Shown: piece by piece, positions 1 through 64,000 of the stretch | Layout: the number at the start of each line of letters is the position of its first letter | How positions within the stretch are numbered: position 1 is the stretch's first letter | Source: a virus | Length of the DNA stretch: 64,000 nucleotides | Virus genome (UHGV): UHGV-0175639 | Strand: one strand, 5' to 3' | The notes under the pieces: model-generated | Database searches by the model: none | Seen by the model: only the letters and a program-made list of their open reading frames with translations | Told to the model about the DNA's origin: nothing | Position numbers and translations under genes: made by a program

Positions 1-94
1 CCTGGATGTGCTCCAGCATATGGCCGAGGTGGATTGAGCCGTTAGCGTACGGCAGCGCGCACGTCACCAGAATTTTCTTCGCGACTTGGGTCAT
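1..94 (-). CDS. metG: methionyl-tRNA synthetase, N-terminal fragment running off the window start
   Basis: Reverse complement of 1-94 reads [31 protein letters not shown], the MetG N-terminus with its HIGH-type motif; divergent from mrp as in Enterobacteriaceae. Confidence 0.85.
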
Positions 95-251
95 AGTAGG
101 CATTACTTCTTTGTAGTGAAAAGGGGCTTGATAGTAACAAAATGGCCTTATGTCTGCCATGTGATAACAGCATTTCTCATAAATGATTAAATGTCGTAGC
201 TGGAGTACACTACAAGGCGACAATTGCGCAAATTAAAATAAAGGAGACGGG

Positions 252-1352
252 ATGAGCGAGTCCAAATCGCCGGATGCCCTGAGAGCAATGGTAGCCGGTA
301 CGCTGGCTAATTTTCAGCACCCAACCCTGAAACACAACCTGACTACGCTTAAAGCGTTACACCATGTTGCGTTGATGGATGACACACTGCATGTCGAACT
401 AATCATGCCTTTCGTGTGGAATAAGCCTTTTGAAGACCTGAAAGAGCAATGTAGTGGTGATCTGCTCCGTATCACTGGCGCAAAGGCTATTGACTGGAAG
501 CTGTCGTACAACATTGCCACGCTTAAGCGTGTCAAAAACCAACCAGGCATTAATGGCGTTAAGAACATTATCGCCGTCAGCTCAGGCAAGGGCGGCGTGG
601 GTAAATCCTCCACGGCGGTAAACCTGGCACTGGCGTTGGCTGCTGAAGGTGCGAAAGTTGGTATTTTGGATGCCGATATCTATGGTCCATCAATTCCAAC
701 CATGCTGGGCGCGGAAAACCAACGTCCAACCTCACCTGACGGTACTCACATGGCACCTATCATGTCTCATGGCCTGGCAACCAACTCTATTGGTTATCTG
801 GTCACCGACGACAATGCAATGGTGTGGCGTGGACCGATGGCCAGCAAGGCGCTGATGCAGATGTTGCAGGAAACTCTATGGCCTGATCTGGACTATCTTG
901 TTCTCGATATGCCGCCGGGCACTGGTGATATTCAGTTGACGCTGGCGCAGAACATTCCTGTAACTGGTGCTGTTGTGGTAACTACGCCGCAAGACATCGC
1001 GCTGATCGATGCGAAGAAAGGCATTGTGATGTTCGAAAAAGTCGAAGTGCCGGTACTGGGTATCGTCGAAAACATGAGTGTGCATATTTGCAGTAACTGC
1101 GGTCATCACGAGCCAATTTTCGGCACCGGTGGCGCAGAGAAACTGGCCGAGAAATACAACACGCAGTTGTTAGGCCAAATGCCACTTCATATCTCACTTC
1201 GTGAAGATCTGGATAACGGAACACCAACCGTTATTAGTCGTCCAGATAGCGAATTTACGGCTATTTATCGTGACCTCGCAGATCGCGTTGCTGCCCAAAT
1301 GTATTGGCAAGGTGAAGTAATACCTGGCGAAATCGCATTCCGCGCAGTGTGA
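252..1352 (+). CDS. apbC: Fe-S cluster carrier ATPase Mrp/ApbC
   Basis: 366 aa; Walker A GKGGVGKSS, ParA/MinD fold, CxxC near C-terminus; matches enterobacterial Mrp from memory. Confidence 0.95.
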   Translation: MSESKSPDALRAMVAGTLANFQHPTLKHNLTTLKALHHVALMDDTLHVELIMPFVWNKPFEDLKEQCSGDLLRITGAKAIDWKLSYNIATLKRVKNQPGINGVKNIIAVSSGKGGVGKSSTAVNLALALAAEGAKVGILDADIYGPSIPTMLGAENQRPTSPDGTHMAPIMSHGLATNSIGYLVTDDNAMVWRGPMASKALMQMLQETLWPDLDYLVLDMPPGTGDIQLTLAQNIPVTGAVVVTTPQDIALIDAKKGIVMFEKVEVPVLGIVENMSVHICSNCGHHEPIFGTGGAEKLAEKYNTQLLGQMPLHISLREDLDNGTPTVISRPDSEFTAIYRDLADRVAAQMYWQGEVIPGEIAFRAV

Positions 1353-1360
1353 TAAAAAGG

Positions 1361-1379
1361 CGGTGCATTGCACCGCCTA
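1361..1379. terminator. hairpin GGCGGTGCATTGCACCGCC between convergent mrp and the UmuD-like gene
   Basis: Perfect inverted repeat directly after the mrp stop codon; could terminate in both directions. Confidence 0.5.
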
Positions 1380-1389
1380 ATCAGTTCTC

Positions 1390-1779
1390 CTACATCACGG
1401 GACAATCATCAAACTCGCCACTTCTTGCGTCGTTGATAATGTGAGTGATCACACCAAACACGGCATTGCTGCCCGTGCATCCATCGTCATCCTTTGGCAA
1501 TGCTTCCTTCTTACCGGTTCTTAAATCCTCCAGATGCTGACGTGGATACTTCCGGTATCTTTTTACGCGATATTCCCCATCCAGAGCGCATACAAGCAGA
1601 GAACCATCAACCGGGGTAAGTGAGGAATCGACCACCAGCAATGCACCCTGTAATATTCCCTCACGATGATGACTATCAGCTGCCCTCATGAAGTAGGTCG
1701 CTGAAGGATGTCTAATTATCTGCTGATCAAGAGAAATACGGCTCTCAGCATAATCCGCCGCAGGAGAAGGGAAGCCCAT
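1390..1779 (-). CDS. UmuD-prime-like S24 peptidase-fold protein (HumD-like; lacks the UmuD N-terminal arm)
   Basis: Starts MGFPSPAADY, matching UmuD just after its self-cleavage site; Ser and Lys of the catalytic dyad context present. Confidence 0.75.
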   Translation of the reverse strand: MGFPSPAADYAESRISLDQQIIRHPSATYFMRAADSHHREGILQGALLVVDSSLTPVDGSLLVCALDGEYRVKRYRKYPRQHLEDLRTGKKEALPKDDDGCTGSNAVFGVITHIINDARSGEFDDCPVM

Positions 1780-1795
1780 AATACTCGCCTCTTAA

Positions 1796-1815
1796 TACTG
1801 TATACACATACAGTG
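1796..1815. promoter_or_regulatory. LexA (SOS) box TACTGTATACACATACAGTG
   Basis: CTG-N10-CAG with AT-rich core, 17 bp upstream of the UmuD-like start. Confidence 0.7.
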
Positions 1816-2441
1816 TATATTGAAGCTATATATTTTTGAACTCTATCTCTTAAAAAAGATGTTAATAAGATGCTAACTATTGAAAGGCATAAATATATAC
1901 AATTCAAACAAACGTTATTTTTAACAAATTTTTTCTTCCCATTGACTTTTTCGAACGCCTTGTCCGGTCTAAAGTGCGCAGAAGTCACTTTTTCCTTCCT
2001 GAGTTATCCACAGGCTTATGCACTTGCATGAAAAATCTATTCACACTATCTTAATTCGCAAGACACTGATGTTGCAGTATTGAGGGTATGTTGGGTTAAA
2101 AATAGACATTAAAAAGCCCAGTTGACTAGGCTGGGCTTTTTAAAAGGAAACAGAGTTTGCGGCTCTGTTCCTGAGCCATAAGTATCTGGCGACTGAATTA
2201 AGATTAACCGAATGTACTGGATTCATCAAGAAACGTTGAGTGGTCATACTAGGTAATAATGACCATTTACTAAACATCGTTGTTCTCAAAGAAGATTTAA
2301 GTCCAGGTTTTTGGTGACTCTAAAACCTTACCTTAACTCGAAATCGTGCCGTAAGTATCTGGCGACTACAGATATTGCAACTGCAAAGGCAAGCCCAAAG
2401 GTATTTGCAGCTAGGCGCGATAAAACTAAGTGAGGCCTGTT

Positions 2442-2525
2442 ATGGTTAACTTACTGTTCAAAATCGTGCCGCCGATGTTCGCGATTATCAAAGCGATCAT
2501 TGAGTACGTAAACCAGCGTCCATAA
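2442..2525 (+). CDS. 27-aa hydrophobic mini-protein MVNLLFKIVPPMFAIIKAIIEYVNQRP (candidate type I toxin-like peptide)
   Basis: ATG preceded by GTGAGG 7 nt upstream; followed by hairpin terminator; short ORF so coding status is uncertain. Confidence 0.3.
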   Translation: MVNLLFKIVPPMFAIIKAIIEYVNQRP

Positions 2526-2539
2526 CGCTAGTTGCTACA

Positions 2540-2562
2540 GGCCCCATCAAGAGCATGGGGCC
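2540..2562. terminator. hairpin GGCCCCAT...ATGGGGCC followed by T-rich tract
   Basis: Inverted repeat between the mini-ORF and the convergent 208-aa gene. Confidence 0.5.
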
Positions 2563-2580
2563 TCTTTATCGTACTATTGC

Positions 2581-3207
2581 TTATTTTTTACGGACTGAGT
2601 TGTTCACTGCTCTGGCAATTTTCTCCCGCAATTGCTGCGCTCCGTGGTACTGAACCGCAATATCCCGCAACTCGTTCACCAGTTCTCTAATCTGGTGATC
2701 TTTAAGCTCATTATTTGGGTGATGGGTAACAACTCTGGTTAATTCACCCTTGTCTTTTGCTCTTACGTATGCAGCTCTTGTGCATTCGACCCATGTATTA
2801 CCGCCTACATTAACTTCGTAGATTAGGCTGGACTTATCTGTCAATTCGGAACAAATACGGGCCGTGGTCTGGCAACTAGAGCATTCGCAGTTATCGCGGA
2901 AACCGTGATCTACCGGTCGAGAAAGAGGTTTAACTTTTTCATCCAACTTCATCACAGCATCGTGATAAGCGTTCCAGCCGTCATCTTTACCAAGTTGATA
3001 AATCTCTGAAGGCTCCATGTAGTCTATATCGCAACCTTCTTCATCCGATCTATCTGGTCGCTTCCCTGGTAATCGCTCATAAAAACGATTTCTGTCTCGA
3101 CGTTCGGCTCTCAGTGCTAACGCAAGAAGTTGCTCAAGCGAGGTATTTGCACCAGCAATAATTTCATTGAGAATATCTTCTGTGAGATCTTTCGCTACCG
3201 TGCTCAT
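2581..3207 (-). CDS. hypothetical protein, 208 aa, with CxC...CxxC cysteine cluster
   Basis: Long ORF, first of the continuous minus-strand gene array. Confidence 0.5.
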   Translation of the reverse strand: MSTVAKDLTEDILNEIIAGANTSLEQLLALALRAERRDRNRFYERLPGKRPDRSDEEGCDIDYMEPSEIYQLGKDDGWNAYHDAVMKLDEKVKPLSRPVDHGFRDNCECSSCQTTARICSELTDKSSLIYEVNVGGNTWVECTRAAYVRAKDKGELTRVVTHHPNNELKDHQIRELVNELRDIAVQYHGAQQLREKIARAVNNSVRKK

Positions 3208-3587
3208 TTATCTCTCTCAGTATGTTGCGATGGCGTAAATTTGACGACATCAAATATTTTGGATGGCATCAACTTTATCCGCGAGCTTAGTTCGGCTCTT
3301 CTCTGTAATGCGGTTAATAATGTTTTCGTTCTGACGCCTTCGTGTATCCTCATCCCTGGCACAAGAACTACATCGCAGGGGAGATGCTCAGGTGACAAAT
3401 CATTTTGGGCATCGCTAATCAGTCGTGTAATCTCTCTTTCAAGCCGACCGCCTAGCTCTGTTTTAGTGCAATGTTCTGACCAATCGCCAGCCTCAAGCAG
3501 CGCGAGAATGCTTAAAATATCGTCCAATAGATCAGTGGTATTATCGACTTCCTTCTGAAACTCACCGGCTACTGATTTATGCATCAT
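3204..3587 (-). CDS. hypothetical protein, 127 aa
   Basis: ORF overlapping neighbours by 4 nt, typical translational coupling. Confidence 0.45.
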   Translation of the reverse strand: MMHKSVAGEFQKEVDNTTDLLDDILSILALLEAGDWSEHCTKTELGGRLEREITRLISDAQNDLSPEHLPCDVVLVPGMRIHEGVRTKTLLTALQRRAELSSRIKLMPSKIFDVVKFTPSQHTERDK

Positions 3588-3997
3588 TCGTCATCCTCAT
3601 CCGAGTCATCCTCATCACAGGATGAGAGTAGTGGGTTAGTCATTCGCCCTACTTGAGTGGCGTAGCCACGCCGACAGAGATTGCGCAGCACACTGTATAT
3701 TTCGAACATCTCGGTTCGTTCATCGCCAACATCAAGCTCAGATGCTATAGCGTGGCATTCAGTCGCGAGAGCCGATATTTTCTGAAATAACTCTGCATTA
3801 TTCACTGTTCGACTCCTGCGGCGTTCTGGTAGTGGCATCCAGTGTGTGACATTGCTAATCAGACCATATTCATTAGTTTGAGGATGGTTGCCGTTATCGT
3901 CTCCGTATTTAAGACTCTCCATAAAGCCATAATGCCTATCACCATTAACGCTCACAAAGCCGTAATAAGCAGGTATAACTGAATCGCCACGGATAAT

Positions 3998-4810
3998 CTA
4001 GACACTTCCGAGCCGTTGATAATACTGGTTTTCATATTCTGTCGGTGACATCTGTTCGCTAGAACCATGCCGACGCTTACTGTTATAAAACATTTCGATG
4101 TAATCAAAAATATCACTGCGGGCTTCTTCCCGCGTTCCGTAGATCTTTTTCTTTATCCGTTCACGTTTCAACAACTGGAAAAAACTTTCTGCAACCGCAT
4201 TATCATGGCAGTTACCGCGACGGCTCATGCTACCCTCCAGGCCGTGTGATTTCAGGAACGACTGCCACTCATGGCTTGTGTACTGACTGCCCTGATCCGA
4301 ATGAACCAGCACCTGTTTTTCGGGATTACGCCGCCATACAGCCATCAGCAGTGCGTTCAGGACAATGTCCTTTGTCATCCGGGATTGCATGGACCAGCCG
4401 ATAATTTTGCGTGAGAACAGATCAACAACAACGGCAAGATACAGCCAGCCTTCGTGGGTCCTGATGTAGGTTATGTCCGTTACCCAACGCTCATCAGGAG
4501 CATCCGGATTGAACTGTCGCTGGAGCCTGTTGGGTGACACGATACTGGCCTCGCCTTTACGTGCCCGCGGGCTTCGGTATCCGACCTGAGCCTTTATTCC
4601 GACACGTTTCATCAGTCTCCAGACTCTGTTTACTCCGCACTGTTGCCCGCTGTCACGCAAATCCAGATGGATTTTGCGATAACCATAGACGCATCCCGAT
4701 TCCAGCCAGAACTGTTTAATCTGTCCTGTCAGTCTCAGGTCTGCCTGATGGCGTTGTGAATGCGGCTGCTGAAGCCAGGCGTAAAAACCACTGGGATGAA
4801 CATCCAGCAC
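3998..4810 (-). CDS. IS3-family transposase OrfB (DDE integrase core)
   Basis: 270 aa; WVTDITYIRT...VHSDQGSQYTS...CHDNAVAESFF signature of IS3 OrfB. Confidence 0.85.
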   Translation of the reverse strand: MLDVHPSGFYAWLQQPHSQRHQADLRLTGQIKQFWLESGCVYGYRKIHLDLRDSGQQCGVNRVWRLMKRVGIKAQVGYRSPRARKGEASIVSPNRLQRQFNPDAPDERWVTDITYIRTHEGWLYLAVVVDLFSRKIIGWSMQSRMTKDIVLNALLMAVWRRNPEKQVLVHSDQGSQYTSHEWQSFLKSHGLEGSMSRRGNCHDNAVAESFFQLLKRERIKKKIYGTREEARSDIFDYIEMFYNSKRRHGSSEQMSPTEYENQYYQRLGSV

Positions 4811-4866
4811 CCGACAGAGCAGGCGAACAGGCCAGCAACAGGAGTTGTCACGGATAAAGGCGTACC

Positions 4867-5151
4867 TCAGTCGGACAGCTTTGCGAAGTACGCCGCGGCT
4901 TTTTTTAATATGTCCCGTTCGTCGGTAACCCGTTTCAGCTCTTTCTGGAGACGGCGGATCTCGGCCTGAGCATCTGACTGTTCTTTATTAGTGGAAGAAT
5001 CCGGACCGTACTTCTTTATCCAGGCATAAAGGCTGTGGGTGGTGATATCGAGACGTGTTGCAACGCTGGCAACAGAATAACCGCGATCAACAACCTGTTT
5101 GACTGCTTCAGTTTTAAACTCTTCGGGATAACGCTTACCGCTCATGGGCAC
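4867..5151 (-). CDS. IS3-family transposase OrfA (HTH, leucine-zipper region)
   Basis: 94 aa; EEFKTEAVKQV...HSLYAWIKKY pattern typical of IS3 OrfA. Confidence 0.85.
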   Translation of the reverse strand: MPMSGKRYPEEFKTEAVKQVVDRGYSVASVATRLDITTHSLYAWIKKYGPDSSTNKEQSDAQAEIRRLQKELKRVTDERDILKKAAAYFAKLSD

Positions 5152-5468
5152 CTCTCTTTAAGCCATCTTAAATGACACTGAGGTGTCTGTTAAACCCGTG
5201 GCGATTCAAACGCCGATCTCACACATAACCAGTAAAGGAAAACTAGTTCTCCAATTTAGCTCGCCAATTACAGGCATTCGCTCACTACAGCTTATCCAAC
5301 CATCCTTAGATGCGGCTGTATTGGCATAGGCCTTACGGTGCTTCTGTAGCTCTGCTGCAATCGCTCTCACGACTTCAACTGGTGCCCTTGCAGCAAACTC
5401 AATGTTGGTGATCAGCTCATTAAGATATTTCTCGCTTGGGTAGCATTTCTTATTGTTAACGGTGGTCA

Positions 5469-5654
5469 TTAGGCAGCTCTCTCAACAACAAGCAATTCGT
5501 CGTAGTCATAATCAGTTTCGGAACCATCCGTACCGAACAGAGTCACTTTGTCATTTTCCATCCAAAAAGATTTAACCGCACATTGTTGACCTTTAGATGT
5601 TATGAGCACATCACCAGGGATTACGTCTTCAGCGCGAACCTCTAGTGTTCTCAT
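5469..5654 (-). CDS. hypothetical protein, 61 aa
   Basis: Small ORF coupled to neighbours. Confidence 0.35.
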   Translation of the reverse strand: MRTLEVRAEDVIPGDVLITSKGQQCAVKSFWMENDKVTLFGTDGSETDYDYDELLVVERAA

Positions 5655-6181
5655 CGTGCTGCCCCCTCTTTGGTGAAAATGCCTGCTGCAATGCTGTTTA
5701 TGATGCTGTCAGTGCATGGAGTAGAAAGCTGGGCATCTCCAGCAATTTTCATGACCTCAACATCCGCATATCGAATACCGAGGTGTATCAGACCGGCTAT
5801 ACCTGACTTAAGTCGAACATTTTCCATAAACAGATCTTTTTCCCGCTGTTTAGCGGCTTCCAACTCCATCGACAATTTTTCCAACTGCTCTTTATGCTTC
5901 TTGTATTCCTGATACGCGTGCCAAGACTGACCTTTGCGCACACTATCAGTGATATCAGCAACCTGCTCTGGTGTTAGCGTGGTCAGTGGCTGTGCTGGAA
6001 AAATCATCACTTGCCCGGCATCCCAATCAAAACCCGCCTGAATTGACTGAACCTCAACTGATGGTGTTGAACCGATGCGACCAGGCGAATGAACAACGAT
6101 CGTTACATCCATATCGCGACGATGGCTGTGGTTGTTGGACAAAATACGATTCACCAACTCAGAAAATTTGGAAAATTTCAT
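5651..6181 (-). CDS. hypothetical protein, about 176 aa (start moved to MKFSKFSE)
   Basis: ATGA overlap with the upstream gene stop at 6178-6181; the longer N-terminal extension in the ORF track lies inside the upstream gene. Confidence 0.45.
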
Positions 6182-6501
6182 GCTGATCCCTCTTTCTCTC
6201 CCCGGATAATTCTGTTGCACACATCCACACACTCGTCGCAGATGAAAACGGCGTCCCCAGCAATTAACTTTTTGACGGCGTACTGGGATTTGTTGCAGAA
6301 GCTGCAACAAAGTGTTCGCCTGACTGATAAGGATGGAGCGCCAGATGTCAGCCGCTCCATATCGTTCTTGCGACGCAATATCACACGGCTGAACTCAACC
6401 AGTTTCTCCGGGGATATATCCTCCTCCGTAGCGAGCGTCTCTAGTCGTTCGAGTATGTTGAAGGCTTTTTCTTGGGTAATAGCAGAGTGCGATGTGGTCA
6501 T
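6178..6501 (-). CDS. ClpX-type C4 zinc-finger domain protein
   Basis: C-terminus [35 protein letters not shown] closely matches the ClpX N-terminal zinc-binding domain; no AAA+ module. Confidence 0.6.
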
Positions 6502-6965
6502 TTTCTTTCACCTTCAATGTTCGTGGCGCTGGCAAGATTGTCCTTGCGAAGAAGAGCGGCTATGCGCTTACTTCCATCCGAGATAACGCCCTCGTAATAC
6601 TCACGCTGCTCGTTGAGTTTTGATTTTGCCAACTCCAGTTGTTTTGTTAGTTCCGCAATACGGCAAACATCGTTGATACGCGTTTCCTCTAATGCGTTGA
6701 TCTCATCCAGTAGTGCCAGCACGGTAGCTGGACTGGCTGCGGCGATGAATTCAGCATTGGCCTGCTGTTCCATCTGGAAATCTTCATCGAAACCGCTTTC
6801 AGGATGCGCTCCTTCAATTCTGCAAATAGGAATATATCCAGCAACTTCACGATGAATTAGCGCATCATCACCATCTAATCGGCTCTCTCCATATTCGAGC
6901 GACCACTCACCACACGTTGCTTTCTCTGCCTTTTCACGCAGTGCCTGATAGTCAATCTTGCTCAC
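6498..6965 (-). CDS. Ead/Ea22-like prophage protein
   Basis: N-terminus [21 protein letters not shown] typical of Ea22-like proteins, from memory. Confidence 0.55.
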
Positions 6966-7462
6966 TGGATGACTCCTTTACGAAGCTGTTCAGCAATACT
7001 TACGCATATCTCTGCGCCTCTAATCAGCCCCGGAACGTTCTTGTTTGGCCCAACTTCACCATCAACAAAATCAATCATCGCGTTACGAGCCATATCCACG
7101 CCCTGCGCACGTACTTCAGCCAGAAAAGTATCGGTGGCTGGAGTCTCCGTTAATTCGCTAACCCAATTATCTCCGTGTTCCTCGGCACACATCGCATCGA
7201 ATGCTCGCTCAGATTCTTTCAGGGCTGCATTCTCCGCCGCTAATGCGTCTCTTTGCGCCCGCAACTTCTCAATTTCGGCAGCCATGTAGTAACCAACCAT
7301 AGCGAAGACGGCAAAAGAGTTGTCTGCCTCATCAGGCGACACTGAGGCCATTAGCAGGCCATCGTAAAAATCGTGACTCCCATTGGTGATCGCCACCGCA
7401 TAGGAGTCGTGGTTCTCGCGCTTGTGAATGAGAACTACGGGATTTTCGATTTTGTTACTCAT
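6962..7462 (-). CDS. hypothetical protein, 166 aa
   Basis: ORF preceded by the conserved GGAAAAACAC-ATG leader. Confidence 0.5.
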   Translation of the reverse strand: MSNKIENPVVLIHKRENHDSYAVAITNGSHDFYDGLLMASVSPDEADNSFAVFAMVGYYMAAEIEKLRAQRDALAAENAALKESERAFDAMCAEEHGDNWVSELTETPATDTFLAEVRAQGVDMARNAMIDFVDGEVGPNKNVPGLIRGAEICVSIAEQLRKGVIQ

Positions 7463-7600
7463 GTGTTTTTCTCTTCTTTGCTGTTACATAAGCACTACCA
7501 AGTGCTGGTTTATTTTCACAAATAAGAAAAGGTAGAAAACAATTTATTTAAGGCCATAACTTATGGCCTTTATTTATTCATGCAGAAGGATTTGTAGCGC

Positions 7601-7981
7601 CTAATTGTCGGATAAAATGGGTTGAGGTGCTTGCCAGTAAGCTCCACCGTCCCATGTGAACCCCATGCGAATAAGAGTGTTTATTGCGGCTTTGGTAGAC
7701 TCTGATTCGACGCTGACTTTTCGAAACTCTTGAACCTCTTTCGCCAACTTGTATGTAATTGTGCAGGGGACGATTGCAGCCCAGCCTTTCTCATGACTGT
7801 TAATGACCATCTGGATGTGACCATCCAGAATAGGTTGATCAGGCATGTTATTGAAAACGTCTGCCTGTTTTTGAATGTGAAGAAAAAGCCTTGCCAGCGC
7901 CATTTGCTCACTACGAGACAAGGGATTATCAAGAGGACTTTTTGCAAAAGCTGCTATACGCTGTGCATCAATGCCAAACAT
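7601..7981 (-). CDS. hypothetical protein, 126 aa
   Basis: ORF in the minus-strand array. Confidence 0.45.
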   Translation of the reverse strand: MFGIDAQRIAAFAKSPLDNPLSRSEQMALARLFLHIQKQADVFNNMPDQPILDGHIQMVINSHEKGWAAIVPCTITYKLAKEVQEFRKVSVESESTKAAINTLIRMGFTWDGGAYWQAPQPILSDN

Positions 7982-8685
7982 CAGCGCACCTCACCATCTT
8001 TATGGCTGGAGTTAACTTCCGCCATTAAATGTCTGACGTAATCGACAAGAGAGCCACCTGGTGGAATCTGGCATTCCTCAACTAACTGGAAGTAGATATC
8101 CGCTGCATTACGTGTATTACTACCCGCGCATATTCTTTCTTCCCGAAGTGCATGAAGCTCGTTGATCAAACGGTCACACTCTCCGTTACGCTGATCCACA
8201 ACGGCCTCAAGCTCTGCGACGCGTTCACCTGGCGTCTTACCTTCTTTGCGTTGGATGGTAACGACGAAATCGCCAATTGCAGGGACGTTGTAATCCAGCT
8301 CAAGGTAGTTTTTGGCACCGCTGCGGACGAACTCACCCGCGAACATGGTGGCGAACATCGCAGAGGCCACTTCGCCGTTGAAAAGTGACTCCAGATCTAA
8401 CGGAGTCCCGGCAGCAAGAGCCTCTTTTGCTGTATCCATTGCATCCATGAACCGATCAAACTCACTAGCGCGCTTTTCCAGGTCTTTCCATTGCTCGCTC
8501 CAACGTTTGGCAACGAAGTCTATGAATGTTTTCGCGGATTCATCAAAATTCCCCTCAAACTTAACGATGCCTTTATCAATAATGATCTGGCCTACCGCAT
8601 CCTCTGCATAACCTTTCAATGTAAACTTGAAAGGAAAATCGGAATGGCCTGTGACGTTAAAATGCTCTAACTGGAGGTTGCTCAT
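7981..8685 (-). CDS. hypothetical protein, 234 aa
   Basis: ORF preceded by the conserved leader. Confidence 0.5.
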   Translation of the reverse strand: MSNLQLEHFNVTGHSDFPFKFTLKGYAEDAVGQIIIDKGIVKFEGNFDESAKTFIDFVAKRWSEQWKDLEKRASEFDRFMDAMDTAKEALAAGTPLDLESLFNGEVASAMFATMFAGEFVRSGAKNYLELDYNVPAIGDFVVTIQRKEGKTPGERVAELEAVVDQRNGECDRLINELHALREERICAGSNTRNAADIYFQLVEECQIPPGGSLVDYVRHLMAEVNSSHKDGEVR

Positions 8686-8746
8686 GTGTTTTTCTCTTAT
8701 CGTTTAGTAACTACATTCTTACATAAATTAAGTAAGTATTTACCTA

Positions 8747-10432
8747 TCATTTAACGCGTTTGAAAACGTATACGCTGACTGTGATCCCTGTGTCTTCAAA
8801 CTCGTTGGTAAACGACTTCCCTCTGGCATAAACGTAATTATCCATCGTCATCCAGTCCAGTATTGGCGCAGTGCCCGGCAATACTGCTACAAGACGCCCG
8901 CCGACTTTCAGATGCCCCAGCGCAGCCAGCGTGTGCTCTCTATGACGACCAAGCGAGTACGGCGGGTTCATAACGATTTTGTCGAACTGATAACCTGCGT
9001 TGTCCTCAGACCACTTTATGAAGTCGCAGCAAATCGTGTTCGTATACCCTTTTCCACGCAGGATATCAGCGAAGAGAGGTGCGATTTCTATGCAGGTAAC
9101 ATCTTCCAGATCGGCGTTTATATAGGCCAGAAGATCCCCACGTCCGGCTTGAGGCTCCAACAGCTTCTCACCAGGCTTCAATTCAGTGGCTCTTGCAACG
9201 TACTCAGCAATCAAGCGTGGGGTAGGGTAGAACTGGTGTGATTTTGTATCCGGTATTAAACCGGTAGCCACAATCGTATTTAGCGTATGGCCGATGTCAT
9301 ACGGGAACTGCCAGTGCTTTTTCTCCTGCACGCCGCCAATGAAGCTCAGTGTGCGCTCAAGCTCTTCCACCTGCGACTTCTGGAGAGCTGAATCAGAGAA
9401 GTACCATACGCCTTTGTCTTTGCTCAATCGCCCGTCACGAAGCGCAGTGCGAACCGGCACGGAGATCGTCTTCTGGATTAACCCGAACTGCTTTGGTGCC
9501 CGTGTTTTTGGCGCAGTTCGGCATGGCGCGGGGATTGCAGCAGGCATACTGTAAGCCAGCACCTCATTCAACTTCCAGGCCACGTCAGGATGTATTTCAA
9601 AGTGAACGTTGCCGTTCTTGAACATCTTCACGCGCATCAGATTTCCATCGACGTTCATCCAGTCACCGGTCTGGCAGTCGTTTGCCCGATACGCAGCTGA
9701 TAGCACCTCAGCAGTGCGGTTGATGGTAATAAATTCTTTGTGCGCGAAGAAATGAAGCAAGACACGCAGATCGTCGATGTAGTCCTCTTTGCGATAGTTC
9801 ACGCTAACGCTGTCCCGCCAGAAATCAGAAATGCAGTCAGCGATTATCAGACGCTCGCTGAAACCGTTTGTCTTATTTGTCTTGTGCGCAGGACTCAGCG
9901 CCTTAAACAAGCCATACACGCGCTCAGAGAGATATTTGTGCCTGTCATTCAGCAAATTAAGCATCGTGGGTATGACCGTTTCTGCTTTGAACTCCGGTAC
10001 ACCAACGAACTCTTTAACCTTCATCTGGTAGCCGGTTCTGTCAGTTTTGATGACTTCCTGTTTGCCCTCTATAAACTGCTCGCGCCACTCATCTCGACGG
10101 GAAGCTGGCATGATCAGCAAAACGTTAGTCATGTCCGTGACCTTCCTCCAGTACTCGGCCCAAATATTCTGTTTCACCCATTCCAGATCGACTTTATCCA
10201 ACCAACCTCGATTTAAACGCGAGCGATCTTCATCTGGTCGATGGTTTAGTCTCAGCAGGCGATTAATCATGTTGTGGCGTTCGTCGCCATAAACGAAGTC
10301 GTGTACCTGATACATGAAGGCGATCTCTTTCTCGCACTCGGCCACGATTTCGTGGATGACATTCATTTCCTGACGATAGTCGATAGCCGTGTTTGAGCTG
10401 GCATCGTCGATGATGGAAAGGGCTGTATTCAT
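8747..10432 (-). CDS. 561-aa protein with a C-terminal SAM-dependent N6-adenine methyltransferase-like domain
   Basis: C-terminal about 170 aa contain FYPTP, EPQAGRGDL and NPPYS motifs; N-terminal about 380 aa unassigned. Confidence 0.6.
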   Translation of the reverse strand: MNTALSIIDDASSNTAIDYRQEMNVIHEIVAECEKEIAFMYQVHDFVYGDERHNMINRLLRLNHRPDEDRSRLNRGWLDKVDLEWVKQNIWAEYWRKVTDMTNVLLIMPASRRDEWREQFIEGKQEVIKTDRTGYQMKVKEFVGVPEFKAETVIPTMLNLLNDRHKYLSERVYGLFKALSPAHKTNKTNGFSERLIIADCISDFWRDSVSVNYRKEDYIDDLRVLLHFFAHKEFITINRTAEVLSAAYRANDCQTGDWMNVDGNLMRVKMFKNGNVHFEIHPDVAWKLNEVLAYSMPAAIPAPCRTAPKTRAPKQFGLIQKTISVPVRTALRDGRLSKDKGVWYFSDSALQKSQVEELERTLSFIGGVQEKKHWQFPYDIGHTLNTIVATGLIPDTKSHQFYPTPRLIAEYVARATELKPGEKLLEPQAGRGDLLAYINADLEDVTCIEIAPLFADILRGKGYTNTICCDFIKWSEDNAGYQFDKIVMNPPYSLGRHREHTLAALGHLKVGGRLVAVLPGTAPILDWMTMDNYVYARGKSFTNEFEDTGITVSVYVFKRVK

Positions 10433-10573
10433 AATTACACCATTAAATAATTTGTTTTCTGATTGGTGTAATTATCGCAAACTTGAAAAGGCATAAAAGC
10501 TGCATTCATAGGCGTTACAGCAGATTTAAGGCGTAAAAATGGGGGCTTTCGCCCCCTGTCGACTGGTGCAGTA

Positions 10574-11140
10574 TTAGAGTGCGTATTGCGTTTTGTGCGG
10601 TTGCTTATTCAAGTCGTGGCGATGCGTAAGCTCCCGCATCATGTCTTCAAGCCGACTTTTCGTATCATCAAGCTGGTCGGCCATTGCTCCCAAAAGCTGG
10701 CGAACGGCCATTGGATCGTCACTGTTTAGTGATGGCATTTTATATCCCGCTTTAGAAGACATAAGATTGATTGCAGACATCAACATCGTTAGAGAAGACT
10801 TAAGTCCGGCAATTTCACGATCTTTGCTGGCAATAATCGTCTCACTATTGTTACCGTCATGGGTTCCTTGAGTCTCGCTCACCATATCCAAAGTCGCCTG
10901 CAACTTATTAGCGCGCTCTTTTTCGGCAAGATAATGAACACCGAAATGGTGTGCCAAAGCTACAACCTGAGTTGGCTCTTCAAAGGTGGAATTAAAATTA
11001 AGTACTGTAAACAGTCTCTCAAATATAGAAACGTCTTCTGTTCCCCGAACAATGCCTAACATTTTGACAAGTTCATTAGCATCCATTTCTTCGAATAGGG
11101 CGTTTTGTTCATCAGCTATTGCTTTGCATTTCTCGCACAT
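10574..11140 (-). CDS. hypothetical protein, 188 aa
   Basis: ORF with conserved leader and upstream AAACAAnTTGTTT motif. Confidence 0.5.
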   Translation of the reverse strand: MCEKCKAIADEQNALFEEMDANELVKMLGIVRGTEDVSIFERLFTVLNFNSTFEEPTQVVALAHHFGVHYLAEKERANKLQATLDMVSETQGTHDGNNSETIIASKDREIAGLKSSLTMLMSAINLMSSKAGYKMPSLNSDDPMAVRQLLGAMADQLDDTKSRLEDMMRELTHRHDLNKQPHKTQYAL

Positions 11141-11437
11141 GTGTTTTCCTTAATGCTTAAACAAGTTGTTTTCTTATTGGCTTTATTGTGATGTGGCATA
11201 AAAGGGGAGCAAGCTAAACGTAAAGGTGCAAACTCTCTATTTCGGTCAACGAAACACAAGGGCCAAATGGCCCTTGTCATTAACACTTTGCTTTACGAAC
11301 TAACGGATAAGCGAAGTAGATCGCCAAACCAATGAGGACGCCATCAGAAATGACAGACATCATCTTTCCCGTAAAATCCACCAACACCGCCATCACCAGA
11401 AGAGCAATGACGATCACAAGCCGGAATCTCTCAAGCA

Positions 11438-11863
11438 TTAGAGATAAGCATCCAGTGACAACTGAAGCGCCTGGGCGATCTTTTTCAGTGCCTGCTCTTC
11501 TTGTTCACCAATGCCGTCCTGATCGGCAATATCAAGGCACAGACACAGAACATCGACCGCCTCTGGAGTACCCGCAATATCAGACAGCTCACGAATAGCC
11601 TGTGCATTAGCAGAACGAGGGGACGCTTCGTAACGAGCACGGATATTGGCGCTCATTTGGGCAATTTCACCAGCAAACGGAGAAAACGCAGGCAGAGCTG
11701 CAATTGTCTTCTCAAGAATGGCAATTTCTTTTGCGTCACATGTGCCGTCGGCATAGGAGATCATGTACGCGCCCCACACGGTGGCCTCAACCGCATCACG
11801 GTTCTCCATTTTTTTGACTTCGATAACAGCTTTACGAGTTTTCTTTTTGAAGAAACCTAACAT
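11438..11863 (-). CDS. TerB-like domain protein
   Basis: 141 aa; acidic helical pattern resembling the TerB fold, from memory; weak. Confidence 0.4.
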   Translation of the reverse strand: MLGFFKKKTRKAVIEVKKMENRDAVEATVWGAYMISYADGTCDAKEIAILEKTIAALPAFSPFAGEIAQMSANIRARYEASPRSANAQAIRELSDIAGTPEAVDVLCLCLDIADQDGIGEQEEQALKKIAQALQLSLDAYL

Positions 11864-11956
11864 GTGTTTTCCTTTTATTATTTGTCAAAACAAGTTGTTT
11901 TCTAATTACATAAATTGCTTACGCAAAGATGGTCAATGCATATGCACTAACAGCCG

Positions 11957-12145
11957 TCAGAAATAACCAAGTACCGAACCGACTGGAAAAACAAAAATCC
12001 CAACTACACGAGCCAAGGTCATGCCAGCCTGAAACTGGAGATCGCCAGAGCAAACAAGTTTTATAATGTTCGATACCCAACCGGCGGCCATGAGGGCAAG
12101 AATTGCCAGCCAAATTTTTCCAAAGTGATTTGAAAACCAGTTCAT
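11957..12145 (-). CDS. small membrane protein, 62 aa
   Basis: Two hydrophobic segments. Confidence 0.35.
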   Translation of the reverse strand: MNWFSNHFGKIWLAILALMAAGWVSNIIKLVCSGDLQFQAGMTLARVVGIFVFPVGSVLGYF

Positions 12146-12154
12146 ACAACCGCC

Positions 12155-12649
12155 TTAGTCACAGCATGATCCTGAGTAACCGGATGAACTTGAGGTATCG
12201 CATCCACCGTCATCCCATCCAGAGTGACAGGACGCTCTACTGGAGTGGTGGTAATTGTCGTCGACGGAGGTGTGGTGATGGATGAACCCGGCATCAAAAG
12301 GCTCTGGCCGGCTGGAACGGCTACCGTCGCCAGTGAAACTATAATGAGAACGTAGGCCATTGGTTTCAGCCTCTTTCTTTGAAAATTTTCCATTCGAACT
12401 GTCCTTGTTGTTTTTCTCCTTCACTAAAGGCCGTGTACTTTTCGCTTCGCGTGAAGAACCAGAGGCAACAATCGCCCCCACGTTCGCAACAACTGACGCT
12501 TGATTATCTAAACGTTCATTCAGCAACCGAACGGTAGTCTCTAGTTCATCAAGACGTGACATAACACGACCGCTAAATAATTCGGCCAAAATTTGACGTA
12601 AAGAACGAGGACGTTTAGTTACAGAAGTGAAATAGGTTTGACGTGCCAT
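12155..12649 (-). CDS. hypothetical protein; frame ambiguous with overlapping signal-peptide ORF 12142-12393
   Basis: N-terminal 85 aa look protein-like (coiled coil), C-terminal part is low complexity; an alternative frame encodes a signal peptide MAYVLIIVSLATVAVPAGQ. Confidence 0.3.
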   Translation of the reverse strand: MARQTYFTSVTKRPRSLRQILAELFSGRVMSRLDELETTVRLLNERLDNQASVVANVGAIVASGSSREAKSTRPLVKEKNNKDSSNGKFSKKEAETNGLRSHYSFTGDGSRSSRPEPFDAGFIHHHTSVDDNYHHSSRASCHSGWDDGGCDTSSSSGYSGSCCD

Positions 12650-12797
12650 GTGGACTCCATCCAGTGTCAGAAAGAGTTGCGGCTGGCGATTGCCAGCCGC
12701 CTTTCTCGTTCCATCCTGGAACTGTGTCTTACCGACACATTGTCATCCTGACGCCGATAAGATACATGATTTAAAATGATAGGTAAACACTTACTTA

Positions 12798-13388
12798 CTA
12801 TTTGTTATAAACAAAACCAATATCTTTCTTGTGAGGCATATCTGCTGCTGAAAAAGCTGCGATCTTCGCGAGTCGATCACATATTTCATTTTCACGATGC
12901 CCGGCGTGACCTTTAACCCACTTCCAGCGAACATTATGTCGACTTGCGGCCTCATCCAGACGCTTCCACAGATCAACATTCTTTACCGGTTTTTTGTCAG
13001 AAGTCATCCATCCATTGCGTTTCCACCATTTCATCCACTGTGTCATGCCGTTTTTCAGATACTGGCTATCAGAGTGCAAAATAACGTTGCATGGATATTT
13101 CAAACGCTCCAGCCCGATAAGTGCCCCCATCATCTCCATGCGGTTATTGGTGGTGCTATGAAAACCATCTGAGAACTCGCGTTCCTCACCACGATACTGG
13201 AGAACGATACCGTAACCGCCCGGGCCACCCGGATTTTTAAGGCAAGAGCCATCACTAAAGATTTTCACGGTTTTAAGCTGGGGATTGAACTCTACGACAG
13301 GCGTTGTGGGATTGGTGCGGGGAGAATTTTTGTTTTTGTCTTTTTTGCGAGTTTTTGCTTGCGATCGGGCTGGTGTCTTCGTCGTCAT
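12798..13388 (-). CDS. rnhA: ribonuclease H
   Basis: [17 protein letters not shown]...[10 protein letters not shown]...HSDSQY...KGHAGH matches RNase HI; start set at MTTKT with a GGAG RBS. Confidence 0.85.
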
Positions 13389-13970
13389 ATAAACTCCTGA
13401 ATCAAGCGCCGCGCCGATTTTTCCTCGCGCGTGCGCACACGCGTGCGTGTTAATAATTATTAAAATAAACAAATTACTTCCCAGAACAGGTTTTTATAAA
13501 CCTGAACTGAACGAACGAAGTGAGTGAAGTTCACCTCGAACGAAGTGAGAGGTTGTCTTTTCAGGTAATACTCTCCCAGGGAGGTGAGTATAAAAATCTC
13601 TCACCAACCTGGTCGTTTCATAACCTGAAAAGTTATGGTCTAAGTCTACTGCCAGCTTAGACTTGGGAAGTTATGGATGACAGCACCCCAGAACCGAGAT
13701 CTTCCCACACTTTATGAAGGGGAGTACTGGATTCAACCTCTCGAAACACCCCAGACTCGACAATCATAAAGTGACCCTTGTCTCTGCTCACTTTGGTTCC
13801 CCCTTCCCCGACACCTAAACGGCACCAGTTCTACGCTGGTAGTGAGCTTTTTTAAACCTGACGCCAGTGACGCTTACCCCCACCCATCAGGTCGAGTCTC
13901 CAGTCTACGACTGGAAACTATCAGATCTTAGCACTTACAATTCACTTTATGAATAGTTTGTACTTATCTA

Positions 13971-14225
13971 TCATTGTGATTGATTATTTTCTCTACCATG
14001 TAGTTGAACATTCAAGGCAAACACCTCATTGATCAACTCACCTAAAAGCTGTTCAACAAGTTCGCGATGCTCGCCAAGATGCAAGCACTTAATTGCCCAT
14101 TCGTACAAGTTGAAAGCCTGCTCACGATCTTTCATCATTTCACGAGCCTGGGCCAGAAAATCGCTCTCTACGAGCGCAACGACATTAGTCGGGTATGACA
14201 TGTTGGTTTCCTTAAAGTGGTTCAT
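13971..14225 (-). CDS. hypothetical protein, 84 aa
   Basis: ORF only. Confidence 0.4.
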   Translation of the reverse strand: MNHFKETNMSYPTNVVALVESDFLAQAREMMKDREQAFNLYEWAIKCLHLGEHRELVEQLLGELINEVFALNVQLHGRENNQSQ

Positions 14226-14308
14226 AAAATCGATTTTAAAGCGTCTGGGAAGGGGTTCTAGTGGATTCTGTAGTGATGTTCAGGTCTGGAGTCTCTGATA
14301 CAAAACAG

Positions 14309-14367
14309 CCTGCTTCCGTATATTAATAATTAATATGTGGTTATTTATATATACAGAAGCAGGCTAA
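14309..14367. terminator. large AT-rich hairpin CCTGCTTCCGTATA...TATACAGAAGCAGG downstream of the Dam-like gene
   Basis: 8-bp GC stem with AT-rich interior, U-rich tract on the transcribed strand; a near-copy is at 60705-60768. Confidence 0.5.
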
Positions 14368-14386
14368 TTACAGACGCCAGAACAAA

Positions 14387-14980
14387 CTAAGCAGCCTTCT
14401 TTGATGGTCTTTTTTTCCTGATCACATTCGCATGATCATACCCTCCCAGACTTTTCATGACGTCCAAAGGGATCTTGCTTATAGAGTGCCCAGCGTCCTG
14501 ACAGAATCCTCGAAAAACAACGAGCATACTGCCACCTGGGTTGATGTTTACTTCTACCTGACCCAGATTTACGTCAGGTTCGACAAACGCTACGCGGCCA
14601 CCAGACAGAATAATCGTCTCATTCGCACACTCTGTTGCACGCTCATACCACTTTGTATCTAGGGATTGAGGAATTAGCATCACTGTTGTAACTCCGCGAG
14701 CCTGCTCACGTATAGCCGCATCAATCCAGGGGTAGATTTTGGAGTAGGGTGGATTGAGGAAGGCAATTGTACCTGGCTGTCCCCATTCAGATTTCAAAGC
14801 ATCACGCTCAACGCCTATGAAATTAGGCAGCTTTGCATTGTCCTTGTTGCAGGCAACGTCAACATCAAATGTCACTCCAAGATAACGTTGAATGGCAGAA
14901 AACAGCCAGTCAGGTGTTCTCCAGAGGTCACGAAGAGAGTTGTCGCGCTTTCGCTGTTTGATTTTTTCGGCTGCAATCAT
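14387..14980 (-). CDS. phage-type DNA N6-adenine methyltransferase (Dam family)
   Basis: WRTPDWLF...FDVDVACN...FLNPPYS motifs of the phage Dam family. Confidence 0.75.
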   Translation of the reverse strand: MIAAEKIKQRKRDNSLRDLWRTPDWLFSAIQRYLGVTFDVDVACNKDNAKLPNFIGVERDALKSEWGQPGTIAFLNPPYSKIYPWIDAAIREQARGVTTVMLIPQSLDTKWYERATECANETIILSGGRVAFVEPDVNLGQVEVNINPGGSMLVVFRGFCQDAGHSISKIPLDVMKSLGGYDHANVIRKKRPSKKAA

Positions 14981-15163
14981 CTTCTTTCTCGATAGGTAAG
15001 TATATACCTATTTTTGCATTTGATTTTATGTCTGGCAATCAAATAAAACGCGCCAGAAATGCAAACGAGAAGCTCTCTGGCGCGTTTTTGTGGTGCTGGG
15101 TATGTGATTGGCTTACCCAGTACTATAAAGCTCTCTATGGGCTTTATTTTAAGTAGGGGAACG

Positions 15164-15973
15164 TCATCCAATAGTGTACTCCGCGACAAACTTCTTAACG
15201 ATCGGTGATTCTTCGTTCAATGTTAGATTTCCACCGTCTCTAACGGCAATTCCTGTCGCTGGAAATACAGCCATCATTTGCCCAGCCTGAGTTGACGCAG
15301 TGTTAAGCGGATACGGTTTTTCTGGATTGCTCATTAAAGCAATCTTAATACTATTACTTGTAGCCTTCTTTTCTGTGAGAAGGTGTCTCATGGAAATTAC
15401 CGTGTAAACACTAATATCTGGACCTCCGCTAAACCAATTAAGAAGGTTTAATATCTTATCCTTTGCTTTGACAGGCGCGTTATCGTAAGCGTCTAAGAAA
15501 ATATCTTTTTCTAAGCCCGCTTTATTGAAAAACGAATCATCTTTATCACTTAAAGTAAAACGAGGACCTCTTGCAGTACGAGCTTTTTTATTTGTATTGC
15601 TATCATTTGACTGTTGAACTTTTAATTCATCATTAACCTCAACACACTCTTCAACCTCAATAAATCCCAATTGTTCTGGCTCGTTTTCGGCAGCTTCAAC
15701 ACTTTCAGCGTTAATTACGTTTATAGGCTCATGCGCTAACTCCAACTCATTTAAAGTAGAGCTGAAATCACCTGCTTTTTCTTCATTGAACAGTTCTTCG
15801 GCAACATCATCAGAACTCATGGCTACGCCAGCATCTAGGCCGAGCAGCAGATCGTCAATATCATCAGTATTTTCAACCTGTGCAGCTTTTTTTACTGGTT
15901 CATCAAGTGATTGCAACATGGCTGTCAGCTCGTCCAGATCATCATTTGTCATTACATTTTCAACCGAACTCAT
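15164..15973 (-). CDS. acidic protein, 269 aa (strongly D/E-rich N-terminal half)
   Basis: Long runs of D/E in the first 130 aa. Confidence 0.5.
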   Translation of the reverse strand: MSSVENVMTNDDLDELTAMLQSLDEPVKKAAQVENTDDIDDLLLGLDAGVAMSSDDVAEELFNEEKAGDFSSTLNELELAHEPINVINAESVEAAENEPEQLGFIEVEECVEVNDELKVQQSNDSNTNKKARTARGPRFTLSDKDDSFFNKAGLEKDIFLDAYDNAPVKAKDKILNLLNWFSGGPDISVYTVISMRHLLTEKKATSNSIKIALMSNPEKPYPLNTASTQAGQMMAVFPATGIAVRDGGNLTLNEESPIVKKFVAEYTIG

Positions 15974-16133
15974 GTAAGTCTCCTTCTGTTTGGTTACATT
16001 TGCGTTTCGATGGCTGCATTTTGACTAAACCTATCAGGCGGAAAAGTATTAAATACAGGCAGGAAATGATTGAAAGGCGACTGTTCTTTAAAAGAAAGCC
16101 TGCTTCAAACTCTCTTTAAAGCAGGCTTTTGTT

Positions 16134-16691
16134 TTACACAATTTCAGAGGGTAATTTAAAAAATCCGTACTTATTACGTGCCTTAAAGAAGCATTGCATC
16201 ATTAAGTTTGTGTCATATAAGGCACTATGTGCTTTGGCATGATCGTATATAAAGCCAAGAGAGAAGGCCAACTCTTCAAGGCGGGGACGTTTACCGTCTT
16301 CTGTGGCCCACAATCCCGATAACATAGTATCTATAACAGGAACTTCTGGCAGTCTTACTCCATACCCTGAAAACTCGTGTCGAATAAATGGTATATCAAA
16401 TGCTTCGCCGTTATGAGCAACCCACACACTACATGCCCCCATATAAGCGCCAATTTCGCTGGCATGATTTGACAACAAAGGTTCAGCTGCGAGCTGTTCC
16501 AATGAAATGCCATGAACGGCTTGAGCTTTCGGATCTATGTTTCTGCGAGGGTTAAAACGCATCTCCAGACTATCAATATGTCTCTGTGTCTCCAGTTCAT
16601 AGCGGGTAATTGCGATTTCAATAATTTTATGACCAGCAAGGAAATCCAGTCCCGTAGACTCGATATCGATGCCTGCAACAATCGTTGTCAT
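16134..16691 (-). CDS. DnaQ-like DEDDh 3'-5' exonuclease
   Basis: GIDIESTG, HNGEAFDIPF and HSALYDT motifs. Confidence 0.75.
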   Translation of the reverse strand: MTTIVAGIDIESTGLDFLAGHKIIEIAITRYELETQRHIDSLEMRFNPRRNIDPKAQAVHGISLEQLAAEPLLSNHASEIGAYMGACSVWVAHNGEAFDIPFIRHEFSGYGVRLPEVPVIDTMLSGLWATEDGKRPRLEELAFSLGFIYDHAKAHSALYDTNLMMQCFFKARNKYGFFKLPSEIV

Positions 16692-16700
16692 CAGAACTCC

Positions 16701-17120
16701 TTACAACTTCTTAGCGCCCTTAAGTAGTGCGCTACGTACAAATTGAGCCGCTTTTTTCAAAGTTTCTTCACTGGTTTCACAGACAATCGGATCTTTCCAC
16801 TTACCTGACACAGTGTTGAGAATATTGATTTGGTTGCTATCCAGACAAACAGAGATATAAAGCACCGTGCCACCAGCCAGCATCAAATGCATAGGAAACA
16901 GAGGCTTTTTACTGCCTTCACTGAACTGAGACATGGCGATGTTAATGGCTTCACCCACTTGTGTACCAACAAGCCCCTGCGCAGTTTCGAATATGGCACG
17001 AATAGCCAGACGAGCCTCTCGATCGCTCATAAGCGACCGGGAATGTTCGTCCGCTACACGAATCAAAGCCTCTGTTGTTTTCCGATCCAGTTCATCTTCA
17101 AGCAACAGTTCACTAAACAT
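16701..17120 (-). CDS. hypothetical protein, 139 aa
   Basis: ORF only. Confidence 0.5.
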   Translation of the reverse strand: MFSELLLEDELDRKTTEALIRVADEHSRSLMSDREARLAIRAIFETAQGLVGTQVGEAINIAMSQFSEGSKKPLFPMHLMLAGGTVLYISVCLDSNQINILNTVSGKWKDPIVCETSEETLKKAAQFVRSALLKGAKKL

Positions 17121-17181
17121 TTTTTATCCTTAACCCATTTTGAGAGTTTTATTGTCGCAATGTCGAAGAGGCGAACAATTT

Positions 17182-17826
17182 CTAATGAACGGTTACTCGG
17201 CCACAGAAGCGGTTTTCTATCTTTTCTACCGCGTTATCGAGCATTCTCATTACTGATCTGGCTCTTGCTTCAACTGTGCGATACCGGTTGGAAACGACGA
17301 AGGTTTGCAGATCTCCCCTTTGCGGATGCAGGTGAATTTTTGTCAGTTCCCCGCACATCAACGCATCAATACGAGCGACATACAGACGGTCTAATGATGC
17401 TCGTTGTGACCGCAAGTAATCTCGCTCTGAGAGAGCGACCCCCGGGCGTAGGCCAGCAATGGCGTTAAAATTTGAAATAGCAGTTTTGTGGCAAAACTTT
17501 TCGATATCGAGGGCTAACTCAATACATCGATCTTCATTGGTATGGCCGACCAAATCCAACGTGTAGGCCATAACATCAGCAGGTGTGCGATCGATAACAA
17601 AGCCTTCAACACCACGCGTAAGTAGCTCTATATGCTTTGCTATTTCCATTTGAATCTGAAGCCGCTCATATAGAGGCATAGACTCACCTACTCGAACACC
17701 GAGTCGGCTCATCAAACTTCCGACCCCAGCATCCACGTAAGGGATTCCGTAATGTTTGTCGATATATTTTGCCAGGGTTGTTTTCCCACTGCCCTGAGCA
17801 CCAGTGATCCCAATCCGGTAATCCAT
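17182..17826 (-). CDS. P-loop nucleotide kinase (putative dNMP kinase)
   Basis: GITGAQGSGKTT Walker A near the N-terminus; sits among nucleotide-metabolism genes. Confidence 0.55.
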   Translation of the reverse strand: MDYRIGITGAQGSGKTTLAKYIDKHYGIPYVDAGVGSLMSRLGVRVGESMPLYERLQIQMEIAKHIELLTRGVEGFVIDRTPADVMAYTLDLVGHTNEDRCIELALDIEKFCHKTAISNFNAIAGLRPGVALSERDYLRSQRASLDRLYVARIDALMCGELTKIHLHPQRGDLQTFVVSNRYRTVEARARSVMRMLDNAVEKIENRFCGRVTVH

Positions 17827-18302
17827 TACGACCTTCTGTATACGATCTGCGAAAAGCCAGGCTCTTCCTCGCTGGCTCGTTGGGTAAAAACTGTTTCAAC
17901 AGGCACAAAGCCTAAGTTACGCATCATGCTTGTCGGGAAGAATGCATCGGCGTTTGGTACATCAACGCCGATGTGAGAGAGCCAAATCTCTTCAACATGC
18001 GGCATGAATAGCGAGTAAATTTGTTCCCCGCCAATCACCCACACAGGCTCTGGTAATCGTAGCACATCATCCACACCAGCAGGGTAGAATCCATTTGGTA
18101 CAAAGCCATGCGAGCGCGTCAAAACGAGGTTATGACGCTCTGGAAGAGGGCGTTTGAGACTTTCCATCGTTTTACGCCCCATAACGACAGTGGCGTTTTT
18201 GGTGAGTCTCTTAAATAGCTTCAGATCGGTAGAACAACGCCAGGGCAGTTCGTTCGCTATGCCGATCTCATAGTTACGGCCAACAGCAGCTATCATCTTC
18301 AT
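17826..18302 (-). CDS. folA: dihydrofolate reductase
   Basis: IAAVGRNYEIG...LPW...VVMGRKT...GGEQIY pattern matches FolA. Confidence 0.85.
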   Translation of the reverse strand: MKMIAAVGRNYEIGIANELPWRCSTDLKLFKRLTKNATVVMGRKTMESLKRPLPERHNLVLTRSHGFVPNGFYPAGVDDVLRLPEPVWVIGGEQIYSLFMPHVEEIWLSHIGVDVPNADAFFPTSMMRNLGFVPVETVFTQRASEEEPGFSQIVYRRS

Positions 18303-18712
18303 ATGCTCACCTCATAGATGACCGGTCTATGATGAGAGTCAGCTAAAGCGGCACGGAGTCGAGGATCGTGCACCAGCGCAGCGATAAGCAGATCGCCTTT
18401 ATGCTCCGCTAATGTGCGCTTAATATGCTTCTCATAACTAGTGCTATTCGGTACGAGATGAAGCCAGTCGTAATCAACACCAAAATCTTTCAGCCATCGT
18501 TTAGTGGGCGCTTCAAGAGTTTCAGAGCGGCTACTGATAAGCACCACTTCAGCCCCTGAGCGAGCAAAACCACGCAACATACGGCTGGTGGGGAAAATGA
18601 GTTCATCACCGGCAATGAATTGGCCTGCATCCGAGTCAGATACAGATTTACGATGGCTGGTATTTGCCAGCACACCTTCAATTTCGCATAAGACATACAT
18701 ACCTCTTGCCAT
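18299..18712 (-). CDS. HAD-like hydrolase-fold protein with atypical motif I (possible nucleotidase)
   Basis: Start set at MARGMYVLCEIEG; HAD-like spacing of motifs but first Asp replaced; weak. Confidence 0.35.
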   Translation of the reverse strand: MARGMYVLCEIEGVLANTSHRKSVSDSDAGQFIAGDELIFPTSRMLRGFARSGAEVVLISSRSETLEAPTKRWLKDFGVDYDWLHLVPNSTSYEKHIKRTLAEHKGDLLIAALVHDPRLRAALADSHHRPVIYEVSI

Positions 18713-18713
18713 A

Positions 18714-19844
18714 TCACACCGCCACTGGAACCTTGATCCACGGTAGAGGGGCATAGCCAAGAATAAGAATCTCGTCCCATTTGAAATCATCCAGCTCAGA
18801 CCATTCATTAGGGAATATAACGACCGGATCTGAATGCTCTGGAGCCTGTCGTTGCATTAGCTCACACACACCTTCCATGTGGTTGTTGTACAAATGCACG
18901 TCAAAGCCAAAATGCACAAATGCACCGGCCATGTGACCCGTAATCTTCGCGAGAAAATGAGTGAGAATGCCATAGCCAGCAATATTGAATGGCATACCAA
19001 CAAAAGTGTCTACGCTACGCTGTACGAGGCAGGAGTTGAGGATGCGTTTGGGGATTCCAAGTTCATCCAGTTCAGTTTCAGTAACACTGCCGTCCATCTC
19101 CAGATCGTATAGCATCTTGGTGTAGATAGACTCATAACCGAGGCGACTGTGTTGAAGACCAATGTCAGTTGCCATCGTTAAACGGGTTTCAAAATCAAGC
19201 TCACGACTCCACAAAGAGAAGACAAAGTGGCAAGGTGGCAGTTTCATATCCTCAAGCTCGCCTACGTTCCATGCGTTAAGCATGATGCGACGATCGGTAG
19301 GGTTCGTGCGCAGTGTATCGACAATACGCTGTAGCTGATCGATTTCACGGGACAGCACTACGCGATCTTCACTGATACCCAGGTATCCCTCGACTTTGTA
19401 CCCGCGTTCACGGAAAGTATCGATCTTGCTCAGATATTCACTATGGCTCACGATGCGGGTATCTTCCCATCGACGCCACTGCTTACCGTAAACCGGCCCC
19501 AAATCGCCATTCTCATCGGCCCATGCATCCCAAATCTTAACGCCGTTATCCTTGAGAAATTGGATGTTGCCCGTGCCTTTCAGATACCACTCAAGTTCGA
19601 CAAGTAGTGGCTTAAGATTTACCGCCTTTCCAGAAATAAGCGGCACAGTCCCACCAGTAAGCATGTAGTAAGAGGGAACGTAGCAGGTGCTTAAAGTACC
19701 AGTGCCTGTGCGATCATCAGCCTGCACGCCGCTTTTAAGCACCGTCTCAATAACTTTTGCATACGATGCGTTTGTTACCTGACCGTTCGTATGCTCACGA
19801 TTCAAAAGGAGTGACACAAAAACCTCACAAAGATAAGTAATCAC
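18714..19844 (-). CDS. thyA: thymidylate synthase
   Basis: DRTGTGTLS, DRRIMLNAWN and LPPCH motifs; contiguous ORF. Confidence 0.85.
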   Translation of the reverse strand: MITYLCEVFVSLLLNREHTNGQVTNASYAKVIETVLKSGVQADDRTGTGTLSTCYVPSYYMLTGGTVPLISGKAVNLKPLLVELEWYLKGTGNIQFLKDNGVKIWDAWADENGDLGPVYGKQWRRWEDTRIVSHSEYLSKIDTFRERGYKVEGYLGISEDRVVLSREIDQLQRIVDTLRTNPTDRRIMLNAWNVGELEDMKLPPCHFVFSLWSRELDFETRLTMATDIGLQHSRLGYESIYTKMLYDLEMDGSVTETELDELGIPKRILNSCLVQRSVDTFVGMPFNIAGYGILTHFLAKITGHMAGAFVHFGFDVHLYNNHMEGVCELMQRQAPEHSDPVVIFPNEWSELDDFKWDEILILGYAPLPWIKVPVAV

Positions 19845-19988
19845 TTATTCATTGTGTGAGTTTACATTTATTGAGAGAACAAGACCAGATAGATAAAAAA
19901 ATGGTGGCCACAGGCCACCAAAAACGAATAGTTGTTTCAGAAATTTAACGCGCCAACGCAATATACACAGATAGATAACTACCTACAA

Positions 19989-20858
19989 TTATTTTTTGAT
20001 CATTCCGTACATTGCTGAGGCTTTAGCTTGCTCAACAAAGGAGGATAAATCGACATCACTATAGGTTGGAGACTTCAGAATCTTTCCATCGGAAATTCGA
20101 AAACCGATCATCTTATCGGTGCCATCAGCATGGCGAAATCCCAGGTCAGAAGAGTCGTATTTGCAGTTGGCCACAGCATGGCGACGCTCTTTGGCATCTG
20201 CAGGCCATAATTTTGTCATGTTGGACCGATGAATTTCGCCAACCAGCTCGACGACATTGATACCGAGGAAATCAGCCAGTCGATAGGTCATCATGCACGC
20301 CACATAGATTTTGTTCATTACACGGCGCAGTTCCTGAATCAGCTCAGAATCCTTAACAGTCTTGTTCTCAAGTTTATCTGCCAGCTCTTCGAGCATACAT
20401 GACGCCTCACGAGCTTCCTGAAATGGCATTGCCATATCATCGAAAACAGTGTTACCAGGCACAAAAATTGTCTGCATAAAGCGATCAATGCTCTGTTCCT
20501 GCGTGTAATAAGTCATGCCGGTAGAAATACCACCTTTGATGGCGACCATCGTACCAACACCAACGTATAAAAAGTCGGCCATTGCATCCAGCAGTTGCTC
20601 AATATCCCCATTCATTGCGGCTGGAATACCTTCCACTACAGCTTCTTCATGAATCAGGCTTGCACGGAGACGAAGCAGCTCTGGTGTCGGCATAACGCGT
20701 CTCGGATGCTGGAAGAGTTCATGAAACTGATCGACCATCTTGTAAATACTTTCAGTGGCTACACCATGGCCTTCATGCAACTCATATGGTTCTGGCTTAA
20801 ATCCAATGAGTCGATCGGTGGCAAGTTTCAGGTGGTCAGTCAGTTTGGTAAAGTTCAT
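19989..20858 (-). CDS. hypothetical protein, 289 aa (possible all-alpha nucleotide pyrophosphohydrolase; weak)
   Basis: Position between nrdB and thyA; no firm motif. Confidence 0.45.
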   Translation of the reverse strand: MNFTKLTDHLKLATDRLIGFKPEPYELHEGHGVATESIYKMVDQFHELFQHPRRVMPTPELLRLRASLIHEEAVVEGIPAAMNGDIEQLLDAMADFLYVGVGTMVAIKGGISTGMTYYTQEQSIDRFMQTIFVPGNTVFDDMAMPFQEAREASCMLEELADKLENKTVKDSELIQELRRVMNKIYVACMMTYRLADFLGINVVELVGEIHRSNMTKLWPADAKERRHAVANCKYDSSDLGFRHADGTDKMIGFRISDGKILKSPTYSDVDLSSFVEQAKASAMYGMIKK

Positions 20859-20935
20859 GCTAGTTTTGTTCCTTCTTAATTCTTGTGATCCATTGTGGCC
20901 CAGCGTTGCCAGGCCACATAATGCTTTGTATCGGT

Positions 20936-22078
20936 TTACAGGTCTGCAAACTGGCTTAGAGAAGCCTTATCCACGGTAGAATCGATCTGACCTACCAGAT
21001 ATGTGCTTTGCTCTGCCTCTTGTGGTGCAATTTGCAGTGTGTCGGTTAACAACCACTTGTTCATCCAGACCAGCGGATCAGTGGTAACTTCTGGAAATAA
21101 AGCCTTCAGGCCAAGACGATTCATAGCCAGATTGGTGCGGTATTTTACATACGTTTTGAGAATATCCGCGTTTAAACCAATCATCGAACCATCTTTGAAG
21201 AGATAGTCTGCCCAGTTCATTTCTTGTTCGGCGACTGATTTCATGGTGTCGTAAATGACGTTTTCTTCATCAGCAGCAATCTCTTTCCACAATAAACCTT
21301 CGCGACCGGTACGCATGAAGCGGATCATGCGTTCAGTTCCTTCGCAATGCAGAGCTTCATCACGGGCAATAAAGCGCATAATTTTGGTGTTACCCTCAAG
21401 CAACTTCCGTTCGCCAAAGGCAAAAGTACATGCAAAACTTACATAGAAACGGATCGCCTCAAGTGCATTAATGGACACCAATGTGCGGAAAAGCTGACGG
21501 TGCAAAGGGTATGGCTCCCAGCCATATTCATTTACGTACAGACGCTCAAATTCCTTCTCACCTAACGACTGGCGCTCGCAGGTCATCCCATAAAGCCTGT
21601 CATATTCAGCAGAGATACTGATCGCTCGGTTGATGATTTCTTCATCCGTAACAATACCGTCAAAAACAATGCTCGGATCGTCCACCATGCCACGAATAAT
21701 GTGGGTGTAGCTGCGGCTATGGATAGTCTCAGAGAAAGACCACGTTTCAACCCACGTTTCCAGTTCAGGAATAGAGATAAGCGGCAGCAGCGTTGCATTT
21801 GGGCTACGTCCCTGAACTGAATCGAGTAACGTTTGATAACGGAGATTGCTCAGAAAAATGTGACGTTCGTGGTCCCGCAGCTTCGTGTTGAAGTCGATAC
21901 GATCGCTCGAAATATCAACTTCTTCCGGCCGCCAGAAGAAAGACAATTGACGTTCAATCAACTTTTCAAAATCACGGTATTTTTGCTGATCGTAACGTGC
22001 CACGTTGACAGATTGTCCGAGGAACATAGGCTCTTTGGTTGCATCATTAGCACCCAAACGGAACGTTGAATATGACAT
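20936..22078 (-). CDS. nrdB: ribonucleotide reductase class Ia beta subunit
   Basis: Near-colinear with E. coli NrdB from memory ([25 protein letters not shown], tyrosyl radical region). Confidence 0.95.
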
Positions 22079-22184
22079 GTGTTTTTCCTTTTTCTTTTTT
22101 GGTGCGTTTAAACAAGTTGTTATCTTATGTGTTTAAACAAGGCTTACAAATCAAAGAGAAGGTGGGGATATCCCCCACCATATG

Positions 22185-24500
22185 TCAGATTTTGCAGGCT
22201 CCGTCGCACTCATCTTCTGGCTCGACGGCTACAGCTTGCGCCAGTGGATTCTGCGGTTCGTCGTCATCACGCTTTCCTGCACCATCTCTGGTGTTGTGGT
22301 AGTAAAGCGTTTTAACTCCCATCTTGTAGGCGAGAAGCAAATCTGACAGTAGCGTCATCATTGGGACTTTATCGCCTTCAAAGCGAGAAGGGTCATAGTT
22401 GGTATTGGCCGAAATAGCCTGGTCAAAGAACTTCTGGATGATCGCCACCTTTGTCAGATAGCCGCGGTTGTCCGGCATATCCCACAGGTATTCATACTGT
22501 TCCTTCAGTTTTTCAAACTCAGGCACGACCATCTTGACGATGCCGTCCTTAGAAGATTTCACTGACACCGGGCCACGAGGCGGTTCGATGCCGTTGGTGG
22601 AATTAGTGATCTGGCTGGAAGTCTCGCATGGCATTTGTGCCGTCAGTGTGGAGTTGCGAAGGCCGTATTTTGCAATACGTTCACGCAGTTCTTCCCACGG
22701 CATCTTTAACTCAAAGTTTGTTTCGCCACTTTCGTCTAATGAAGAACGGTAATGGTCGATCGGCAACTGACCAATTGCGTATTTGGTCTGCTCAAACCAG
22801 TCACACTCACCTTTTGCTTCGGCAAGTCGGCAGCTGGCATCAAGAAGGTAATACTGGATAGCTTCGAACGTTTCATGCACCAGTTTATTGCCAGCGGTAT
22901 CAGAATAACGAACGCCATTCTTTGCCAGGTAATAAGCAAAGTTGGTTACACCAATTCCCAAGCTACGACGAGCTTTGGCAGGCACTTCGGCTGCCTCCAT
23001 CGGATAGTCTTGATAATCCAGTAACGAATCCAGTGCAGCAACGGCATAGAACGCCACCTCTTTAAGAGACTCCAGTGAACGGATGGCTCCGAGGTTAAAA
23101 GCGGATAAAGTGCATAGCGCGATCTCACCGTTCGGGTCGTCGGTAAATGCCAGTGGACGGGTGGGTAGGGTGATCTCCATACACAGGTTTGACTGGCGGA
23201 CAGGTGCAAGAGCAGGAATGAAAGCGCCATGCTCATTAATATGATCGACGTTCGCAATATAAATTCGGCCCGTGGACGCTCGTTCCTGCATCAGAGATGA
23301 GAACAGCTCAATGGCAGGTACTGACTTCTTGCGAATTGAATCATCGGCTTCGTATTTATGGTACAGCTTTTCAAACAGCTCCTGGTCTGTGAAGAAGGCT
23401 TCGTACATATCAGGCACATCATGCGGGCTGAACAGAGTGATGTTCTCGCTTCTGACGAGTCGACGGTACATTAGACGGTTACTCATGACGCCGTAATCAA
23501 GATGGCGAACGCGGTTTTCATCAATACCACGGTTATTTTTCACCACCAGCAGACTTTCAACTTCAAGATGCCAGATCGGGTAAAACGCTGTTGCTGCGCC
23601 ACCACGAACACCACCTTGCGAACAAGATTTAACAGCCGTCTGGAAATGCTTCAGGAATGGAATAACTCCGGTATGGGTGGCTTCACCATTGCGGATCTCG
23701 CTGCCCAGCGCACGGATACGGCCAAAACCAATACCAATTCCAGCACGACGTGAAACGTAGTCGATAATTGCGGCTGAAGCTGCACTAATCCCTTTCAGAC
23801 TATCGCCAGACTCAATCAGCACACAACTGGAGAACTGACGGGTTGGAGTACGGACGCCGGCCATGATTGGTGTGGGCAGAGACAGTTTGAACGTACTTGT
23901 AACGTCATAGAAACCTTTGACCATCTCCATACGTGTTTTGCCAGCGCAGTCGTCTTCCCAATTCTGGAACAGACACATGCCTACCAGCATATAGATATGT
24001 TGCGGCCCCTCATGAATCTCACCAGTAACACGGTTTTGAACGAGGTATTTGCTTTGCAACTGCACCGTAGCTGCATAGCCAAAAAGATCGTCACGTTTCG
24101 GCTTAATGTAATTGCCGAGTTCTTCGATCTCTTCAAACGAATAATGTGTCAGCAAATCCTTGTCATAAACGCCCTTGTTAACGTTCTTGACAATGTGTTG
24201 GTAGAAGTTCGGATAGTCGTAACGACCGAAGGCATCTTTGCGGATTTTAAAAATGTTCAGGCGGGCAGCCACCTGTGAGTAATTTGGTGCTTCTGGTGAG
24301 ATCAAATCAGCGGCAGATTTAACCAAAGCCTCATGCAACTGGCTGGTGGTAATCCCATCAAAAATGCTGGCCGCAGCTCCCATTGCTACAGCGGATGCGC
24401 TTACACCACGAATGCCTTCTACGCCATACATTACGACGCGGTTGTATTTTTCTTCGGATAACGGCTCTGTTTGGCCGTTACGTTTTACGATGCTTATCAT
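22185..24500 (-). CDS. nrdA: ribonucleotide reductase class Ia alpha subunit
   Basis: 771 aa, colinear with E. coli NrdA including the C-terminal CxxxxC tail. Confidence 0.95.
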   Translation of the reverse strand: MISIVKRNGQTEPLSEEKYNRVVMYGVEGIRGVSASAVAMGAAASIFDGITTSQLHEALVKSAADLISPEAPNYSQVAARLNIFKIRKDAFGRYDYPNFYQHIVKNVNKGVYDKDLLTHYSFEEIEELGNYIKPKRDDLFGYAATVQLQSKYLVQNRVTGEIHEGPQHIYMLVGMCLFQNWEDDCAGKTRMEMVKGFYDVTSTFKLSLPTPIMAGVRTPTRQFSSCVLIESGDSLKGISAASAAIIDYVSRRAGIGIGFGRIRALGSEIRNGEATHTGVIPFLKHFQTAVKSCSQGGVRGGAATAFYPIWHLEVESLLVVKNNRGIDENRVRHLDYGVMSNRLMYRRLVRSENITLFSPHDVPDMYEAFFTDQELFEKLYHKYEADDSIRKKSVPAIELFSSLMQERASTGRIYIANVDHINEHGAFIPALAPVRQSNLCMEITLPTRPLAFTDDPNGEIALCTLSAFNLGAIRSLESLKEVAFYAVAALDSLLDYQDYPMEAAEVPAKARRSLGIGVTNFAYYLAKNGVRYSDTAGNKLVHETFEAIQYYLLDASCRLAEAKGECDWFEQTKYAIGQLPIDHYRSSLDESGETNFELKMPWEELRERIAKYGLRNSTLTAQMPCETSSQITNSTNGIEPPRGPVSVKSSKDGIVKMVVPEFEKLKEQYEYLWDMPDNRGYLTKVAIIQKFFDQAISANTNYDPSRFEGDKVPMMTLLSDLLLAYKMGVKTLYYHNTRDGAGKRDDDEPQNPLAQAVAVEPEDECDGACKI

Positions 24501-24573
24501 GTATCACCAAATAAAGAGGGCCACTAAATATAGTGGCCCATGTTAATAGATAAGCACTTACCTATCAATGAAA

Positions 24574-25143
24574 TCAAATGAGAGACTTAAGAACATCGCG
24601 CACCTGGCGGAACTGATCTGTTTGCATACCGGTATGGATGGCAGCCACCGCATCAGCCAAATGTTCGTTTTTGTTCACGAGAACATCCTGTCCAGATTGC
24701 TTACGACGCAGCCACGGTGCTTTAGGGTGTTTTTTCGTAGCCCACTGGATAATCTCTTCTTTCGATGTAGTAAGTTTATTGCCGACAAAATGCTTGATTT
24801 CGTTTGGAGTAACCTGGATCAATGGCTTATCCACACACGCAAGTACACCGATACAAATACCGTAAGACGTCTGCGAACGAGAGTTTTGGCTCCCAACCGG
24901 TAGCTCACAAAAAACCATATTTGCCTTATCAATGATTGGCTTCGCAACACGCCATATTTCACTGGCTCGGCGCAGATCGTCACTGTTCACACGAACGGTC
25001 TTTTTGTTACTCCCCGCTTTAGTCTCAACAAGAGTAAGGCCGTGAATCTCAAGTTCGTCCGTCTCAAGGTCTAAAGTGCCCACAGCAAGCCCAAAGTTGC
25101 TCATTGAGGGATCAACACCAACTACGCTGATTTTTTTACTCAT
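24574..25143 (-). CDS. RuvC-like Holliday junction resolvase (putative)
   Basis: VVGVDPS...NFGLAV at N-terminus and EHLADAVAAIH near C-terminus resemble the RuvC fold. Confidence 0.5.
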   Translation of the reverse strand: MSKKISVVGVDPSMSNFGLAVGTLDLETDELEIHGLTLVETKAGSNKKTVRVNSDDLRRASEIWRVAKPIIDKANMVFCELPVGSQNSRSQTSYGICIGVLACVDKPLIQVTPNEIKHFVGNKLTTSKEEIIQWATKKHPKAPWLRRKQSGQDVLVNKNEHLADAVAAIHTGMQTDQFRQVRDVLKSLI

Positions 25144-25152
25144 ATAGTCTCC

Positions 25153-25896
25153 TTACCATGTTCCCCATATAGGGTTTTCCAATAATCTCGCCTCCAACGA
25201 ATTGGCTACTATTGCCGTTTGCAACGTTGGTTGGGGATAGTTTGCAAAGTCTGAATACTCATTTTCCTGCGTGACACGTTTATCTGCGGCATGTTTAACA
25301 CCACTTGCTATGAAATGACGCATGATGCCCAACAGCCTCCGACTGTCTGCACTATCGTTTGCTAAAACATGAGGGAGCTGAAGTTCGATTTCTACCATTT
25401 CTCCATACTTACCAACAAACTGTAGTTTGTCCGCACTGTACTTTTTATCCCTCCTTTGGATAAGGAAACCAGTAAAAGCATCACCTGGCGATGCCAAACT
25501 ATCCACCCGCTTATTGGCAAGTCGAATAAGGTTCGTGAAAGCCATACAGTGATGCGCACCCATTCCCCCAAAGAACCCTTCGCTATTAATGTTAAGATCT
25601 TCAGTTTCATGGGATGCAATAAACCCAGGCCCGACGTTGGGAAGATATCCCCCCTCAACAAAAGGATTAATCAGGATCGGCGCAATACATCCAGGTGGTA
25701 GTGATTTCAAACTTTGCATCAATGGCGTCTCGGATATTAGACCAAGCAACGCGGCGAATTGTACTCCGTCAATATTGTTGCTGCCCCACAGAATACGTGG
25801 AGCCGCACCATTGGAAGTATGCCCATTGATCAGTTTTATCGACTGCATCACTGCAAATACCTGCAAAAACTGCGAGCGACTTAATTTAAACGACAT
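25153..25896 (-). CDS. hypothetical protein, 247 aa
   Basis: ORF only. Confidence 0.5.
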   Translation of the reverse strand: MSFKLSRSQFLQVFAVMQSIKLINGHTSNGAAPRILWGSNNIDGVQFAALLGLISETPLMQSLKSLPPGCIAPILINPFVEGGYLPNVGPGFIASHETEDLNINSEGFFGGMGAHHCMAFTNLIRLANKRVDSLASPGDAFTGFLIQRRDKKYSADKLQFVGKYGEMVEIELQLPHVLANDSADSRRLLGIMRHFIASGVKHAADKRVTQENEYSDFANYPQPTLQTAIVANSLEARLLENPIWGTW

Positions 25897-27802
25897 AGCT
25901 GCGCCCCTCTTTAACTTCCAGCGTAATAGTTTCCCGGAACCATGACTTCATCTCTTTATGGGAGATAATCAGCACAGTACCTCGCTCGCGAGCTTTGGAC
26001 TCCAGAATACCCATGAGGCGTTCAAGACCGGCTGTATCGAGTGCATCGTCAATTTCGTCGCCGATAAACAAATCGATGTTTTTACTCGCCCGGTTGCTAA
26101 CCAGATCCTGCAATGCCAAAGAACACGCAATGCGAACCTTCCGCTTCTCACCACCAGAGAGGGTCTGGAACGACTTACTTGAACCTTTCTTCTGCACACT
26201 AATGTTGAATTTGTCGCGATACTCACCTTTTTTAGTGACATCCATCGTCGACCACTCAGCAGTAATATTCCCGTCAGACAACGTATTGAGATACTCGGCA
26301 GTGCGTGTATTCAGGAAAGGCGTAACAGACGTCAAAATATGAGAACGCACCCCGGCAGGAGAGTAGACCTGACGAGCTTTTTCCAATAGCAACGTTTGTT
26401 CCTGAATAGCCTTCAACTCATCTTTTAAGGACTTGAAGGTAGACTTACTGGATACCAGGTTATCTTCGTGTCTGGCGATAAGAGCAATAAACGGATTAAT
26501 CTCTTTTGATATACGATCGACCTCAGTACGAGCACGAGTCACAAGAGACTCAATAGCAACAACCTCCTTCTCACGATGACGCAAAGATGAGAGTTGTTTC
26601 GTAAGCTCTTCAATCCGGGCAATGATAGCCGTTACATCAGGTGTCGTTTTAACAAGGGCAGACTCAATGCTTAACGCTTTCTCAAGATTCGTTTTGTGTT
26701 TAGCCATTGCCTCTGCAAGTGTCTTCGCCTGACCAATTTCCTGACGTGCTTGTTCAATGAAATTCTCCTTCACCGTTGATAGATCTTCTTCGCAGTAGGC
26801 TTTGCCACAAGTAGGGCATGGTGATCCCACTTTAGTACCAACCTCTTCTGCTTTGGTCTTAAAATTACGCGCGCGGTTCATTGCATCAGCCTGACTATTT
26901 TCTGTAGCTTTGATGCTTGCCCGAATATCAGTTATCGCACCACGAACTTTGAGCAACTTGGCGTCATGTTCTTCTTTTGAGGCTAACTTTTTGCGCTCAC
27001 TTTCGATTGCCTTCTCGGTATCACGGATCTGTTCGGGAAGAGTGCGGATCTCAAGTTCAACTTCCGTTAACTCAACTTCGGCACTGGCCAGCCCAGCCAG
27101 GGCATCGTCATAACGTTTAGAACGCTCTTGCTCCCATGATTCAGAGGAGGCTTTCGCTGACTCAATTTCTGACTGTGTTGCCTCAATGGTCGAGATTGTC
27201 GACTCCAATTTGGTTTTAACCACATCCATACGTGCGGCAGCTGCATTAGCTCGCTCACGAGCAATAGCGTAGGCGCGTGTCAGTCTGTCAACGCCAGCGG
27301 CTTCTTCTACGATGGTTTTGAGGTTTTTGTCGGACATTCCAGGTAAATCTGGCATAGCTTCTTGGCTCGCATAGATGGAAGCCATGAAAACCTCTTTAGA
27401 TGCACCGATCAGACGCTCGACGAACTCTTGCGTCAGCGCATCTTTGCCTTTCGTCATATCGCCGTCTTCACCACGAACGATAAGCCGATTTTTGAACTCT
27501 TTGTGTTTACGGTGACGAATGATCGCATATCTCTTGCCTTCATCCTCGATGGTTACTGCAACACGACAGTTCTTTTCATGGTCGGTAGACAACACATCGT
27601 CACCCTTCACACCATGAGCTGTTTCGCCATAAAGACACCACATCAGGCTATTCATTAGCGTTGACTTTCCAGAGCCATTACTTGATGCGGAACTATCATC
27701 ACTATTAACACCCTGAATGAGCACTAAACCACGCTGATCTAACTCGACCTCCGCGCTGGCGATAGCCATAAAATTCTCAACCTGGAGCTTTAAAAACTTC
27801 AT
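25886..27802 (-). CDS. SbcC/Rad50-like recombination ATPase
   Basis: Walker A GSGKST, long coiled coil with CPTCGK zinc hook, LSGGE signature, Walker B DEIDD. Confidence 0.85.
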   Translation of the reverse strand: MKFLKLQVENFMAIASAEVELDQRGLVLIQGVNSDDSSASSNGSGKSTLMNSLMWCLYGETAHGVKGDDVLSTDHEKNCRVAVTIEDEGKRYAIIRHRKHKEFKNRLIVRGEDGDMTKGKDALTQEFVERLIGASKEVFMASIYASQEAMPDLPGMSDKNLKTIVEEAAGVDRLTRAYAIARERANAAAARMDVVKTKLESTISTIEATQSEIESAKASSESWEQERSKRYDDALAGLASAEVELTEVELEIRTLPEQIRDTEKAIESERKKLASKEEHDAKLLKVRGAITDIRASIKATENSQADAMNRARNFKTKAEEVGTKVGSPCPTCGKAYCEEDLSTVKENFIEQARQEIGQAKTLAEAMAKHKTNLEKALSIESALVKTTPDVTAIIARIEELTKQLSSLRHREKEVVAIESLVTRARTEVDRISKEINPFIALIARHEDNLVSSKSTFKSLKDELKAIQEQTLLLEKARQVYSPAGVRSHILTSVTPFLNTRTAEYLNTLSDGNITAEWSTMDVTKKGEYRDKFNISVQKKGSSKSFQTLSGGEKRKVRIACSLALQDLVSNRASKNIDLFIGDEIDDALDTAGLERLMGILESKARERGTVLIISHKEMKSWFRETITLEVKEGRSYVV

Positions 27803-28031
27803 ATAACACCTTTGATACCGTGTGTTAGCTTTTGACCTTCTTTCAATCTGAACTCCGTATGCGCCGGGAAGGATCTGCGCCTCAATACGCCTTTTCTGGT
27901 TAACCTTCCAAGATAAAACGCTACGGGATTTCCTTGTGGCGGGTAGGGCTTGTGAAACATCACCGTCTGGCCTCGTTCAAGTCTTTTCATCGTGATGGCA
28001 AAGTCTCGAAAGCTCCCATAACGACTTTGCC

Positions 28032-29147
28032 TCACACAGCCTCCGAACTCTCCGCTTCGGTGAGGATTTCCTGACACAAAATATCCAACTTGCTTAGATC
28101 AAATCCGCCGTCAGTATCGTGGACAATCTTGCAATAAGCAGATACCGACTCTCCCAGGCTATCGATTTTGCTGGTTTCCGTTGTGCTTGCTGTCCCTTCC
28201 ATCATTGATGACTTACGGATGAAGTTGCACACGACACCTTTTGCACCCATTGTTTTGAGGATGTTCTGGTACTTAATGCCTTCTTCATCGTTCTCAATTA
28301 CGGCGCGGAAACGCACGTAGTTGCCGCGAATTTGGTCATCGGCAACATAATCTTCCAGGTTAATGAATTTAGGCGCACTGGTTTCGTAGTGACTGAAACT
28401 GCCGTCCGGGTTTACGATCATGTAACCAGCCAGAGATCCAACATCTCCCCAATTTTGATGGGTCAGCGCACCGACACTGATAACTCCAGGAATGACCTCT
28501 TTATGGTTGTGGTAATGCCCACTAAGCACGAGACGAAAGCCGATATCCTTTAACTCCTGCGCATCGATACCGACGTCAGGCATTGTTGGAATGGCTTTGT
28601 TAATGGATGTATGGATAACAACATCATGATTATCACCTTCTACGCTCTTACGTAATGCTTTCAGATCGCTGATAAGCTCTGCATGATTGTTACGCCAGCT
28701 AATCAGGTGGACAGTCACATCACCAATTTTTATTGAGTGTGGGCGCTTGCCACATACGATTACCACGCCGATAGAACTCAGCGATGCTGCTGCGTTGGCG
28801 CTATATAATGAATCGTTGGTTTCAAGATCGTGATTACCGGCCAGCATTACTACTGTCAGATCAAGCTCGTTGATAATCCACTTGTACGTTTCAGTTACGT
28901 AATGCAAAACAGAAGGGGACACAGTTCCTCGGACGTGAAATGTATCACCGGCAACCAACATGTACTTACAACCGGCCTTCTTCATGGCGATGGCTGCTTC
29001 TTTCGTTGCTTCCAACTGTATTTCAAGTCTGGAGTTAAGCCCCTCAGCGTTCGTCGTGGAGAACGCATCCCATTTGTGGTAGTGGCAGTCAGAAATGACG
29101 CCGTATGGCAAAGTCATGTGTTTTTCCTTTGTGGTTATTTGATACAA
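28032..29147 (-). CDS. SbcD/Mre11-like nuclease
   Basis: Calcineurin-like phosphoesterase motifs (DCHYH, AGDTFH, GNHD). Confidence 0.85.
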   Translation of the reverse strand: MYQITTKEKHMTLPYGVISDCHYHKWDAFSTTNAEGLNSRLEIQLEATKEAAIAMKKAGCKYMLVAGDTFHVRGTVSPSVLHYVTETYKWIINELDLTVVMLAGNHDLETNDSLYSANAAASLSSIGVVIVCGKRPHSIKIGDVTVHLISWRNNHAELISDLKALRKSVEGDNHDVVIHTSINKAIPTMPDVGIDAQELKDIGFRLVLSGHYHNHKEVIPGVISVGALTHQNWGDVGSLAGYMIVNPDGSFSHYETSAPKFINLEDYVADDQIRGNYVRFRAVIENDEEGIKYQNILKTMGAKGVVCNFIRKSSMMEGTASTTETSKIDSLGESVSAYCKIVHDTDGGFDLSKLDILCQEILTEAESSEAV

Positions 29148-29438
29148 ATCTTAAGCTTGCTCGAGAGGTGAGCAACCAACACAGCACGGCACAGAAGAAC
29201 ATCAACAGGCATAGTATTACAAAATAAATAGGTAAGTGAATACCTACCAAAATTGTTGAATGGATTGCTTACAAGGCGGCTAGAGTTTCATTGAAGTGCT
29301 TAGATGTATATGGTAGGCAAAAGTCTCATCGTTACATATGAATGAACTATCTCATGGGTCATGTATCATTTGATATTTTTATTATCAACAATTACCGTAT
29401 AAGAGGAATTTTCCAAATTGAAAAAGGATTGATTATCA

Positions 29439-29696
29439 ATGGCTATTGATGAAAGAAATATTGTTGTTGGTGGATTGTACAAGACCCATACGAATCAAGA
29501 ACGGGTCGTTCTAGAAATAAAAGATGATGAAGTGAAATACGCTCCTCGAGGTGGAAATGTAGAAAATAAATTTGACCATATGCAAAAAGCCAAATTGATC
29601 ACATTTGCAGGAGCATGTTCAGAAAAAATTAAAGATTTACCCTCCGATGAATTTAATAAAATTCGACAACTATTTGTGGATAGAAAACTTATTTAA
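29439..29696 (+). CDS. hypothetical protein, 85 aa; orphan plus-strand gene
   Basis: AAGGA RBS, own downstream terminator, AT-rich by eye. Confidence 0.45.
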   Translation: MAIDERNIVVGGLYKTHTNQERVVLEIKDDEVKYAPRGGNVENKFDHMQKAKLITFAGACSEKIKDLPSDEFNKIRQLFVDRKLI

Positions 29697-29787
29697 ATAG
29701 TTGTATTAGTTTTGAGGGTTTGTCTCTTAAAGGATTACCATTACTTGGATGAGTAAATTTTAAACAGGAAAAGTTCTAAAAGCCAAT

Positions 29788-29818
29788 GAGCGCCTATGTA
29801 ACGAGCGCTCTTTTTTTG
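29788..29818. terminator. hairpin GAGCG...CGCTC followed by T7
   Basis: Inverted repeat plus T-run after the 85-aa gene. Confidence 0.6.
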
Positions 29819-29843
29819 TTTGTGGATGGGCCTACTAAACCAT

Positions 29844-30497
29844 TTAAATCGTGTCGGAGGGCTTTTTACGCGCGTTACGCGCTGCGTTTATGCTTATGAC
29901 GCCAGCTTTTGGACGTGGGTCAACAAGGTTAAGCTCTTCTTCACTGTGGTATTCGAGGTCGAACTCACGTTTTACATGTCTGATGTAGATTGCGGTGAGC
30001 AGGCTATCTTTGGTTAGGAAGTGTCCGTAGGATTTGCGGATCACTTCTTCTACCTTCTCGATTTTCTCACCCCCCATACAGAGATGATTAAACCGGCTGT
30101 GTTTTCGCAACATTTCGTCTACTGGACCTGAGTAAACCTTGTCTACTTTCCCAAAACGGATGATTTTCCCTGTGTCTGCGGATACAAGGCAAATCAGCTT
30201 GTCTGGTGATAAACGATCTCGCCACGTCACACCTGAACGGAGTGTGTTGAAGTAGGGGGCATCCAATCCGATGATCGGTTTACGAAATGCGAGCAATGGA
30301 ACGTACCTGATGCAACTGTTTAAATGAAAATTCACACCAGCCTTATCAAGTTTAATTCTGGTTTCGTAGATCGGGCACTTCGCCGCTATACCGCAGATGT
30401 CACAAAGCAACTTCTGCTTATTCAGGTTGGAATTTGATTCGATAGTGTAGGAGCCGTCTTCAAGACGACGAACCCAGCGCGTGCGTTTTAGATCCAT
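29844..30497 (-). CDS. hypothetical protein, 217 aa
   Basis: ORF only. Confidence 0.5.
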   Translation of the reverse strand: MDLKRTRWVRRLEDGSYTIESNSNLNKQKLLCDICGIAAKCPIYETRIKLDKAGVNFHLNSCIRYVPLLAFRKPIIGLDAPYFNTLRSGVTWRDRLSPDKLICLVSADTGKIIRFGKVDKVYSGPVDEMLRKHSRFNHLCMGGEKIEKVEEVIRKSYGHFLTKDSLLTAIYIRHVKREFDLEYHSEEELNLVDPRPKAGVISINAARNARKKPSDTI

Positions 30498-30584
30498 ATG
30501 TCATTTTTCTGTGATTGTTAGCCGAGGCAACGATAACCCACCAGGTGCGCCGAAGGTAGTAAATGCCTGTTTTAATTATTCACA

Positions 30585-30660
30585 TATCCACAGGATAGAT
30601 CCTAATAAAGAGATCCATAGATAGATCCTTGTATAGATCAAATAAGATCCCCGATCGCTG
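30585..30660. promoter_or_regulatory. origin-like region: DnaA-box-like TATCCACAG plus a dense GATC cluster
   Basis: At least six GATC within about 70 bp just upstream of the repA iterons. Confidence 0.4.
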
Positions 30661-30697
30661 TAAGCCGCGCCACGACTGGTCTGAAGCCATGTTCATG

Positions 30698-30798
30698 TAT
30701 GCTACCAGCGGTAATTGATAGTCTGTCAACGGTTCGCCGTATGCTGCCAACTGTTTTTGGTATGCTGCCAGCGGCAAATCAAGTATGCTGTCAGCGGT
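30698..30798. repeat. iteron array upstream of repA (four copies, consensus TATGCTNNCAGCGGT)
   Basis: Copies at 30698, 30740 (degenerate), 30761, 30784. Confidence 0.8.
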
Positions 30799-30817
30799 TG
30801 AATGACAAAGGTGTCCA

Positions 30818-31913
30818 CATGTCCACAAAAAATAAAAAAGGTAAAAATAACAAAGAAGTAGAAGATAATCTCGACAACTTTGAAGAAGGTTCCCTTGAAT
30901 TGTACACAGGGGAACTTGTCCCTAATAGCAACAATACAGTCCAACCAATTGCGTTGATGCGGCTGGGGTTGTTCGTGCCCACGCTCAAGGGGACAAAATA
31001 CAGCAAGCGTAATAAGCCAAATGAGATCGATGCTTCAAAGGAGCTTGTTCAGCTCGAAGTAGCCCGTTCTGAAGGTTATTCCGATATCAAGATAACCGGT
31101 CCTCGTCTCGACATGGATCATGATTTCAAAACGTGGGTGGGCGTTGTGCGTTCGCTGGCAGAATACGGCGAACCTAACGGTCGTGTCGAGTTAAGCATCA
31201 CGAAATTTGCGAAGTTTTGTGGCTATCCATCGTCACAGATCCGCAAAACACTCCGCGACCGGCTTACAAACAGTCTTTTGAAGATCATGCGTACAACTCT
31301 GTCTTTTCAGAGAACGTATGAAGAAAAGAATGTCGACGGCTCTAACAAGATCTCGCTTCTGATGGTGCACCTCATCAATAGCGTGGACTACAACGAGCAG
31401 AAAGATACGGTGGTGTTCTATGCAGAACCGAAGCTGGCCGAACTATATCGCTTTGACCATAAGGTTCTTTTGCAGTTAAAGGTTATCAATAAGCTACCAC
31501 GCAAAGAAACAGCACAGGCTCTGTACACCTTCATCGAAAGTCTTCCAACCAAGCCTGCGCCGGTATCGCTTGCTCGATTACGTGCGCGACTCAATTTGAG
31601 TAGCAGGAATGTCAGCTCGCAGAATCAGACTATACGTAACGGCTTAAAAGCTCTCCAAGATTTGGGCTATCTCGAATACAGCGAGATTAAGCGAGGGCGG
31701 TCGATCTATATCCAGATTCACAGCCGCAATCCAAAACTCAAAGTCGCACCGCCAAAACCTGAAGACATCGAACCCAAAAAACCAGATGAGAAAGCTGGGG
31801 AAATTGATGCCAAACAGAACATTATCAACAAGATAACCGAACTTTCGCAGAATTTGACGCCTGAAAATATCAAGATGATTGAGATCCTTTCCAATAGTCT
31901 CAAACTGCTTTGA
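30818..31913 (+). CDS. repA: RepA-like replication initiator (iteron-binding)
   Basis: 365 aa from MSTKNKKGK; flanked on both sides by iterons; start of the longer tracked ORF rejected because it overlaps the iterons. Confidence 0.7.
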
Positions 31914-32445
31914 TATGCTGTCAGCGGTGAAATGTATGCTATCAGCGGCTATTTTTCTGAAAAGTATGCTGTGAACGGTTAAAGATATGCTACCAGCGGT
32001 ATAGTGAGATAAACGTATGCTGTGAGCGGTAAATCATCTATCACCACTCAATGCTCTGTCATACCTCCCCAGTGGTTACTAACCTCGAAGAGTGCATTCC
32101 ATATAGGTTTGCGCTCACTAACATTCTATTGCTATTGCGCTGATTGCTTGTAGTGAAAGGCATTTATTGCCTGCTGCTCCCTGATAGAACGTATGCTGTC
32201 AGCGGTGTTTTATTGAGGAATTTTTGTTTGGATATGCTATCAGCGGTAATTAATGGTATATGTCAGACCTTCGTATGCTGCCAGCGGTAATTTTGTTCTG
32301 GTTATACCCATACCGGTACACATTATTCATGCAATGTCTTAAGTATGCTGCCAGCGGTAAAAAATCGAGTAAAGTATGCTGTGAGCGGTGATATAGACTC
32401 TCGATATGCTATCAGCGGTAGTTGATTGTGTATGCTGTCAGCGGT
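31914..32445. repeat. iteron array downstream of repA (about 12 copies of the same 15-mer, irregular spacing)
   Basis: Copies at 31914, 31935, 31965, 31986, 32016, 32192, 32233, 32274, 32344, 32374, 32405, 32431. Confidence 0.8.
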
Positions 32446-32492
32446 GACGACTATGAAATATGACTGCGGAACGAGCCGCAGTCAGTTTGCAT

Positions 32493-32705
32493 TTAGTGTA
32501 TTTTCTTTAACAGACCCCAAAGTGTTCCGGCTTTTGTAGTCAGTTTTCCTGTTTCTGGATCGTACATACGCCATTCACGCCGCTGGTGGACGATATACCC
32601 ATCTTCACGTTCCAGACGCTCAAGAATGCCAGGCTGCTTGAAACCCTTAGCACGCCAGTAGCCGCTTGTTTTCTCGATTTCCAGACCTGCCAGTGTTAAT
32701 GCCAT
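32493..32705 (-). CDS. hypothetical protein, 70 aa
   Basis: ORF followed by hairpin GACTGCGG...CCGCAGTC. Confidence 0.4.
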   Translation of the reverse strand: MALTLAGLEIEKTSGYWRAKGFKQPGILERLEREDGYIVHQRREWRMYDPETGKLTTKAGTLWGLLKKIH

Positions 32706-33040
32706 TACCCAACCTCCTTGCAGTCATCGAAAAGGTAGCTTTGCTGAGAAGCGTGAACGCCATAAAAGCCCTTGTATTTGTTGTATACGAAGTGGTCTTC
32801 TCCGACGCCGGTTAATTTGCCATTACGATTTGTGAGATATGGGGATGACAACACTCGATCGTCACGCACAATATAGAACTGGTCGCCGCTGTCTACGACC
32901 ATCGCTCCATATGGTGCTTTTATGACGTCGGTAAGAGCGCCATTCTTAACGTCGGCTACAGACATTTCACACTGATAAACAGTGGTGTCGGCCACAACGA
33001 TCGAAGAAAGAAACAACAGCGCGAATGGGATGGTCTTCAT
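32705..33040 (-). CDS. secreted protein, 111 aa
   Basis: N-terminal signal peptide MKTIPFALLFLSSIVVA. Confidence 0.5.
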   Translation of the reverse strand: MKTIPFALLFLSSIVVADTTVYQCEMSVADVKNGALTDVIKAPYGAMVVDSGDQFYIVRDDRVLSSPYLTNRNGKLTGVGEDHFVYNKYKGFYGVHASQQSYLFDDCKEVG

Positions 33041-33216
33041 GCTGCCACCTCTTTGATTACATCAAATGCTGAATTAAATACGAGCACGATAGCCAAAGCG
33101 TTTATGACTACGTCGTGCACCGGGGAAAAGACTTTACGAATGACACCAGTGAAAATGCAGTCGATGACAAAAGCTATTGAAACGATGAGTAACAAGTATT
33201 CAATAAAAATCTTCAT
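33037..33216 (-). CDS. small membrane protein, 59 aa
   Basis: MKIFIEYLLLIVSIAFVIDCIF...; ATGA overlap with the downstream gene. Confidence 0.35.
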   Translation of the reverse strand: MKIFIEYLLLIVSIAFVIDCIFTGVIRKVFSPVHDVVINALAIVLVFNSAFDVIKEVAA

Positions 33217-33255
33217 GATAGGTAGATACTAACTTATATAAACTTTACTGTAAAC

Positions 33256-33531
33256 TCACTCAAAAGTGCTGATGCTTAAAATACGCTCAAGATGTTCAGC
33301 ATCTTCATTACTGATTTGTTGAGTCTCTTCTACGTACCAACAGTTGCCGTTATGCCAACAAACACCATCATCATCAACCATCACTGAATCAGCGTCATGA
33401 CCTGTATATTCAACAAGAGTACGCTGGATCAGCGCGTCAGTTTCTTCATCGTTAAGGCCATCGACTTTGACCATAAAAAGCGGAAACACGTCATAGACAG
33501 TGCTGGTAACGATTCGAACTAAAACTCTCAT
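33256..33531 (-). CDS. hypothetical protein, 91 aa
   Basis: ORF with conserved leader. Confidence 0.5.
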   Translation of the reverse strand: MRVLVRIVTSTVYDVFPLFMVKVDGLNDEETDALIQRTLVEYTGHDADSVMVDDDGVCWHNGNCWYVEETQQISNEDAEHLERILSISTFE

Positions 33532-33586
33532 GTGTTTTTCCTTTTGTGGTTAGTGTTTACTTATTTTGTTAGTTATGAATAGGCGA

Positions 33587-34012
33587 TCAATCTTCTTGGT
33601 TAGGGAAAAACTGTTCAATAACTCTGTCAACGGCTGTGTCTATATGGAGTAGATGCCACACAACCATATCTTTGCTTCCCATGCCTTGTGTGAATATCAC
33701 GTCATACTTACGCCATGCGCAGTGGAACCAATATGCTGAGTCATCAATTGGTAAATCCTCTCCCGCCTCTTTGAAGTATTTCAGCAGCATTGCCTGCTCT
33801 GCCGTTGGCGTTGGACCTATTTCCTGAGCGTACATACGGATGAATCGCTGCCAGTCTGTCTCGTCGGGGGTTGGATCTGGTGGGGTCATTTCTGCGATAG
33901 CGTTTCGTAGCTGATGCGCCCAATCAGGTTCAGGAAAGCCTTTTGCTACTTCATCATCAATAACATCCAGAGCCACGTTTGCGGCATCGTAGAGTTTCTT
34001 AATAACTGTCAT
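33587..34012 (-). CDS. hypothetical protein, 141 aa
   Basis: ORF with upstream AAACAAATTGTTT motif. Confidence 0.5.
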   Translation of the reverse strand: MTVIKKLYDAANVALDVIDDEVAKGFPEPDWAHQLRNAIAEMTPPDPTPDETDWQRFIRMYAQEIGPTPTAEQAMLLKYFKEAGEDLPIDDSAYWFHCAWRKYDVIFTQGMGSKDMVVWHLLHIDTAVDRVIEQFFPNQED

Positions 34013-34103
34013 GTTTTCTTATCCTTTTAAACAAATTGTTTTCTTAATAAGATAATTGCGATAAAAAAGGCGTCCAACTGGACGCCTGAACTTTTAAGGG
34101 GAG

Positions 34104-34934
34104 TTATTTCACTGTAATGAAAGGAGTGTTAGCCCCTTGAGTCATGTACTGCGGTAACTGGCCATTCCATTTATTGATGGCTTCCAGCTCCATAACGTTC
34201 GGGTTTTGACGCAGAGCTTCACCGCGCAGACGAATGGCGTCTGCTTCTGCTTGCGCACGAGCACGGATAGCATCAGCTTCACCATTAGCCTGTTCACGTA
34301 GCATATTCGCCTCAGCTTTACGCTGTTCAACTTCCTGCTGGCGTTGCAGAGTACGCTGGTTAGCCGTTACTTTGGCGTTGATAGATTCAATGACGGTTTT
34401 TGGGTAATCAGGCTTTCCAACCCATGACAGGCTCAGTACCTCAATACCAACCGGAGACATCTCTTTCTGAATGTCTTTCAGTGCGTTGTCCAGCAATTGC
34501 GCCTTACCACCGTCGATAAATGAGTCAGTGGTCATACGGCTGGCCAAACGGTTTAGAGAGTCGGCAATTTTCTGACGCAGATCTGATTCGGTGATATCGT
34601 CTACGCCTTTGCGATAGGTCTGGAACACCGTCGTTACCTTGTCACGATTAACCAGATACGCAACGCCAATTTTGTGACCAATAGCAGTACCGTCACTCAT
34701 CTGGAATGTGAACGGCTCGTCGTAGGTCTTCATTTGTTTGAAGGTCGGGAATACGTAAAGTTCGGTGTTAAGACCTGTCCATTGGCGACCAACGCCAACC
34801 ACTTCACCGATCCCTTTGTCTTCACCTAATTTGTTTACTTTGATGCCAACGTATCCAGGCTCCACGCGATCACAGCCAGTAAGACCCATTGTGCAAATAG
34901 CCGCCAGAGCAACTGCAAGTAAACCTTTCTTCAT
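34104..34934 (-). CDS. SPFH/band-7 domain lipoprotein
   Basis: Lipobox LTGC after signal peptide; SPFH-like core; C-terminal coiled coil rich in A/E/R/Q. Confidence 0.7.
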   Translation of the reverse strand: MKKGLLAVALAAICTMGLTGCDRVEPGYVGIKVNKLGEDKGIGEVVGVGRQWTGLNTELYVFPTFKQMKTYDEPFTFQMSDGTAIGHKIGVAYLVNRDKVTTVFQTYRKGVDDITESDLRQKIADSLNRLASRMTTDSFIDGGKAQLLDNALKDIQKEMSPVGIEVLSLSWVGKPDYPKTVIESINAKVTANQRTLQRQQEVEQRKAEANMLREQANGEADAIRARAQAEADAIRLRGEALRQNPNVMELEAINKWNGQLPQYMTQGANTPFITVK

Positions 34935-34937
34935 TAC

Positions 34938-35138
34938 TTATTTCCCCTTTGCTTTGATTAATGAGTTGATAAACTTACGACCAGCAATAAGACCGATTAC
35001 AGGAGCACCAAAACCAACGATAACTCCAAACATGACGGCTAAATCACTCTTGGTAGAAATCAGCGACGGAACCAGTAAACCGTAGATGAGAGCCACTGAA
35101 ACGCCTGTGGCTACTGCCAATAGATAGATTTTGATCAT
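34938..35138 (-). CDS. small membrane protein, 66 aa, partner of the SPFH gene
   Basis: Two TM helices; 4-nt spacing to the SPFH gene. Confidence 0.5.
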   Translation of the reverse strand: MIKIYLLAVATGVSVALIYGLLVPSLISTKSDLAVMFGVIVGFGAPVIGLIAGRKFINSLIKAKGK

Positions 35139-35230
35139 GTGTTTTCCTATGTGGTTGTTATGCGAAAATAATAAGTAAGTACTTATATATTTTCAAGAGA
35201 TAAAAAAGGCGTCCTGTGGACGCCTTGTGT

Positions 35231-36304
35231 TTACTCTTCTACTGACTCGGTGGGGTTGTCTTTTGCTCTTCGGTCGTCGATTGCCTGCAAAGCCGCAATG
35301 ATTTCAGCCAGTGGCTTCTCCCGATACATCTCGACGATCTGCGATTTGGTGTATTTCTTGTCACCAATTTCAACTCGCCCGCTGGCGTTCTTTGGCAGGT
35401 ATCCTTCTTCCAGCATGTACTCGACGAGCGATTCGATAACGTCGAGGCCACGAGTAGGATCGAAGTAGAATTTCCAGGTGCATTTGCCATACGGTGGTGC
35501 AACTTTGTTTTTGATGCATTCTGCGCCTACGTCCTGGCCGATCTTCTCTTTACCATCCTTCATCACCGATGCACCAAGACGGATACGTACAGAAGCGTAG
35601 AACTTCGGTGAATCTCCACCTGGCGACGTAGTAGGGTCGCCAAACATTACACCGATTTTTGTGCGAACCTGATTCAAGAAGATGATGCAGGCGTTGTATT
35701 TGCGTGCCCACAAAGCCAGAGTAGGGAAGTTCGCACTTGTCGCACGAGCCAGTGCCGTATTGTCGTTCATGTTTAGCTGATCTTTGTCTTTGGCAGTGCC
35801 TTCAGCCATCTTTTCGAACTTCTCGGCTTTGGAGTTCGGAACCATAGACGCAAGTGAGTCAGCCACGATACAGATAGGTGCTGATTCAGGGATAAGCTCT
35901 TCATCACGTACCAATTTAAGTATTGTGCCGATCAACTCTACAGAGTCTTCGAAGGTGTCAGGCTGCTTGTATACCCACTGACCGTCATCCTCATCTGCGT
36001 TCAGGCCATTGGCTACAGCCAGGCCAACGTCAAAACTGTTTTCATGATCGAGGAATACCGCCAGACCATCTTGTTTTTGAGCGGAGATCATCGCTGCTGT
36101 TGCAAGGAACGTTTTCCCTGCACTTGGAGGACCGAATACTTCGACGATACGACCACATGGGAAGCCGCCATCGTAACGACCAGAAATAGCTTTGTTTAAC
36201 GGTGGAAAGCCTGTATCAATCCAATGAGTTACTTTCTGAATTTCGTCGTTGCTACCGATTTTCTTTTTCAGAGCAAGTGCCAGTGCGGATTTTCCTTTTG
36301 CCAT
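35231..36304 (-). CDS. RecA/UvsX-family recombinase
   Basis: GRIVEVFGPPSAGKT Walker A in RecA-like context. Confidence 0.8.
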   Translation of the reverse strand: MAKGKSALALALKKKIGSNDEIQKVTHWIDTGFPPLNKAISGRYDGGFPCGRIVEVFGPPSAGKTFLATAAMISAQKQDGLAVFLDHENSFDVGLAVANGLNADEDDGQWVYKQPDTFEDSVELIGTILKLVRDEELIPESAPICIVADSLASMVPNSKAEKFEKMAEGTAKDKDQLNMNDNTALARATSANFPTLALWARKYNACIIFLNQVRTKIGVMFGDPTTSPGGDSPKFYASVRIRLGASVMKDGKEKIGQDVGAECIKNKVAPPYGKCTWKFYFDPTRGLDVIESLVEYMLEEGYLPKNASGRVEIGDKKYTKSQIVEMYREKPLAEIIAALQAIDDRRAKDNPTESVEE

Positions 36305-36306
36305 GA

Positions 36307-36579
36307 TCAGGCTCCTTTTGTTTCGTTGATTCGTTTTAAAGCGGCGGATTCATCGAATACAATCGCATCGTGGTTAAGGAGTCTGGATACACGAGCGAGG
36401 ATTTTTACGACCTGCTCGCTGACTAATCCAAACTCGCGATCTGTCGCTTTCATTCCGGCAGCGCCTAGAATTGACGGCAGTGCGATGACAGCGTACTCAC
36501 CGTGATAAAAGACAATCTCTTTTGCCAGTTGGGCAGGGGTGGTTGTAGCGCCATTGATAATCGATTTAAGCATTAGCAA
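36307..36579 (-). CDS. hypothetical protein, 90 aa
   Basis: ORF only. Confidence 0.4.
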   Translation of the reverse strand: MLMLKSIINGATTTPAQLAKEIVFYHGEYAVIALPSILGAAGMKATDREFGLVSEQVVKILARVSRLLNHDAIVFDESAALKRINETKGA

Positions 36580-37568
36580 TACCTTTCGAATGGAAGAACA
36601 AACACTTCAAGGTCTTCAAGGAACGAACGGAAATTCAGCTCGTAGCACAGTTGCTCGAATGCTTTCACGTCACGATTGCCTTTGATTGTTTCGATTTCGG
36701 TAGGCGGAAACTTCGTCTCAATCAGGTTCATTAGCGTGATGTTTCTCTTGAACGCTTCGAGCATTCGACAGCCTGTTTTCTCGTTGAAGGCATTCTTCGC
36801 TAGTTTGTTGAAGGCGGTCTTATGGCGTCCTTTGTCAACCACGATTGAGCCGTCGTTGATGCCGCGTACCATCGTTGCGACACTTCCCCATTCATGCAGC
36901 AGCTCTTTCGCACCGCCAGCACCAATGCCACCAACACCGCTAATGTTGTCCGATTTATCGCCTTGTAATGCTTTTGCTTCCAAAAATGCGCGAGGAGTAG
37001 CGAATCCTGTCAGCTCCGCAAATTGCTCAAAATTAACCTGCTTGTTTTTGGCGTCTTCGCGCAGGCTTACCCAGCTTACGTTTTCGCGAACTAACTGAAG
37101 CCAGTCGCTATCGCCTGTTAACAGATAGATGTGTTCAACGATTGGCTGCGGTGCAATGCTGGCTACCAGCAGCCCGGCCAGATCATCCGCTTCTGCATCT
37201 TTTGCAATGAGTTGGGTAACTCCAAGCGCGGTCATCATTTTGAGGATGTATGGCTTCTGGATAGCAAAGCCTTCCTTCATCTTTTTCATATCAGGATCGT
37301 CGTCGCGATTTGCTTTGTAGTCCGGGTAAAAGTCGCGACGCTTGTCACTAAATCCATCCCAAAGAATCATAGGTCGGGCATGGAGGATGGAGGCATAACG
37401 ACGGACGTTCTTAACAAAGCCGAAAGCAGCCTGTACTTCCATTTCGCCGTTGTGCAATTTGTCAGATTGTTGGTGGTAATAACCCAGGCTATTGCCATCT
37501 ACGAAGAGATAATTCACCGGTACATTCCTTCCAAAAAGTAAGGCGTCCGTAGACGCCTTACTGGTCAC
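36573..37568 (-). CDS. 5'-3' exonuclease / flap endonuclease
   Basis: PIN-like N-terminus (VDGNSL, EADD) and H3TH motif GDKSDNISGVGGIG. Confidence 0.8.
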   Translation of the reverse strand: MTSKASTDALLFGRNVPVNYLFVDGNSLGYYHQQSDKLHNGEMEVQAAFGFVKNVRRYASILHARPMILWDGFSDKRRDFYPDYKANRDDDPDMKKMKEGFAIQKPYILKMMTALGVTQLIAKDAEADDLAGLLVASIAPQPIVEHIYLLTGDSDWLQLVRENVSWVSLREDAKNKQVNFEQFAELTGFATPRAFLEAKALQGDKSDNISGVGGIGAGGAKELLHEWGSVATMVRGINDGSIVVDKGRHKTAFNKLAKNAFNEKTGCRMLEAFKRNITLMNLIETKFPPTEIETIKGNRDVKAFEQLCYELNFRSFLEDLEVFVLPFERYC

Positions 37569-37577
37569 GTAATGGGA

Positions 37578-38606
37578 TTACAGAGAGTCCAGCTCTCTCA
37601 GTAGGTCATCCAGACCTTCATCTTCCGTCGCAGATGCGGTTGCTACAGATGTCGCTGCGACTGCTTCAGACTCTTTGACTGATACGGCAACGGCAGCGGA
37701 ACTTGCCTCTGGTTTAAATTCAGTTTCAACGGCACGGAGGATTTCTTCATCAACCAGACTGGTTGGTTCAGAAGCTGGGGTGTGAGCGGTTGCTACAGCA
37801 GTCGCTCCTTCTGTATGACCAGTGACAGAGCCAAATCCAGGTAGTGCCGCAGCCGATGTTTTCGCGGTTGAGGAAATTGCTGGTGCAGATGCTGCGGCAG
37901 TTGGTGCAGCGATGCCAATCAGACGACCCATAGTGCGAACTGTCGACAGAAGACGAGTTTCATCAGCCTGATTTGCGTATGCGATCAGATCATGCTGGGT
38001 GTTCCAGAATTTATCTTCGATATCGCCTTTGTAGACTTTACGCTTAGGCGAGACGTCATATTTGGTATCGCGACCAGAGCCAGTACGTTTAATCAGGAAT
38101 GCGTAGCCTTCCTCTTTGCTCAGTGGATTGCCGATATCATCAGCGATGTCTTCGGTGATTGCTTTGCAGATATCATCGAATACAGTAGACGGCAGCTCGA
38201 TTAACTGGCATTTCTCAGCATCTGCGAAATCCTCACGAGCAGAAAGAATGCCGTTGACCAGGTAGCGAGGAGTGGCACGCATTTGACCGATGCGTTCTTC
38301 CATTGCTTTGTTACCCTTGTGACGAGCGCGACCTTCCATCACCATTTCGCATAGCTGACAAGCGCGACCGTGAGTATGTTGCTCACAAATATAAGCGTTG
38401 GTTGCTTCTTTACCTTCCTCGTTCTGATACTTAACGTAGTGCATACCGAAAGTCTGGAAGAACTTACCGTTTGGGTCGTCTTTATTCGGGAAGATGCGGA
38501 TATAGTTGACGCCGTCTTTTAAGCGAGTCAGATCAACGTTGTTACCACGTTTGGCGGCAATGTCTTCACGAGTTTTGTTAAGCAAATCAAGTAATGTCTT
38601 AGACAT
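37578..38606 (-). CDS. putative ssDNA-binding protein (gp32-like?)
   Basis: Zinc-binding cluster CEQHTHGRACQLCE, A/S-rich linker and acidic C-terminal tail; position beside recombination genes. Confidence 0.5.
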   Translation of the reverse strand: MSKTLLDLLNKTREDIAAKRGNNVDLTRLKDGVNYIRIFPNKDDPNGKFFQTFGMHYVKYQNEEGKEATNAYICEQHTHGRACQLCEMVMEGRARHKGNKAMEERIGQMRATPRYLVNGILSAREDFADAEKCQLIELPSTVFDDICKAITEDIADDIGNPLSKEEGYAFLIKRTGSGRDTKYDVSPKRKVYKGDIEDKFWNTQHDLIAYANQADETRLLSTVRTMGRLIGIAAPTAAASAPAISSTAKTSAAALPGFGSVTGHTEGATAVATAHTPASEPTSLVDEEILRAVETEFKPEASSAAVAVSVKESEAVAATSVATASATEDEGLDDLLRELDSL

Positions 38607-38723
38607 GTGTTTCTCCTTGTTGTGATTTGGCCGATGGCGCTATGCGCGTTGGGCTTTCGTTCATTCGTGGCTCTTTCGAGCTGTTAAATAATAGATCAGT
38701 ACATACTTATTATCTATCAAAAA

Positions 38724-39155
38724 TCAACGGGGAGTAATAAAGCGTTCAGAGCCTAATCGCTCTAATTCAACGATGGCCATCTTTGACGCCTGAACGATCA
38801 TGTCTCGGCGATGCGAAAAGGCGGCGACAGCATGTTTGTATATGTCTGCGATGTGCCGTGCTTCATCCAACTTCTGCCGTTTAGACAGATACTGTGGGTT
38901 TGTTTTAACCTTAGCGTCCAGTACAGATTCGTTGAACTTAATGCCGTTCATACTCAAGTTCTTACGCTCTGTGTCGTATAGCTTTGCTTCAACAGCTTCA
39001 AGGTTAAGTTTTGCCTCTGCGACACTTCTTTCTGCATGAGCGAGTTTTGAGCCATACTCCATTAAAAGGCGGGGTTGTCTACGCCAGACTTCCTCCAGAT
39101 TGTCTCGGTCAAACTCGAGATCAGACATTATTTTCTCGTAAATATCGGTGATCAT
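38724..39155 (-). CDS. hypothetical coiled-coil protein, 143 aa (possible recombination mediator)
   Basis: Size and position resemble UvsY-like mediators; no firm motif. Confidence 0.4.
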   Translation of the reverse strand: MITDIYEKIMSDLEFDRDNLEEVWRRQPRLLMEYGSKLAHAERSVAEAKLNLEAVEAKLYDTERKNLSMNGIKFNESVLDAKVKTNPQYLSKRQKLDEARHIADIYKHAVAAFSHRRDMIVQASKMAIVELERLGSERFITPR

Positions 39156-39280
39156 GTGCTTTCCTTTTTACTTATCATCTTATATTGATTATATCATTGT
39201 GATGATAAGGCAAGGAGTTCGAGGATAGGGGATATGAGGGGATAAGAGAAAACATGGCCATAGAGGCCATGTTTATGGGA

Positions 39281-42200
39281 TCACGTCTTAATGGTTTCTG
39301 CTACGTCGGCTAATATCGCTTCTAGTCGTTCTCCCTCTTCAGGTCTGAAGTAAAGAATGTTGGGGTTAAACCCGTAAAAGACAGTAACGTCAAGGTCTGG
39401 AAGATACTCCTTCCTGCCGACCAAATCGGATGGCTTGTTTTTGTTGTTAAACAATGAAGTTGCCCGGCTGCCACACGTCAGCACATAGGTCGGACGCACC
39501 AGATTGATCTCTTCACGCATAAAGTCGGTGAACTGGCCGATCTCGTCTTTGGTGTAGTCTTTTTCTTTGTCTTTAACCTTCTTGCAAACACCTGTGACAT
39601 AGAGATCGCCCATGCGTAAATCTCCAGCCGTCAATAGCTTGGCCTTAAAGTCGTCGTATCCGTTCTCCATAAAGTAACCGGTTCGAGCATCATTGCCGTT
39701 CGCATTGTCCAGAATGATCATGATTTTCGGCTTAATACCAATGCTGGGGCGGATTAGTTCATCACCTAAGCCCATTTCAGCCGCCATCCGCGTCATGAGT
39801 ACGTTAATTTCAGCCGAACGTTTGGGGTTCATCTCAAACGGACGTGAGGCTTTAACTGCGTCTATGACAAGGTTTCCCATCAATTCAGCCTGGTCGCGTA
39901 GGCGCTCTGGATCAGTTGCTGGCAGACTGCCTGGCTCGATGGATGCAAACGCCCCTACTTTTTGCAGCGATTCGCGCACTCGACTATTACAGGCACGTTT
40001 CTCGACAGCTTCTTCGAATTGCGCCAGTGACTCGAATTTGCCGCCAACTTTTTCTCGCGCTCTCATGATGGCTTGGCAGCCATTCTCAGAACACCCTTTC
40101 ACAGCAGAGAAGGGCGCATACAGCACCTGGCTGCCATCTTCAAGCGTGCGGATCTCGATTCGGTTAGATGACACGTTAACGTCTGGTGGCAATACGCGAA
40201 TACCATAGGTCAGCGCATCTTTAACCAGCCCCTGGTGTTTATCTTCGCCAAGAATAGTGAGAGCAGCAGCGAAGAACTCCGCGGGATAATGAGTTTTCAA
40301 CCACATAGATTGATAACTGATTAAGGAGTAAGCAACAGAGTGTGATTTGTTGAACTGGTAGGCACCATTCTTTTCGAATGCGGTCCAGATCTCCTTCGCT
40401 TTCATCTCTGATAGCCCTGGATGTGACGCTGTAACGCGTACTGCGTTTATAGGTAGTTTTGCGCCGTACTCAAGTGCCTCTTCGACAGTTTTCAGAGTTC
40501 CGTCTTCGCATTTAAAATGTTCCGCACGGTGAATGCGCTGTGTAGTGCCATCTTCCAGCTCAACGTCTATCCAGCCAGCTTGAGCCTGAACGATGAACTT
40601 CTCGCCCATGCTCTTCATTTTTTCCATGTCTTTTTTACCGATCGCTTTACGAACGCCGTCAGCTTCAGCCATTGTGAAGCCAGCAAGCAATCGAGTCGCG
40701 TTCATCGTCTGTTCCTGATAGAGAATCACGCCATTTGTTTCTGCGGTAAGTTCATCAAGAACGGGGTGTAATGATTCCGGCGTCATAAAGCCTTTGGCTA
40801 CAGAAACATAGTCATCCAACATGCCTGACTGAATTGGCCCCGGCCGGAAGAGCGCAGTCGTAGCAACAACCGTTTTAAAGCTCATTGGCTCAATTCCACC
40901 ACCTAAATCTTTAAGCAGCTTGCGCATTGGGCCTGATTCAAGCTGGAAAACACCTTGAGTGTACCCAGCAGCAAAACCATCCAGCACCTTGCGATCTTCA
41001 AGAGAAATGGCATCAAGATTGATATCTTCACCTGTGTTCTCTTTTATGTAGCGTTTTGCACTATCGAGCAAATCGAGAGTTGCCAGACCAAGTACGTCCA
41101 GCTTAATTAGGCCCATAGCCTCGCAGTAACGCTTGTCAAATGCGATACAACGCGCGTCACCACGGCGCTCAACCGGTGTACGTTCTGTTAGAGGAACACC
41201 TGCTACGATCATCCCTGCCGCATGTCTACCAAAGCCACGCATAAGGCTTTGTAACTTGCAGGCTGCATTGAATGCATCAGGATATTTTGTTGCGTATTTG
41301 TCGAGACTTGCCAGTTGTTCGCGCAGCTCTTCCAATGGAAGGCTATCATCCTCGACGTTCTTCAGTTCTTTTGATACCGCCATATCTGCGGACTCCACAC
41401 CATAAATACGAGCGGTGTCACGTAGTGCAGAGGCTGCGCCCAGGTAGGTGAAGTTCGGAATGCCTGCAACGTAATCTTCGCCGTAGCGTTCATTCAGATA
41501 CTCGATCACCTCATGGCGACGTGCCTGGCTGAAGTCCAAGTCCGCATCCGGCAAGTCGAGACGCTCAGGGTTGATGAAACGCTCAAACAGAAGACCGTGA
41601 CGGATTGGGTCGACGTTGGTTATGCCTATGCACCACGCCTCCAGAGAACCGGCAGAGGAACCACGACCAGGCCCGACAGGAATGCCAGTTTCACGGCTGT
41701 GATTCATCAGATCGCGTACCATCAGGAAGTAACCACAGAATCCCAGGCGAGTCAGCGTGTCCATTTCGTACTTTAGCCGCTCAACATAAACCCTGTTCTC
41801 AGAAGCAGGTGGTGTGTATCCAAACTCTTTTGTGGTAAGACGTTTACGCAGCCCTGCAACAGCCAGTTTCATCAGCGTTGCAGGTTCGTCGTCTGCCATC
41901 TTGGGCAGTGCTGGTGGCAATTCATGCCAGCGCCATGTGCAGGCATCGATAATGGAGTCCTGCGTTGTTGAGGCCATTGCAGCTGTTACCGGCACATCCA
42001 TGCGAACGGAGAAGGCTTTAAGCGCCTCAAGGAGATGGCGACGACCATTGATGGCGTTATCTCGCTGGTGGGGGATACGCAGACGATGCGGCTGGTCGAT
42101 TTTTATGTTGTTCGTAACCATGTGCGCAATGTCTTTAATGTCTGCATCGTCGATCGATTCGTAATAAGCGGGATAGAACGCTACTGGCTCTATTTTCAGT

Positions 42201-42799
42201 GCGCTGGCGACTTTCATCGCTCGGACGTTAATCTGGTCGTAGAATGGGGTAGGGTGCGGATAAACCACACTATAGAAGTTGTCTTTCCCGCCCGCTGTAA
42301 TCAGTGAGCTTATGATTTTTGCAAAATCGTTGCGTTGGAACACGCTACCGATGTCGGAAGTGAGCAGGATGATGTTGCCTTTGGCATATGTAGAAACCAA
42401 CTTTTCGAGCGAGAGACGCGGTACAAAGTAGAACTGTTCTCGTGTGTTGGCCACCGTCATTAGTTCGCAGATGTCGCGATATCCTTGCTCATTTTTAATT
42501 AGAGCGGTAAACGAGTAGTTACGTCCCCGCTCTAATGATTCCATACATCTCATAGATTCTTTAGCAAGTTTAGCCCGGTGCTCGTATGTGGGATCATCAA
42601 CAATGTTTAGTTTCACACCACAAATAACCGCCATGTCGTCACCAGCGGCACGTTGTAGTGGAATAACGCTCGCAATATTCATGCTATCTGCTGAAATTAC
42701 AGCGGTGTAGCCAGCTTCTCTGGCAATCTTCACCGCGTTTTCTGCTTTTAGAGCCGACTCCCCAAGTGAGAAGTCAGTTCGAACCATCAGTGCCTTCAT
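39281..42799 (-). CDS. dnaE: DNA polymerase III alpha subunit
   Basis: 1172 aa; N-terminal PHP domain, polymerase core and fingers colinear with DnaE. Confidence 0.9.
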   Translation of the reverse strand: MKALMVRTDFSLGESALKAENAVKIAREAGYTAVISADSMNIASVIPLQRAAGDDMAVICGVKLNIVDDPTYEHRAKLAKESMRCMESLERGRNYSFTALIKNEQGYRDICELMTVANTREQFYFVPRLSLEKLVSTYAKGNIILLTSDIGSVFQRNDFAKIISSLITAGGKDNFYSVVYPHPTPFYDQINVRAMKVASALKIEPVAFYPAYYESIDDADIKDIAHMVTNNIKIDQPHRLRIPHQRDNAINGRRHLLEALKAFSVRMDVPVTAAMASTTQDSIIDACTWRWHELPPALPKMADDEPATLMKLAVAGLRKRLTTKEFGYTPPASENRVYVERLKYEMDTLTRLGFCGYFLMVRDLMNHSRETGIPVGPGRGSSAGSLEAWCIGITNVDPIRHGLLFERFINPERLDLPDADLDFSQARRHEVIEYLNERYGEDYVAGIPNFTYLGAASALRDTARIYGVESADMAVSKELKNVEDDSLPLEELREQLASLDKYATKYPDAFNAACKLQSLMRGFGRHAAGMIVAGVPLTERTPVERRGDARCIAFDKRYCEAMGLIKLDVLGLATLDLLDSAKRYIKENTGEDINLDAISLEDRKVLDGFAAGYTQGVFQLESGPMRKLLKDLGGGIEPMSFKTVVATTALFRPGPIQSGMLDDYVSVAKGFMTPESLHPVLDELTAETNGVILYQEQTMNATRLLAGFTMAEADGVRKAIGKKDMEKMKSMGEKFIVQAQAGWIDVELEDGTTQRIHRAEHFKCEDGTLKTVEEALEYGAKLPINAVRVTASHPGLSEMKAKEIWTAFEKNGAYQFNKSHSVAYSLISYQSMWLKTHYPAEFFAAALTILGEDKHQGLVKDALTYGIRVLPPDVNVSSNRIEIRTLEDGSQVLYAPFSAVKGCSENGCQAIMRAREKVGGKFESLAQFEEAVEKRACNSRVRESLQKVGAFASIEPGSLPATDPERLRDQAELMGNLVIDAVKASRPFEMNPKRSAEINVLMTRMAAEMGLGDELIRPSIGIKPKIMIILDNANGNDARTGYFMENGYDDFKAKLLTAGDLRMGDLYVTGVCKKVKDKEKDYTKDEIGQFTDFMREEINLVRPTYVLTCGSRATSLFNNKNKPSDLVGRKEYLPDLDVTVFYGFNPNILYFRPEEGERLEAILADVAETIKT

Positions 42800-42977
42800 G
42801 TGTTTTTACCTTTCTGGTTTTTTTGATTTTGTCATTGGGGAAGCCTACGAACTTCCCATGCATCGAAATCGCAACTTCTTTTGCTGATTGGTGACAATCG
42901 GGCTTGTCTGGACACACCAGACAAGCCTTACCAGTTTCAGAAGCAGCGATAAGAGAGCCGAAACATCCTTTACGCAC
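42774..42977 (-). CDS. small Cys-rich protein, 67 aa
   Basis: CxxxxC...CxC pattern; overlaps the dnaE start. Confidence 0.3.
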   Translation of the reverse strand: MRKGCFGSLIAASETGKACLVCPDKPDCHQSAKEVAISMHGKFVGFPNDKIKKTRKVKTHEGTDGSN

Positions 42978-42979
42978 GA

Positions 42980-44215
42980 TTAACCAAATATTTTTTGAAC
43001 AACTTCACGAGCCGCTTGTGCAGAAGCTGAAGGGAGTTTGTTAATGAAAGAACGCTCAATACCTGTCACAAAGTCGCCTCGCATCATTCCAATCTTGGCC
43101 GACAACAAAAGTTCACGAGGGCCAATTGGCTGACTAATGAGGTGTTCTTCGTATCCATCGCGAACGATACCGGCAAACTTAACCATCTTTTCAGCGTATT
43201 CATCCACGATGCCTGCATTTGTCAACATGTTGATCTCTGCGTCTTTGCTCATGTATTTCACATTCGAAACGATGCCAAAACGCGAAAAGTTCGCGGCGTT
43301 CTGGATGTTTGTACCCTGGTACAAGCCGGTTTCATCACCAGATCCGTTCGTGTTGCCAGTGCCAATGAAAGCAAACCGTTCATGCGGAGTAATGCGACGC
43401 CATTCTGGAGTTGCCTCTTTGATGACCAACGCTTCACCTTCCAGCACTGGCTGATACACGCCAAGAATTTGTGGAAACGCAAAGTCGTATTCATCCGCGA
43501 GGTAAACCCAGCCATGCTTCATTGCGAGCGCAAGCAAGCCAGGTTCGAAATACGTAGAGCCATCACGCGCCAGAATTTGCCCCGTAACATGTGCCTCTTC
43601 CATTGATGCTGTATGTTGGGCACGGATCAACGGACGATTGAGCAAAGCACATAGCTGTGTAGGCAATGACGATTTGCCTGTTCCTGCATGACCCCACAAA
43701 TAGCCAGGTATGCCAAGTTCAAGCATCATGAAAATATCTTTGATCAGTTCGAAGTCGCCATATACGTAGCCTTTCTTCACTTCGGGAACGAACTCTGGAT
43801 ACGGCGTATTGACGTTGACGCTAACCATGAGCGGCGTCCCACGTTTTGTTCCGAGTTCTTCCACCGTTACGTTTAGCAGTTCGTGAGCTGCGACCAGATC
43901 TGTCTTGTACTCAACTGTGCCTGTGTAGCCAGGGCTACTGGTCAAGCCAGAAGATTTGGCCATTTCGCTTTTTTGCTCGGCACGTTTAGCTTGAATTGCA
44001 TCAAGTGCCTTTTTCGATAGCGTTGGTTCATCTGGAAACTGCGTTGTGTACATTTTCAGTACGGTGTCAGGATCGGCATCTTTTACTGACTCAGGAATGC
44101 CCTCGCAATTACCATTGGCTACATGGGACTTAAAATAGTGAAATGATTTGCCGCACCACTTGCAAACAAGGTAATCAGAAGGATTTTTTTCATTTTGCAG
44201 TGCAGTAGTCGTCAT
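42980..44215 (-). CDS. CobS-like MoxR-type AAA+ ATPase
   Basis: Walker A GHAGTGKS, N-terminal zinc ribbon; CobS/CobT-like pairs are remembered as typical of SSU5-like phage-plasmids. Confidence 0.7.
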   Translation of the reverse strand: MTTTALQNEKNPSDYLVCKWCGKSFHYFKSHVANGNCEGIPESVKDADPDTVLKMYTTQFPDEPTLSKKALDAIQAKRAEQKSEMAKSSGLTSSPGYTGTVEYKTDLVAAHELLNVTVEELGTKRGTPLMVSVNVNTPYPEFVPEVKKGYVYGDFELIKDIFMMLELGIPGYLWGHAGTGKSSLPTQLCALLNRPLIRAQHTASMEEAHVTGQILARDGSTYFEPGLLALAMKHGWVYLADEYDFAFPQILGVYQPVLEGEALVIKEATPEWRRITPHERFAFIGTGNTNGSGDETGLYQGTNIQNAANFSRFGIVSNVKYMSKDAEINMLTNAGIVDEYAEKMVKFAGIVRDGYEEHLISQPIGPRELLLSAKIGMMRGDFVTGIERSFINKLPSASAQAAREVVQKIFG

Positions 44216-44310
44216 GCGTTTTTCCTTTGTTCTCTAATGAGCGTTCAACTTCTTATATAAATATATCATTATATATCGTAAGTGGTTACTTATCGTTAAG
44301 GCTGTTTTGT

Positions 44311-46419
44311 TCACTTTAAAATGATACGAGATAGTTCAGTAACTACAGATGAACCAAGACTATCAACGCTCGTTACCAGGGCATGATTTGAGTAAAATCT
44401 CTCCGGTGCGTCAGTCATGATGCCAATTGCCATCAAATCAATATCAGTCTGCGTTTCAATTTGCTTCGCAACTGAACGCAAATGAGCGTCAAAACCTCTC
44501 CCAACAGCCCACGGCGCGCCATCACTCAGAACAAGCATGATCTTCCTGTCCTCCATGCGACCGGAAAATAACGATGCAAGGCTGGCTATGCTTTCACCAT
44601 CCACGTTATTAAGAAGTGGGAATGTGTAGCCTACGCACCCCATACGTGAGCGAACTTCGCGAGAATTTACCTTTTCATTCCAATTTTTGATGATAGGTAG
44701 CATTAAAGATTCAAAGCGAGAGAACTCATACTTGACAGCCTTAAGTTCTCCTGCCGCCATATGACTACCAAATGTAGTGAAGCCGGTGATAATGTTGGGA
44801 ACATTTATTCGATCAAGGGCATCGGCGATGGTATATGCACTTGCAAGAGCCAGTTTAATCGTTATACCACTCATTGAACCTGATAAATCAATCACTTGTT
44901 GAACACAGGCGTTAACGGCTTTAGATTCTTCTTTTTTACGAAACACGCGAGCATCATTCATTGCTAATCTGTAGATACTAGAACCATGAATGCGCCCCCG
45001 ACGCTGGCCCGGTATAAACTGAACTCTGTTTCTGCTTGCTATTGCTCGCTCCAGGTCTTTTGCCAGCGTCGACGAAACACCTGACGAAAGATGCTTTTCA
45101 ATATATTTGTCGAAGAGCTGGTTGCCTTCAGGAACGATGCGATAGCGGCTGATTGGATATCCTCCCAAATCAATATCGGAGAATGTTTTAATAAGCCGTT
45201 TGATATGGGCTTCTGCCTGATCAATCGAGCCGATGAAGTCGTATGAGCGATTGTATGGCCTGTATTCGCTTTTCGAGCTTTCTGTTAACTCGCTTTTAAT
45301 CGTTTCGGATAGCGCATCTTCTGTCATGCCTCCGACTTCATCTTCCATGCTATCCAACTCCTCTAAAGCCTCTTCCAGACTCATTTTTGACGGAGTTGGG
45401 ATATCTGAAGAGCCGTCTTCTGTCGTTTTTCTTTTTTCGTGGTCAGCGGTTAATGATTCTGACGCCGCGTTATCAGAAGCATCAGAATCTGATACCTCTT
45501 TATCATTTTCTGTATCATCGAATATTGTTTCTGATGATTCAGAATTATCTGAATCATCACTGTCGTTATTATCATGTTTGTACTTACTATGTGATTCTGA
45601 TTTGATAGATTTGTAATTATCTAACACTGAGGGAGTCTCATGATCTTCGTTGTCTTCATTGTTTTCTCCAGAGGCATCCGTCTGGTCAGCGTCTGAAGGA
45701 TCGGAAGTTTTTCCCGGAGCTGACTCCTTACCTTTGCTTTCACTTTCAGTGTCTTTGAGGATCTTAGCTATGGTCGCAGCCACCTTTACACAATCCTCGG
45801 TGCAAGACATGTTACGCACGGCCACATCGATACCATGTTCTTTTAATAATGAAATTGGTTTCTCAATGACAGGCCAATGTTCATCCATGAAATCTACGAA
45901 CGGTGCTTGGCCATCCCAGGCTCTTACAACCGGACAGAGAAAGAAGTTTAGAAAAAGCGCGCGCTGATCTTTGCCACAATAAGCAATAGCCTCTGAAGCC
46001 TTTGGTTTAAAGACTTTTTCGATTATAAGGCGCTGAGTTGCCATCAGATTACGTCTTGTTCCGTTAAAGACCTGACCCATTTTTCGCTCGATGAACACGT
46101 CTTCTAAGGCATTCCATAGCGACCAGGAAGGAACGCGTCCTTTTTCTCTCATTTTGTTGGACACACGAATATCGGTAAACAAAATGTGAGCAACCTCATG
46201 ATCGAGAAATCCGCGCACAGCATTCATCAATGCCGGTGTTGCGTTATCCGGGATTGATGGGATGTTTACGAGAATTGGCTCTCCATCATCGTTATAGCGT
46301 ACATAAGCGTCGTCCCCTCGTTCTGCAACAGGGATGTTTTTACCTGAAAGGAGAGCGACTACTCGTTTTACACTGTCACGGAAGTCCTGAACCTCTTTGA
46401 TGGAACGTTTTTTAGACAT
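44311..46419 (-). CDS. CobT-like protein with C-terminal VWA domain
   Basis: MIDAS-like DLSGSM motif; long acidic D/E/S linker. Confidence 0.7.
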   Translation of the reverse strand: MSKKRSIKEVQDFRDSVKRVVALLSGKNIPVAERGDDAYVRYNDDGEPILVNIPSIPDNATPALMNAVRGFLDHEVAHILFTDIRVSNKMREKGRVPSWSLWNALEDVFIERKMGQVFNGTRRNLMATQRLIIEKVFKPKASEAIAYCGKDQRALFLNFFLCPVVRAWDGQAPFVDFMDEHWPVIEKPISLLKEHGIDVAVRNMSCTEDCVKVAATIAKILKDTESESKGKESAPGKTSDPSDADQTDASGENNEDNEDHETPSVLDNYKSIKSESHSKYKHDNNDSDDSDNSESSETIFDDTENDKEVSDSDASDNAASESLTADHEKRKTTEDGSSDIPTPSKMSLEEALEELDSMEDEVGGMTEDALSETIKSELTESSKSEYRPYNRSYDFIGSIDQAEAHIKRLIKTFSDIDLGGYPISRYRIVPEGNQLFDKYIEKHLSSGVSSTLAKDLERAIASRNRVQFIPGQRRGRIHGSSIYRLAMNDARVFRKKEESKAVNACVQQVIDLSGSMSGITIKLALASAYTIADALDRINVPNIITGFTTFGSHMAAGELKAVKYEFSRFESLMLPIIKNWNEKVNSREVRSRMGCVGYTFPLLNNVDGESIASLASLFSGRMEDRKIMLVLSDGAPWAVGRGFDAHLRSVAKQIETQTDIDLMAIGIMTDAPERFYSNHALVTSVDSLGSSVVTELSRIILK

Positions 46420-46517
46420 GGCTAATCCTTTGTTATGAAAACAAATTATTTACTAGTGTGTTTAATGTAGCACTGCGCGAACAGGGAACTAAGCCATTCG
46501 CGCAGGGAGAAGAGGGG

Positions 46518-46730
46518 TTAACAGATTCTGACGGCTAAAGACCCGGAGCCGATATTGAGAAGCGTGAAGCGTTTGTTGTTAAGTTCGAATATAAAGCCAG
46601 TTGTGTCATTCACACCAACCTGAATCTGCTCATTCGGTAGATCGGTGAGGATGTCAGCTACACACTCATCAGCTAATTTCTGTACGTGTCCGATCTCAAG
46701 AGCGATTAGGCTGGAAATAGTGGTGTTCAT
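46518..46730 (-). CDS. hypothetical protein, 70 aa
   Basis: ORF only. Confidence 0.35.
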   Translation of the reverse strand: MNTTISSLIALEIGHVQKLADECVADILTDLPNEQIQVGVNDTTGFIFELNNKRFTLLNIGSGSLAVRIC

Positions 46731-46980
46731 TCAATCAATCCATTCTAACTTATACTATGGTAAGGAATACTACTAAAATTTATATCAATACTGAATACAT
46801 TCATATCATATGCAAGTTAATTTTCTTACCTGTTTTGGGCTAATTTTTCTCCGTGCAATGGCCTTTAACCGGTCTTTTAAGTGCCTATCGAAAAAATGAT
46901 AATAGCTTTACAACCCTAACCTTTGATGTAATATCGGTAAGCACTTACCAGAGAGAATTGAACGCGCAAAGGTTGTAACA

Positions 46981-47367
46981 ATGTCTGACAACAAGATTGA
47001 ATTTATAGAAAGTCGCTATGCTGCTTTTATCGCAGGGCTGATTGAATCCTCACCTATGAGTCAGGCCCAAATAGCCAGACTTATTGGTTATAAAAATGCC
47101 AACAACCTTTCTTTAATTAAAAGTGGCAAAATTCCTTTGCCTATCGATAAGGTTCGTCCGTTGGCGCTGGCGCTGGGTATTGAGCCAAGTCGTCTTATGA
47201 TGATGGTGCTGGAAGAACGCCAACCTGAACTCGCAGCATTTTTATACAAAGAAGGCACCGCTCCTCTTAACGAGGACGAAAAACAGGTTCTTGCTGCATA
47301 TAACGAGCGATTCGGTAAAGAGAAAGGCGCATCACAAAAGGTTGTTGAGGCCATAAAGTCTCTATGA
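46981..47367 (+). CDS. HTH (Cro/C1-type) transcriptional regulator
   Basis: SQAQIARLIGYKNANNLSLIKSG helix-turn-helix; convergent with the recombinase. Confidence 0.6.
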   Translation: MSDNKIEFIESRYAAFIAGLIESSPMSQAQIARLIGYKNANNLSLIKSGKIPLPIDKVRPLALALGIEPSRLMMMVLEERQPELAAFLYKEGTAPLNEDEKQVLAAYNERFGKEKGASQKVVEAIKSL

Positions 47368-48465
47368 AAAATTTACACGAATAAGCTCTGTTGATAGACG
47401 ATCTCCCTTGAATTTGTGGTCAATTTCGTCTAAATCCGGTTGCTCTACGATTGATGCGATGTACGTCGAGAAACTTTCTAAGGCGTCTCGCATCTCGTCC
47501 ATATAATCGTGCCGGTCGTAGACTCGATCTATCCCCTCAAGACTGTGGTTCATGATTTTGCGTGATACCTCCTGGCTTATGCCTAATGCTGGGAAGTAAC
47601 TACGCGCAGTACGGCGCAAGTCTCGGGGTGTAAATGGCTCAAGCTCCATCAGTTCTGGTCGTTCCAGGATACGACGTAATGCCTGGGCTATTGCCACTTT
47701 AGACATAGGAAGGTCTTTCCCGATTTTTTTATTCGAAGGCACGAGCCACTGGCTGCCTTTACCGTATTCGAACAACTCTTCAATACATGTGCGCATTAAT
47801 GTGCTTAAAGGCAGCGAATGCTCACGGGCAGATTTGTTCCTCTTGCCTTGATTCCAAACCCCACGCTTAAGATTGAACTCACTTTTTTTAGCCCGCAGTA
47901 CTTCGTCAGGTCGTCTTGCGGATACAAGACACAGCCTGGCCGCCCATTTTGTACCAGCGCACACATTGAAGTAGTCCCATATATTCCAGAACACCCATAC
48001 CTCTGCGTCGGTCAGCTTCCGCTCGCGAGGTGTGGGCTTTGCGCCACCGGCAACTTTGTTTAGTGACATATCGTTTAACGGTGACACGTCTATCATCCCC
48101 TGGAAGGCGCACCAGCTAAGGAACTGCTTCATCAGAGAGAAAACGCGGCGGCCCATAACAATTTTGCCATCCAGTATTAGTGGGTTGACCAGTTGGTTCA
48201 CCATGAACCTATTAATGTCACTTACTTTTACATCGGCAATGTGCGGCAAAACATGTATCAAAATACAATGAACAGCGATCTCTGGCCGACGTCTTGTTAT
48301 CAGCAGAGATAAGCGAGTGAATAACATGAATGCGTCCGAGAATCTCATGTCATTGCTGACCTGCGAGATCATAACGGCCTGCATTTGAGATGCTCTTTCG
48401 AGATACTCAATCGCCTCTTTTGAGGTGTTCTCCGCAGCGCGTGCTCTGTCAAAGCTATTTTTCAT
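47362..48465 (-). CDS. tyrosine site-specific recombinase
   Basis: Conserved Arg and LRRT box and C-terminal VYDRHDY tyrosine region. Confidence 0.8.
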   Translation of the reverse strand: MKNSFDRARAAENTSKEAIEYLERASQMQAVMISQVSNDMRFSDAFMLFTRLSLLITRRRPEIAVHCILIHVLPHIADVKVSDINRFMVNQLVNPLILDGKIVMGRRVFSLMKQFLSWCAFQGMIDVSPLNDMSLNKVAGGAKPTPRERKLTDAEVWVFWNIWDYFNVCAGTKWAARLCLVSARRPDEVLRAKKSEFNLKRGVWNQGKRNKSAREHSLPLSTLMRTCIEELFEYGKGSQWLVPSNKKIGKDLPMSKVAIAQALRRILERPELMELEPFTPRDLRRTARSYFPALGISQEVSRKIMNHSLEGIDRVYDRHDYMDEMRDALESFSTYIASIVEQPDLDEIDHKFKGDRLSTELIRVNFS

Positions 48466-48563
48466 ATGACAATCACCGAGTTACGCCGATTCACTGTATA
48501 AGTAAACAGTATATTAGGCATAGATTCTTATAGGATCAAGAGTAAAAGTAACTCATTTTCAGT

Positions 48564-48596
48564 AATGATTCCATACATAGTAGGTATGGAATCATT
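48564..48596. repeat. candidate recombination core site AATGATTCCATAC-ATAGTAG-GTATGGAATCATT
   Basis: Perfect 13-bp inverted repeats around a 7-bp spacer, about 100 bp upstream of the recombinase start; half-site copies at 51259-51271 and 52281-52293. Confidence 0.6.
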
Positions 48597-48675
48597 TTGA
48601 CGTTGTTTTTTGAATTTTAAGGGAAATGGGAGTGAGTTTGGTGGGAATAAAAACGGCTCCTGTGAGCCGTTAAAA

Positions 48676-48921
48676 TCAGAGGGTGCTGACGTATGCAGCC
48701 AGTTCTGTGTATCCGCCAATCGGCTGGCCATCGATCAGCACCTGGGGGATAGTCTCTACCGGTTTACCAACAATTTCACTTAGTTTTTCCTTGTTGATAC
48801 CGGCAGTGGTGATGTCGATGTACTCATAATCACCGTAGCCATGTCCCTTTAGTTGCTTCGCCAGCTCGACCGCACGTTTGCAGTATGAGCAGTTATCTCG
48901 TCCGTAGATAGTGATCGTCAT
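48676..48921 (-). CDS. glutaredoxin-like protein (NrdH/Grx)
   Basis: 81 aa from MTITIYGRDNCSYCKRA; CxxC thioredoxin-fold motif; GAGG RBS. Confidence 0.7.
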   Translation of the reverse strand: MTITIYGRDNCSYCKRAVELAKQLKGHGYGDYEYIDITTAGINKEKLSEIVGKPVETIPQVLIDGQPIGGYTELAAYVSTL

Positions 48922-49095
48922 TGTTACCTCATAGAATTGATATGCAACTTTACTTACAAAGAAGATAGGTATGTGCATACTTATCTTTGCAGTCTGCATT
49001 ATAAAGCTATTAAAGCCTCGATCAATCTATTAATTAAGGCATTGTTTGGTTAACATTAGCCTAATAATTTATAGTTAGTAGAGTGAAATACATAC

Positions 49096-50358
49096 ATGCC
49101 TTTTTTAATTTTCATTATTATACTACTGCTCACCGTTATTTTTTGGGATTGGGTTGTTTTAAATGGTCAAACTGTTGGAACATTGGCTACAGCATTTGCT
49201 TTTATAGCAACAGCATGGAATGCCTACGAAGCGAGAAAAAGTGCAAAAGCAGCTTTTTCAGCCCTTCAATTAACAACTGAATCATTGTTCGAAATGCGAA
49301 AGAGTGCATTTAAACAATGGTTTGATTCCTTATTAAATCAACATGATGCGTTATGTCTTCTTGCAAAACAAATTATCGATAAACACAAAATTAATTTAAA
49401 CAGCGATGAGTTACATAGACTCTATTACCCATTGGTAAAACAGCATGAGGTAATACAGTATGTGAAGCATATTATTAATATATTTGAGTATGTGGATAGT
49501 TCATTTTATATTGATGGGGAATGTCTCAAGGAAAAAAGAGCGTATGTATCACAATTAATTTTTAAAATCCCACCTCAGATGAAGTTGATCATTGCTATCT
49601 TTGGATTAAAAATCGATTATTGTGAACATATTAATTCGGAAAAACTGTGTTGTTTATTGAATAAATATGATTTTTTCAATGATGAAATATTTTTTGATGA
49701 TGCTTATTCAAATATGCCTTATCTGGATACATTCATAAACCTTAGATTCAATAAAATATTCAAATCTCGAATGATAAATTATTTTGATAATATCATTAAA
49801 AGTTATTATGTTCCATCGGACGTTAAAAGGGACTGGATGTTTCGACGCCCACAGCTCGTACCGTCGGTTCTTATGAATTATAAAACTCCTTGTTCTCCTA
49901 TAATTAATGATTACTTTGAGAAGTTGCCTTTACATGTAAGAAACTACTTTGAGGAACAACTTAAAACCGCGAATGATAGAGTTACTCATTTTGACGTTTA
50001 CATCCCACGCCTTATTGGTTGTTCAATCGTGCAACATTACGAAGATGTGCCTTCCGAAAAAAACAGGTTAAATGACAGGAATGATGTAATAGCTATGGCT
50101 GAAGATTACATCGAGAAAAGAAAATCTAATCAACTAGATTACATACTTGAAGATATATACTTCAAGAGTGACGAAGATATAATCCCAGGCCACCATTTGA
50201 TTGTGGCATTTGATGACTATGAATTTAAATTATCACTCATTAAGATAAATGAGAATAAAGATAGCGATAATCTTTTAAATCGAATTTATACTGAATCCAG
50301 TAGCATGGTTAAAGAATATAAGCGCGAAATATTAAAACTGGGCGACTATGTAAAGTAA
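49096..50358 (+). CDS. membrane-anchored protein, 420 aa, unknown function
   Basis: Two N-terminal TM helices then a long soluble domain; conspicuously AT-rich by eye; own terminator. Confidence 0.6.
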   Translation: MPFLIFIIILLLTVIFWDWVVLNGQTVGTLATAFAFIATAWNAYEARKSAKAAFSALQLTTESLFEMRKSAFKQWFDSLLNQHDALCLLAKQIIDKHKINLNSDELHRLYYPLVKQHEVIQYVKHIINIFEYVDSSFYIDGECLKEKRAYVSQLIFKIPPQMKLIIAIFGLKIDYCEHINSEKLCCLLNKYDFFNDEIFFDDAYSNMPYLDTFINLRFNKIFKSRMINYFDNIIKSYYVPSDVKRDWMFRRPQLVPSVLMNYKTPCSPIINDYFEKLPLHVRNYFEEQLKTANDRVTHFDVYIPRLIGCSIVQHYEDVPSEKNRLNDRNDVIAMAEDYIEKRKSNQLDYILEDIYFKSDEDIIPGHHLIVAFDDYEFKLSLIKINENKDSDNLLNRIYTESSSMVKEYKREILKLGDYVK

Positions 50359-50376
50359 ATTGCACTGTTCAACAAA

Positions 50377-50397
50377 AAAGGGGCCGAAGCCCCTTTG
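50377..50397. terminator. hairpin AAAGGGGC-CGAA-GCCCCTTTG with flanking A and T runs
   Basis: Textbook intrinsic terminator, usable in both directions. Confidence 0.65.
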
Positions 50398-50470
50398 AAT
50401 TTTGCGCTGAAAAAAGTGTTGCTAAGATGTTAGCAAGCTATGGTTAAGAACGTCTGCCGTAATTATCTAT

Positions 50471-50548
50471 CACAGCGTTGAGCGGTCTGGTTTATGTTAG
50501 CGGAGTCTTAATCGAGTTGATTAAAAGGCCAAACCGCTCAACGCTGTG
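50471..50548. other. long inverted repeat (about 20-bp stem CACAGCGTTGAGCGGTCTGG, 38-nt loop) abutting the tRNA-Ser 3' end
   Basis: Arms at 50471-50490 and 50529-50548; related stem at 51341-51464 on the other side of the tRNA cluster. Confidence 0.45.
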
Positions 50549-50549
50549 T

Positions 50550-50636
50550 CTGGCGGAGAGTAATGGAATCGAACCATCATCGTTTGCACAATGGAACGGT
50601 TTTCAAGACCGCTTGAGCACCATGCTCCCTACTCTC
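50550..50636 (-). tRNA. tRNA-Ser (anticodon UGA), long variable arm, CCA encoded
   Basis: Manual fold: acceptor GGAGAGU/ACUCUCC, anticodon loop CUUGAAA, T-loop GGTTCGATTCC. Confidence 0.65.
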
Positions 50637-50827
50637 CAGCTATTGTGATGGTCGGTACTGAACTCCGACACAGGGTTGTAGCAAGCCCCGCAAAGCGCGC
50701 ACTACTGTAGTTGCGGCACATCAGCCTGTGCATTCATCACAACGGTAAGAGCACTGGTCTGACTCTATCGATTTACGGCCTTGTGGGTCAGTATCGCCGA
50801 TTCGCCCAATGCTCTTACCTGTTGTGT

Positions 50828-50903
50828 TGGTGCCGGTTAACGGACTTGAACCGCTGGCCATTCGCTTACAAAGCGACTGCTCTACCAACTGAGCTAAACC
50901 GGC
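50828..50903 (-). tRNA. tRNA-Thr (anticodon UGU), CCA encoded
   Basis: Manual fold: acceptor GCCGGUU/AACCGGC, D-arm AGCTCAGTTGGTAGAGC, anticodon loop UUUGUAA. Confidence 0.6.
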
Positions 50904-50907
50904 AATT

Positions 50908-50994
50908 TGGTGGGGAGTGATGGAGTCGAACCACCCGAGTCGCCATGACAGTAGATTTACAGTCTACACCGCTACCTCTACGGACTAACTCCCC
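50908..50994 (-). tRNA. tRNA-Tyr (anticodon GUA), long variable arm, CCA encoded
   Basis: Manual fold: acceptor GGGGAGU/ACUCCCC, anticodon stem-loop GUAGA-CUGUAAA-UCUAC. Confidence 0.6.
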
Positions 50995-50999
50995 TAAAT

Positions 51000-51074
51000 T
51001 GGCGATGGTGGGTGGATTCGAACCACCGACCAGTTGGTTAACAGCCAACTGCTCTACCGCTGAGCTACACCATC
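51000..51074 (-). tRNA. tRNA-Asn (anticodon GUU), CCA encoded
   Basis: Manual fold: acceptor GAUGGUG/CACCAUC, anticodon stem-loop GUUGG-CUGUUAA-CCAAC, T-loop GGTTCGAATCC. Confidence 0.65.
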
Positions 51075-51852
51075 AATTCAGCACTGCCAGTATTTATTAC
51101 TCAACAGTGCCAATCGCGACGGTTTAGTTTCTGCCAGGAAACGCACCGCTACTTGCACTTTTCGTTAGTGCCAGACGCTTTCGACTTCGCTCAATAGTAG
51201 AAGGCAAAATCTTTAAGTAGATGATGTTTCTGAGGACAGCACCTACTTTGTAATTTATACTATGTGATGTATGGAATCATTTGTTGTGAAAACAGGCACC
51301 AATGGCAACAGTGGTTAAACCTACACAACAATCCCGTCTTCACAACGTTGAGGCCACTACTCCGATTGAATGTTTGCCCAACATGTTACATATCAACGTT
51401 CGCCGGTATCTCTGTGAATAGAACCTTAGAATTGATAAAAATGTAATGGCCTCAACGTTGTGTGCTGGCTAACCATACCAGCCGGGCTACGTCGCCGCTT
51501 TTTAACCCAGTATAAACGACATAATTGAACAAAATGACGTAACAGGATGGGCGGTCAGTGGCTAAGAATCCGGGAGTCATATGGAGTTGAAAATATACCA
51601 ACCGCCCATTCTGTTACTTCATCGGAGGGAACATGAATGTTCCCTCCTGCGTTCTGCAATCACACTCGCTCAGTGTGTCCCATTTCGGTAACGAGGCTGG
51701 AAACTGACCTCGCTGGTGTTTGGCTTATTAGGCTACTGCCAGATAGACTTCTTCGTTTGCACTTGTATTTAAGTTCAAACAGTCGCGTCTCAACGAAAAC
51801 AAAGTCATCTTATACACAAAAGATAAGTAAGTAAATACTTATCAATATGTTT

Positions 51853-52143
51853 TTATTCGGTTGTGACTTTTTTGATCAAGGCCACTCTACGACTAGGTGT
51901 TCTTGTAATGGTGGCAGTGAATCGTTTCGCTTGGATAGTAATGGTTTCGTTCTCCTTAAGTTGCCCGTAGCGAATTTCCACCAGGGTGCCAAGACGCCAC
52001 AGACCATCATCGATACGTTTATGACTAGCAAATTTAATCAGCAACAGTTTTACGACTAACTGACCTACGTAAAAGGCGAATGCGACTCCGGCCGCTAAGA
52101 AATAGGTGGCCAACCACCAGTTCCAAGAAGTCAAATTGATCAT
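51853..52143 (-). CDS. small membrane protein, 96 aa
   Basis: N-terminal TM helix; ATGA coupling with the upstream mini-gene. Confidence 0.45.
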   Translation of the reverse strand: MINLTSWNWWLATYFLAAGVAFAFYVGQLVVKLLLIKFASHKRIDDGLWRLGTLVEIRYGQLKENETITIQAKRFTATITRTPSRRVALIKKVTTE

Positions 52144-52292
52144 TTTTTCACCTTTGTTTCATGAACTACCCGATACACACGCTTTCCGATGCACAGTGTT
52201 TTGGTTTTAAGTTCCTGCTTAATTAAATCACGACAGATGCCGAAGCCGATAAGGAAGCCACCCATAAAAGCTAATGAGATGTATGGAATCAT
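52140..52292 (-). CDS. small membrane protein, 50 aa
   Basis: MIPYISLAFMGGFLIGFGIC...; translationally coupled on both sides. Confidence 0.35.
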   Translation of the reverse strand: MIPYISLAFMGGFLIGFGICRDLIKQELKTKTLCIGKRVYRVVHETKVKK

Positions 52293-52504
52293 TTTAACAC
52301 TCCTGATTCTACTAATTGCTGTAGCAATACTTTCCCTTTATCAGTTAACTGGTAGTTGGCCGAACACCACGTTTCAGAAACGTTTGCAACCAACCCTAAA
52401 CGCTCTAACTTAGCTCGCGTTTTAGGCTTCCAGTACTCAGGGAACTCCGGCCACTTACTGATTTCATGAAGCGTTTCCTTCTCCCGTTTACTTAATACGA
52501 TCAT
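52289..52504 (-). CDS. hypothetical protein, 71 aa
   Basis: ORF coupled to neighbours. Confidence 0.45.
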   Translation of the reverse strand: MIVLSKREKETLHEISKWPEFPEYWKPKTRAKLERLGLVANVSETWCSANYQLTDKGKVLLQQLVESGVLK

Positions 52505-52667
52505 CCTTAATCTCCTTCACGGTGTTGGTTATTTCTACAATGCGATAAATACGACCGCGTCTTTCTATAACACCGCTTTTAATGTAGTCATTGATGCAAC
52601 TGGACATCACCACAATACCTATGAAAAAACCAACTGCTAAAAATGCAATCATCCAACCGAGCATCAT
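52488..52667 (-). CDS. small membrane protein, 59 aa
   Basis: MMLGWMIAFLAVGFFIGIVV...; start overlaps the ligase stop. Confidence 0.35.
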   Translation of the reverse strand: MMLGWMIAFLAVGFFIGIVVMSSCINDYIKSGVIERRGRIYRIVEITNTVKEIKDDRIK

Positions 52668-53985
52668 TCTTTATCTCCGATTCGATCTTCTGTATCGCGT
52701 AAGCAACGCGGCCATTTCAGTCGTGGGTGGCGTAAGCTGCCATCCGGCGTTTTCTCGTGACAATGAACCTCGACAATACGACCACGGTACTTCTCTTTGT
52801 TGTTCCAGATCTCGTCCAGATATTTATGCTTAATGCCGCTCGCACGAACAATCACACCGTTTTCAAGGCGAATAACAATTTTTCCAAGCGTGTTGGCAAA
52901 ACCAGAGTCCGGATCGCCCGGCTCAAAGTCGATAATTTCACCATCTTCTGAATCTTCGTCTTTTAACTTCCACCAGCTGCGGGTACGTTTAAACTCGTAA
53001 ACAGAGTTCGGATCTTTGCCCATCTCCCCTTCTTCGTTATCGTCCAGGCGTTTCATGAAGCGTTCGATGAAGTCTTCGTGGCTATGGATGATATAGAACG
53101 GATGCAGGTGAATGTCTTGTGTGTAGCCTTCACTGCGATCGTTTTTGAACAACGCCACCAGCATAGCCAGGCGCTCTTTCAGCTTCATACCTGTCTTTGC
53201 ATACTCTTTGGATTTAGCCTGTGCTCGCCATTCCGGTAGGAAGAAGTCGAAAATATGATAAATAGCGCCAATTGCCTGCACGTTCTTTTTGCGCAATGCA
53301 GATACGGACTGGTTAAATGAACCGGCTGTGCCTTCACCATCGAAGAAGATGTGTTTGTGGCCTGAAAGTTTGCCTAATTCGAGCATGGCTGGCTTTAGGT
53401 GATCGAGAGACGTGATTGGATTACCAGTACGAGAAAGGAAGTTAACCTCTTCTTCGTCAACAATAACCTCGCAAATTACTCGCAAACCATCGAGCTTAAG
53501 GCTGCCAATCATCGGCCATTTTGCTTTAGGATTTGGCTTGAAGGGGTATTTGTCGCCTTTTCTTTATACGGTGACGCCAGCTGCACCTCGAATTTCGGAA
53601 TGGGATTTTCAAAAACCTTGTTGCATAGGCTAATCCCAACACCCGCTTTCGGGTCTTTTAAGAGGAAACGACGGAACACGTCCTGCCCATCGGCGCACAT
53701 TGACGCCACGATAGACTCAACAGCAGCTATTGCTGCGTTCCCCGTTAGCTCGCGAGAGGCCAGCTTATTCAGTACATCAATGGCTTTTTCGTCACTTGGG
53801 ATGGACTCACTAAGCGGCTCTGCCACTTTGTATTTCTTTACCCCAAAACGGATGAAAGGGTTGAGCATCAATGAAACCATGCTTTGCTCGAAGTCATCCA
53901 TGTTGGCCAATGCCTCTTTTTTTGCATTGGTTCCCATAGCTTTCATTTCGTCCAGCTTATGCTTAAGTGCGATCAACTTTTTCAT
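52664..53985 (-). pseudogene. ATP-dependent DNA ligase (T4-like), reading frame broken by a 1-nt shift in an A4 run
   Basis: N-terminal ORF aligns to T4 ligase up to YKEK; the KxDGxR adenylation motif (SLKLDGLR) lies in the next ORF in the -1 frame; shift maps to the T4 run at 53558-53561 (plus strand). Confidence 0.7.
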
Positions 53986-54452
53986 TGTTGTTTTACCTCC
54001 ATATGTTGATCGATTTGCTCATGTGTTTCTTTTGTTGTTTCTTCAAGCAACGCCGCATACACGTCAGTGATCGCTGTTTGTGATGTGGTGCTCTTCTTAA
54101 CCATGCTATTAATCGTTACACTGTCACGTTTTCGTTTTAAAGTTCTGGCTTGTTTATTCCGTTCTTCAACCTCCTTAATGAGCGCGGTCATATCTTCGAA
54201 ATACAGAGATTCTCCTTTACGAATCTCTTCAACCATCATTTTTAACGCCTTGCATTTGCCTGCTTTGATAGCGGTTGCGCACGACTGGAATGAAGTTCGA
54301 GGAAGACGGTTTTCTTTGAAGGCAAGAATGGTGTGCTGGCAAACGGAGTAGCTGCAATATGCCGACTCACCGTTTATCTTTACTTCCTCACAACGAAGTG
54401 AATAACCGTTATTTCCTGAAATAGAAGGGATTTTTGACAAATCAGCTTTCAC
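53982..54452 (-). CDS. hypothetical Cys-rich protein, 156 aa
   Basis: ORF only. Confidence 0.5.
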   Translation of the reverse strand: MKADLSKIPSISGNNGYSLRCEEVKINGESAYCSYSVCQHTILAFKENRLPRTSFQSCATAIKAGKCKALKMMVEEIRKGESLYFEDMTALIKEVEERNKQARTLKRKRDSVTINSMVKKSTTSQTAITDVYAALLEETTKETHEQIDQHMEVKQQ

Positions 54453-54519
54453 AATTACCGCCAGAAATAATCTTGTGCTTACCTATCATTGTTTGCGTAA
54501 AAAACGACACACAGAGAGC

Positions 54520-55296
54520 TTACCAACTTCCCCAGCTAATCATCTTGCGCTGATCGCTTTCTAAGCGATAAGGGGCAAGAAGCTCTGTGACATGATTGGT
54601 GGCGTATGATTTAGCCTCTTGTTTAATCATCGGTAATTCGTTAGCAATCCTGACCATCTTCCCAGTAAATTCCGCCATTACGCCATCACAAGCCTTCCCC
54701 GCATCTACAACGATATGCACAAGATCCAACTGGCTTTTGCACATATCCCAAAGAGACGCGTATTCACTCTCTCTGATTACATTTACGGCACTATTAGCCC
54801 CTTTATTAATCAAAACTTCCAACAGATTTTTCGGGGTAACGAAATCTGCTTTCAGAGATAATGTCTTTTCACCACTTATCGAACGCAAGTACTCTTCGTA
54901 GTTATTCTTCATCAAACCGCTGCTGCGCATTGCTAGAACTGCTTCTTGAATGGCCGCTTCAATAGTTTCGTCGTTTGAAAGACAAAAAACGGTATTTGTG
55001 TAGATCACTCTGCCATCAAGCCATGCTCCAACCTGCACTTTAAGACTGAGCGGGTTTTCTTTGCTAATAAAAACAACTAATGCAGAACGCCGTGCACAAG
55101 AAGGTTCGCCCCATACGTGTAACTCAACTTTCAGATAAGGCAACCCTGGTAGCGGGATCTCGTCCATACGAGCAGCGATATGATTCATTGCTGTATTGAC
55201 GGCCTTTCCAATGATGTCTAGTCGACTGCCCTCGCTGATTTCTAAACCTGTTTTATCAATGATGTCACAGGCCAATTTCTGAATTTCGTCTTTCAT
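54520..55296 (-). CDS. hypothetical protein, 258 aa
   Basis: ORF only. Confidence 0.5.
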   Translation of the reverse strand: MKDEIQKLACDIIDKTGLEISEGSRLDIIGKAVNTAMNHIAARMDEIPLPGLPYLKVELHVWGEPSCARRSALVVFISKENPLSLKVQVGAWLDGRVIYTNTVFCLSNDETIEAAIQEAVLAMRSSGLMKNNYEEYLRSISGEKTLSLKADFVTPKNLLEVLINKGANSAVNVIRESEYASLWDMCKSQLDLVHIVVDAGKACDGVMAEFTGKMVRIANELPMIKQEAKSYATNHVTELLAPYRLESDQRKMISWGSW

Positions 55297-55421
55297 ACCA
55301 ACTCCTAGCTAACAGATGAAAGTATTCTTACAAAAAACTAAGTATGTATCTACTTATCATTTTAGGCGCAATAGTTCCCTATACGAAGATGCCGGGCTTA
55401 TAGTCTGCCCGGCATTCACCA

Positions 55422-55835
55422 TTAATGAGCTACAGCCTCACTGTTGCACATCTTTCTGTAGACCTGCTTATAACGCTGTAAGTCATGAGGATCATTAGGT
55501 GCCAACGACTTCGATAGGATTTTGTATACCACCCCTTTCGAAAACATGCCCTTTGGCTTCATTTCGAGTTCAACAACATATGAGTGATAGCCCACGTATG
55601 CACCAAAGCCATTTTTGGCGTTCAATTCTCCGCACACAAAGCCTGTCACACTCCCATCGTCATGATCAGTCCTGACAAACTTATCTTTCCTAAACATCAC
55701 CGACGTGGGATCTTTCATATCATCCGCAATTGCTTGTTGGCCCAGAGCAATAGCCTTCTCGTCTGTAGGCTTACACCCCACTAAAGCAAACAAAGACAAT
55801 AAAGCTCCTGTTAAAATCAGCTTATTTTTGCTCAT
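55422..55835 (-). CDS. lipoprotein, 137 aa
   Basis: Signal peptide with lipobox LVGC; hairpin terminator downstream at 55391-55413. Confidence 0.55.
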   Translation of the reverse strand: MSKNKLILTGALLSLFALVGCKPTDEKAIALGQQAIADDMKDPTSVMFRKDKFVRTDHDDGSVTGFVCGELNAKNGFGAYVGYHSYVVELEMKPKGMFSKGVVYKILSKSLAPNDPHDLQRYKQVYRKMCNSEAVAH

Positions 55836-56068
55836 GTTGGCTTCCCTTTATTTATATTTATCGCAGGTATTAGTTAATCAAAACACGAGCAGTGCCACAA
55901 TAATTAAATGGCGTACTATTTCTTATGGTTATTAGTTTCCTAGTAACTTTACCGACCATAAACTAAATCAACAAAGCTGACATATTAACTAAATTTAAGT
56001 ACCCTTTTTCGCACACTTGACGCTTGCCGCGTCTAAACTGTTCATCCTATATCAACAGAACAAAAAAT

Positions 56069-57214
56069 ATGAAATACATAAAATCTTCATCGTTGCTGGC
56101 ATTAACTTTGCTTTTTAGCTCTGGATTCGTTAACGCAGACAATAAACAAACGCTGATAGAAGCCGCTACCGCAGGGGATACCGCAGCACAAAGTGAGTTA
56201 GGGACAAATTATTTTGATGGTATCAATGGTTTTGATAAGGATGTAGTTGAGGCCAAGAAGTGGATTGATCTCGCTGCAGAAAAGGGAGACAAAGTAGCAT
56301 ATTATGCACTTGGGGTTATGTACACATTTGGCGAGGGTGTAGATAAAGACCTAAATAAAGCTGTTGAGTACTACAAACTTGCGGGGGATGCTCGTGAAGG
56401 TAGAGCCTACAACAATCTTGGTGCTATTTATCAAAAGGGGTTGCTTGGTAAAGTAGATCATGCACTCGCCATTAAATACTTCAAACTAGCCTCTGATGCC
56501 GGGTATGTTAAAGCAACTTCAGTTCTTGGGGCGTATTACCAATATGGTAAAGGCGTTAAAAAGAATTATAAAAAGGCTTTTACTTATTACAAAAAGGCGG
56601 CAGACCAAGGCAGTTCAGAAGCTATGATAGGATTAGGAATACTATACGATGATGGGTTAGGCGTTAAACGCAATGATGCAGAAGCAGTTAAGTGGTATAA
56701 AAAGGCAGCGGAACTTGGAAACGCCGACGCCATAACCAATCTTGGCATTATGTATGAGAATGGGGAAGGTGTAAAAAAGGACTATAAAAAAGCAGCCGAC
56801 CTTTATCAGACTGCTTGCGATAAAGGAGAAAAAAGAGGCTGCGATTACATTGCAGAACTGAAAGAAAGCGGCAAATATCGAGCGCCGGCTTCCAAAGCCA
56901 AAACAAAATCCGCCACCCAGCGACTTATTGCTAAATCCATTGATAAGGGCGTTAACGCTACATTTACCTGGCAGGGTGATGATGCTACCTTCACCGCTAA
57001 TGATGGCAAAGTTGACTGCACATTCCTGAAGGATTTTTCAGAGAAAGGAGGCAATCTGGCTACCTCGTTTGTTTGCACAGATAACGTTCAAATCATCCTG
57101 AAGCAATTCAGAGATACCAAAAATGCCTACCTCGCGGTAATGACTGACAACTTCAATACTGAAGTTAAATCATTTTCGGTCAATGTGTATGTGACTAATA
57201 CTGGTTCAAACTAA
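56069..57214 (+). CDS. secreted Sel1-like repeat protein
   Basis: Signal peptide MKYIKSSSLLALTLLFSSGFVNA; at least six Sel1-type repeats followed by a C-terminal domain of about 120 aa; AT-rich by eye. Confidence 0.7.
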   Translation: MKYIKSSSLLALTLLFSSGFVNADNKQTLIEAATAGDTAAQSELGTNYFDGINGFDKDVVEAKKWIDLAAEKGDKVAYYALGVMYTFGEGVDKDLNKAVEYYKLAGDAREGRAYNNLGAIYQKGLLGKVDHALAIKYFKLASDAGYVKATSVLGAYYQYGKGVKKNYKKAFTYYKKAADQGSSEAMIGLGILYDDGLGVKRNDAEAVKWYKKAAELGNADAITNLGIMYENGEGVKKDYKKAADLYQTACDKGEKRGCDYIAELKESGKYRAPASKAKTKSATQRLIAKSIDKGVNATFTWQGDDATFTANDGKVDCTFLKDFSEKGGNLATSFVCTDNVQIILKQFRDTKNAYLAVMTDNFNTEVKSFSVNVYVTNTGSN

Positions 57215-58387
57215 TGCAGCTATGCCTTTTACCTTGCTTAAAAGTTCAAGCTGTCGTGAGTAAGGTTTTGCGCAATAGTAGGCTTTGATAATCTGCCCCG
57301 GGGTCGCATCGCCGGGGTCGAGTCCTTCCTCGCCCAAACATGCAATTTTCACATTAAGACCAATACTGCTCAGTCGCCTGGCTGCGGCCATAGTGTTGCG
57401 TATAGCCTGCTTTTCACTATCCCACATCATAATCACATTACGTAGCCCACGCGCCTTGAGCGTCAGGAACGCGCCCAGCTGATCTTCTGCATCCTGAGTG
57501 GTGTTACCAGATAGATGCATCCCGAACGTTCCTATTGGTTCCACGTAATCACGTAATGTTTCTTCGTCAAAAATAGCTCGTTTGACCCCCATAACATCGA
57601 ACGCCCCCTCACAGACAACTACAGTCTGTTTGCCGACTGCATTATGGCCGTTGTAGAGAAACCTACCTGAAGCTGGAAGCTGCATAGGAAAGAGGTAGCG
57701 ACGTTCTGCTGCACCGGTAATGTCACGCCCCTGGAAGGTCTTCATCACGCCATCCAGATCGTAAACCGGTATCAGGATGCGCATATCAAACACCTGCCCT
57801 TTGACCTGGTCTGTGTACGGATCGACGTATGCGTGCTTGCCTTCGACGCAGTAACGCAGATCAAAGTATTTGGCCAGATCCGGGGAGATATGGCGCTCCA
57901 CCAGATAATCAGGAAGACGACCGTCAATGGGGAGTTCGTAATGTCGAGGGAGAGCTACTGGCCCTTCGAGTTCAACCTTGCTGGCCAGCACGACCTCTTC
58001 CTTCTTCGGCGCCCATCCTTGTGAGATCAGCGCGTTCTGCACATATTCCTCGAACTGTCGTCGTGATTTACCGCTGTAGTGCTTGAGGAAGATCAGCTTA
58101 TTGAACTGAATCTCTTCGGGATGATCACCAGCAAAGCATTTGCCGACGCCACTGGTCAGATTGAAATATACCTTCCAGTTGGAGCTGCCACATACCGGAC
58201 ACTCCTTGATATTCACTTCACGACCGCGAGCACTCACGCCTCCACGTCGATAAACGATACCTTCAGTGTCCAACCATTGTTCAAAATCTAATTCGGTAAT
58301 TAGCTCTTTCAGCTCGCTCACGATAATTCCACTTTTAATAGGCAATATTGTGACCAACCTAAATGTTGATATAATATAAAGGTTCAT
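57206..58387 (-). CDS. DNA primase (zinc ribbon plus TOPRIM)
   Basis: CPVCGSS zinc motif and TOPRIM-like VVVCEGAFD; start set at the conserved leader. Confidence 0.7.
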   Translation of the reverse strand: MNLYIISTFRLVTILPIKSGIIVSELKELITELDFEQWLDTEGIVYRRGGVSARGREVNIKECPVCGSSNWKVYFNLTSGVGKCFAGDHPEEIQFNKLIFLKHYSGKSRRQFEEYVQNALISQGWAPKKEEVVLASKVELEGPVALPRHYELPIDGRLPDYLVERHISPDLAKYFDLRYCVEGKHAYVDPYTDQVKGQVFDMRILIPVYDLDGVMKTFQGRDITGAAERRYLFPMQLPASGRFLYNGHNAVGKQTVVVCEGAFDVMGVKRAIFDEETLRDYVEPIGTFGMHLSGNTTQDAEDQLGAFLTLKARGLRNVIMMWDSEKQAIRNTMAAARRLSSIGLNVKIACLGEEGLDPGDATPGQIIKAYYCAKPYSRQLELLSKVKGIAALV

Positions 58388-58468
58388 GTGTTTTTCTTTT
58401 GTGGTTTGGCAAAAGAAAAGTTGTTTCACCAATGAATCAAGCGTGGAGGTGTTCTCCACGCTTATTTT

Positions 58469-59809
58469 TTAGGTAACGTCTAAGATTCGCTCAATGAAGC
58501 GCATTTGTTCGAGGTTTTGTTTAACGCGAATGCTGATCCCTCCCTGCTGGTTACGTGAACCAGCAAAGTAGAGACGAGCCTCTCCTTTCGCTTCTTCTTC
58601 TTCGGTTTTGTTGATCGTTATTACCAGGTCAGCAATACGTACTTTTTCGAAGTTGTCGGCAGCCTGCATCATTGTGGCATCTTCTGTCGCGCCACCTTCA
58701 CGGTTTGTCTGCGATGCCGTAATCCCAGCAACGTTATGCTTGTCATAAAGAGCACGTAAATCGGTGTAGATACTACGAATGTTGGCGCGATCATCACGAA
58801 GGTCATAACTGGCACGCATCAAATCTGCGTAGTCGACAACAACCATGTCAGGCACCATGCCGTTGGCTTTCATGCTGTTAAGCATACGGTCCAGATCTGC
58901 CGGTGACATACTTCCTGACGGACGCTCAACCACCCACAAACTACCAATCCCCTTCGTGGCTCCCAACTCTGCCAACTTACGATGAACCTCATCGCGCCGT
59001 TCCACCAGCTTGGACATTTCTGTCTCCGACAATCTTGCATCAAAACGGTCGGATAAAATGGTGGTGTGAACCTCCAGCGAGAGATACAGAACATTGTAGC
59101 CAGCAAGCGTTGCGTTTATGGAAAACTCACCCATTGCGGTCGATTTGCCGGATTTAGCGAACCCCATGAAGAGCACCATTTCACGCTTCGCCCAGCCTTT
59201 TTGGTACAGCAACCTATCGAGCAGAGGGAGTCCAGTTGTAATGCTGTTTGGCACATACTCCTCTGAAGCCTCATATTCACGCGCTTTCAATCGCTCACTT
59301 GCGGAGGTGTAGTAGTCATAGATTCCGGTCGCTTCGTTCGAGCCTATCTGCTGAACCTTGGCCATGATTGCCATCGCCCCCTGAAAGTCGCCCTTCTCTT
59401 TCAGTTCAGCAGCTTTAATCAGAGCATCATCAAACGCTACACTTTTTGCGAATGTGGATACCTGGTCAACCATGTACGTGGTATCAGACAATTTTTCTGC
59501 AAGGATGCGCTTAAACGCAGCAACAACATCCGGGAAGAGTTCCTCACGGATGGTCTTATCGCGTTTCGCGCGCTTAAGCATATCCAGAATCGCAGATGAA
59601 GAAGGCGCGCTCTTGTACATACGGTAATAGCCCGAAACCATATTAACCAATATGGCATTGGCCGCATTGGCAAATTGGCTAGGCACAACCAGATCTCCCG
59701 CACGAGTAAGAAACTCGTGATCACGACAAAAATATGCCGTCAGTCTGTTCTGGAAATCTTCATCAAACTCTTCGGACAGCCCGCGTCCTGTATGGCAAAG
59801 TTCGGTCAT
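58469..59809 (-). CDS. DnaB-like replicative helicase
   Basis: RecA-fold Walker A GFAKSGKST and Walker B VVVDYADL. Confidence 0.8.
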   Translation of the reverse strand: MTELCHTGRGLSEEFDEDFQNRLTAYFCRDHEFLTRAGDLVVPSQFANAANAILVNMVSGYYRMYKSAPSSSAILDMLKRAKRDKTIREELFPDVVAAFKRILAEKLSDTTYMVDQVSTFAKSVAFDDALIKAAELKEKGDFQGAMAIMAKVQQIGSNEATGIYDYYTSASERLKAREYEASEEYVPNSITTGLPLLDRLLYQKGWAKREMVLFMGFAKSGKSTAMGEFSINATLAGYNVLYLSLEVHTTILSDRFDARLSETEMSKLVERRDEVHRKLAELGATKGIGSLWVVERPSGSMSPADLDRMLNSMKANGMVPDMVVVDYADLMRASYDLRDDRANIRSIYTDLRALYDKHNVAGITASQTNREGGATEDATMMQAADNFEKVRIADLVITINKTEEEEAKGEARLYFAGSRNQQGGISIRVKQNLEQMRFIERILDVT

Positions 59810-59852
59810 GTGCTTTCCTTTGTTTTTTAAACAAATTGTTTTCTAGTATTAG

Positions 59853-60602
59853 TTAATTAGATAGGGGATCAATAAACCGCCGTGCTTCTTCCAGTTCTTC
59901 TGGAAAGTGGGCGGAAATAAGGCGCTCTGGAACGATTTCCATTAGCCAGATAGCAGAGAAAATTGCGCGTATGCGCTTGCTGCGGGGGATGATGCGCAAA
60001 CGCTCCAGAATCCACTCAAAATAGCTTTCCTGAATCGGGTTGAACTGCATGTCTCCCATATGCTTAAAGCTAACCAGAGAGTCATCCAGACGGGTTGTTG
60101 CGCGTCTGGATAATTTCTCTTCGAATATCTCAACCAGTTCTGGCTGCCATAAATGCTGTGGGCGCGGCAACTTGTCCCACAGACGCCGTGCAGCTGCGGA
60201 AAGAACCGTGGAGATAAAGTAGTCGTATGAACAGCAATAGCGATCAGCAAACTGGCGTGCTTTCCATAGCGACGTTTTATTGGCAGTCGACAACTCCTGA
60301 TAAGGCAGGCGTTTTAACCCGGTGGTGAACGGAGCTGTTTCAAAGTGTTCGCGACCGTGCGTCAGCATGATATTTGAGTACTGACGTTTGTACGCCTCCG
60401 TAAACAGACAGGTGGCCATGAGAGGATGCATATCGCGGTAATCAAACCACTTCGTCTCGAAGAGTTCAGCCTCGTCTTTGCAGCGCGACAAACCAATGTT
60501 TTCAGCGACCCACTTGTCCATAACAGCGGTATTCCACTCTGTCATGAAGTCGTACTGGTCGTTGTCAATGGTATCAAAAAAGATTTGGCTCATGTGGCTC
60601 AC
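59853..60602 (-). CDS. hypothetical protein, 249 aa
   Basis: ORF upstream of the helicase; helicase-loader role is only a positional guess. Confidence 0.45.
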   Translation of the reverse strand: MSHMSQIFFDTIDNDQYDFMTEWNTAVMDKWVAENIGLSRCKDEAELFETKWFDYRDMHPLMATCLFTEAYKRQYSNIMLTHGREHFETAPFTTGLKRLPYQELSTANKTSLWKARQFADRYCCSYDYFISTVLSAAARRLWDKLPRPQHLWQPELVEIFEEKLSRRATTRLDDSLVSFKHMGDMQFNPIQESYFEWILERLRIIPRSKRIRAIFSAIWLMEIVPERLISAHFPEELEEARRFIDPLSN

Positions 60603-60704
60603 CAGATAGGTAGTTACTTACTTATTGCAATGAGCGGATGATAGCGACTGGTGGCAGTTTTTGGAAGTGGAAACGGAAGGGAATGTGTCTGGGAAGTTGG
60701 CATA

Positions 60705-60768
60705 GAAAAAGACCTGCTTCCGTATAAATAATAATAAGTAACTTAGTATTTATATACAGAAGCAGGTT
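60705..60768. terminator. large AT-rich hairpin CCTGCTTCCGTATA...TATACAGAAGCAGG (second copy)
   Basis: Same stem as 14309-14367; U-rich tract on the transcribed strand. Confidence 0.5.
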
Positions 60769-60790
60769 CCAAATTCAACCAGCAGGATGC

Positions 60791-61987
60791 TTAAACATCT
60801 TTTAGAAAGCCTGGAAACCAATGTTTCATGATATACCTAAAATGTGCTCTAGTTGGTTCAAAAACCTGTCTAGATACCAGCGCTCCATCAGGATGATTCT
60901 GAACAGACTGTTCTTTTTCCATATCGTAAAAATTATGAGTTATCTCTGGGGGGAAGAAAATATTTCTGTCCAGTGGCACTGTCGCAAAAGGATTGTAGTA
61001 AATATGAAGGCCGTCAAAGTGCGTCTCTTCATGAGCAGTGGAATGACAAACTACAATATCCGCACCAGTGACTTCGTTATTTAAAAAATGCCGATATGTA
61101 GTGATGAAATGATCAGGTCCTATCCTTTGTGTGTGCTTTCCCTCGTTTTTCATCCCTTCATTGGCGATGAAATCATTCACATCAATGGCTCGATATCGTG
61201 TTGACCTTACATATCTACCGATACCGCTTTGAACCACGGCTTTTCCAAAAGTGCCGGTGGTGGAGAAAATAACCGCACTTATTTCTTTATATGAGTCGTT
61301 AGTAAATATACCTAATGGAATTTCAACGTCTTCATTCTTTTTGATTGAGGTAACTTTAGTTTGGCTGCCAGTCACCAAATTTCTGGTGGTAGGTTCCTCA
61401 ATGCCAAACAACACTCGATTGATGATTGTGTTATTTTGAGACAATGATAAATCGGAGTCAAAGGGTGCAAGCGCCAGAACAAACGGCTTATTAACTACAT
61501 GAGACATCGTAGAGTACGGGAATTTTTTGCCATTAACTCCTGTAAAAAGATCATGTTTGTCTTTGATTTTTCCGATTAATTTTAGCGTTGATTGATGTTT
61601 GAATTTTGATTCGCTAAAAAGAACACCTGCAGGTGGATTATGTGGCCGATCTGATATCACAGCTTCGACGTTAAACTGGTAGCCTGACGGTGTAGTAACA
61701 CAGAAATCGGGACTGTCTTTTGTGTAGTCGACAGAATAATCGAGACGAATAAACATTTCGTTCAGATACAATTCCCATAAGGCGGAATTGAAGGTTGTCT
61801 GAAACTCTTTAACGAATTTAGTCTGCTCACCGCTACGCTCCAGTAACCCACGCCCCCACGACTGTATCACTTCTCTTACTGGAGCATATGTATTATCTTG
61901 ATAAATCTGTTTAAAAGATTCGTGCAGCTTGTTTTTTGCTATTTTGGTTGAGAACAAATCCATTATTAGCCTCACTAACCAGTTCAA
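60791..61987 (-). CDS. hypothetical protein, 398 aa (island gene 2)
   Basis: No recognised domain; AT-rich by eye; start may be the internal MDLFSTK. Confidence 0.5.
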   Translation of the reverse strand: MNWLVRLIMDLFSTKIAKNKLHESFKQIYQDNTYAPVREVIQSWGRGLLERSGEQTKFVKEFQTTFNSALWELYLNEMFIRLDYSVDYTKDSPDFCVTTPSGYQFNVEAVISDRPHNPPAGVLFSESKFKHQSTLKLIGKIKDKHDLFTGVNGKKFPYSTMSHVVNKPFVLALAPFDSDLSLSQNNTIINRVLFGIEEPTTRNLVTGSQTKVTSIKKNEDVEIPLGIFTNDSYKEISAVIFSTTGTFGKAVVQSGIGRYVRSTRYRAIDVNDFIANEGMKNEGKHTQRIGPDHFITTYRHFLNNEVTGADIVVCHSTAHEETHFDGLHIYYNPFATVPLDRNIFFPPEITHNFYDMEKEQSVQNHPDGALVSRQVFEPTRAHFRYIMKHWFPGFLKDV

Positions 61988-62029
61988 TAAGAAAAGCGCC
62001 CAACATAATCATTTGAGGAAAGTCTGGAG

Positions 62030-62788
62030 CTACTTCAGCTTTTCTTTGACAAGAAGATAACCATCATCAGGTGTACTCATTTTGTAAACCTCGATGCTCG
62101 TGTCTAGCTGTGTCCGGGCATATTCTTCTACTTCAGGAGAAACGTTATGTCCAAGAATGATCTCTCTAATATATTTCTTATCAAATGCCTGAGCGCCTAT
62201 TTTTTTAGTAATAACCCTTTGTTCTTCCTCATATTTCCAGCATTCGTGCTTGTAGAAAAAGAGCTTATCAAAAAGTACCTTAAACTCATCTGTAACTTCA
62301 TCGAACACGGGAACAGAAGGTATATATTTCACATTATCAAAGCTGTGATACCCCTCAATAGAGGTAACAAAATCATCATCAAAGCCTATGCAGAAACCTT
62401 TATGCGACACTGAGTAATGTGACCACATCAAGATGTTATCTTCGTTTGGTGACAAGCACACCACACCAAAAGCCCCTAATGATTCTTTCCGCAAATCCAC
62501 AGCCAACGATTTTGCAGCTTCAGGAGCTACAGCATCCCAGTCTTCAAAGGAAAAATCCTTACATCCATTGTCTTCAAAGTGTTTCCGGTGCTCCACTTCT
62601 GTACCTCCCATCGTTATCGAAACTTTGAACTCTGATGGGTCGTTGAATGAAGAAGGTGCGCTAGCAGAGATAGTGCCGTCCTCTACAAACCGTTTGAGGT
62701 TACGTAACACTTTTTGCGAATCTTCACTTCCAATATATTTGTAGAGCATTAGGGAACCTATAGAAAGAGGTGCCAAGCAGCACCTCAA
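62030..62788 (-). CDS. DUF2971-like protein, 252 aa (island gene 1)
   Basis: LYKY...SSFNDPSEF...MWSHYS...GFCIGFD pattern as remembered for DUF2971; begins 6 nt after the ParG-like stop. Confidence 0.5.
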   Translation of the reverse strand: MRCCLAPLSIGSLMLYKYIGSEDSQKVLRNLKRFVEDGTISASAPSSFNDPSEFKVSITMGGTEVEHRKHFEDNGCKDFSFEDWDAVAPEAAKSLAVDLRKESLGAFGVVCLSPNEDNILMWSHYSVSHKGFCIGFDDDFVTSIEGYHSFDNVKYIPSVPVFDEVTDEFKVLFDKLFFYKHECWKYEEEQRVITKKIGAQAFDKKYIREIILGHNVSPEVEEYARTQLDTSIEVYKMSTPDDGYLLVKEKLK

Positions 62789-62793
62789 TAAAA

Positions 62794-63153
62794 TTAACCT
62801 TTCTTCATCAACTCGCGTTTGATTTCATCGGTACGCATCGTGACATCGGCAGCTGTGATCGCCTCGTTAAGTTTCACGATGTCCTCGATTTCCTGCGGTG
62901 TCTTCTCCGCAAGATGGAAAATAGCAGCACGAATCACGTCAGAACGAGTGAACTTCTCGAAGCGAGGGATGAACTTCATCATCTCCAGCAGTTCGAAGTA
63001 TTCGTCCTCCAGTGACATTGTGCGGCTTTTAATTTTCTCTTTGCCACGAGTCGGGCGTCCCTGTGGTCTGACTGGTTGGCGCAAAGGAGTTGTGTTCTTA
63101 GCCGGTGCATCAGGCTCTTTGCGCTTTGCTAGGTCACCCATTTTCATGGACAT
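62794..63153 (-). CDS. small partition protein (ParG/ParB-like centromere binder, putative)
   Basis: 119 aa, basic N-terminus, directly downstream of parA with overlapping stop and start. Confidence 0.5.
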   Translation of the reverse strand: MSMKMGDLAKRKEPDAPAKNTTPLRQPVRPQGRPTRGKEKIKSRTMSLEDEYFELLEMMKFIPRFEKFTRSDVIRAAIFHLAEKTPQEIEDIVKLNEAITAADVTMRTDEIKRELMKKG

Positions 63154-63821
63154 TATTCTTCTTCCTCCAGACTCAACAGATAATCTACAAATTCTTCAAA
63201 CTCGGCTTCCGCCTTTTTGTCGCGCTCGCTACCGGTCATTTCAAAGATAGAACGACCAGACTCTTCCGCATCATCATAGACGTTGCGGTTATATAGATTG
63301 ACTGGCGCAGACTCGATGCCAAACGTCTCAACAATCTCTTTAGCCGCCAGAATGCGAGACACTTGTGATGGCAAAGCCGGGCACTGGTTCATGACCGCGC
63401 GGACCTTCACTTTATCGTTTACATTGCGAACATTGTCGATAATAGGATCGATGTCACGTAAAGATTTCAAATCACGACGCTTAGGACGCAGCGGGATAAT
63501 GATAACGTCAGCCATCAGCATCGCTTGTCGCTGAATTTCGGAGTCGAAGCCACCAGCATCTACCACTACAAACTCAGCTCTACCCTGAAGCGATTTTAGG
63601 TGCTTAATGATGTCATCCTGAACGTATGCAAAAGGAATCAGCTCAAGGTCTTCGTTCTGTCGACGGTCTTCACACCAGCTCGTTGTCGTGCGCTGAATAT
63701 CTATATCGGTAATATAAACCTTCTTCTTCTTTTTGACTTTCAGGCAAACGGCAATTTGCTGGGCAACGGTGGATTTGCCAGGCCCGCCCTTTGTGCCGCC
63801 AACCACAAAGATCTTGGTCAT
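63153..63821 (-). CDS. parA: ParA-type partition ATPase
   Basis: Deviant Walker A GGTKGGPGKST; 222 aa. Confidence 0.85.
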   Translation of the reverse strand: MTKIFVVGGTKGGPGKSTVAQQIAVCLKVKKKKKVYITDIDIQRTTTSWCEDRRQNEDLELIPFAYVQDDIIKHLKSLQGRAEFVVVDAGGFDSEIQRQAMLMADVIIIPLRPKRRDLKSLRDIDPIIDNVRNVNDKVKVRAVMNQCPALPSQVSRILAAKEIVETFGIESAPVNLYNRNVYDDAEESGRSIFEMTGSERDKKAEAEFEEFVDYLLSLEEEE

Positions 63822-64000
63822 TGGAGAGTTCCCTTTGCGTATATAATTATCGTCTGAAACAACTTGTTTTCTTATATGTGATATAGCCTAAATGCCTACG
63901 GCTGCGGTGTAAAGGTTTAATGATAGGTACATAGGGGGGGCTTAATAACAAAAAACCCGCCGTAGCGGGTTTATTGATTCATAGATCGTTTAGTCAGAAT

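Follow-up and report, generated by a model that had tools for sequence, protein, structure and literature searches.

A conserved intergenic palindrome dispersed over an SSU5-like phage-plasmid: a possible operator of the lytic operons

The DNA analysed here (the window, 64,000 nucleotides) belongs to an E. coli SSU5-like phage-plasmid and is about 98% identical to phage Cyrano. Two families of palindromes are dispersed over it. The question raised by the second of them, noticed in intergenic DNA at operon boundaries, is whether it represents a single recurring site and, if so, what reads it. SSU5-like phage-plasmids are common (Escherichia, Klebsiella, Salmonella, Enterobacter, Yersinia (pMT1) and Acinetobacter) and some of them carry resistance genes. 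We found nothing published on the control of lytic genes in these elements, and no published account of this motif.

The sequence-only reading had described the palindrome as GATAAGTA-N4-6-TACTTATC at 12 coordinates. Taken literally, this consensus has a single match in the window, at 51822, and it was replaced as a model by a 26-bp one with fixed spacing. The repeated palindrome itself is real, as all 12 coordinates fall inside 26-bp matches to one palindrome with the consensus ATGATARGTAAG-YR-CTTACYTATCAT. Its spacing is constant, and the apparent variation of the spacer from 4 to 6 nt results from an internal AAGT repeat. The full unit is TARGTAAG-YR-CTTACYTA, flanked by ATGA and TCAT. About 18 copies of this 18-26 bp site are present in the window, i.e. 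the 12 listed and six more, one of them weak (60731), so that the list was correct as far as it went but incomplete (Table 1).

Scanning was carried out with a symmetric weight matrix based on the 26-bp fixed-spacing model, with shuffled sequence as the control. At a score of at least 24 there were 15 sites, compared with 0.30 in shuffles of the whole window (maximum 2) and 0.09 when only the 9.6 kb of AT-rich intergenic DNA was shuffled; at a score of at least 26 there were 11, compared with 0.03 and 0.00, respectively. The relaxed pattern TA[AG]GTA-N2-12-TAC[CT]TA gave 13 matches against 0.04 in dinucleotide shuffles (n = 200). The enrichment thus holds also against shuffled AT-rich intergenic sequence, the control by which the observation could have been refuted. 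The central dinucleotide, which the matrix does not score, is pyrimidine-purine in 17 of 17 good sites.

On a crude map of long ORFs, 16 of the 18 sites are completely or for the most part outside ORFs, and the remaining two (15001 and 48974) are inside ORF calls that appear to be over-extended or spurious. That the sites stand nearly always between a terminator and the next leader was an overstatement: a terminator-like hairpin precedes about 6 of the 18 sites by no more than 100 nt, and a single site (24555) has one immediately downstream.

Table 1. Palindrome sites in the window and neighbouring features. Scores are those of the 26-bp matrix; "list" refers to the 12 coordinates of the sequence-only reading.
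Feature	Coordinates	Strand	Score	Remarks
Palindrome site	8725-8750		29	Orthologous SSU5 site 96% identical; on - strand ATGATAGGTAAA-TA-CTTACTTAATTT, then TGTAAGAAT (extended -10-like), start codon at 8685
Palindrome site	12776-12801		29.5	-10-like TGTTATAAA on + side, TATCAT on - side
Palindrome site	13949-13974		24	Absent from list
Palindrome site	14989-15014		27.5	Absent from list; end 9 nt before methyltransferase start codon
Sigma-70-like promoter TTGCCA-17-TG-AAAAAT	15038-15010	-		Runs into site 14989-15014
Palindrome site	19830-19855		25.5	Upstream of thyX
Terminator	19920-19902	-		Upstream of site 19830-19855
Palindrome site	24543-24568		29	Coincides with promoter-like TTGATA-17-TAACAT, - strand
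Terminator	24539-24518			3' of site 24543-24568; then nrdA start at 24500
Palindrome site	29225-29250		26.5	Upstream of sbcD-like gene; then TGTAATACT (extended -10-like), - strand
Palindrome site	33215-33240		26	Absent from list; SSU5 copy 100% identical
Promoter-like TTTATA-16-TATCAT		-		Coincides with site 33215-33240
Palindrome site	35168-35193		27.5	In spacer of promoter-like TTGAAA-17-TATTAT (10/12 consensus positions), - strand
Terminator	35226-35206			Just upstream of site 35168-35193
Palindrome site	38688-38713		25.5	Coincides with promoter-like TAGATA-17-TATTAT, - strand
Palindrome site	44271-44296		24.5	Upstream of MoxR/CobS-like ATPase gene; TATAAT just downstream, - strand
HTH gene promoter TTTACA-16-TAATAT	46907-34	+		
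Palindrome site	46930-46955		23.5	Absent from list; directly 3' of HTH gene promoter
Xre-type HTH protein gene	46981-47367	+		"Putative repressor" CYRAN_45 in Cyrano
Palindrome site	48962-48987		29	Upstream of glutaredoxin gene
Promoter-like TTGATC-16-TATAAT	49025-48998	-		Site 48962-48987 at about +4 to +29
tRNA cluster	50554-51074	-		Downstream of site 51820-51845
Palindrome site	51820-51845		29	Only exact GATAAGTA-N6-TACTTATC; upstream of tRNA cluster
Palindrome site, weaker	54464-54489		23.5	One good arm; absent from list
Palindrome site	55335-55360		26	SSU5 copy 96% identical; on - strand then TGTAAGAAT, start codon at 55296
Palindrome site	60603-60628		27	End 10 nt before start codon at 60602
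Weak, doubtful site	60731-60756		23.5	Centre not pyrimidine-purine

In SSU5 and in Klebsiella plasmids the motif occupies the same intergenic positions as in the window. Over 14 orthologous sites of the window and SSU5 the 18-bp core is 91% identical, whereas identity in the 50-nt flanks is 69-73%. K. pneumoniae pIncFI-L132 carries the same motif, and Klebsiella sp. PO552 (DnaE 59% identical) a flank variant of it. On A. baumannii p5669 (DnaE 38% identical) there are about 30 places, mostly intergenic, with the core AGTAAG-YR-CTTACT, and several of them are equivalent to enteric ones (terL-portal, capsid gene-terminator, after the tape-measure gene, uvsW-parB). For a phage operator, such wide conservation of the core (Enterobacterales to Acinetobacter) is unusual.

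Whole genomes contain about 22-25 sites, with about 22 each in Cyrano and SSU5. Those of Cyrano span 2-85 kb, which corresponds to the lytic modules; the region from 85 to 105 kb, which holds several genes reported as expressed in the LF82 lysogen, is nearly free of sites. When the complete genomes of Cyrano, SSU5 and the Acinetobacter relative are considered, the genes 3' of the motif include those for replication, nucleotide metabolism, tRNA, structure and lysis alike, and the distribution is thus not stage-specific.

Predicted consensus-type promoter matches overlap 13-14 of the 18 sites. Of about 57 consensus promoter matches, 9 are no more than 40 nt away from a site, compared with about 1.4 expected. 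Three geometries can be distinguished. At 8737, 29237, 55347 and 51832, and on the other strand at 12788, the site covers the -35 region, its centre being about 30 nt upstream of the start that extended -10 boxes of the TGnTAAGAAT type predict. At 24555, 33227, 35180 and 38700 the core occupies the 16-17 bp spacer of -35/-10 matches, while at 46942, 48974 and 15001 the predicted start of such matches falls at the site or just before it. Judged from these arrangements, a protein bound in any of the three would block RNA polymerase. No promoter is evident at some of the sites, namely those between a stop codon and a terminator (e.g. 3' of the capsid gene) and those 9-10 nt away from a start codon.

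A second regulatory layer had been proposed, either a stage-specific promoter element or another repressor site. The layer is supported, and the second option fits better than the first, since promoter-like sequences are overlapped in several geometries whereas a promoter element or an activator site would be expected at one fixed position. We therefore favour, at a probability of roughly 0.48, a reading in which the palindromes are genome-wide operators for an element-encoded repressor that silences the lytic operons; we infer the negative sign of this control, as we do the identity of the protein. The phage-plasmid would itself encode the binder, a symmetric DNA-binding protein in the form of a dimer or tetramer, and one operator would stand at the head of almost every lytic operon. 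Once bound, it would keep RNA polymerase off the overlapped sigma-70-type promoter-like sequence, and the replication, nucleotide-metabolism, tRNA, structural and lysis operons would be silent during plasmid life. Loss of the protein, for example upon SOS induction, would release all of these operons jointly. Several observations argue against operators of this kind, among them the sites without an evident promoter. Many of the promoter-like sequences have no -35 box and might need activation. Between the HTH gene and the early operon divergent from it there is one site instead of the usual cI-type operator cluster, and the Acinetobacter core abuts a perfect TATAAT in the gene direction, which also fits a promoter-recognition element. 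A conserved site at nearly every lytic operon head offers an experimental handle for identifying the master regulator. The site list also predicts an operon map, and the motif could be used as a signature for recognising SSU5-like elements in sequence data.

The only candidate binding protein encoded within the window is of the Xre-type HTH family, and we give it roughly one chance in three. Its gene is found in 961 related plasmids of a plasmid collection, including those of Acinetobacter and Yersinia, the recognition-helix residues N39, N41 and S44 are invariant, and the promoter of the gene runs into a site. SSU5 lacks the HTH-integrase module and has sites at least as good as those of Cyrano; this speaks against the HTH protein as the sole user of the sites, unless the deletion is recent. 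About the same odds apply to a protein with a ParB-N domain that is encoded beside the packaging genes, outside the window. This ParB-like protein matches Spo0J (E = 2.7e-9), occurs in every lineage examined (SSU5 among them) and is better conserved than the HTH protein (36-86%; the HQxMRFKV segment is invariant). In E. coli, K. pneumoniae, PO552 and Acinetobacter, the start codon of its gene is either preceded by a site at 15-30 nt or overlapped by one. Although annotated as a "transcriptional repressor", CYRAN_114 / SSU5_121 is FljA-like (PF03614) and an unlikely binder, FljA being an RNA-binding translational repressor.

The alternative that survives best, itself unlikely, is that the palindrome is a positive promoter element. 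It would replace the -35 box, be read by a phage activator or an RNA polymerase-bound adaptor in the manner of P1 Lpa on the -22 box, and mark a phage-specific promoter class. Most sites do lack a good -35 box, and canonical -35/-10 matches are rarer than in shuffles (22 vs 40, 17 vs 29 and 18 vs 25). Moreover, in Acinetobacter a TATAAT or TAATAT directly adjoins the core on the gene side, 30-120 nt upstream of start codons, and SSU5, which forms plaques without the HTH repressor, keeps all its sites intact. However, the position of the motif relative to -10-like sequences is not fixed, its centre being at about -30, in the spacer or after the predicted start. The outer TATCAT-like flank, which had been considered as a working -10 box, was rejected because the antisense side is as good as the gene side (12/17 vs 10/17 in the E. 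coli lineage, by our count). The motif also precedes every functional module and so marks no particular stage. The Acinetobacter relative encodes a phage sigma factor of the sigma-70 family, to which nothing in the E. coli lineage is homologous, and tblastn with P1 Lpa gave nothing below E = 1 in the window, Cyrano, SSU5, two Klebsiella plasmids and the first 50 kb of p5669. Late promoters of P1 (n = 6 extracted for comparison) consist of the 9-bp palindrome AAGTNACTT placed 4 nt upstream of a TANNNT -10 hexamer, without a -35 box; the motif here, with AAG-N2-CTT, differs from this arrangement. As box sequence and spacing differ and an Lpa homolog is absent, the sites are not P1-type late promoters, and the likeness is one of analogy only.

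Next, and again improbable, is that the palindromes are ParB-type loading sites, like the KorB operators of RK2 or the VirB sites of Shigella. The ParB-N-domain protein would load at them and silence or counter-silence nearby promoters, and it might aid partition. Its presence in all examined lineages, with a site at its own gene, is consistent with this. So are the variable distances between site and promoter, which are also a feature of KorB operators, and the existence of two dispersed palindrome families, as with the KorA and KorB operators. The half-site ATGATAG..AAG resembles the P22 Arc operator ATGATAGAAG, and the protein might, judging from the sequence pattern, have a ribbon-helix-helix in its C-terminal part. 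This fold was rejected, as Pfam recognises the ParB_N domain only and nothing in the C-terminal part, and the AlphaFold model is unreliable (mean pLDDT 41). Against the loading-site interpretation, no ParB helix-turn-helix can be recognised in the alignment, nor any other DNA-binding domain; the motif is unlike parS and KorB operators, and the gene lies outside the window.

It is very unlikely that the sites are there mainly for the host nucleoid-occlusion protein SlmA, despite a strong sequence fit. The core GTAAG-YR-CTTAC obeys the published rule (consensus GTGAGTACTCAC, with any purine at position 3 and any pyrimidine at position 6; PMC3020112). When the inner part of the published 24-bp consensus oligo is written as an 18-bp rule with both tolerances (TAAGTRAGYRCTYACTTA), scores for the window sites range from 12 to 16 of 18. 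Fourteen sites have at least 14, as do 17 places in the window altogether; for the real E. coli sites SBS17 and SBS12 the scores are 15 and 14, respectively, and no place in 50 kb of P1 reaches 14. The element itself encodes no SlmA homolog, which is compatible with a host binder. The strict 12-bp rule GTRAGYRCTYAC (G, T, A and G required at positions 1, 2, 4 and 5) is matched exactly by one window site only, through the core GTAAGCACTTAC of site 46930-46955 (at 46937), and by five more motif sites with one mismatch. The motif resembles SlmA-binding sites in the 12-bp core, at 16 of 18 positions of the inner consensus oligo, in the purine at position 3 and in the pyrimidine-purine centre. What decides against SlmA is that the core is conserved at about 30 sites on A. 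baumannii p5669. Acinetobacter has no SlmA ortholog (PMC7481262, PMC13060281), and SlmA can therefore not be the family-wide binder. The TetR gene of p5669 lies in a cargo island and has no similarity to SlmA. The sites here also have additional conserved flanks, which differ by lineage even among elements that share enteric hosts, and they are almost all intergenic, whereas SlmA sites in E. coli are mostly within genes (2/24 intergenic; PMC5519180).

A narrower proposal, still quite unlikely, is that in enteric hosts the operator core doubles as a SlmA binding site, through which the phage-plasmid would recruit or titrate SlmA. If this is true, plasmid position or lytic replication could be coupled to a block of cell division, and host SlmA could contribute to the silencing of phage promoters. 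The agreement of the core with the SlmA recognition rule poses a separate, testable question on cross-talk with host cell division.

The weakest alternative, RNA-level hairpins acting as processing sites, stabilisers or terminators, can practically be dismissed: the palindromes do lie in transcribed intergenic regions and some are beside terminators, but the centre is of 2 nt only, and an Rfam scan of the window found tRNAs only, with no match at the palindromes. Each arm matches the consensus independently, and the arms of one site match each other no better than the arms of different sites (arm-shuffling, P = 0.35-0.90, four genomes). Both arms are thus kept as sequence and not as pairing partners; the lack of co-variation and compensatory changes indicates a DNA site for a symmetric protein.

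Several known systems resemble the proposed operators in part. Like the P1 Lpa promoters, the motif presents a short AAG...CTT palindrome just upstream of a -10-like hexamer without a -35 box, the Acinetobacter counterpart being AAG-YR-CTTAC followed directly by TATAAT. It differs in its inner spacing (2 nt, compared with 3 nt in P1), its much greater length (18-26 bp), its variable distance from the -10 sequence and its occurrence beyond late genes. The half-site of the P22 Arc operator (DNA of PDB 1bdt) matches ATGATAG-GT-AAG of the motif save for a 2-bp insertion per half. The site here is of 26 bp instead of 21 bp, a scan of small ORFs for Arc-type or ribbon-helix-helix domains gave nothing, and the resemblance may be due to chance.

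With the C1 network of P1 the motif shares many enriched, scattered copies of one operator over a phage-plasmid of about 100 kb. There, one repressor controls many operons through operators that each overlap or follow a promoter; among the loci with annotated C1 operators in the P1 record are ref, mat, ssb, c4, repL, pmgT, lpa and c1. This likeness concerns the arrangement of the sites, the binder here being represented by candidates. The P1 operator is an asymmetric 17-mer, in contrast to the 18-26 bp palindrome, and P1 late structural genes are separately under Lpa, whereas the motif also precedes structural and lysis genes.

RK2 (IncP) likewise has two families of short palindromes, the KorB (OB) and KorA (OA) operators, dispersed at varying distances from promoters, and one of the proteins that bind them, a ParB homolog, is also a regulator of its own operon. 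The sequences are unrelated, and the ParB-like protein of the phage-plasmid differs as described above. Mycobacteriophage L5 has about 20-30 repressor sites, the stoperators, in short intergenic spaces of both early and late operons, and some of them, as here, have no promoter nearby. Stoperators are asymmetric 13-mers that function in a single orientation, whereas the sites described here are palindromes.

The 12 coordinates at which the sequence-only reading had placed a dispersed palindrome, GATAAGTA-N4-6-TACTTATC, all lie inside copies of a single palindrome. The form proposed for it had to be revised, as the literal pattern with variable spacing has a single match in the window; a relaxed pattern, TA[AG]GTA-N2-12-TAC[CT]TA, has 13, where shuffled sequence gives 0.04. 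Alignment of the sites by their centres yields the unit ATGATARGTAAG-YR-CTTACYTATCAT, whose spacing does not vary; the apparent variation of 4-6 nt is due to an internal AAGT repeat. Enrichment was determined with a symmetric weight matrix, with the central two bases unscored, against dinucleotide shuffles of the whole window or of the intergenic DNA alone (9.6 kb, 59% AT). At a score of at least 24 there are 15 sites, compared to 0.30 in whole-window shuffles and 0.09 in intergenic-only shuffles, and at a score of at least 26 there are 11, compared to 0.03 and 0.00. The palindrome is clearly enriched over shuffled AT-rich intergenic sequence, the comparison on which the earlier claim had been staked. 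A pyrimidine-purine centre is found in 17 of 17 good sites, although the matrix ignored those two bases. The original list lacked sites at 13949, 14989, 33215, 46930 and 54464, as well as a weak one at 60731. The statement that the palindromes almost invariably separate a terminator from the following operon leader was too strong: about six sites have a terminator-like hairpin in the 100 nt upstream, and one has such a hairpin directly downstream.

The window belongs to an E. coli phage-plasmid of the SSU5-like type. Its identity is 97-99% to Escherichia phage Cyrano (pLF82), phage CMS-2020a and many E. coli plasmids, and approximately 78% to Salmonella phage SSU5. About 22 sites apiece are present in the complete genomes of Cyrano and SSU5, where they occupy intergenic gaps of the structural, lysis and replication modules alike. 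In 14 orthologous pairs of sites from the window and SSU5, the 18-bp core is 91% identical and the 26-bp site 85%, compared to 69-73% in the 50-nt flanks. The same motif is carried by K. pneumoniae pIncFI-L132, while in Klebsiella sp. PO552 (DnaE 59% identical) the core is kept and a flanking T replaces R, giving ATATGTAWG. In the A. baumannii plasmid p5669 (DnaE 38% identical), AGTAAG-YR-CTTACT occurs about 30 times, nearly always in intergenic DNA, and several copies are at equivalent positions: in the terL/portal gap, in the gap separating the capsid gene from its terminator, downstream of the tape-measure gene and in the uvsW/parB gap. At the flank position that differs by lineage, the elements of E. 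coli, Salmonella and K. pneumoniae have R, PO552 has T, and in Acinetobacter the base belongs to TTA. In an exact-pattern scan of viral contigs, the matches listed include many contigs of approximately 100-120 kb with several copies. The order stop codon, site, terminator after the major capsid gene is kept in three lineages (Cyrano 5452, SSU5 5480, Acinetobacter p5669 84672).

This palindrome set is real, conserved and regulatory. Most likely it represents a genome-wide operator set, a reading to which we assign a probability of about 0.5 and for which the binding protein can be named at the level of candidates.

Predicted promoters stand in three relations to the sites, which are named here by their centres. 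At 8737, 29237, 55347 and 51832, and at 12788 on the other strand, the site is followed by a T-rich stretch and an extended -10 box of the type TGnTAAGAAT, and its centre lies approximately 30 nt upstream of the predicted start, in place of a -35 box. At 24555, 33227, 35180 and 38700, in the consensus scan, the palindrome core forms the spacer of a -35/-10 pair and the outer flank forms the -10 box. At 46942, 48974 and 15001 the pair is located just upstream and the site covers the predicted start. Each of the three scanned stretches of 8000-63999 contains fewer canonical sigma-70 -35/-10 matches than shuffled sequence does (17 vs 28.9, 18 vs 25.0 and 22 vs 40.3); nine of the approximately 57 consensus matches are no more than 40 nt away from a site, compared to about 1.4 expected. 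In each of these geometries a bound protein would exclude RNA polymerase. If the motif were a positive element, the principal alternative, a single fixed position relative to the promoter would be expected, and it is mainly because this position varies that an operator is preferred. No promoter fits sites 15001 and 60615, which are 9-10 nt from a start codon, or those between a stop codon and a terminator; these could act as roadblocks. The terminator preceding nrdA leaves no space for a further promoter before that gene; where site and terminator are so arranged, transcripts may start within the hairpin, or read-through may be controlled. At 46926-46933 the -10 box TAATAT of the HTH gene promoter overlaps a GATATT hexamer on the other strand, which directly follows the palindrome core toward the divergent early operon. 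This may be a back-to-back bidirectional promoter with one shared operator.

The palindrome core also obeys the published binding rule of the E. coli nucleoid-occlusion protein SlmA (PMC3020112). Measured on the inner 18 bp of the published SlmA consensus oligo, with the purine and pyrimidine tolerances of that rule written in, the window sites reach 12-16 of 18 (14 sites at least 14), the real SlmA sites SBS17 and SBS12 reach 15 and 14, and 50 kb of P1 contain nothing at or above 14. On the E. coli chromosome, SlmA sites number 24-52 and fall mostly within genes. Acinetobacter has no SlmA ortholog (PMC7481262, PMC13060281), but its element keeps the core, and SlmA therefore cannot maintain the motif across the family; it may additionally bind these sites in enteric hosts. 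RNA pairing, the weakest alternative, is not being preserved, since the arms of a real site match one another no better than arms exchanged among sites (P = 0.35-0.90 in four genomes), so that each arm is kept to consensus independently, as expected of a symmetric DNA-binding protein, and an Rfam scan of the window returned tRNAs only, with no match at the palindromes.

Two candidates for the protein binding the proposed operators remain, an Xre-type HTH protein and a ParB-N-domain protein. No TetR or SlmA-like gene was found in the element, no homolog of the P1 late-promoter protein Lpa was found, and the small ORFs include no ribbon-helix-helix protein. The Xre-type protein (WP_001282577.1) is the putative master repressor of a study on LF82, an E. 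coli strain carrying Cyrano, with expression in the lysogen approximately 10-fold over background (PMC9928086). Its gene is a core gene present in 961 plasmids, its own promoter runs into a site, and three residues of the recognition helix do not vary from E. coli to Acinetobacter. Against it, its control region has a single site, and SSU5 lacks the gene yet keeps perfect sites. SSU5 (L006, around 42525-42761) is without the HTH regulator and integrase module (window 46981-48465) carried by the 961 related plasmids, an absence that fits SSU5 as a plaque-forming phage. The ParB-N-domain protein matches Spo0J and is found in every lineage examined, including SSU5 (36-86% conserved, with an invariant HQxMRFKV segment); in four lineages its start codon is immediately preceded by a site. 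Pfam finds nothing in its C-terminal part, and its AlphaFold model is unreliable (pLDDT 41). The half-site resembles the P22 Arc operator, a likeness that would suit a ribbon-helix-helix reader and is offered as a lead only.

Two further regulator genes were noted. CYRAN_114 (L004:780-1301) and SSU5_121 (L007:46897-47343), outside the window, are annotated as transcriptional regulator/repressor and encode an FljA-like "repressor of phase-1 flagellin" (PF03614, E = 1e-80), which suggests that the element may interfere with host flagellin expression. In A. baumannii p5669 a sigma-70 family sigma factor gene (L010:17882-18547) lies between a MoxR-like ATPase gene and dnaE; no homolog was detectable in the E. 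coli lineage.

Features of the window and candidate binding proteins
Feature	Position	Strand	Basis or remark
Predicted promoter with site core as spacer, TTGAAA-17-TATTAT	35196-35168		Consensus scan
Predicted promoter with site over predicted start, TTGATC-16-TATAAT	49025-48998		Consensus scan
Predicted HTH gene promoter with site over predicted start, TTTACA-16-TAATAT	46907-46934		Consensus scan
Intrinsic terminator	24518-24539	-	Between palindrome site and nrdA start codon at 24500
Second dispersed palindrome, TAAGAAAACAA-N-TTGTTTAA	11159, 11888, 22111, 34029, 59829, 63857		Genes on - strand
Four tRNA genes	50554-51074	-	Rfam
IS3-type transposase OrfA	4867-5151		HTH_Tnp_1, E = 2e-19
MinD/ParA-like ATPase gene	252-1352	+	Reported expressed in LF82 lysogen
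Stand-alone S24 (LexA/UmuD-like) peptidase domain protein	1390-1779	-	Adjoins MinD/ParA-like ATPase gene
Xre-type HTH protein gene	46981-47367		Candidate binder
ParB-N-domain protein	Outside window		Candidate binder; beside packaging genes

The window corresponds to the half of the element that serves replication, recombination and nucleotide metabolism. Nearly all genes are on the - strand. Among the genes of this half are dnaE, helicase, primase, ligase, nrdAB, thyX, recA-like and sbcCD-like genes; a RepB-type replication initiator, an integrase with the adjoining HTH regulator and a tRNA cluster are also encoded. One tRNA gene matches the tRNA-Sec model barely at threshold (47.3 vs 47 bits) and is annotated as tRNA-Ser in a near-identical plasmid. 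The transposase gene points to an insertion sequence in this particular copy of the element. At many genes (e.g., 8685, 11140, 11863, 22078, 29147, 35130, 44215) the region of the translation start is strikingly uniform, reading AAGGAAAA(A)CACATG. Copies of the second dispersed palindrome, which is probably the one that the sequence-only reading had counted as its first, are always located 15-36 nt upstream of a start codon, in one case that of a small ParA gene (63153-63821).

No description of the present palindrome set was found in the searchable literature. The P1 late promoters are similar in architecture, but tests of membership set the sites apart from them. Further analogies are provided by the KorB/KorA regulons and the L5 stoperators. 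Functionally closest is the C1 operator network of the phage-plasmid P1, with its numerous scattered operators that overlap promoters; unlike in that network, the site here is a palindrome, late genes are also covered, and the binder is at candidate level.

Follow-up and report, generated by a model that had tools for sequence, protein, structure and literature searches.

The DNA-mimic anti-restriction proteins Ocr (T7 gp0.3) and ArdA are compactly folded, with carboxylates on their surface that resemble the backbone of DNA, and they contain no DNA-binding domain. In T7 gp2.5, E. coli SSB and HMGB1, a DNA-binding domain of the OB or HMG fold bears a disordered acidic tail that includes a short conserved motif for interaction; these tails attract partner proteins and, in cis, compete with DNA. 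Among methyltransferases, small orphan Dam enzymes are carried by phage T1 and by Stx and lambdoid phages, M.TaqI has a C-terminal target-recognition domain, and the type I subunit HsdM has HsdS and HsdR partners. For enzymes with a DUF4942 region, we found no published function for any member, the domain being mentioned in the literature only in passing. SSU5-like phage-plasmids ferry resistance genes between Enterobacteriaceae according to the literature, and, as reported in one preprint, DefenseFinder detects few anti-defence systems in elements of the SSU5 group.

The window analysed here, a stretch of 64,000 nucleotides to which all coordinates refer, belongs to the SSU5-like phage-plasmids of E. 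coli. Phages CMS-2020a and Cyrano match it at 98% identity, and SSU5 at 82.5%. A marker taken from the region places such elements in 232 of 5,426 complete E. coli genomes, or about 4%. A sequence-only reading had proposed that a large methyltransferase, a Dam-like methylase and an acidic protein lying within 7 kb form an anti-restriction module. All three ORFs are real, sit on the minus strand and span 7.2 kb, so that the proximity is as described. The span also holds nine further ORFs (p188, TciB-like, TerB/TciA-like, p62, p164, RNase H, p84 and others), and terminator-like hairpins, taken from terminator and promoter scans that are consensus matches only, lie between the flagged genes, such hairpins being located at 16090-16134, 15045-15088, 14307-14365, 12679-12700, 11256-11277 and 10541-10556. 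Because nine unrelated genes and several of these hairpins part the three, the arrangement reads as backbone synteny and not as a module. The region as a whole is probably best explained by independent backbone genes, two orphan methylases and a winged helix-turn-helix (wHTH) protein with an acidic tail, with no dedicated anti-restriction module. The three genes would lie at the distal end of an early block for nucleotide metabolism and replication.

The first gene encodes a 561-aa protein with the following features:

8747-10432, minus strand: likely orphan methyltransferase of 561 aa, with an N-terminal helical region, DUF4942 and a C-terminal SAM-dependent N6-adenine-type domain
9548-10015, minus strand: DUF4942 region, aa 140-295, from the Pfam match
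8750-9250, minus strand: predicted catalytic methyltransferase domain, aa 395-561, from motifs and PADLOC
9218-9238, minus strand: motif X-like HQFYPTP, aa 399-405
9137-9157, minus strand: motif I EPQAGRG, aa 426-432
8957-8968, minus strand: motif IV NPPY, aa 489-492

The C-terminal NPPY methyltransferase domain recognised earlier is therefore present, with HQFYPTP and EPQAGRG ahead of NPPY. Motifs X, I (FxGxG-like) and IV thus follow one another in a Rossmann fold in the order of the gamma class. F401/Y402/P403, A429/G430 and N489/P490/P491 are invariant in 30 homologues, down to 33% identity, and so are D221-L222-R223 and the HPD..AW..N motifs of the DUF4942 region. The match to DUF4942 (PF13708) in Pfam is clear (E=1.7e-20, 74 bits against a cut-off of 25), PHROG 6263 'DNA methyltransferase' spans the full protein, and an NCBI 'DUF4942 domain-containing protein' is 100% identical to it. 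On these sequence comparisons and on an AF2 model (mean pLDDT 80.8), the protein is likely an orphan DNA methyltransferase of the gamma N6-adenine type.

A DNA substrate is likely rather than certain, because Rossmann domains with NPPY also occur in enzymes that do not act on DNA, the motif being common to m2G RNA and HemK-type protein-glutamine methyltransferases, and because Foldseek returns Trm11 and TrmN for the C-terminal domain alongside HsdM, M.TaqI, M.BseCI and CamA. These and other RNA methyltransferases are among the top matches and score about as well as the DNA enzymes, and the NCBIfam matches are only weak ones, to rRNA adenine methyltransferases. We nonetheless consider it unlikely that the enzyme acts on RNA or protein. 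Gamma-class DNA N6-adenine enzymes typically show this motif order and a motif X of the FYPTP type; the PADLOC models that match aa 394-523, mad2 and MTase_II, describe DNA methyltransferases of MADS and restriction-modification (R-M) systems; and the catalytic-domain type recurs in 221 phage records, in phage proteins annotated as DNA methylases. In addition, homologues in the two lambdoid-type prophages that were examined lie in early operons beside N6_N4_Mtase and C5 methylase genes; the gene neighbours differ in these two homologues. These uncharacterised prophage enzymes are also orphans and share the architecture and invariant motifs of the 561-aa protein.

The catalytic fold is like that of M.TaqI and HsdM, but the protein ends about 70 aa past NPPY and its extra 395 aa are N-terminal. 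Unlike M.TaqI it has no C-terminal target-recognition domain, and it lacks HsdS and HsdR partners; neither an HsdS-like neighbour nor a cognate restriction endonuclease was found when the neighbouring ORFs were compared with Pfam and with PADLOC, including its nuclease and restriction models. Since such a C-terminal domain is missing, the N-terminal DUF4942 part presumably recognises DNA, and we take it as a putative target-recognition or DNA-binding part.

The second gene encodes a small enzyme:

14387-14980, minus strand: phage Dam-family N6-adenine methyltransferase of 197 aa (PF05869, TIGR01712)
14744-14755, minus strand: NPPY, aa 76-79

Its assignment as a phage-type Dam is borne out by family matches above their cut-offs, over the full length for Pfam Dam PF05869 (E=2.9e-38, 131.6 bits against 28.1) and at 113.3 bits against 97.05 for NCBIfam TIGR01712 'phage N-6-adenine-methyltransferase'. 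PADLOC 'orphan methyltransferase' models match as well. By sequence, then, this is a phage Dam-family N6-adenine methyltransferase. Stx phages, lambdoids, PY100 and T1 are among the 1,230 phage records that contain relatives; the T1 and Stx/lambdoid Dams are alike in NPPY, small size, orphan status and phage location, though the named examples share just 25-41% identity with the 197-aa protein. The non-specific adenine methylases Hia5 and Hin1523 were considered as PF05869 kin that would imply broad protection, and this was dropped: they have been described as relatives of EcoDam, T4Dam and DpnM, and the paper draws no such link.

One possible hypothesis, to which we give less than even weight, is that the Dam-family enzyme serves mainly the element's own replication or gene control, keeping the origin and other GATC sites methylated during rapid replication, and not protection. 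An AT-rich tract holds six GATC sites in a stretch of about 90 bp (30580-30670), and immediately downstream of it come iteron-like repeats (GTATGCTGCCAGCGG, four copies) and a Rep_3-type initiator gene (30699-31913). Clusters of GATC sites are put to such use in P1 oriR and in oriC. Nor is GATC avoided in the window, with 266 sites observed against 245 expected from base composition. However, the host's own Dam is already present, PF05869 enzymes are found in 1,230 phages that differ widely in lifestyle and lack such an origin, and a role of this kind would be compatible with protection too.

The earlier proposal that self-methylation protects the element is plausible on family and context. 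It is a reasonable role because the catalytic motifs of both methyltransferases are intact and conserved, no restriction partner adjoins them, homologues of the DUF4942 enzyme in two prophages stand beside other orphan methylases, and 6-bp palindromes are strongly avoided in the window (AAGCTT once against 19 expected; GAGCTC never against 11.6). The DNA that both enzymes most likely methylate is that of the element itself, while it is carried as a plasmid and when it grows lytically, and DNA so methylated would resist restriction systems that cut the unmethylated forms of the same sites. A literature search for functional data on DUF4942, SSU5 methylases or pHCM2 methylation returned none.

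The third gene encodes the acidic protein:

15164-15973, minus strand: two-part protein of 269 aa (PHROG 5235 'unknown function'), with an acidic N-terminal tail and a predicted wHTH
15599-15973, minus strand: acidic tail, aa 1-125, net charge -31
15902-15943, minus strand: conserved short motif DDLDELTAMLQSLD in the acidic tail
15833-15865, minus strand: second motif in the acidic tail, similar to DDLDELTAMLQSLD
15167-15556, minus strand: predicted wHTH domain, aa 140-269
15446-15475, minus strand: helix with PVKAKDKILN
15272-15301, minus strand: predicted recognition helix TASTQAGQMM

The description of this protein as strongly acidic holds for the whole chain (pI 4.27, net -27), but the acidity is confined to aa 1-125 (pI 4.05), and aa 126-269 are basic (net +4, pI 9.3). 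Only the C-terminal half, which is highly conserved, and a short amphipathic motif near the N-terminus (consensus [DE][DE]L[DE]A[IM]L..L[DE]) are kept across the family; the rest of the acidic part is poorly conserved, and an acidic N-terminus is found in 108 of 130 distant relatives. AF2 models the C-terminal domain with confidence, as three helices and a beta-hairpin wing, and the invariant K173, N176, T225, Q229 and Q232 lie on helix 1 and the recognition helix. The tail has low confidence (pLDDT below 50 at aa 85-133 and 10-residue block means of 52-82 elsewhere) and is largely predicted to be disordered, apart from the short motif. No sequence match was found in Pfam, NCBIfam, PADLOC or the PDB, a Pfam scan of 60 family members likewise gave nothing meaningful, and a BFVD fold search returned unnamed proteins only. 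From the modelled fold and the conserved polar residues, we infer that the protein binds DNA through its basic wHTH. Such domains may alternatively mediate protein contacts.

These features bear directly on the proposal that the acidic protein is a DNA-mimic anti-restriction protein which, with the two methylases, forms an entry-protection module. Its overall charge suits this, that of the tail being of the same order as in ArdA-type mimics, and like Ocr and ArdA it belongs to a mobile element that also carries methylases. Its gene adjoins Dam in 76 of 76 SSU5-group loci examined, so that a functional link specific to this lineage is possible. Ocr and ArdA, however, carry their charge on a rigid DNA-shaped fold, whereas the model places that of the 269-aa protein in a variable, largely disordered tail attached to a basic DNA-binding domain. 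Structure prediction, which had been put forward as a way to find a DNA-mimic surface, shows a folded part that is the basic wHTH and acidic residues in the low-pLDDT tail. No ArdA or Ocr match was found by Pfam at E<=0.01 for the protein itself or at E<=0.5 for 60 family members, and hairpins lie between its gene and Dam.

The genomic company of the family points away from methylases as well. In 11 of 11 distant loci, located by two narrow alignments, the order is Thy (thymidylate synthase), DHFR, AAA (a kinase-like ATPase), exonuclease and then the acidic wHTH gene. Nine of these have 6-8 kb of downstream sequence; Dam follows in none of the nine, a DUF4942 methylase is near in one, and methyltransferases make up just 1 or 2 of the 117 downstream ORFs. 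The constant partners across distant phages are thus nucleotide-metabolism and replication genes, and it is only within the SSU5 lineage that the three genes keep their adjacency, as does the remaining backbone, which is no evidence of a functional module. An entry-protection module built around a mimic is accordingly very improbable, and a free DNA mimic of the Ocr or ArdA kind is not supported.

A further likeness is to T7 gp2.5, SSB and HMGB1, which also combine a DNA-binding domain with an acidic disordered tail and a short conserved motif. They have no sequence relationship to the 269-aa protein, whose domain is a wHTH and whose tail is N-terminal, and the analogy is one of mechanism only. 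The tail motif would recruit a protein partner, DNA and the acidic tail may compete for the binding domain in cis, and the protein would regulate or organise the programme of replication and nucleotide metabolism. Homologues occur in Pseudomonas phages (Nickievirus), one of which was predicted to be lytic, with no temperate behaviour observed.

The same architecture could instead belong to a middle or late transcription activator whose N-terminal motif contacts host RNA polymerase, and not to a replication factor. We hold this to be possible but rather doubtful. The invariant polar residues of the recognition helix, the conserved acidic amphipathic motif and the position of the gene as the last conserved one of the early block are all consistent with it; on the other hand, a search for operator or iteron sites near the gene found only terminator-like hairpins, and the DnaQ-like exonuclease and nucleotide-metabolism enzymes next to it suit a replication role equally well. 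There is also a slim chance that the protein is the founding member of an unrecognised family of DNA-anchored acidic 'decoys', with the wHTH on phage DNA and the tail, which bears the conserved N-terminal motif, mimicking DNA locally or capturing a host factor, for which a nuclease, a restriction complex or a part of the replisome are candidates. If true, phage DNA would be protected or primed while it replicates, and the protein would serve anti-defence or takeover in a way that differs from Ocr or ArdA; a broad set of ~100-kb siphophages and phage-plasmids would share this function (267 clusters at 50% identity).

Within the same region we also observed a conserved non-coding element of 422 nt (13475-13896, minus strand) with strong covariation and no Rfam family. 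A 36-aa ORF inside it was rejected as the cause of conservation, because it has frameshifts and stops in three lineages and its substitutions show no third-codon-position bias. Searching distant lineages with a covariance model of its central domain turned up no copies. A 23-nt pattern from the element identified four loci in species-representative genomes: the element is complete, and in an SSU5-like context, on two Kluyvera contigs, Buttiauxella has a rearranged 322-nt remnant, and the match in an Acidobacteria MAG was set aside, as it covers only ~27 nt and is consistent with chance. This unannotated structured element is probably the most unusual thing in the stretch.

For the biology of these elements, the acidic 269-aa protein should be struck from lists of DNA-mimic candidates and, given its modelled fold, may be better viewed as an unnamed, conserved part of the replication block that binds DNA. 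Identifying genes that counter restriction helps to account for the host range of SSU5-like phage-plasmids, and the two orphan methylases are sensible candidates.

Over the 7.2 kb that carry the three genes (8747-15973), identity is 96.6-98.3% with Escherichia phages CMS-2020a, Cyrano and PhiR41_1, 82.5% with Salmonella phage SSU5 and 78-81% with Klebsiella phage-plasmids, and these values mark the window, by sequence, as an SSU5-like phage-plasmid. Every gene from approximately 5.6 to 28 kb is carried on the minus strand. Upstream of the three genes are those for a DnaQ-like exonuclease at 16134-16691, a kinase-like AAA protein, DHFR and thymidylate synthase; the same block also encodes ribonucleotide reductase as well as proteins resembling SbcC and SbcD (the latter with a Metallophos domain), and a DnaE-type polymerase is encoded further along the window, at 39281-42799. 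Given these neighbors, the three genes thus lie at the distal end of an early nucleotide-metabolism and replication block. The sequence-only reading had grouped them as a possible anti-restriction module, and all three of its ORFs are real, at the following coordinates:

8747-10432, minus strand: 561-aa protein with DUF4942 and a C-terminal methyltransferase domain
14387-14980, minus strand: 197-aa phage Dam-family methylase (Dam)
15164-15973, minus strand: 269-aa acidic winged helix-turn-helix (wHTH) protein

Elsewhere in the window, four clustered tRNA genes occupy 50554-51074 (minus strand). One of them scores at the Rfam tRNA-Sec threshold (47.3 versus 47), and instead of a genuine tRNA-Sec we suspect a tRNA whose variable arm is long.

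The 561-aa protein matches Pfam DUF4942 at residues 140-295 (E=1.7e-20) and PHROG 6263 'DNA methyltransferase' from end to end, while the NCBI protein that is 100% identical to it is named merely 'DUF4942 domain-containing protein'. An alignment of 30 homologues with at least 33% identity keeps HQFYPTP, (L)EP.AG.G and NPP(Y/F), most residues being invariant or nearly so, and this order of motifs (X, I, IV) is that of gamma-class N6-adenine enzymes. AlphaFold models the protein with confidence (mean pLDDT 80.8), and the Foldseek matches of this model are restricted to the C-terminal domain, which resembles type I HsdM, M.TaqI, M.BseCI and CamA, and also the RNA enzymes TrmN and Trm11. Unlike M.TaqI, which has a C-terminal target-recognition domain, the protein ends approximately 70 residues past its NPPY motif and has no such domain; we therefore infer that the N-terminal 395 residues recognize the target. 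Catalytic domains of the same type are present in 221 phage records; some Pseudomonas phages have them under genes annotated as internal virion protein or PLxRFG-domain protein. Two chromosomal homologues of the DUF4942 enzyme are located in lambdoid-type prophages, both downstream of repressor and Cro-like genes (one of the two also past replication genes) and both adjoining other orphan methylases (N6_N4_Mtase, C5 DNA_methylase). The segment that separates the 561-aa methylase gene from the RNase H gene includes a variable spot, at 10433-12150 in the window and at 5687-8320 and 5687-7430 in two of the compared loci (L001 and L002, respectively). It holds TciB-like and TerB/TciA-like genes in the window, is approximately 920 bp longer in Cyrano (two additional genes), and in SSU5 has an Ant anti-repressor in their place.

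The 197-aa protein is a clear-cut phage Dam-family enzyme, with a PF05869 match at E=2.9e-38, a TIGR01712 score over the curated cut-off and NPPY at residues 76-79. Phage records with relatives of it number 1,230, those of Stx phages, lambdoids, PY100 and T1 among them. Both methylases belong to known methylase families, and among the neighboring ORFs Pfam and PADLOC gave no nuclease or restriction match. Many 6-bp palindromes are strongly under-represented across the whole window, for example AAGCTT (1 observed, 19 expected), GAGCTC (0 and 11.6), GCATGC (0 and 9.6), GAATTC (1 and 10.3) and CTGCAG (3 and 16.4), and CTAG is also low (40 and 93). Such depletion would fit selection by type II restriction systems. 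From family and context, putative self-methylation by the two enzymes may sensibly be read as protection.

For the Dam-family enzyme, a role at the origin or in regulation is also possible, either competing with protection or added to it. Six GATC sites are clustered in approximately 90 bp (30580-30670) as repeats of the ATAGATCC type, just upstream of four iteron-like repeats (GTATGCTGCCAGCGG) that reach the start of a Rep_3-type initiator ORF (30699-31913). The segment 30580-30780 is probably the plasmid origin, and possibly a Dam-sensitive one. The layout resembles the origins of P1 and oriC, which are Dam-dependent. The rep ORF probably begins downstream of its annotated start. Our proposal for the pair is that two independent orphan N6-adenine methyltransferases would modify the DNA of the element and may thereby protect it, with a possible origin or regulatory role for Dam besides.

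An ORF-free stretch separates the 84-aa gene (13971-14225) from the RNase H gene, whose listed TTG start (13472) is probably wrong, the true ATG being near 13391 in agreement with the Cyrano annotation. This stretch contains a further feature:

13475-13896, minus strand: 422-nt core, conserved above the flanking region

The core keeps 86-91% nucleotide identity in loci whose acidic protein is merely 54-67% identical, and in SSU5 it is 86.7% identical versus 78% for the approximately 3 kb around it. Its profile matches 75 of 80 SSU5-group loci, and 232 of 5,426 complete E. coli genomes contain the element; eight E. coli records listed among these 232 carriers have no RefSeq annotation at that place. 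RNAalifold on 16 sequences predicted 98 pairs in 16 helices, of which 30 pairs show compensatory double changes, most of them from one deep split represented by four sequences like locus L075 (approximately 60% identity). Measured on the same alignment from which the structure was derived, 99.4% of cells are paired versus 33-49% with slid partners, covariation scores 0.285 versus 0.04-0.07 in slid controls, and the observed values are reached in 0 of 500 shuffles. The folding-energy z-score is -4.7, and approximately 10 pairs are mostly G-U on the minus strand, which suggests that an RNA is transcribed in the same direction as the genes. Rfam gave nothing for the element at gathering scores or E<=1, apart from two chance-level matches outside the core, and a covariance model of the central domain found no match in more distant lineages. 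A 36-aa ORF inside the element was considered as a gene and rejected as not coding. Taken together, these results make 13475-13896 a probable new structured RNA of SSU5-like phage-plasmids. G-rich runs occur in the element, and after it come an alternating CG/CA tract and then the RNase H gene, an arrangement that prompts the idea of a structured leader of rnh or of a primer or R-loop RNA as candidate roles. At 13392-13470, immediately ahead of the ribosome-binding site of RNase H, purines and pyrimidines alternate (ACACGCACGCGTGTGCGCACGCGCG), and most SSU5-group loci keep this tract. In Buttiauxella gaviniae (locus L167, NZ_LXEP01000001.1, 4842-6188), a truncated sbcD-like gene, whose product is 84% identical, up to the junction, to that of 28032-29147 in the window, has the 3′ 322 nt of the element joined to it; this arrangement suggests the rearranged remains of an SSU5-like element.

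The description of the 269-aa protein as strongly acidic holds for the protein as a whole (pI 4.27, net charge -27) but not along its length, since residues 1-125 have a net charge of -31 and residues 126-269 are basic (net +4, pI 9.3). Searching 5.8 billion proteins gave 55 close clusters, none of which has an assigned function; the named ones are 'hypothetical' or 'uncharacterised', and those with a named source organism are all from Enterobacteriaceae, mostly on contigs of approximately 100-110 kb. With the C-terminal domain as query, exhaustive HMMER searching extended this to 267 clusters at 50% identity, almost all of 210-340 aa with the domain at the C-terminus, and in 108 of 130 clusters the net charge of the N-terminal part is -10 or lower (median -18). 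In alignments the C-terminal 135 residues are highly conserved; the acidic half differs in both sequence and length, and a short motif close to the N-terminus is the exception. Across 60 diverse members, K173, N176, T225, Q229 and Q232 are invariant and map to helix 1 and the recognition helix of the predicted model, and the N-terminal motif, with consensus [DE][DE]L[DE]A[IM]L..L[DE], aligns in most of them. Pfam, NCBIfam, PADLOC and PDB sequences contain no relatives, ArdA and Ocr included. With its charge split in this way and without ArdA or Ocr relatives, the protein does not support the proposal of a free DNA mimic of that kind. It is more likely a DNA-binding protein with an acidic tail, part of the replication and nucleotide-metabolism program. 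By analogy with T7 gp2.5, SSB and HMGB1, in which a tail recruits a partner and competes with DNA in cis, the acidic tail may compete with DNA in cis and the N-terminal motif would recruit a partner.

The genomic context bears on whether the three genes belong together. Around the acidic gene, neighbors are nearly fixed in the SSU5 group:

Neighbors of the acidic gene in 80 SSU5-group loci from IMG/VR, each counted where the flank was sufficient
Exonuclease, upstream: 77 of 77
Dam, downstream: 76 of 76
DUF4942 methylase, within 8 kb: 55 of 64

This constancy is simply backbone synteny. A distant set of 11 loci, including Pseudomonas Nickievirus phages and several metagenomic viral contigs of approximately 100 kb, has the exonuclease followed by the acidic wHTH gene in every case, and the full order Thy, DHFR, AAA, exonuclease, acidic wHTH in seven. 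Nine of these loci have 6-8 kb of downstream flank, where a Dam homologue is found in none and a DUF4942 methylase in just one; a Pfam scan of their 117 downstream ORFs gave one or two methyltransferases and no PF05869. In the Nickievirus homologue this architecture is repeated: an acidic N-terminus containing DDLDAMFDDLE, a basic linker and a wHTH. Phage psageB1, one of the Nickievirus phages, was predicted to be lytic, with no temperate behavior observed (PMC8537276), which speaks against a function tied to plasmid maintenance or lysogeny.

Terminator-like hairpins, identified as pattern matches, flank and part the acidic gene and Dam (16090-16134, 15045-15088 and 14307-14365), and more are present in the interval from Dam to the 561-aa gene, which makes a single operon of all three genes unlikely. 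The hairpins after the exonuclease gene (16090-16134) and after Dam (14307-14365) have a common core (AAGCAGGCT/AGCCTGCTT) and bracket the acidic-protein/Dam gene pair, and the one between these two genes (15045-15088) is perfect over 13 bp. A module that joins the methylases to a DNA-mimic acidic protein would account for the close neighborhood seen in the SSU5 group, yet this neighborhood is backbone synteny, Dam is missing downstream in the nine distant loci with sufficient flank and hairpins part the genes, so that we regard such a module as very improbable. We are fairly confident in a picture of two independent orphan methylases beside an acidic-tailed DNA-binding protein of the replication program, the latter belonging to an acidic-tail wHTH family that is unnamed and widely conserved.

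Follow-up and report, generated by a model that had tools for sequence, protein, structure and literature searches.

What is the function of a short palindrome that recurs, almost unchanged, ahead of one gene after another in a viral genome? This question is raised by a stretch of 64,000 nucleotides from UHGV virus genome UHGV-0175639 (the window), which is an SSU5/pHCM2-type phage-plasmid with its genes on the minus strand. Phage-plasmids of this type are very common in clinical Enterobacteriaceae, and the gene adjoining parA alone matches 797 plasmid records. The family includes S. Typhi pHCM2 and the Y. pestis pMT1 backbone, and its members carry resistance genes. A search of the literature on SSU5/pHCM2 regulation and on lysis versus plasmid maintenance returned nothing relevant (its scope did not extend to a 2026 preprint about an SSU5-like element). 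The best reading of the comparisons described below is that the palindrome, termed motif A, would serve as the operator of a family-conserved repressor, in the manner of the P1 C1 or RK2 KorA/KorB regulons. A conserved site at about 18 promoters would provide a handle on the control of lysis and maintenance, and it outlines a probable regulon. Moreover, motif A could be used as a probe for the regulator and could help to de-repress or cure these elements.

Sequence, position and conservation of motif A

On the minus strand motif A reads AGA-AAACAAnTTGTTT, in which the palindrome is 13 bases long. The motif is real. Its core AAACAAnTTGTTT is present in five exact copies in the window, compared with 0.01 expected from dinucleotide shuffles, none of which reached five. 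These copies have the plus-strand form AAACAANTTGTTT and start at 11159, 11888, 34029, 59829 and 63857; copies with one mismatch start at 7537, 10445, 22110 and 46439. With five exact and four one-mismatch copies, the original prediction that near-identical palindromes precede many operons is borne out, and its coordinates were found to be correct within 1-2 nt. A degenerate copy that it had placed at 58416-58428 was left uncounted. This match, at 58414-58426, has two mismatches, retains only the half-site AAACAAC, is without the flanking features and falls below the threshold.

Scoring with a 22-nt weight matrix yielded nine strong sites in the window. Intergenic DNA makes up 8,525 of the 64,000 bases (13%), and all nine sites lie within it (p ~1e-8, weight-matrix scan). 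The 8-mers with the strongest intergenic enrichment in the window are GAAAACAA/TAAGAAAA, and AACAA-N-TTGTT is the sole exact palindrome family enriched in its intergenic DNA. Both half-sites are conserved to an equal degree while the center base varies freely, a pattern that a dimer bound to DNA would be expected to leave. The AGA flank on the promoter-proximal side is conserved like the palindrome, but it has no symmetric partner, a feature that binding by a simple dimer leaves unaccounted for.

All of the genes served by motif A are located on the minus strand. The palindrome is separated from the start codon by 12-35 nt at eight sites and by 74 nt at the copy starting at 7537, which agrees with the 15-45 nt given earlier if the distance is counted from the motif center. 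The shortest gap (12 nt) lies between the one-mismatch copy at 10445-10457, AGA-AAACAAATTATTT on the minus strand, and the DUF4942 gene (8747-10432). Exact copies on the minus strand are found at 11159-11171, 18 nt before a gene encoding 188 amino acids (10574-11140); at 11888-11900, 24 nt before a TciA/TerB-like gene (11438-11863) in an intergenic gap of 55 nt; and at 34029-34041, 16 nt before a DUF7238 gene (33587-34012). The remaining two, also on the minus strand, precede the DnaB-type helicase gene (58469-59809; site 59829-59841, 19 nt away in a gap of 43 nt) and parA (63153-63821; site 63857-63869, 35 nt away). On the same strand, the one-mismatch variant TAACAACTTGTTT at 22110-22122 stands 31 nt before nrdB (20936-22078), and the variant AAATAATTTGTTT at 46439-46451 stands 19 nt before a cobT-like gene (44311-46419). 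The nrdB, DnaB-type helicase, parA and cobT-like genes had already been named as downstream genes, which was confirmed, and the DUF4942, TciA/TerB-like and DUF7238 genes and two hypothetical genes are added to them.

Other structures were observed beside several of these copies. A terminator-like hairpin is located ~65 nt upstream of the copy at 11159-11171, the copy at 22110-22122 lies directly past the nrdA terminator hairpin, and the terminator GGCGTCCAGTTGGACGCCTTTTTT immediately precedes the copy at 34029-34041. An inverted repeat (46473-46505) precedes the copy at 46439-46451.

Further comparison revealed 18 motif A sites in Cyrano and 19 in SSU5, next to the nine in the window, all of which are intergenic and ahead of first genes. 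Motif A is found at corresponding promoters in Cyrano, SSU5, a divergent Klebsiella plasmid, a Nissabacter-type element and a chromosomal copy, its carriers being elements of E. coli, Salmonella, Klebsiella and Nissabacter. The palindrome is identical in every motif-bearing relative, while the flanks and the center base drift; SSU5 keeps the identical TAACAACTTGTTT variant. The Moellerella relative was found to contain no AAACAAnTTGTTT site at all. Structural genes are free of motif A, with the nearest copies only in the terminase leader. Among viral contigs, multiple copies of motif A were detected in the SSU5-like ones alone; the others gave single matches at the level of chance.

Register with the predicted promoter

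The window, Cyrano and SSU5 together provide 22 non-redundant sites, and at all 22 a conserved T is positioned 14 nt upstream of the palindrome. In the best copies this T closes an extended -10 element (TGnGATAAT), and TGn is found in many copies. Hexamers matching TATAAT in at least four of six positions peak at a single offset, at 10 of the 22 sites versus 0-3 elsewhere. The best-preserved motif A promoter in the window is predicted to have its -10 hexamer, GATAAT, at 10471-10476 on the minus strand, with TGc upstream (TGcGATAAT). The other -10 hexamers in the window, at motif start +26 to +31, are weaker (CACAAT, AGCAAT, CGCAAT, CTACAT, CTAATT and GGCTAT). Several of them are without the key A at -11, and the promoter assignment therefore leans on the family consensus. 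The parA promoter has a good -35 element (TTTACA), a 17 nt spacer and TAGGCT.

Based on this register, the palindrome is predicted to cover about +8 to +20 from the transcription start, and the predicted leader of about 35-55 nt would be ordinary for a sigma-70 promoter. The distance of motif A is fixed to the -10 element and variable to the ATG (12-35 nt). The stretch from the palindrome to the ATG is too short to hold a promoter, so the palindrome would be located at or after the transcription start. Tested against the sigma-70 hexamers, the palindrome matches neither -35 TTGACA nor -10 TATAAT. Motif A was rejected as a -35, -10 or upstream activator site, with the ATG as near as 12 nt and a -10-like element upstream in fixed register. 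The original prediction had held the motif to be too close to the ATG for a normal sigma-70 promoter; that argument falls away, as the -10-like element ends 14 nt upstream and the motif itself is not the promoter. Many motif A promoter modules are visibly related to one another, and common descent, rather than selection, could thus account for some of the fixed spacing.

Some promoters bear a second, inverted copy of motif A over the -35 region. These inverted copies are centered at -38, 51 bp from the downstream copy (center to center), and in five of five cases they end exactly 19 nt before the -10 element. The one-mismatch copy at 7537-7549 is of this upstream type. It reads TAGA-AAACAATTTATTT on the plus strand, lies in the promoter of the gene at 6962-7462 and ends 19 nt before a -10-like GAAAAT; a hairpin immediately precedes it. 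The terminase leader contains two copies of motif A followed by a hairpin.

The genes behind the motif are silent in lysogens. In LF82 lysogens the first genes after motif A were found at background, with values of 5.7-13 against a median of 9.8, and the helicase gene reached 21 against the same median (PMC9928086 supplementary table). The parA operon is the exception, with values of 50-89 (PMC9928086 supplementary table).

A probable DNA operator and alternative readings

On balance, motif A is probably the operator of a dimeric regulator, encoded by the phage-plasmid, which represses about 18 promoters together. A dimer, or a dimer of dimers, would bind the 13-bp palindrome centered ~14 bp past the transcription start. 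The sigma-70 promoters that it targets, about 18 in all and nine in the window, would be weak and of the extended -10 type, and its presence there would block RNA polymerase binding or promoter escape. At the promoters with a further inverted copy, which overlaps the -35 region 51 bp away, repression may be cooperative. Held down jointly would be early small genes, nucleotide-metabolism and replication genes, the parA operon and the terminase leader, either in the plasmid state or as a shut-off after an early burst on infection. The dimeric regulator and P1 C1-like regulon of the original prediction fit the anatomy of the sites, their conservation in the family and the lysogen transcriptome, from which we infer the regulon itself.

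If motif A lies at about +8 to +20, each regulated mRNA would begin ...AGAAAACAAnUUGUUU..., and its presence in every 5' leader, together with a family-encoded FljA-like repressor, makes a post-transcriptional role possible. Motif A would then act as RNA, with the FljA-like protein binding the mRNA leader to block translation and/or destabilize the mRNA, a reading that is considered doubtful. Translation of fliC is reportedly repressed by FljA, which binds to the 5' leader of its mRNA. The family protein is the homologue of CYRAN_114/SSU5_121, encoded ~8.5 kb outside the window, and contains two Sm-like domains; it matches Pfam Flag1_repress (PF03614) with E = 1e-80 and has weak Hfq/LSM matches. 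Motif A, in its predicted leader position, has the core CAAGUUGU in common with the fliC leader of Salmonella, and the fliC leaders of Salmonella and Citrobacter contain the 8-nt CAAGTTGT, which equals the motif A core. The FljA-like proteins form a distinct subfamily (53-98% identity inside, ~40% to chromosomal FljA), and the contigs that encode them, about 100-115 kb long, have no flagellin gene in the vicinity. The gene is found in 12 of 12 SSU5-like phage records and in the motif-bearing Nissabacter-type and chromosomal elements, is absent from the motif-free Moellerella plasmid, and is expressed in lysogens (PMC9928086 supplementary table). However, this co-absence in Moellerella is common to ~45 other genes. 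Moreover, motif A keeps a fixed distance from the -10 element, but not from the ATG or the Shine-Dalgarno sequence, and the transcript of a promoter would not include an inverted copy over its -35 region. A perfect dyad with equally conserved halves is also unnecessary for the recognition of single-stranded RNA. The hairpin that motif A could form is marginal (-0.3 to -3 kcal/mol) and no better than shuffled sequence (z-scores >0), and variant sites show no compensatory changes. A search of the window against Rfam 15 gave tRNA matches only, none at motif A, and a stable RNA hairpin or known RNA family was therefore rejected. The system also differs from FljA/fliC in its many targets versus one, in the ~40% identity and in the missing flagellin gene, and the symmetry and promoter register favor DNA. 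The wider proposal that the FljA-like protein silences ~18 lytic and maintenance transcripts post-transcriptionally, and that flagellar FljA is a domesticated relative of a phage lysogeny regulator, is unlikely. If the FljA-like protein were indeed the partner, this would also be relevant to how flagellar phase-variation control arose.

Two further readings are judged improbable. The palindrome could be bound by a host regulator of Enterobacteriaceae/Yersiniaceae, which would couple the early genes to host physiology. In accord with this, motif A is invariant in elements of E. coli, Salmonella, Klebsiella, Enterobacter-type and Nissabacter hosts and is missing in the sole Morganellaceae relative examined. 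However, the confinement of multi-copy motif A to SSU5-like contigs, with other viral contigs at chance level, argues against a host factor. No regulator of E. coli or Salmonella is known to have the motif A consensus; the sites of KdgR, CusR, PhoP, GadE and RcsB bear a partial likeness to it, with different spacing. Alternatively, motif A could be part of the promoter, either an initial-transcribed or pause element or the site of a positive phage factor whose absence would explain the silence in lysogens. The poor -10 hexamers and weak -35 regions in the window, the AGA flank beside the predicted start that is conserved as strongly as the palindrome, and the two copies and hairpin of the terminase leader, which recall late-gene control regions, would suit such a role. 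It is made improbable by the motif center at ~+14, which is not a known activator position, and by the parA promoter, which is active in lysogens despite a perfect copy; an operator is a better fit for the palindromic symmetry and for inverted copies centered at -38. A TerS or packaging-site role was rejected as implausible for dispersed sites.

Comparable systems and candidate binding proteins

The operator reading places motif A among several known systems. P1 is likewise a plasmid prophage with one operator sequence dispersed over many promoters, where the single repressor C1 silences scattered lytic operons from sites that overlap or adjoin promoters, as is the case with motif A. The P1 operator (ATTGCTCTAATAAATTT) is an asymmetric 17-mer to which C1 binds as a monomer, whereas motif A is symmetric, 13 bases long and unrelated in sequence. 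No C1-like product was found among the Cyrano and SSU5 annotations as read. The stoperators of mycobacteriophage L5 gp71 (~30 copies of a 13-bp site) resemble motif A in lying in short intergenic gaps, oriented with transcription, and in whole-genome silencing. However, they are asymmetric and act on elongation away from promoters, while motif A is symmetric and in register with the -10 element.

The 12-13-bp palindromes of KorB (OB) and KorA in RK2/RP4 are similarly dispersed at or near promoters, and motif A has the 6-1-6 geometry of the KorB site; the promoters concerned are of several kinds, those of partition and replication genes included, and one small controller of the regulon is linked to the partition system. 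Unlike motif A, they have a different sequence, and KorB is a ParB-family HTH protein. A ParB binder of the KorB type is not supported here: the ParB-family genes (CYRAN_119/120, outside the window) are at background in the lysogen (PMC9928086 supplementary table) and are retained with 46-69% identity in the motif-free Moellerella plasmid.

Another parallel for the binder may be TP228 ParG and pSM19035 omega, small proteins encoded after a short Walker-type ParA. In the window, a candidate regulator of 119 amino acids (62794-63153, minus strand) is encoded directly after parA, so that its operon begins with a motif A promoter. From its sequence pattern it looks like a ribbon-helix-helix protein, whose disordered N-terminus and ribbon-helix-helix-like motif at the C-terminus would liken it to ParG and omega, and KSRTMSLEDE...FTRSDVIRAAI is invariant across the family. 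Omega controls several promoters in addition to partition. ParG and omega bind arrays of short repeats, whereas single palindromes are found here; near parA only the single palindrome was detected, with no conserved centromere-like array in Cyrano or SSU5. Profile searches of Pfam and PDB gave no match for the ParG-like protein, and its monomer model (pLDDT 63) was too poor for a fold search. The protein is present in the Moellerella plasmid, which is without dispersed motif A. The ParG-like protein is tentatively ranked first as the binder, followed by the lysogen-expressed ribbon-helix-helix homologue of CYRAN_117, encoded outside the window. Two other candidates were rejected, a winged-helix protein (52289-52504, CYRAN_37 homologue) missing in 5 of 12 SSU5-like phages, and HicB, which is absent from the window.

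The XRE-type HTH protein encoded at 46981-47367 on the plus strand had been proposed as a candidate regulator. Its own promoter carries a different palindrome (motif B, GGTAAGCACTTACC), with a copy at 46934-46951 just past its TAATAT -10 element, and the Moellerella relative, devoid of motif A, retains both the HTH protein and motif B. The HTH protein is therefore more likely to partner this second palindrome, TAGGTAAGnnCTTACCTA, than motif A. Elements of E. coli, Salmonella, Klebsiella and Yersinia all have motif B at the promoter of the HTH gene. Being dispersed as well and linked to an XRE repressor, this second palindrome suggests a two-layer circuit. The HTH homologue is absent from SSU5, yet it was found in nearly all SSU5-like plasmids, and SSU5 is therefore probably a deletion derivative.

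A dispersed palindrome in an SSU5-type phage-plasmid

Identity of the window to the Escherichia phages CMS-2020a, Cyrano, and PhiR41_1 is 95-97%, and Salmonella phage SSU5 and Klebsiella relatives match it at about 80-84%. Based on these identities, the window was assigned to the SSU5/pHCM2-type phage-plasmids; it represents the half concerned with early functions, replication and maintenance, with almost all genes on the minus strand.

Unbiased k-mer and palindrome counts singled out motif A, the 13-base palindrome AAACAANTTGTTT found upstream of many start codons. The dispersed palindrome of the original prediction is real, with five exact occurrences against 0.01 expected and four more copies with one mismatch. 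A longer, oriented consensus on the coding (minus) strand, wTAAGA-AAACAAnTTGTTT-aa, is common to its sites. Strong sites, as defined by a 22-nt matrix, were found in the gene direction at 10445, 11159, 11888, 22110, 34029, 46439, 59829, and 63857 (n = 8), and in the opposite orientation at 7537 (n = 1). All nine are intergenic, in a window of which 13% is intergenic. A further copy claimed at about 58416 proved to be a half-site only and was left out of the count.

With at most one mismatch allowed, 18 sites were found in Cyrano and 19 in SSU5. The structural genes of both phages are free of copies, and the only ones nearby form a tandem pair in the terminase operon leader, outside the window; motif A would therefore also guard the late operon. 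In this leader (Cyrano 40-134, SSU5 about 40-130), a -10-like CTAATT is followed by the two copies, 25 bp apart, and an AGCGC-N6-GCGCT hairpin lies between the pair and terS. At matching promoters of parA, the helicase gene, the cobT-like gene, nrdB, and DUF4942, the palindrome is kept while its flanks and centre base change. Further afield, motif A occurs with the same architecture in a divergent Klebsiella plasmid, many metagenomic SSU5-like contigs, a Nissabacter-type element, and one chromosomal copy. A Moellerella plasmid with the same gene order has no motif A anywhere, and only ATAAGAAAACAA is left upstream of its parA.

Promoter register and the operator reading

Alignment of 22 non-redundant sites, drawn from the window together with Cyrano and SSU5, revealed an invariant T 14 nt upstream of the palindrome. 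-10-like hexamers peak at exactly this spacing, where 10 of 22 sites have one, compared with 0-3 sites at any other; the best copies read TGnGATAAT, an extended -10, and at the in-window sites the hexamers are weaker. The distance to the start codon varies from 12 to 35 nt, and a gap as small as 12 nt leaves no room for a promoter downstream of the palindrome. Given this and the fixed register of the upstream -10-like element, the palindrome would span about positions +8 to +20 of the mRNA. Several sites lie directly 3' of the preceding operon's terminator. A second, inverted class of copy (for example window 7537; Cyrano 85818, 93114, and 97190; SSU5 85602 and 88319) stops precisely 19 nt short of the -10 in 5/5 cases, which places it over the -35 region. 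Inverted and downstream copies are 51 bp apart, centre to centre.

In the transcriptome of LF82, a Cyrano lysogen, the first genes after motif A were at background (5.7-13, compared with a median of 9.8) and the helicase reached 21; the exception was the parA operon at 50-89 (PMC9928086 supplementary table). This operon also has the best -35. The dyad symmetry of the palindrome, its unconstrained centre base, the constant -10 register, the auxiliary -35 copies, and silence in the lysogen lead us to lean towards motif A as the operator of a dimeric repressor, just downstream of the predicted transcription start. Such an arrangement would resemble lac O1, P1 C1 or KorA/KorB sites. Plasmid prophages with dispersed operator regulons are a well-known kind of system; motif A itself, the way it is arranged, and its conservation across the family seem not to have been described, and the literature searched yielded nothing on how SSU5/pHCM2-type elements are regulated.

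Candidate binding partners and rival explanations

The HTH protein at 46981-47367 (XRE-type, plus strand), which has homologues in nearly all SSU5-like plasmids, was named in the original prediction as one candidate regulator. The palindrome at this protein's own promoter is another one, GGTAAGCACTTACC, a member of a second dispersed family, TAGGTAAGnnCTTACCTA (41 matches at up to five mismatches, against 11 in simulated sequence), and the Moellerella plasmid keeps both a homologue and the second family without motif A. On these grounds the protein more likely partners the second family than motif A. A winged-helix protein (52289-52504) was rejected as binder, as it is absent from 5 of 12 relatives. 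The remaining in-window candidate is a 119-aa protein encoded after parA (62794-63153), which resembles partition and regulator proteins of the ParG type, with a putative ribbon-helix-helix fold. Its gene lies in a motif A operon and is expressed in the lysogen, and its putative DNA-contact segments are invariant; it is also kept in the Moellerella plasmid. The protein has a conserved N-terminal tail (MGDLAK...RPQGRPTRGK), and in Cyrano its gene is annotated as 'RelE/ParE toxin' instead. Beyond the window, the candidates are a ribbon-helix-helix-like protein of 92 aa, which is expressed in the lysogen and has a putative strand that is different in Moellerella, and a FljA-like protein.

The FljA-like protein (Pfam Flag1_repress match at 1e-80) also raises the possibility, which we consider rather unlikely, that motif A is its target in 5'-leader RNA. 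It is encoded by a family core gene, shares only about 40% identity with chromosomal FljA, and is present wherever motif A was seen and absent from Moellerella. Every predicted leader would contain motif A, and CAAGUUGU is common to motif A and the Salmonella fliC leader. However, motif A keeps a constant distance from the promoter and not from the ribosome-binding site, the copies over the -35 region would fall outside the transcript, RNA recognition does not need the symmetry of the motif, and the potential hairpin of the palindrome is weak. A host-factor site and a promoter-intrinsic element are both very improbable explanations of motif A. The FljA-like gene is found some 8.5 kb beyond the left end of the window (Cyrano 100780-101301, SSU5 96897-97415); the proteins of SSU5-like phage-plasmids form their own subfamily, with no flagellin gene nearby.

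Motif B and other elements

Motif B, the second dispersed palindrome, consists of 18-mers of the form TAGGTAAG-NN-CTTACCTA, found at 8729, 12780, 14993, 24547, 29229, 35172, 46934, 48966, and 60607. Its usual position is in the spacer separating the -35 from the -10 of good sigma-70-like promoters, and at the HTH repressor gene promoter it comes just after the -10. Conserved in SSU5 and the Moellerella plasmid, it is probably the XRE repressor operator. Only two LexA boxes (CTGT-N8-ACAG) are found in the window, one (1798-1813) before the UmuD-like S24 peptidase gene (1390-1779) and one (48494-48509) before the integrase-like gene (47362-48465) adjoining the repressor, which suggests an SOS input. 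Long CTGCTTC...TATAAATA...GAAGCAG hairpins at 14310-14362 and 60714-60765 enclose the TATAAATA box (five intergenic occurrences, none in coding DNA) together with a core resembling motif B; Cyrano has a third copy at its genome ends, just upstream of the terminase promoter. At the cobT-like promoter, the -35 region is covered by an inverted repeat, CTGCGCGAA-N15-TTCGCGCAG (46473-46505), which may serve as another operator; the equivalent place in SSU5, pHCM2, and pMT1 carries CTGTACGAACAG...CTGTTCGTACAG.

The plasmid replication origin region lies at 30698-32445, where twelve iterons, ACCGCTnnnAGCATA, surround repA (30699-31913). At 3998-5151, ORFs whose translation (MSGKRYPEEFKTEAV...) resembles an IS3-family transposase are inserted among small early genes. 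Four tRNA genes cluster at 50554-51074; one of them scores 47.3 bits against the tRNA-Sec gathering threshold of 47, a borderline match for which a long-arm tRNA (Ser, for instance) is the likelier identity.

Follow-up and report, generated by a model that had tools for sequence, protein, structure and literature searches.

What is the task of a predicted replication gene, repA, that lies in viral DNA between two arrays of short repeats: does it maintain a plasmid, drive lytic growth, or mark something else altogether? The gene stands near the middle of the stretch analysed here (64,000 nucleotides, referred to below as the window). Our answer, to which we would attach a probability of about 0.88, is that at positions 30576–32445 an SSU5/pHCM2-like phage-plasmid some 110 kb long has its plasmid-prophage replicon, a member of the P1/RepFIB iteron-replicon family.

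Part of pECOH89 from Escherichia coli H89 matches the region at 98.5% identity (NC_023916.1; 95% of a 2-kb query covered), as does p09EL50 (NC_018651.1; 98.5%); the RepA proteins of these two plasmids have been reported to be identical (PMC3999498). By its identity to pECOH89 we assign the replicon to the type IncFIB(H89-PhagePlasmid), a name taken from the literature. It is clearly related to the textbook unit of phage P1, but in an ordinary way; plasmid typing already uses it as a marker, and there is no biology here that is new in kind. From homology, we infer that the region would confer replication and incompatibility. The publications on pECOH89 and p09EL50 that we searched name the rep gene alone and do not describe iterons, DnaA boxes or the GATC block; our literature searches found no description of iterons for SSU5-, pHCM2- or pECOH89-type replicons, and no published experiments on the present one.

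The origin

A preliminary description of this DNA had likened the layout to that of P1-type replicons, and the likeness turns out to be one of homology, with every named element present: RepA is 43.5% identical to its P1 counterpart, and the outer half of the origin (30570–30680, comprising DnaA boxes, GATC heptamers and a GC-rich spacer) matches P1 oriR at 86 of 111 positions (77%, E 5e-17). The same description had begun the region at 30585 and ended it at 32445; the end is exact, but the start clips the first of two tandem, overlapping DnaA boxes, so that 30576 is the better boundary. The DnaA-box-like 9-mer that it had placed before the first array is indeed there, in the form of these two boxes: TTATTCACA (30576–30584, plus strand) matches TTWTNCACA at all nine positions, and ATATCCACA (30584–30592, plus strand) at eight. 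By count alone such 9-mers are not above chance (six in the 64-kb window, 7.3 expected); the boxes carry weight because of their position and because both (30576–30592) align with the annotated DnaA-binding site of P1 oriR, which makes them candidate DnaA sites at the outer end of the origin. Two weak DnaA-box-like 9-mers, GTGTCCACA and ATGTCCACA (7/9 each; 30811–30827, plus strand), overlap the start codon of repA, and in the equivalent place Klebsiella has GTATCCACA and P1 has CTATCCACA.

Next to the boxes is an AT-rich block (30594–30660, plus strand; 33% GC) made up of heptamers of the form AGATCCn, which aligns to Dam methylation sites 1–5 of P1 oriR and is conserved in the Klebsiella and SSU5 relatives. 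The cluster of GATC sites reported earlier is borne out: six (starting at 30598, 30612, 30624, 30636, 30646 and 30653) fall within 59 bp (30598–30656), and this is the densest group in the window, which elsewhere has at most three per 80 bp. The block is presumed to be the opening region, under Dam/SeqA control. The element has a gene of its own for a Dam-family N6-adenine methyltransferase (14387–14980, minus strand; Pfam PF05869 Dam, E 2.9e-38), whose predicted product could methylate the origin cluster; a published account of pECOH89-type elements counts ‘dam’ as one of their conserved genes (PMC3999498). The GATC block is separated from the iterons by a GC-rich spacer, GCCGCGCCACGACTGG (30664–30679, plus strand), in which 15 of 16 positions agree with the P1 sequence GCCGCGCCACGTCTGG and which is conserved in Klebsiella pJN2-26 as well. 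GC skew profiles showed no switch at the origin and were uninformative, because skew here tracks the uniform minus-strand orientation of the genes.

The iteron motif, TATGCTRYCAGCGG, with a 16-bp core, RTATGCTRYSARCGGT, is present in 17 plus-strand copies between 30698 and 32444, with 0–3 mismatches. Matches with no more than three mismatches number 30 against 12.2 ± 3.4 expected, a figure reached by none of 100 shuffles. Five direct copies form the origin (incC-like) array (30697–30799, plus strand), their cores starting at 30698, 30719, 30740, 30761 and 30784 (spacings of 21, 21, 21 and 23 bp). Only four had been counted before; the second (30719) is degenerate, with three mismatches, and is kept in phase in every relative examined. 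Five origin iterons with the same phasing are found in relatives from four other genera (Klebsiella, Salmonella and Cronobacter among them), and in the alignment to Klebsiella the iteron columns are 88% identical against 58% for the spacer columns. The iteron sequence varies along with RepA, being TATGCTGYCAGCGG here, AACCACTGTAGAGAG in SSU5 and TGTGTGCTGGAGGG in P1. Outside the arrays, the sole copy in the window with two or fewer mismatches is an inverted one within repA, and the genome of the closest full-length relative has no iterons elsewhere. A 19-nt stretch of spacer plus iteron 3 (30731–30749) recurs in inverted form inside repA (31156–31174) with 18 of 19 positions matching; as the Klebsiella homologue shows no specific conservation of this internal copy, we put it down to chance or coding constraint.

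The repA gene and its product

The initiator gene runs from 30819 to 31913 on the plus strand, preceded by a Shine-Dalgarno sequence (AAGGTG, 30808–30813), and its predicted product is an iteron-binding initiator of 364 aa, as judged from homology, Pfam and an AlphaFold2 (AF2) fold. The RefSeq call of 404 aa starts at an ATG at 30699 and so translates the iterons. A candidate promoter, TTGGTA-18 nt-AAGTAT (30757–30786, plus strand), lies between and over iterons 3–5, about 2 nt from where P1 PrepA (TTGCTA-18-TAGGAT) falls in the alignment; PrepA is itself situated within P1 iterons 12–10. A consensus scan called no plus-strand sigma-70 promoter upstream of repA, and its overall count of sites equalled chance, so it is positional homology that nominates this candidate.

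In tblastn comparisons the 43.5% identity to P1/P7 RepA (E 2e-64) extends over residues 32–309, or 76% of the protein, and identity to SSU5 RepA is 47.9%. Conserved motifs include NNTVQPVALMRLG, RLDMDxDFKTW and YTFIESLP. There are 477 homologues at E ≤ 1e-5, with PF01051 shown for all 120 of the matches listed, and Pfam Rep3_N scores 37.5 bits on RepA (cutoff 22.4). The nearest relatives outside the SSU5-like clade are RepFIB-type/RepA plasmid initiators (50–59% identical), which are closer than P1. When the AF2 model (pLDDT 73.6) was compared with known structures by Foldseek, domains 2–3 of RctB gave the best PDB match (5tbf, E 1e-7), followed by RepE (1e-4), the Rep-iteron-DUE complex 8aan (7e-4) and pi. 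The model thus has the Rep_3 (WH1-WH2) fold of iteron initiators, and RepA is predicted to adopt it. Searches of the PDB by sequence alone, with RepA or with a 28-sequence profile, gave nothing meaningful, and an NCBIfam search with RepA had zero matches.

Distribution, and the plasmid state

Of 5426 complete E. coli genomes, 119 (about 2%) carry the region, and all 185 places at which it was found are on plasmids, none on chromosomes. Three rep_cluster_488 records were inspected (pEC881_2, p2014C-4015-1 and pSTM_Phi), and no other replicon is typed on them. Plasmids of 62–64 kb in Escherichia albertii have an identical RepA and a replicon that is 99.2% identical; in the one inspected, phage genes have decayed and IS elements have inserted.

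Might the RepA/iteron origin nevertheless serve also, or mainly, for lytic replication, handing over to machinery of the element itself, so that there would be no dedicated low-copy origin? Among the genes of the element are those for a DnaB-like helicase, a primase, DnaE (Pol III alpha), a ligase and RNase H, and the closest full-length relative has no second annotated initiator, although the many genes of the element that have no assigned function could conceal one. P1 itself uses a separate lytic replicon. The features of the P1 plasmid origin have been kept here, with the repA promoter as a candidate; a large negative-control array is ill-suited to run-away replication, and the phage-defective, decayed derivatives in E. 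albertii keep the replicon intact. A lytic role of this kind therefore seems to us unlikely, and the region is better read as a plasmid replicon.

At a distance of 31 kb from the replicon there is a gene for a ParA-like P-loop ATPase of 222 aa (63153–63821, minus strand; Pfam MipZ, AAA_31, CbiA, ParA), with a small downstream partner (62794–63153; PHROG 5111). These two are likely to be a partition system; a quick look upstream of the ParA-like gene found no convincing centromere repeats.

The downstream array

Downstream of repA, where ‘about twelve’ iterons had been noted, there are exactly twelve, all direct, the first of which starts on the last base of the repA stop codon. Five make up cluster 1 (31913–32030, plus strand; cores at 31914, 31935, 31965, 31986 and 32016, spaced 21, 30, 21 and 30 bp) and seven cluster 2 (32191–32445, plus strand; cores at 32192, 32233, 32274, 32344, 32375, 32405 and 32431, spaced 41, 41, 70, 31, 30 and 26 bp). 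The 160 bp of non-repeat DNA between the clusters (32031–32190) have no Rfam match and no credible ORF. They contain CAGTGGTTACTAACC, which was considered as an SSU5-type iteron core and rejected: it is a single copy, not above chance, in a gap that is naturally deleted. Beyond the last iteron, at the junction with a convergent minus-strand gene, a GC-rich hairpin with a 9-bp stem (32461–32484), terminator-like on both strands, is kept in E. coli relatives with changes in the loop alone, and probably insulates the array against read-through transcription.

The number of downstream iterons is variable, the versions compared having 12, 12, 9, 8, 10, 11 and 8. In phage PhiR41_1, three iterons of cluster 2 are missing through an exact iteron-to-iteron deletion of 87 bp, which leaves nine; in the natural plasmid p204A1-109K, which has eight, a clean iteron-to-iteron deletion of 257 bp has removed iterons 3–5 together with the 160-bp spacer, from which it follows that the spacer is dispensable for maintenance. 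A fixed upstream array and a variable downstream one fit the idea of a fixed origin with flexible copy control, as in incC and incA of P1, and the downstream array has the sequence features of a copy-control and incompatibility locus (incA), which is the role that we would give it.

Could it instead be the centromere of the partition system, or a second origin? Arrays of short direct repeats are centromeres in other plasmids, and it was beside the ParA-like gene that the quick look failed to reveal centromere-like repeats. On the other hand, the downstream repeats are of the same type as the origin 16-mer, and because of this they should bind RepA rather than a protein of the ParB/ParG type; the array sits at the position of P1 incA; copy number ranges from 8 to 12 among relatives that are maintained; and, as regards a second origin, there are no adjacent DnaA boxes and no GATC block belonging to the array. 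Either alternative must be rated very improbable beside a copy-control locus.

The suggestion that the array is a degenerate CRISPR, or that repeats flanking repA are attL and attR (as in the PHASTER-derived annotation of GenBank MZ779062, which marks two of them as att sites), has in its favour the short direct repeats and variable spacers but is scarcely credible, since CRISPRs were taken to have repeats of at least about 21 nt, regular spacers of similar length and usually cas genes or a leader, whereas here the core is only 16 bp, the gaps are irregular and mostly 5–25 nt (21–176 bp from start to start), an identical repeat builds the origin array upstream of repA, the closest full-length relative has no annotated cas gene and Rfam has no CRISPR match, while the supposed att pair is merely two of 13 iterons and the element is never chromosomal among the 5426 genomes. 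The preliminary description was right to warn that the array could pass for a CRISPR, which by its 16-bp core, its irregular spacing and the lack of annotated cas genes it is not. The Rfam scan (30300–32800, E ≤ 1) recognised no RNA family, antisense-RNA control or CRISPR repeat.

How might the replicon work?

The scheme that follows is drawn entirely from P1, the present replicon contributing its anatomy and its homology. RepA monomers would bind the five origin iterons, which are phased two helical turns apart, and therefore present their sites on one face of the DNA; host DnaA would bind the tandem boxes at the far end of the origin; and the two proteins together would open the AT-rich block of GATC heptamers, after which a replicative helicase could be loaded. 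The six GATC sites would tie initiation to adenine methylation, so that after firing the hemimethylated origin could be sequestered. As the candidate repA promoter lies within iterons 3–5, we propose that bound RepA represses its own synthesis. The twelve control iterons would not be needed for initiation, and would keep the copy number low, through titration of RepA and through RepA-mediated pairing with the origin iterons (‘handcuffing’); the control array would then also be an incompatibility determinant. For P1 itself, handcuffing and control by iterons are established (Abeles et al. 1995; Das & Chattoraj 2004; both cited in PMC7157519).

A bolder proposal starts from the DnaB-like helicase, primase and Pol III alpha which this element has and P1 does not; it would have RepA, bound at the iterons, recruit the helicase-primase of the element itself (genes at 57206–59809) and not host DnaB/DnaC, perhaps by means of its RepFIB-type C-terminal tail, so that the plasmid state would be largely independent of the host replisome, with the deletions in the control array (from 12 iterons to 9 or 8) acting as a natural copy-number dial. 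We think it distinctly unlikely that this is so.

Definition of the replicon has some practical consequences. About 2% of the complete genomes of E. coli include an SSU5-like phage-plasmid, and some of these elements have resistance genes; it is mainly their annotation and typing that should benefit. (pECOH89 bears CTX-M-15.) Knowledge of the exact origin, initiator start and control array makes it possible to construct mini-replicons, and to predict incompatibility between the H89, pKPHS1 and SSU5/pHCM2 replicon types. The natural deletion variants of the array may alter copy number, and hence the dosage of resistance genes. Three recurrent kinds of database error can be corrected, namely the 404-aa RepA that includes translated iterons, iterons given as attL/attR, and RepA called a ‘replication helicase’.

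Relationship to other replicons

The replicon of pECOH89 and p09EL50 (IncFIB(H89-PhagePlasmid) in PlasmidFinder, rep_cluster_488 in MOB-suite) is the same replicon, with no difference of kind. The next point of reference is P1 (and P7), with which there is homology both of RepA and, in DNA, of the origin half, and which has the same tandem DnaA boxes, GATC heptamers and GC-rich spacer, five direct origin iterons about 21 bp apart, and a first incA iteron starting on the last base of repA; the candidate promoter here would share with P1 PrepA a position inside the iterons. Spacings of control iterons are in both cases mostly whole helical turns (about 30–31 and 40–41 bp in P1; 21, 30 and 41 bp here). 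The iteron sequence differs, the core here having about 2 bp more than that of P1 between the conserved TGCTG and GG. P1 incA has nine iterons, three direct and six inverted, whereas here there are twelve, all of them direct, with 160 bp between their two clusters, so that the geometry of pairing may differ. In P1, parA-parB-parS adjoins incA, whereas here small minus-strand genes follow the array and no par operon is adjacent. Compared with P1 RepA, the present protein is extended by 30 aa at its N terminus and by 55 aa at its C terminus. We did not retain an assignment to the P1 replicon in the narrow sense (the Punavirus maintenance region), in view of the missing adjacent parA-parB-parS and of incA iterons that are not mostly inverted.

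The chromosome 2 initiator of Vibrio cholerae, RctB, is likened to RepA through the structural match of its domains 2–3 to the predicted model; no sequence similarity between the two proteins was detected, and RctB is larger, with extra domains and with 39-mers for negative control, unlike RepA here. The origin that it serves, ori2, has iterons, a DnaA box, a dependence on GATC sites and negative control based on handcuffing (PMC6090056).

Closer in protein sequence are the RepFIB-type initiators (P307/F RepFIB, IncFIB(K), IncFIB(S) and RepA of Pantoea/Erwinia megaplasmids), which are 50–59% identical to the present RepA and have in common with it a C-terminal linker and helical tail that P1 is without; for several of these relatives the source gives the name ‘RepFIB replication protein A’ or ‘protein RepA’. 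RepFIB repA is also flanked by repeat arrays on both sides. The carriers of RepFIB-type replicons are conjugative or large plasmids, and the present carrier is a phage-plasmid.

Finally, the replicon of SSU5, pHCM2 and pLF82 (Cyrano) occupies the same genomic position between the same flanking genes. Its RepA is 47.9% identical, and it follows the same plan of DnaA boxes, GATC block and iterons with a downstream array, but it has another specificity, with the iteron AACCACTGTAGAGAG; SSU5 carries a tandem pair of origin-like copies ahead of repA, and its downstream iterons do not all point the same way. The present and the SSU5-type replicons look like the two sides of a swap of replicon modules in one phage-plasmid backbone.

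Anatomy of the replicon

Reading of positions 30200-32900, together with repeat and motif searches, gave the following plan for the plus strand. Two overlapping DnaA boxes located by motif search (TTATTCACA, 30576-30584, and ATATCCACA, 30584-30592) are followed by a block of AGATCCn heptamers containing six GATC sites (30598-30656; AT-rich in the GC profile, at 33% GC), a GC-rich spacer evident on reading (GCCGCGCCACGACTGG, 30664-30679) and five origin iterons, whose cores begin at 30698, 30719, 30740, 30761 and 30784. The 16-mer RTATGCTRYSARCGGT is the iteron core. Next come a Shine-Dalgarno sequence (AAGGTG, 30808-30813) and repA (364 aa; ATG 30819 to TGA 31913), beyond which twelve control iterons, all oriented as in the origin, form clusters of five (31914-32030) and seven (32192-32445), set 160 bp apart by non-repeat DNA. 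A GC-rich hairpin (32461-32484) stands directly before a convergent minus-strand gene. Divergent from the origin is a minus-strand gene for a 217-aa protein of PHROG 2105 (29844-30497) that has no Pfam match; some 80 bp separate its start codon from the DnaA boxes, and its position is kept in all those relatives in which the flank was inspected (Escherichia coli, E. albertii, Klebsiella, Salmonella, Cronobacter and SSU5).

The preliminary description of a replicon here was borne out by the statistics: iteron matches with up to three mismatches number 30 in the window against 12.2 +/- 3.4 expected, a figure that no shuffle reached, and the six GATC sites in 59 bp are the window's densest cluster (the runner-up has 3 per 80 bp). 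The upstream array was also correctly recognized, but it has five iterons rather than four, the second being degenerate yet in phase; likewise the region was rightly placed, but its start moves from 30585 to 30576 to take in the first DnaA box. The count of DnaA-box 9-mers is not significant by itself (6 in the window vs. 7.3 expected), so these boxes are given weight because of their context. At up to two mismatches, the iteron is absent from the rest of the 64-kb window save for one inverted copy inside repA. Within the repA coding sequence, the 19 nt of 'spacer + iteron 3' recur in inverted form at 18/19 positions (30731-30749 vs. 31156-31174), a match for which a rough hand estimate of the chance expectation is near 1e-3; as it is only degenerate in the Klebsiella homologue, it probably reflects chance or coding constraint.

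RepA as an iteron-binding initiator

RepA matches Pfam Rep3_N above the gathering cutoff, and has no match in NCBIfam. In tblastn searches of phages, its relatives were Klebsiella SSU5-like elements (85-88%), SSU5 and Cyrano (47.9%), and the RepA proteins of P1 and P7 (43.5%, E 2e-64); in a large protein collection, the closest proteins from beyond the clade were RepFIB/RepA plasmid initiators of Enterobacterales (50-59%). The PDB entries best matched by an AlphaFold2 model (mean pLDDT 73.6, with the N-terminus and linker disordered) were iteron initiators: RctB domains 2-3 (E 1e-7), RepE (1e-4), a Rep-iteron-DUE complex (7e-4), a WH1 domain and pi. PDB searches by sequence alone were empty. 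From its family and predicted fold, then, RepA is a winged-helix iteron-binding initiator, not a helicase; both contradict the label 'replication helicase' attached to it in PHROG 775 and in the RefSeq records of P1 (NC_005856) and SSU5 (NC_018843).

The RefSeq/PGAP version (WP_024180339.1; cluster P0001) has 404 aa from an ATG at 30699, inside iteron 1. Its extra 40 residues are translated origin iterons (30699-30818), with ML[PS]AV-like peptides every seven codons (21 bp), and this over-extended protein stands for 667 member sequences. A Shine-Dalgarno sequence precedes the start at 30819, which agrees with the starts of all homologues outside the clade.

Iteron arrays across relatives

Upstream iteron spacing is constant among relatives (21/21/21/23 bp), and between the window and Klebsiella identity is 88% in iteron columns vs. 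58% in spacer columns. Five upstream iterons are found in the window and pEC881_2 of E. coli (each with 12 downstream), pSTM_Phi of Salmonella (10 downstream), pCsaC105731a of Cronobacter (11) and pJN2-26 of Klebsiella (8). The E. coli phage PhiR41_1, counted for the downstream array only, has 9 downstream iterons, having lost three by an exact 87-bp iteron-to-iteron deletion (window 32344-32430). In the E. coli plasmid p204A1-109K, likewise counted for the downstream array (8), an exact 257-bp deletion (window 31949-32205) joins iteron 2 to iteron 6, removing four of the twelve and the entire 160-bp gap. A fixed origin array accompanied by a flexible, partly dispensable second array is what the P1 model of origin (incC) and control (incA) iterons would predict. 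If the control array works like incA, the PhiR41_1 and p204A1-109K variants should have higher copy number.

The iteron sequence changes along with the initiator (TATGCTGYCAGCGG in the window, AACCACTGTAGAGAG in SSU5, TGTGTGCTGGAGGG in P1). Upstream of repA, SSU5 has two tandem origin-like copies where the window has one (1765-2010 and 2140-2445 of L004, the stretch fetched from it): the distal has intact GATC heptamers and five iterons, and the proximal has heptamers decayed to GAACC/GACCC and 5-6 iterons. This may represent a split into origin and operator.

The iteron origin might conceivably also serve lytic replication. That the control array is a centromere, for which it might be said that a search for a true centromere found none, is unlikely, its repeats being identical to origin iterons. 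The attachment sites that MZ779062 places in the iterons flanking repA are a PHASTER artefact, since attR and attL of pJN2-26 (2378-2397 and 3648-3667 of its stretch, L005) are simply two of 13 iterons. A CRISPR array, for which the downstream repeats could be mistaken, is excluded by a repeat of merely 16 bp with short, irregular gaps, by an origin array built of the identical repeat, and by the lack of an Rfam match or of an annotated cas gene in the closest full-length relative.

The element and its distribution

The 2-kb replicon region has matches in 143 records of plasmids, the majority of them non-mobilizable ones of about 110 kb from E. coli, and in three phage-deposited records, including Escherichia phage PhiR41_1. 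Of the 5426 complete E. coli genomes searched, 119 have the region, and all 185 places are plasmid-borne, none chromosomal. The closest full record, pEC881_2 (99.4% identity), carries tail, capsid, portal and terminase genes as well as DnaE, a DnaB-like helicase, primase, ligase, RecA, nrdAB, thyA, dfr and a Dam-type methylase, a gene set typical of an SSU5/pHCM2-like phage-plasmid. The replicon region is 98.5% identical to each of pECOH89 and p09EL50; pECOH89 is the reference for PlasmidFinder type IncFIB(H89-PhagePlasmid) (PMC3999498). MOB-suite typing of these relatives' records gave rep_cluster_488 only.

Plasmids of 62-64 kb in E. albertii have the identical RepA in a replicon of 99.2% identity. 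In the one inspected, p2014C-4015-1 (63.8 kb), the phage genes are decayed, with IS911 and ISEc20 insertions and no structural genes in the first 50 kb; dnaE is shortened and followed by an HNH endonuclease gene, and hdeAB has been acquired. It and at least six similar records, from wild-bird and human sources, keep a ParA-like gene and helicase/primase genes. To judge from its gene content, p2014C-4015-1 looks like a phage-plasmid turned plain plasmid, and retention of the replicon alongside decayed phage genes is an indication that it serves plasmid maintenance.

A proposed mechanism

Anatomy and homology are what we have established; the following steps are extrapolated from P1. RepA monomers would occupy the five in-phase origin iterons and DnaA the tandem boxes, whereupon the AT-rich GATC-heptamer block between them would open and helicase be loaded. 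GATC methylation would license initiation, the hemimethylated origin being open to sequestration after firing. RepA at iterons 3-5 would repress the repA promoter, and the twelve downstream iterons would act on RepA by titration and on origin iterons by pairing (handcuffing), giving low copy number and incompatibility. Precedents for P1 iteron control were reportedly set out by Abeles et al. in 1995 and by Das and Chattoraj in 2004, both cited in PMC7157519. The window encodes a Dam-family N6-adenine methyltransferase (14387-14980, minus strand; PF05869, E 2.9e-38), which could maintain methylation of the six origin GATC sites without help from the host, and a DnaB-like helicase and primase (57206-59809, minus strand); the nearest relative's annotation adds RNase H and 5'-3' exonuclease to the replication genes. 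A general review of precedents for such a mechanism is available (PMC6090056).

Comparison with P1

Annotated features of P1 in its curated record are oriR, which has one DnaA site and five Dam sites, then five incC iterons (copies 14-10) with the promoter PrepA inside them, repA, nine incA iterons from the last base of repA, and the par operon. Window 30570-30680 aligns with the DnaA-box/Dam-site/GC-spacer part of oriR (86/111 identity, E 5e-17), as do the Klebsiella and SSU5 versions. The P1 promoter TTGCTA-18-TAGGAT has a positional counterpart, to within about 2 nt, in TTGGTA-18-AAGTAT of the window (30757-30786); as this pair is not picked up by a generic scan for consensus promoters, we only infer a repA promoter here. 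In both elements the first control iteron overlaps the repA stop codon. P1-homologous RepA, the oriR alignment and this matching plan thus support the P1-type reading in the preliminary description.

There are also differences. The window's control iterons are all direct and split in two clusters, whereas P1 has three direct and six inverted, and SSU5 a mixture. The par operon adjoining incA in P1 is absent beside the window's array, a ParA-like ATPase gene lying 31 kb from the replicon (63153-63821). Unlike P1 RepA, the window's protein has RepFIB-type terminal extensions; in the alignment, the C-terminal 55-residue linker and helical tail are shared by RepFIB-type proteins, P1 RepA alone lacking them. 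The element also has its own replisome genes and Dam-family methylase; to our knowledge, P1 has no comparably near-complete replication toolkit. In the searchable literature we found no account of the cis elements belonging to replicons of this type. Its rep gene is already known as a typing marker and its architecture follows the textbook P1/RepFIB plan, to which kind it is a well-resolved addition.
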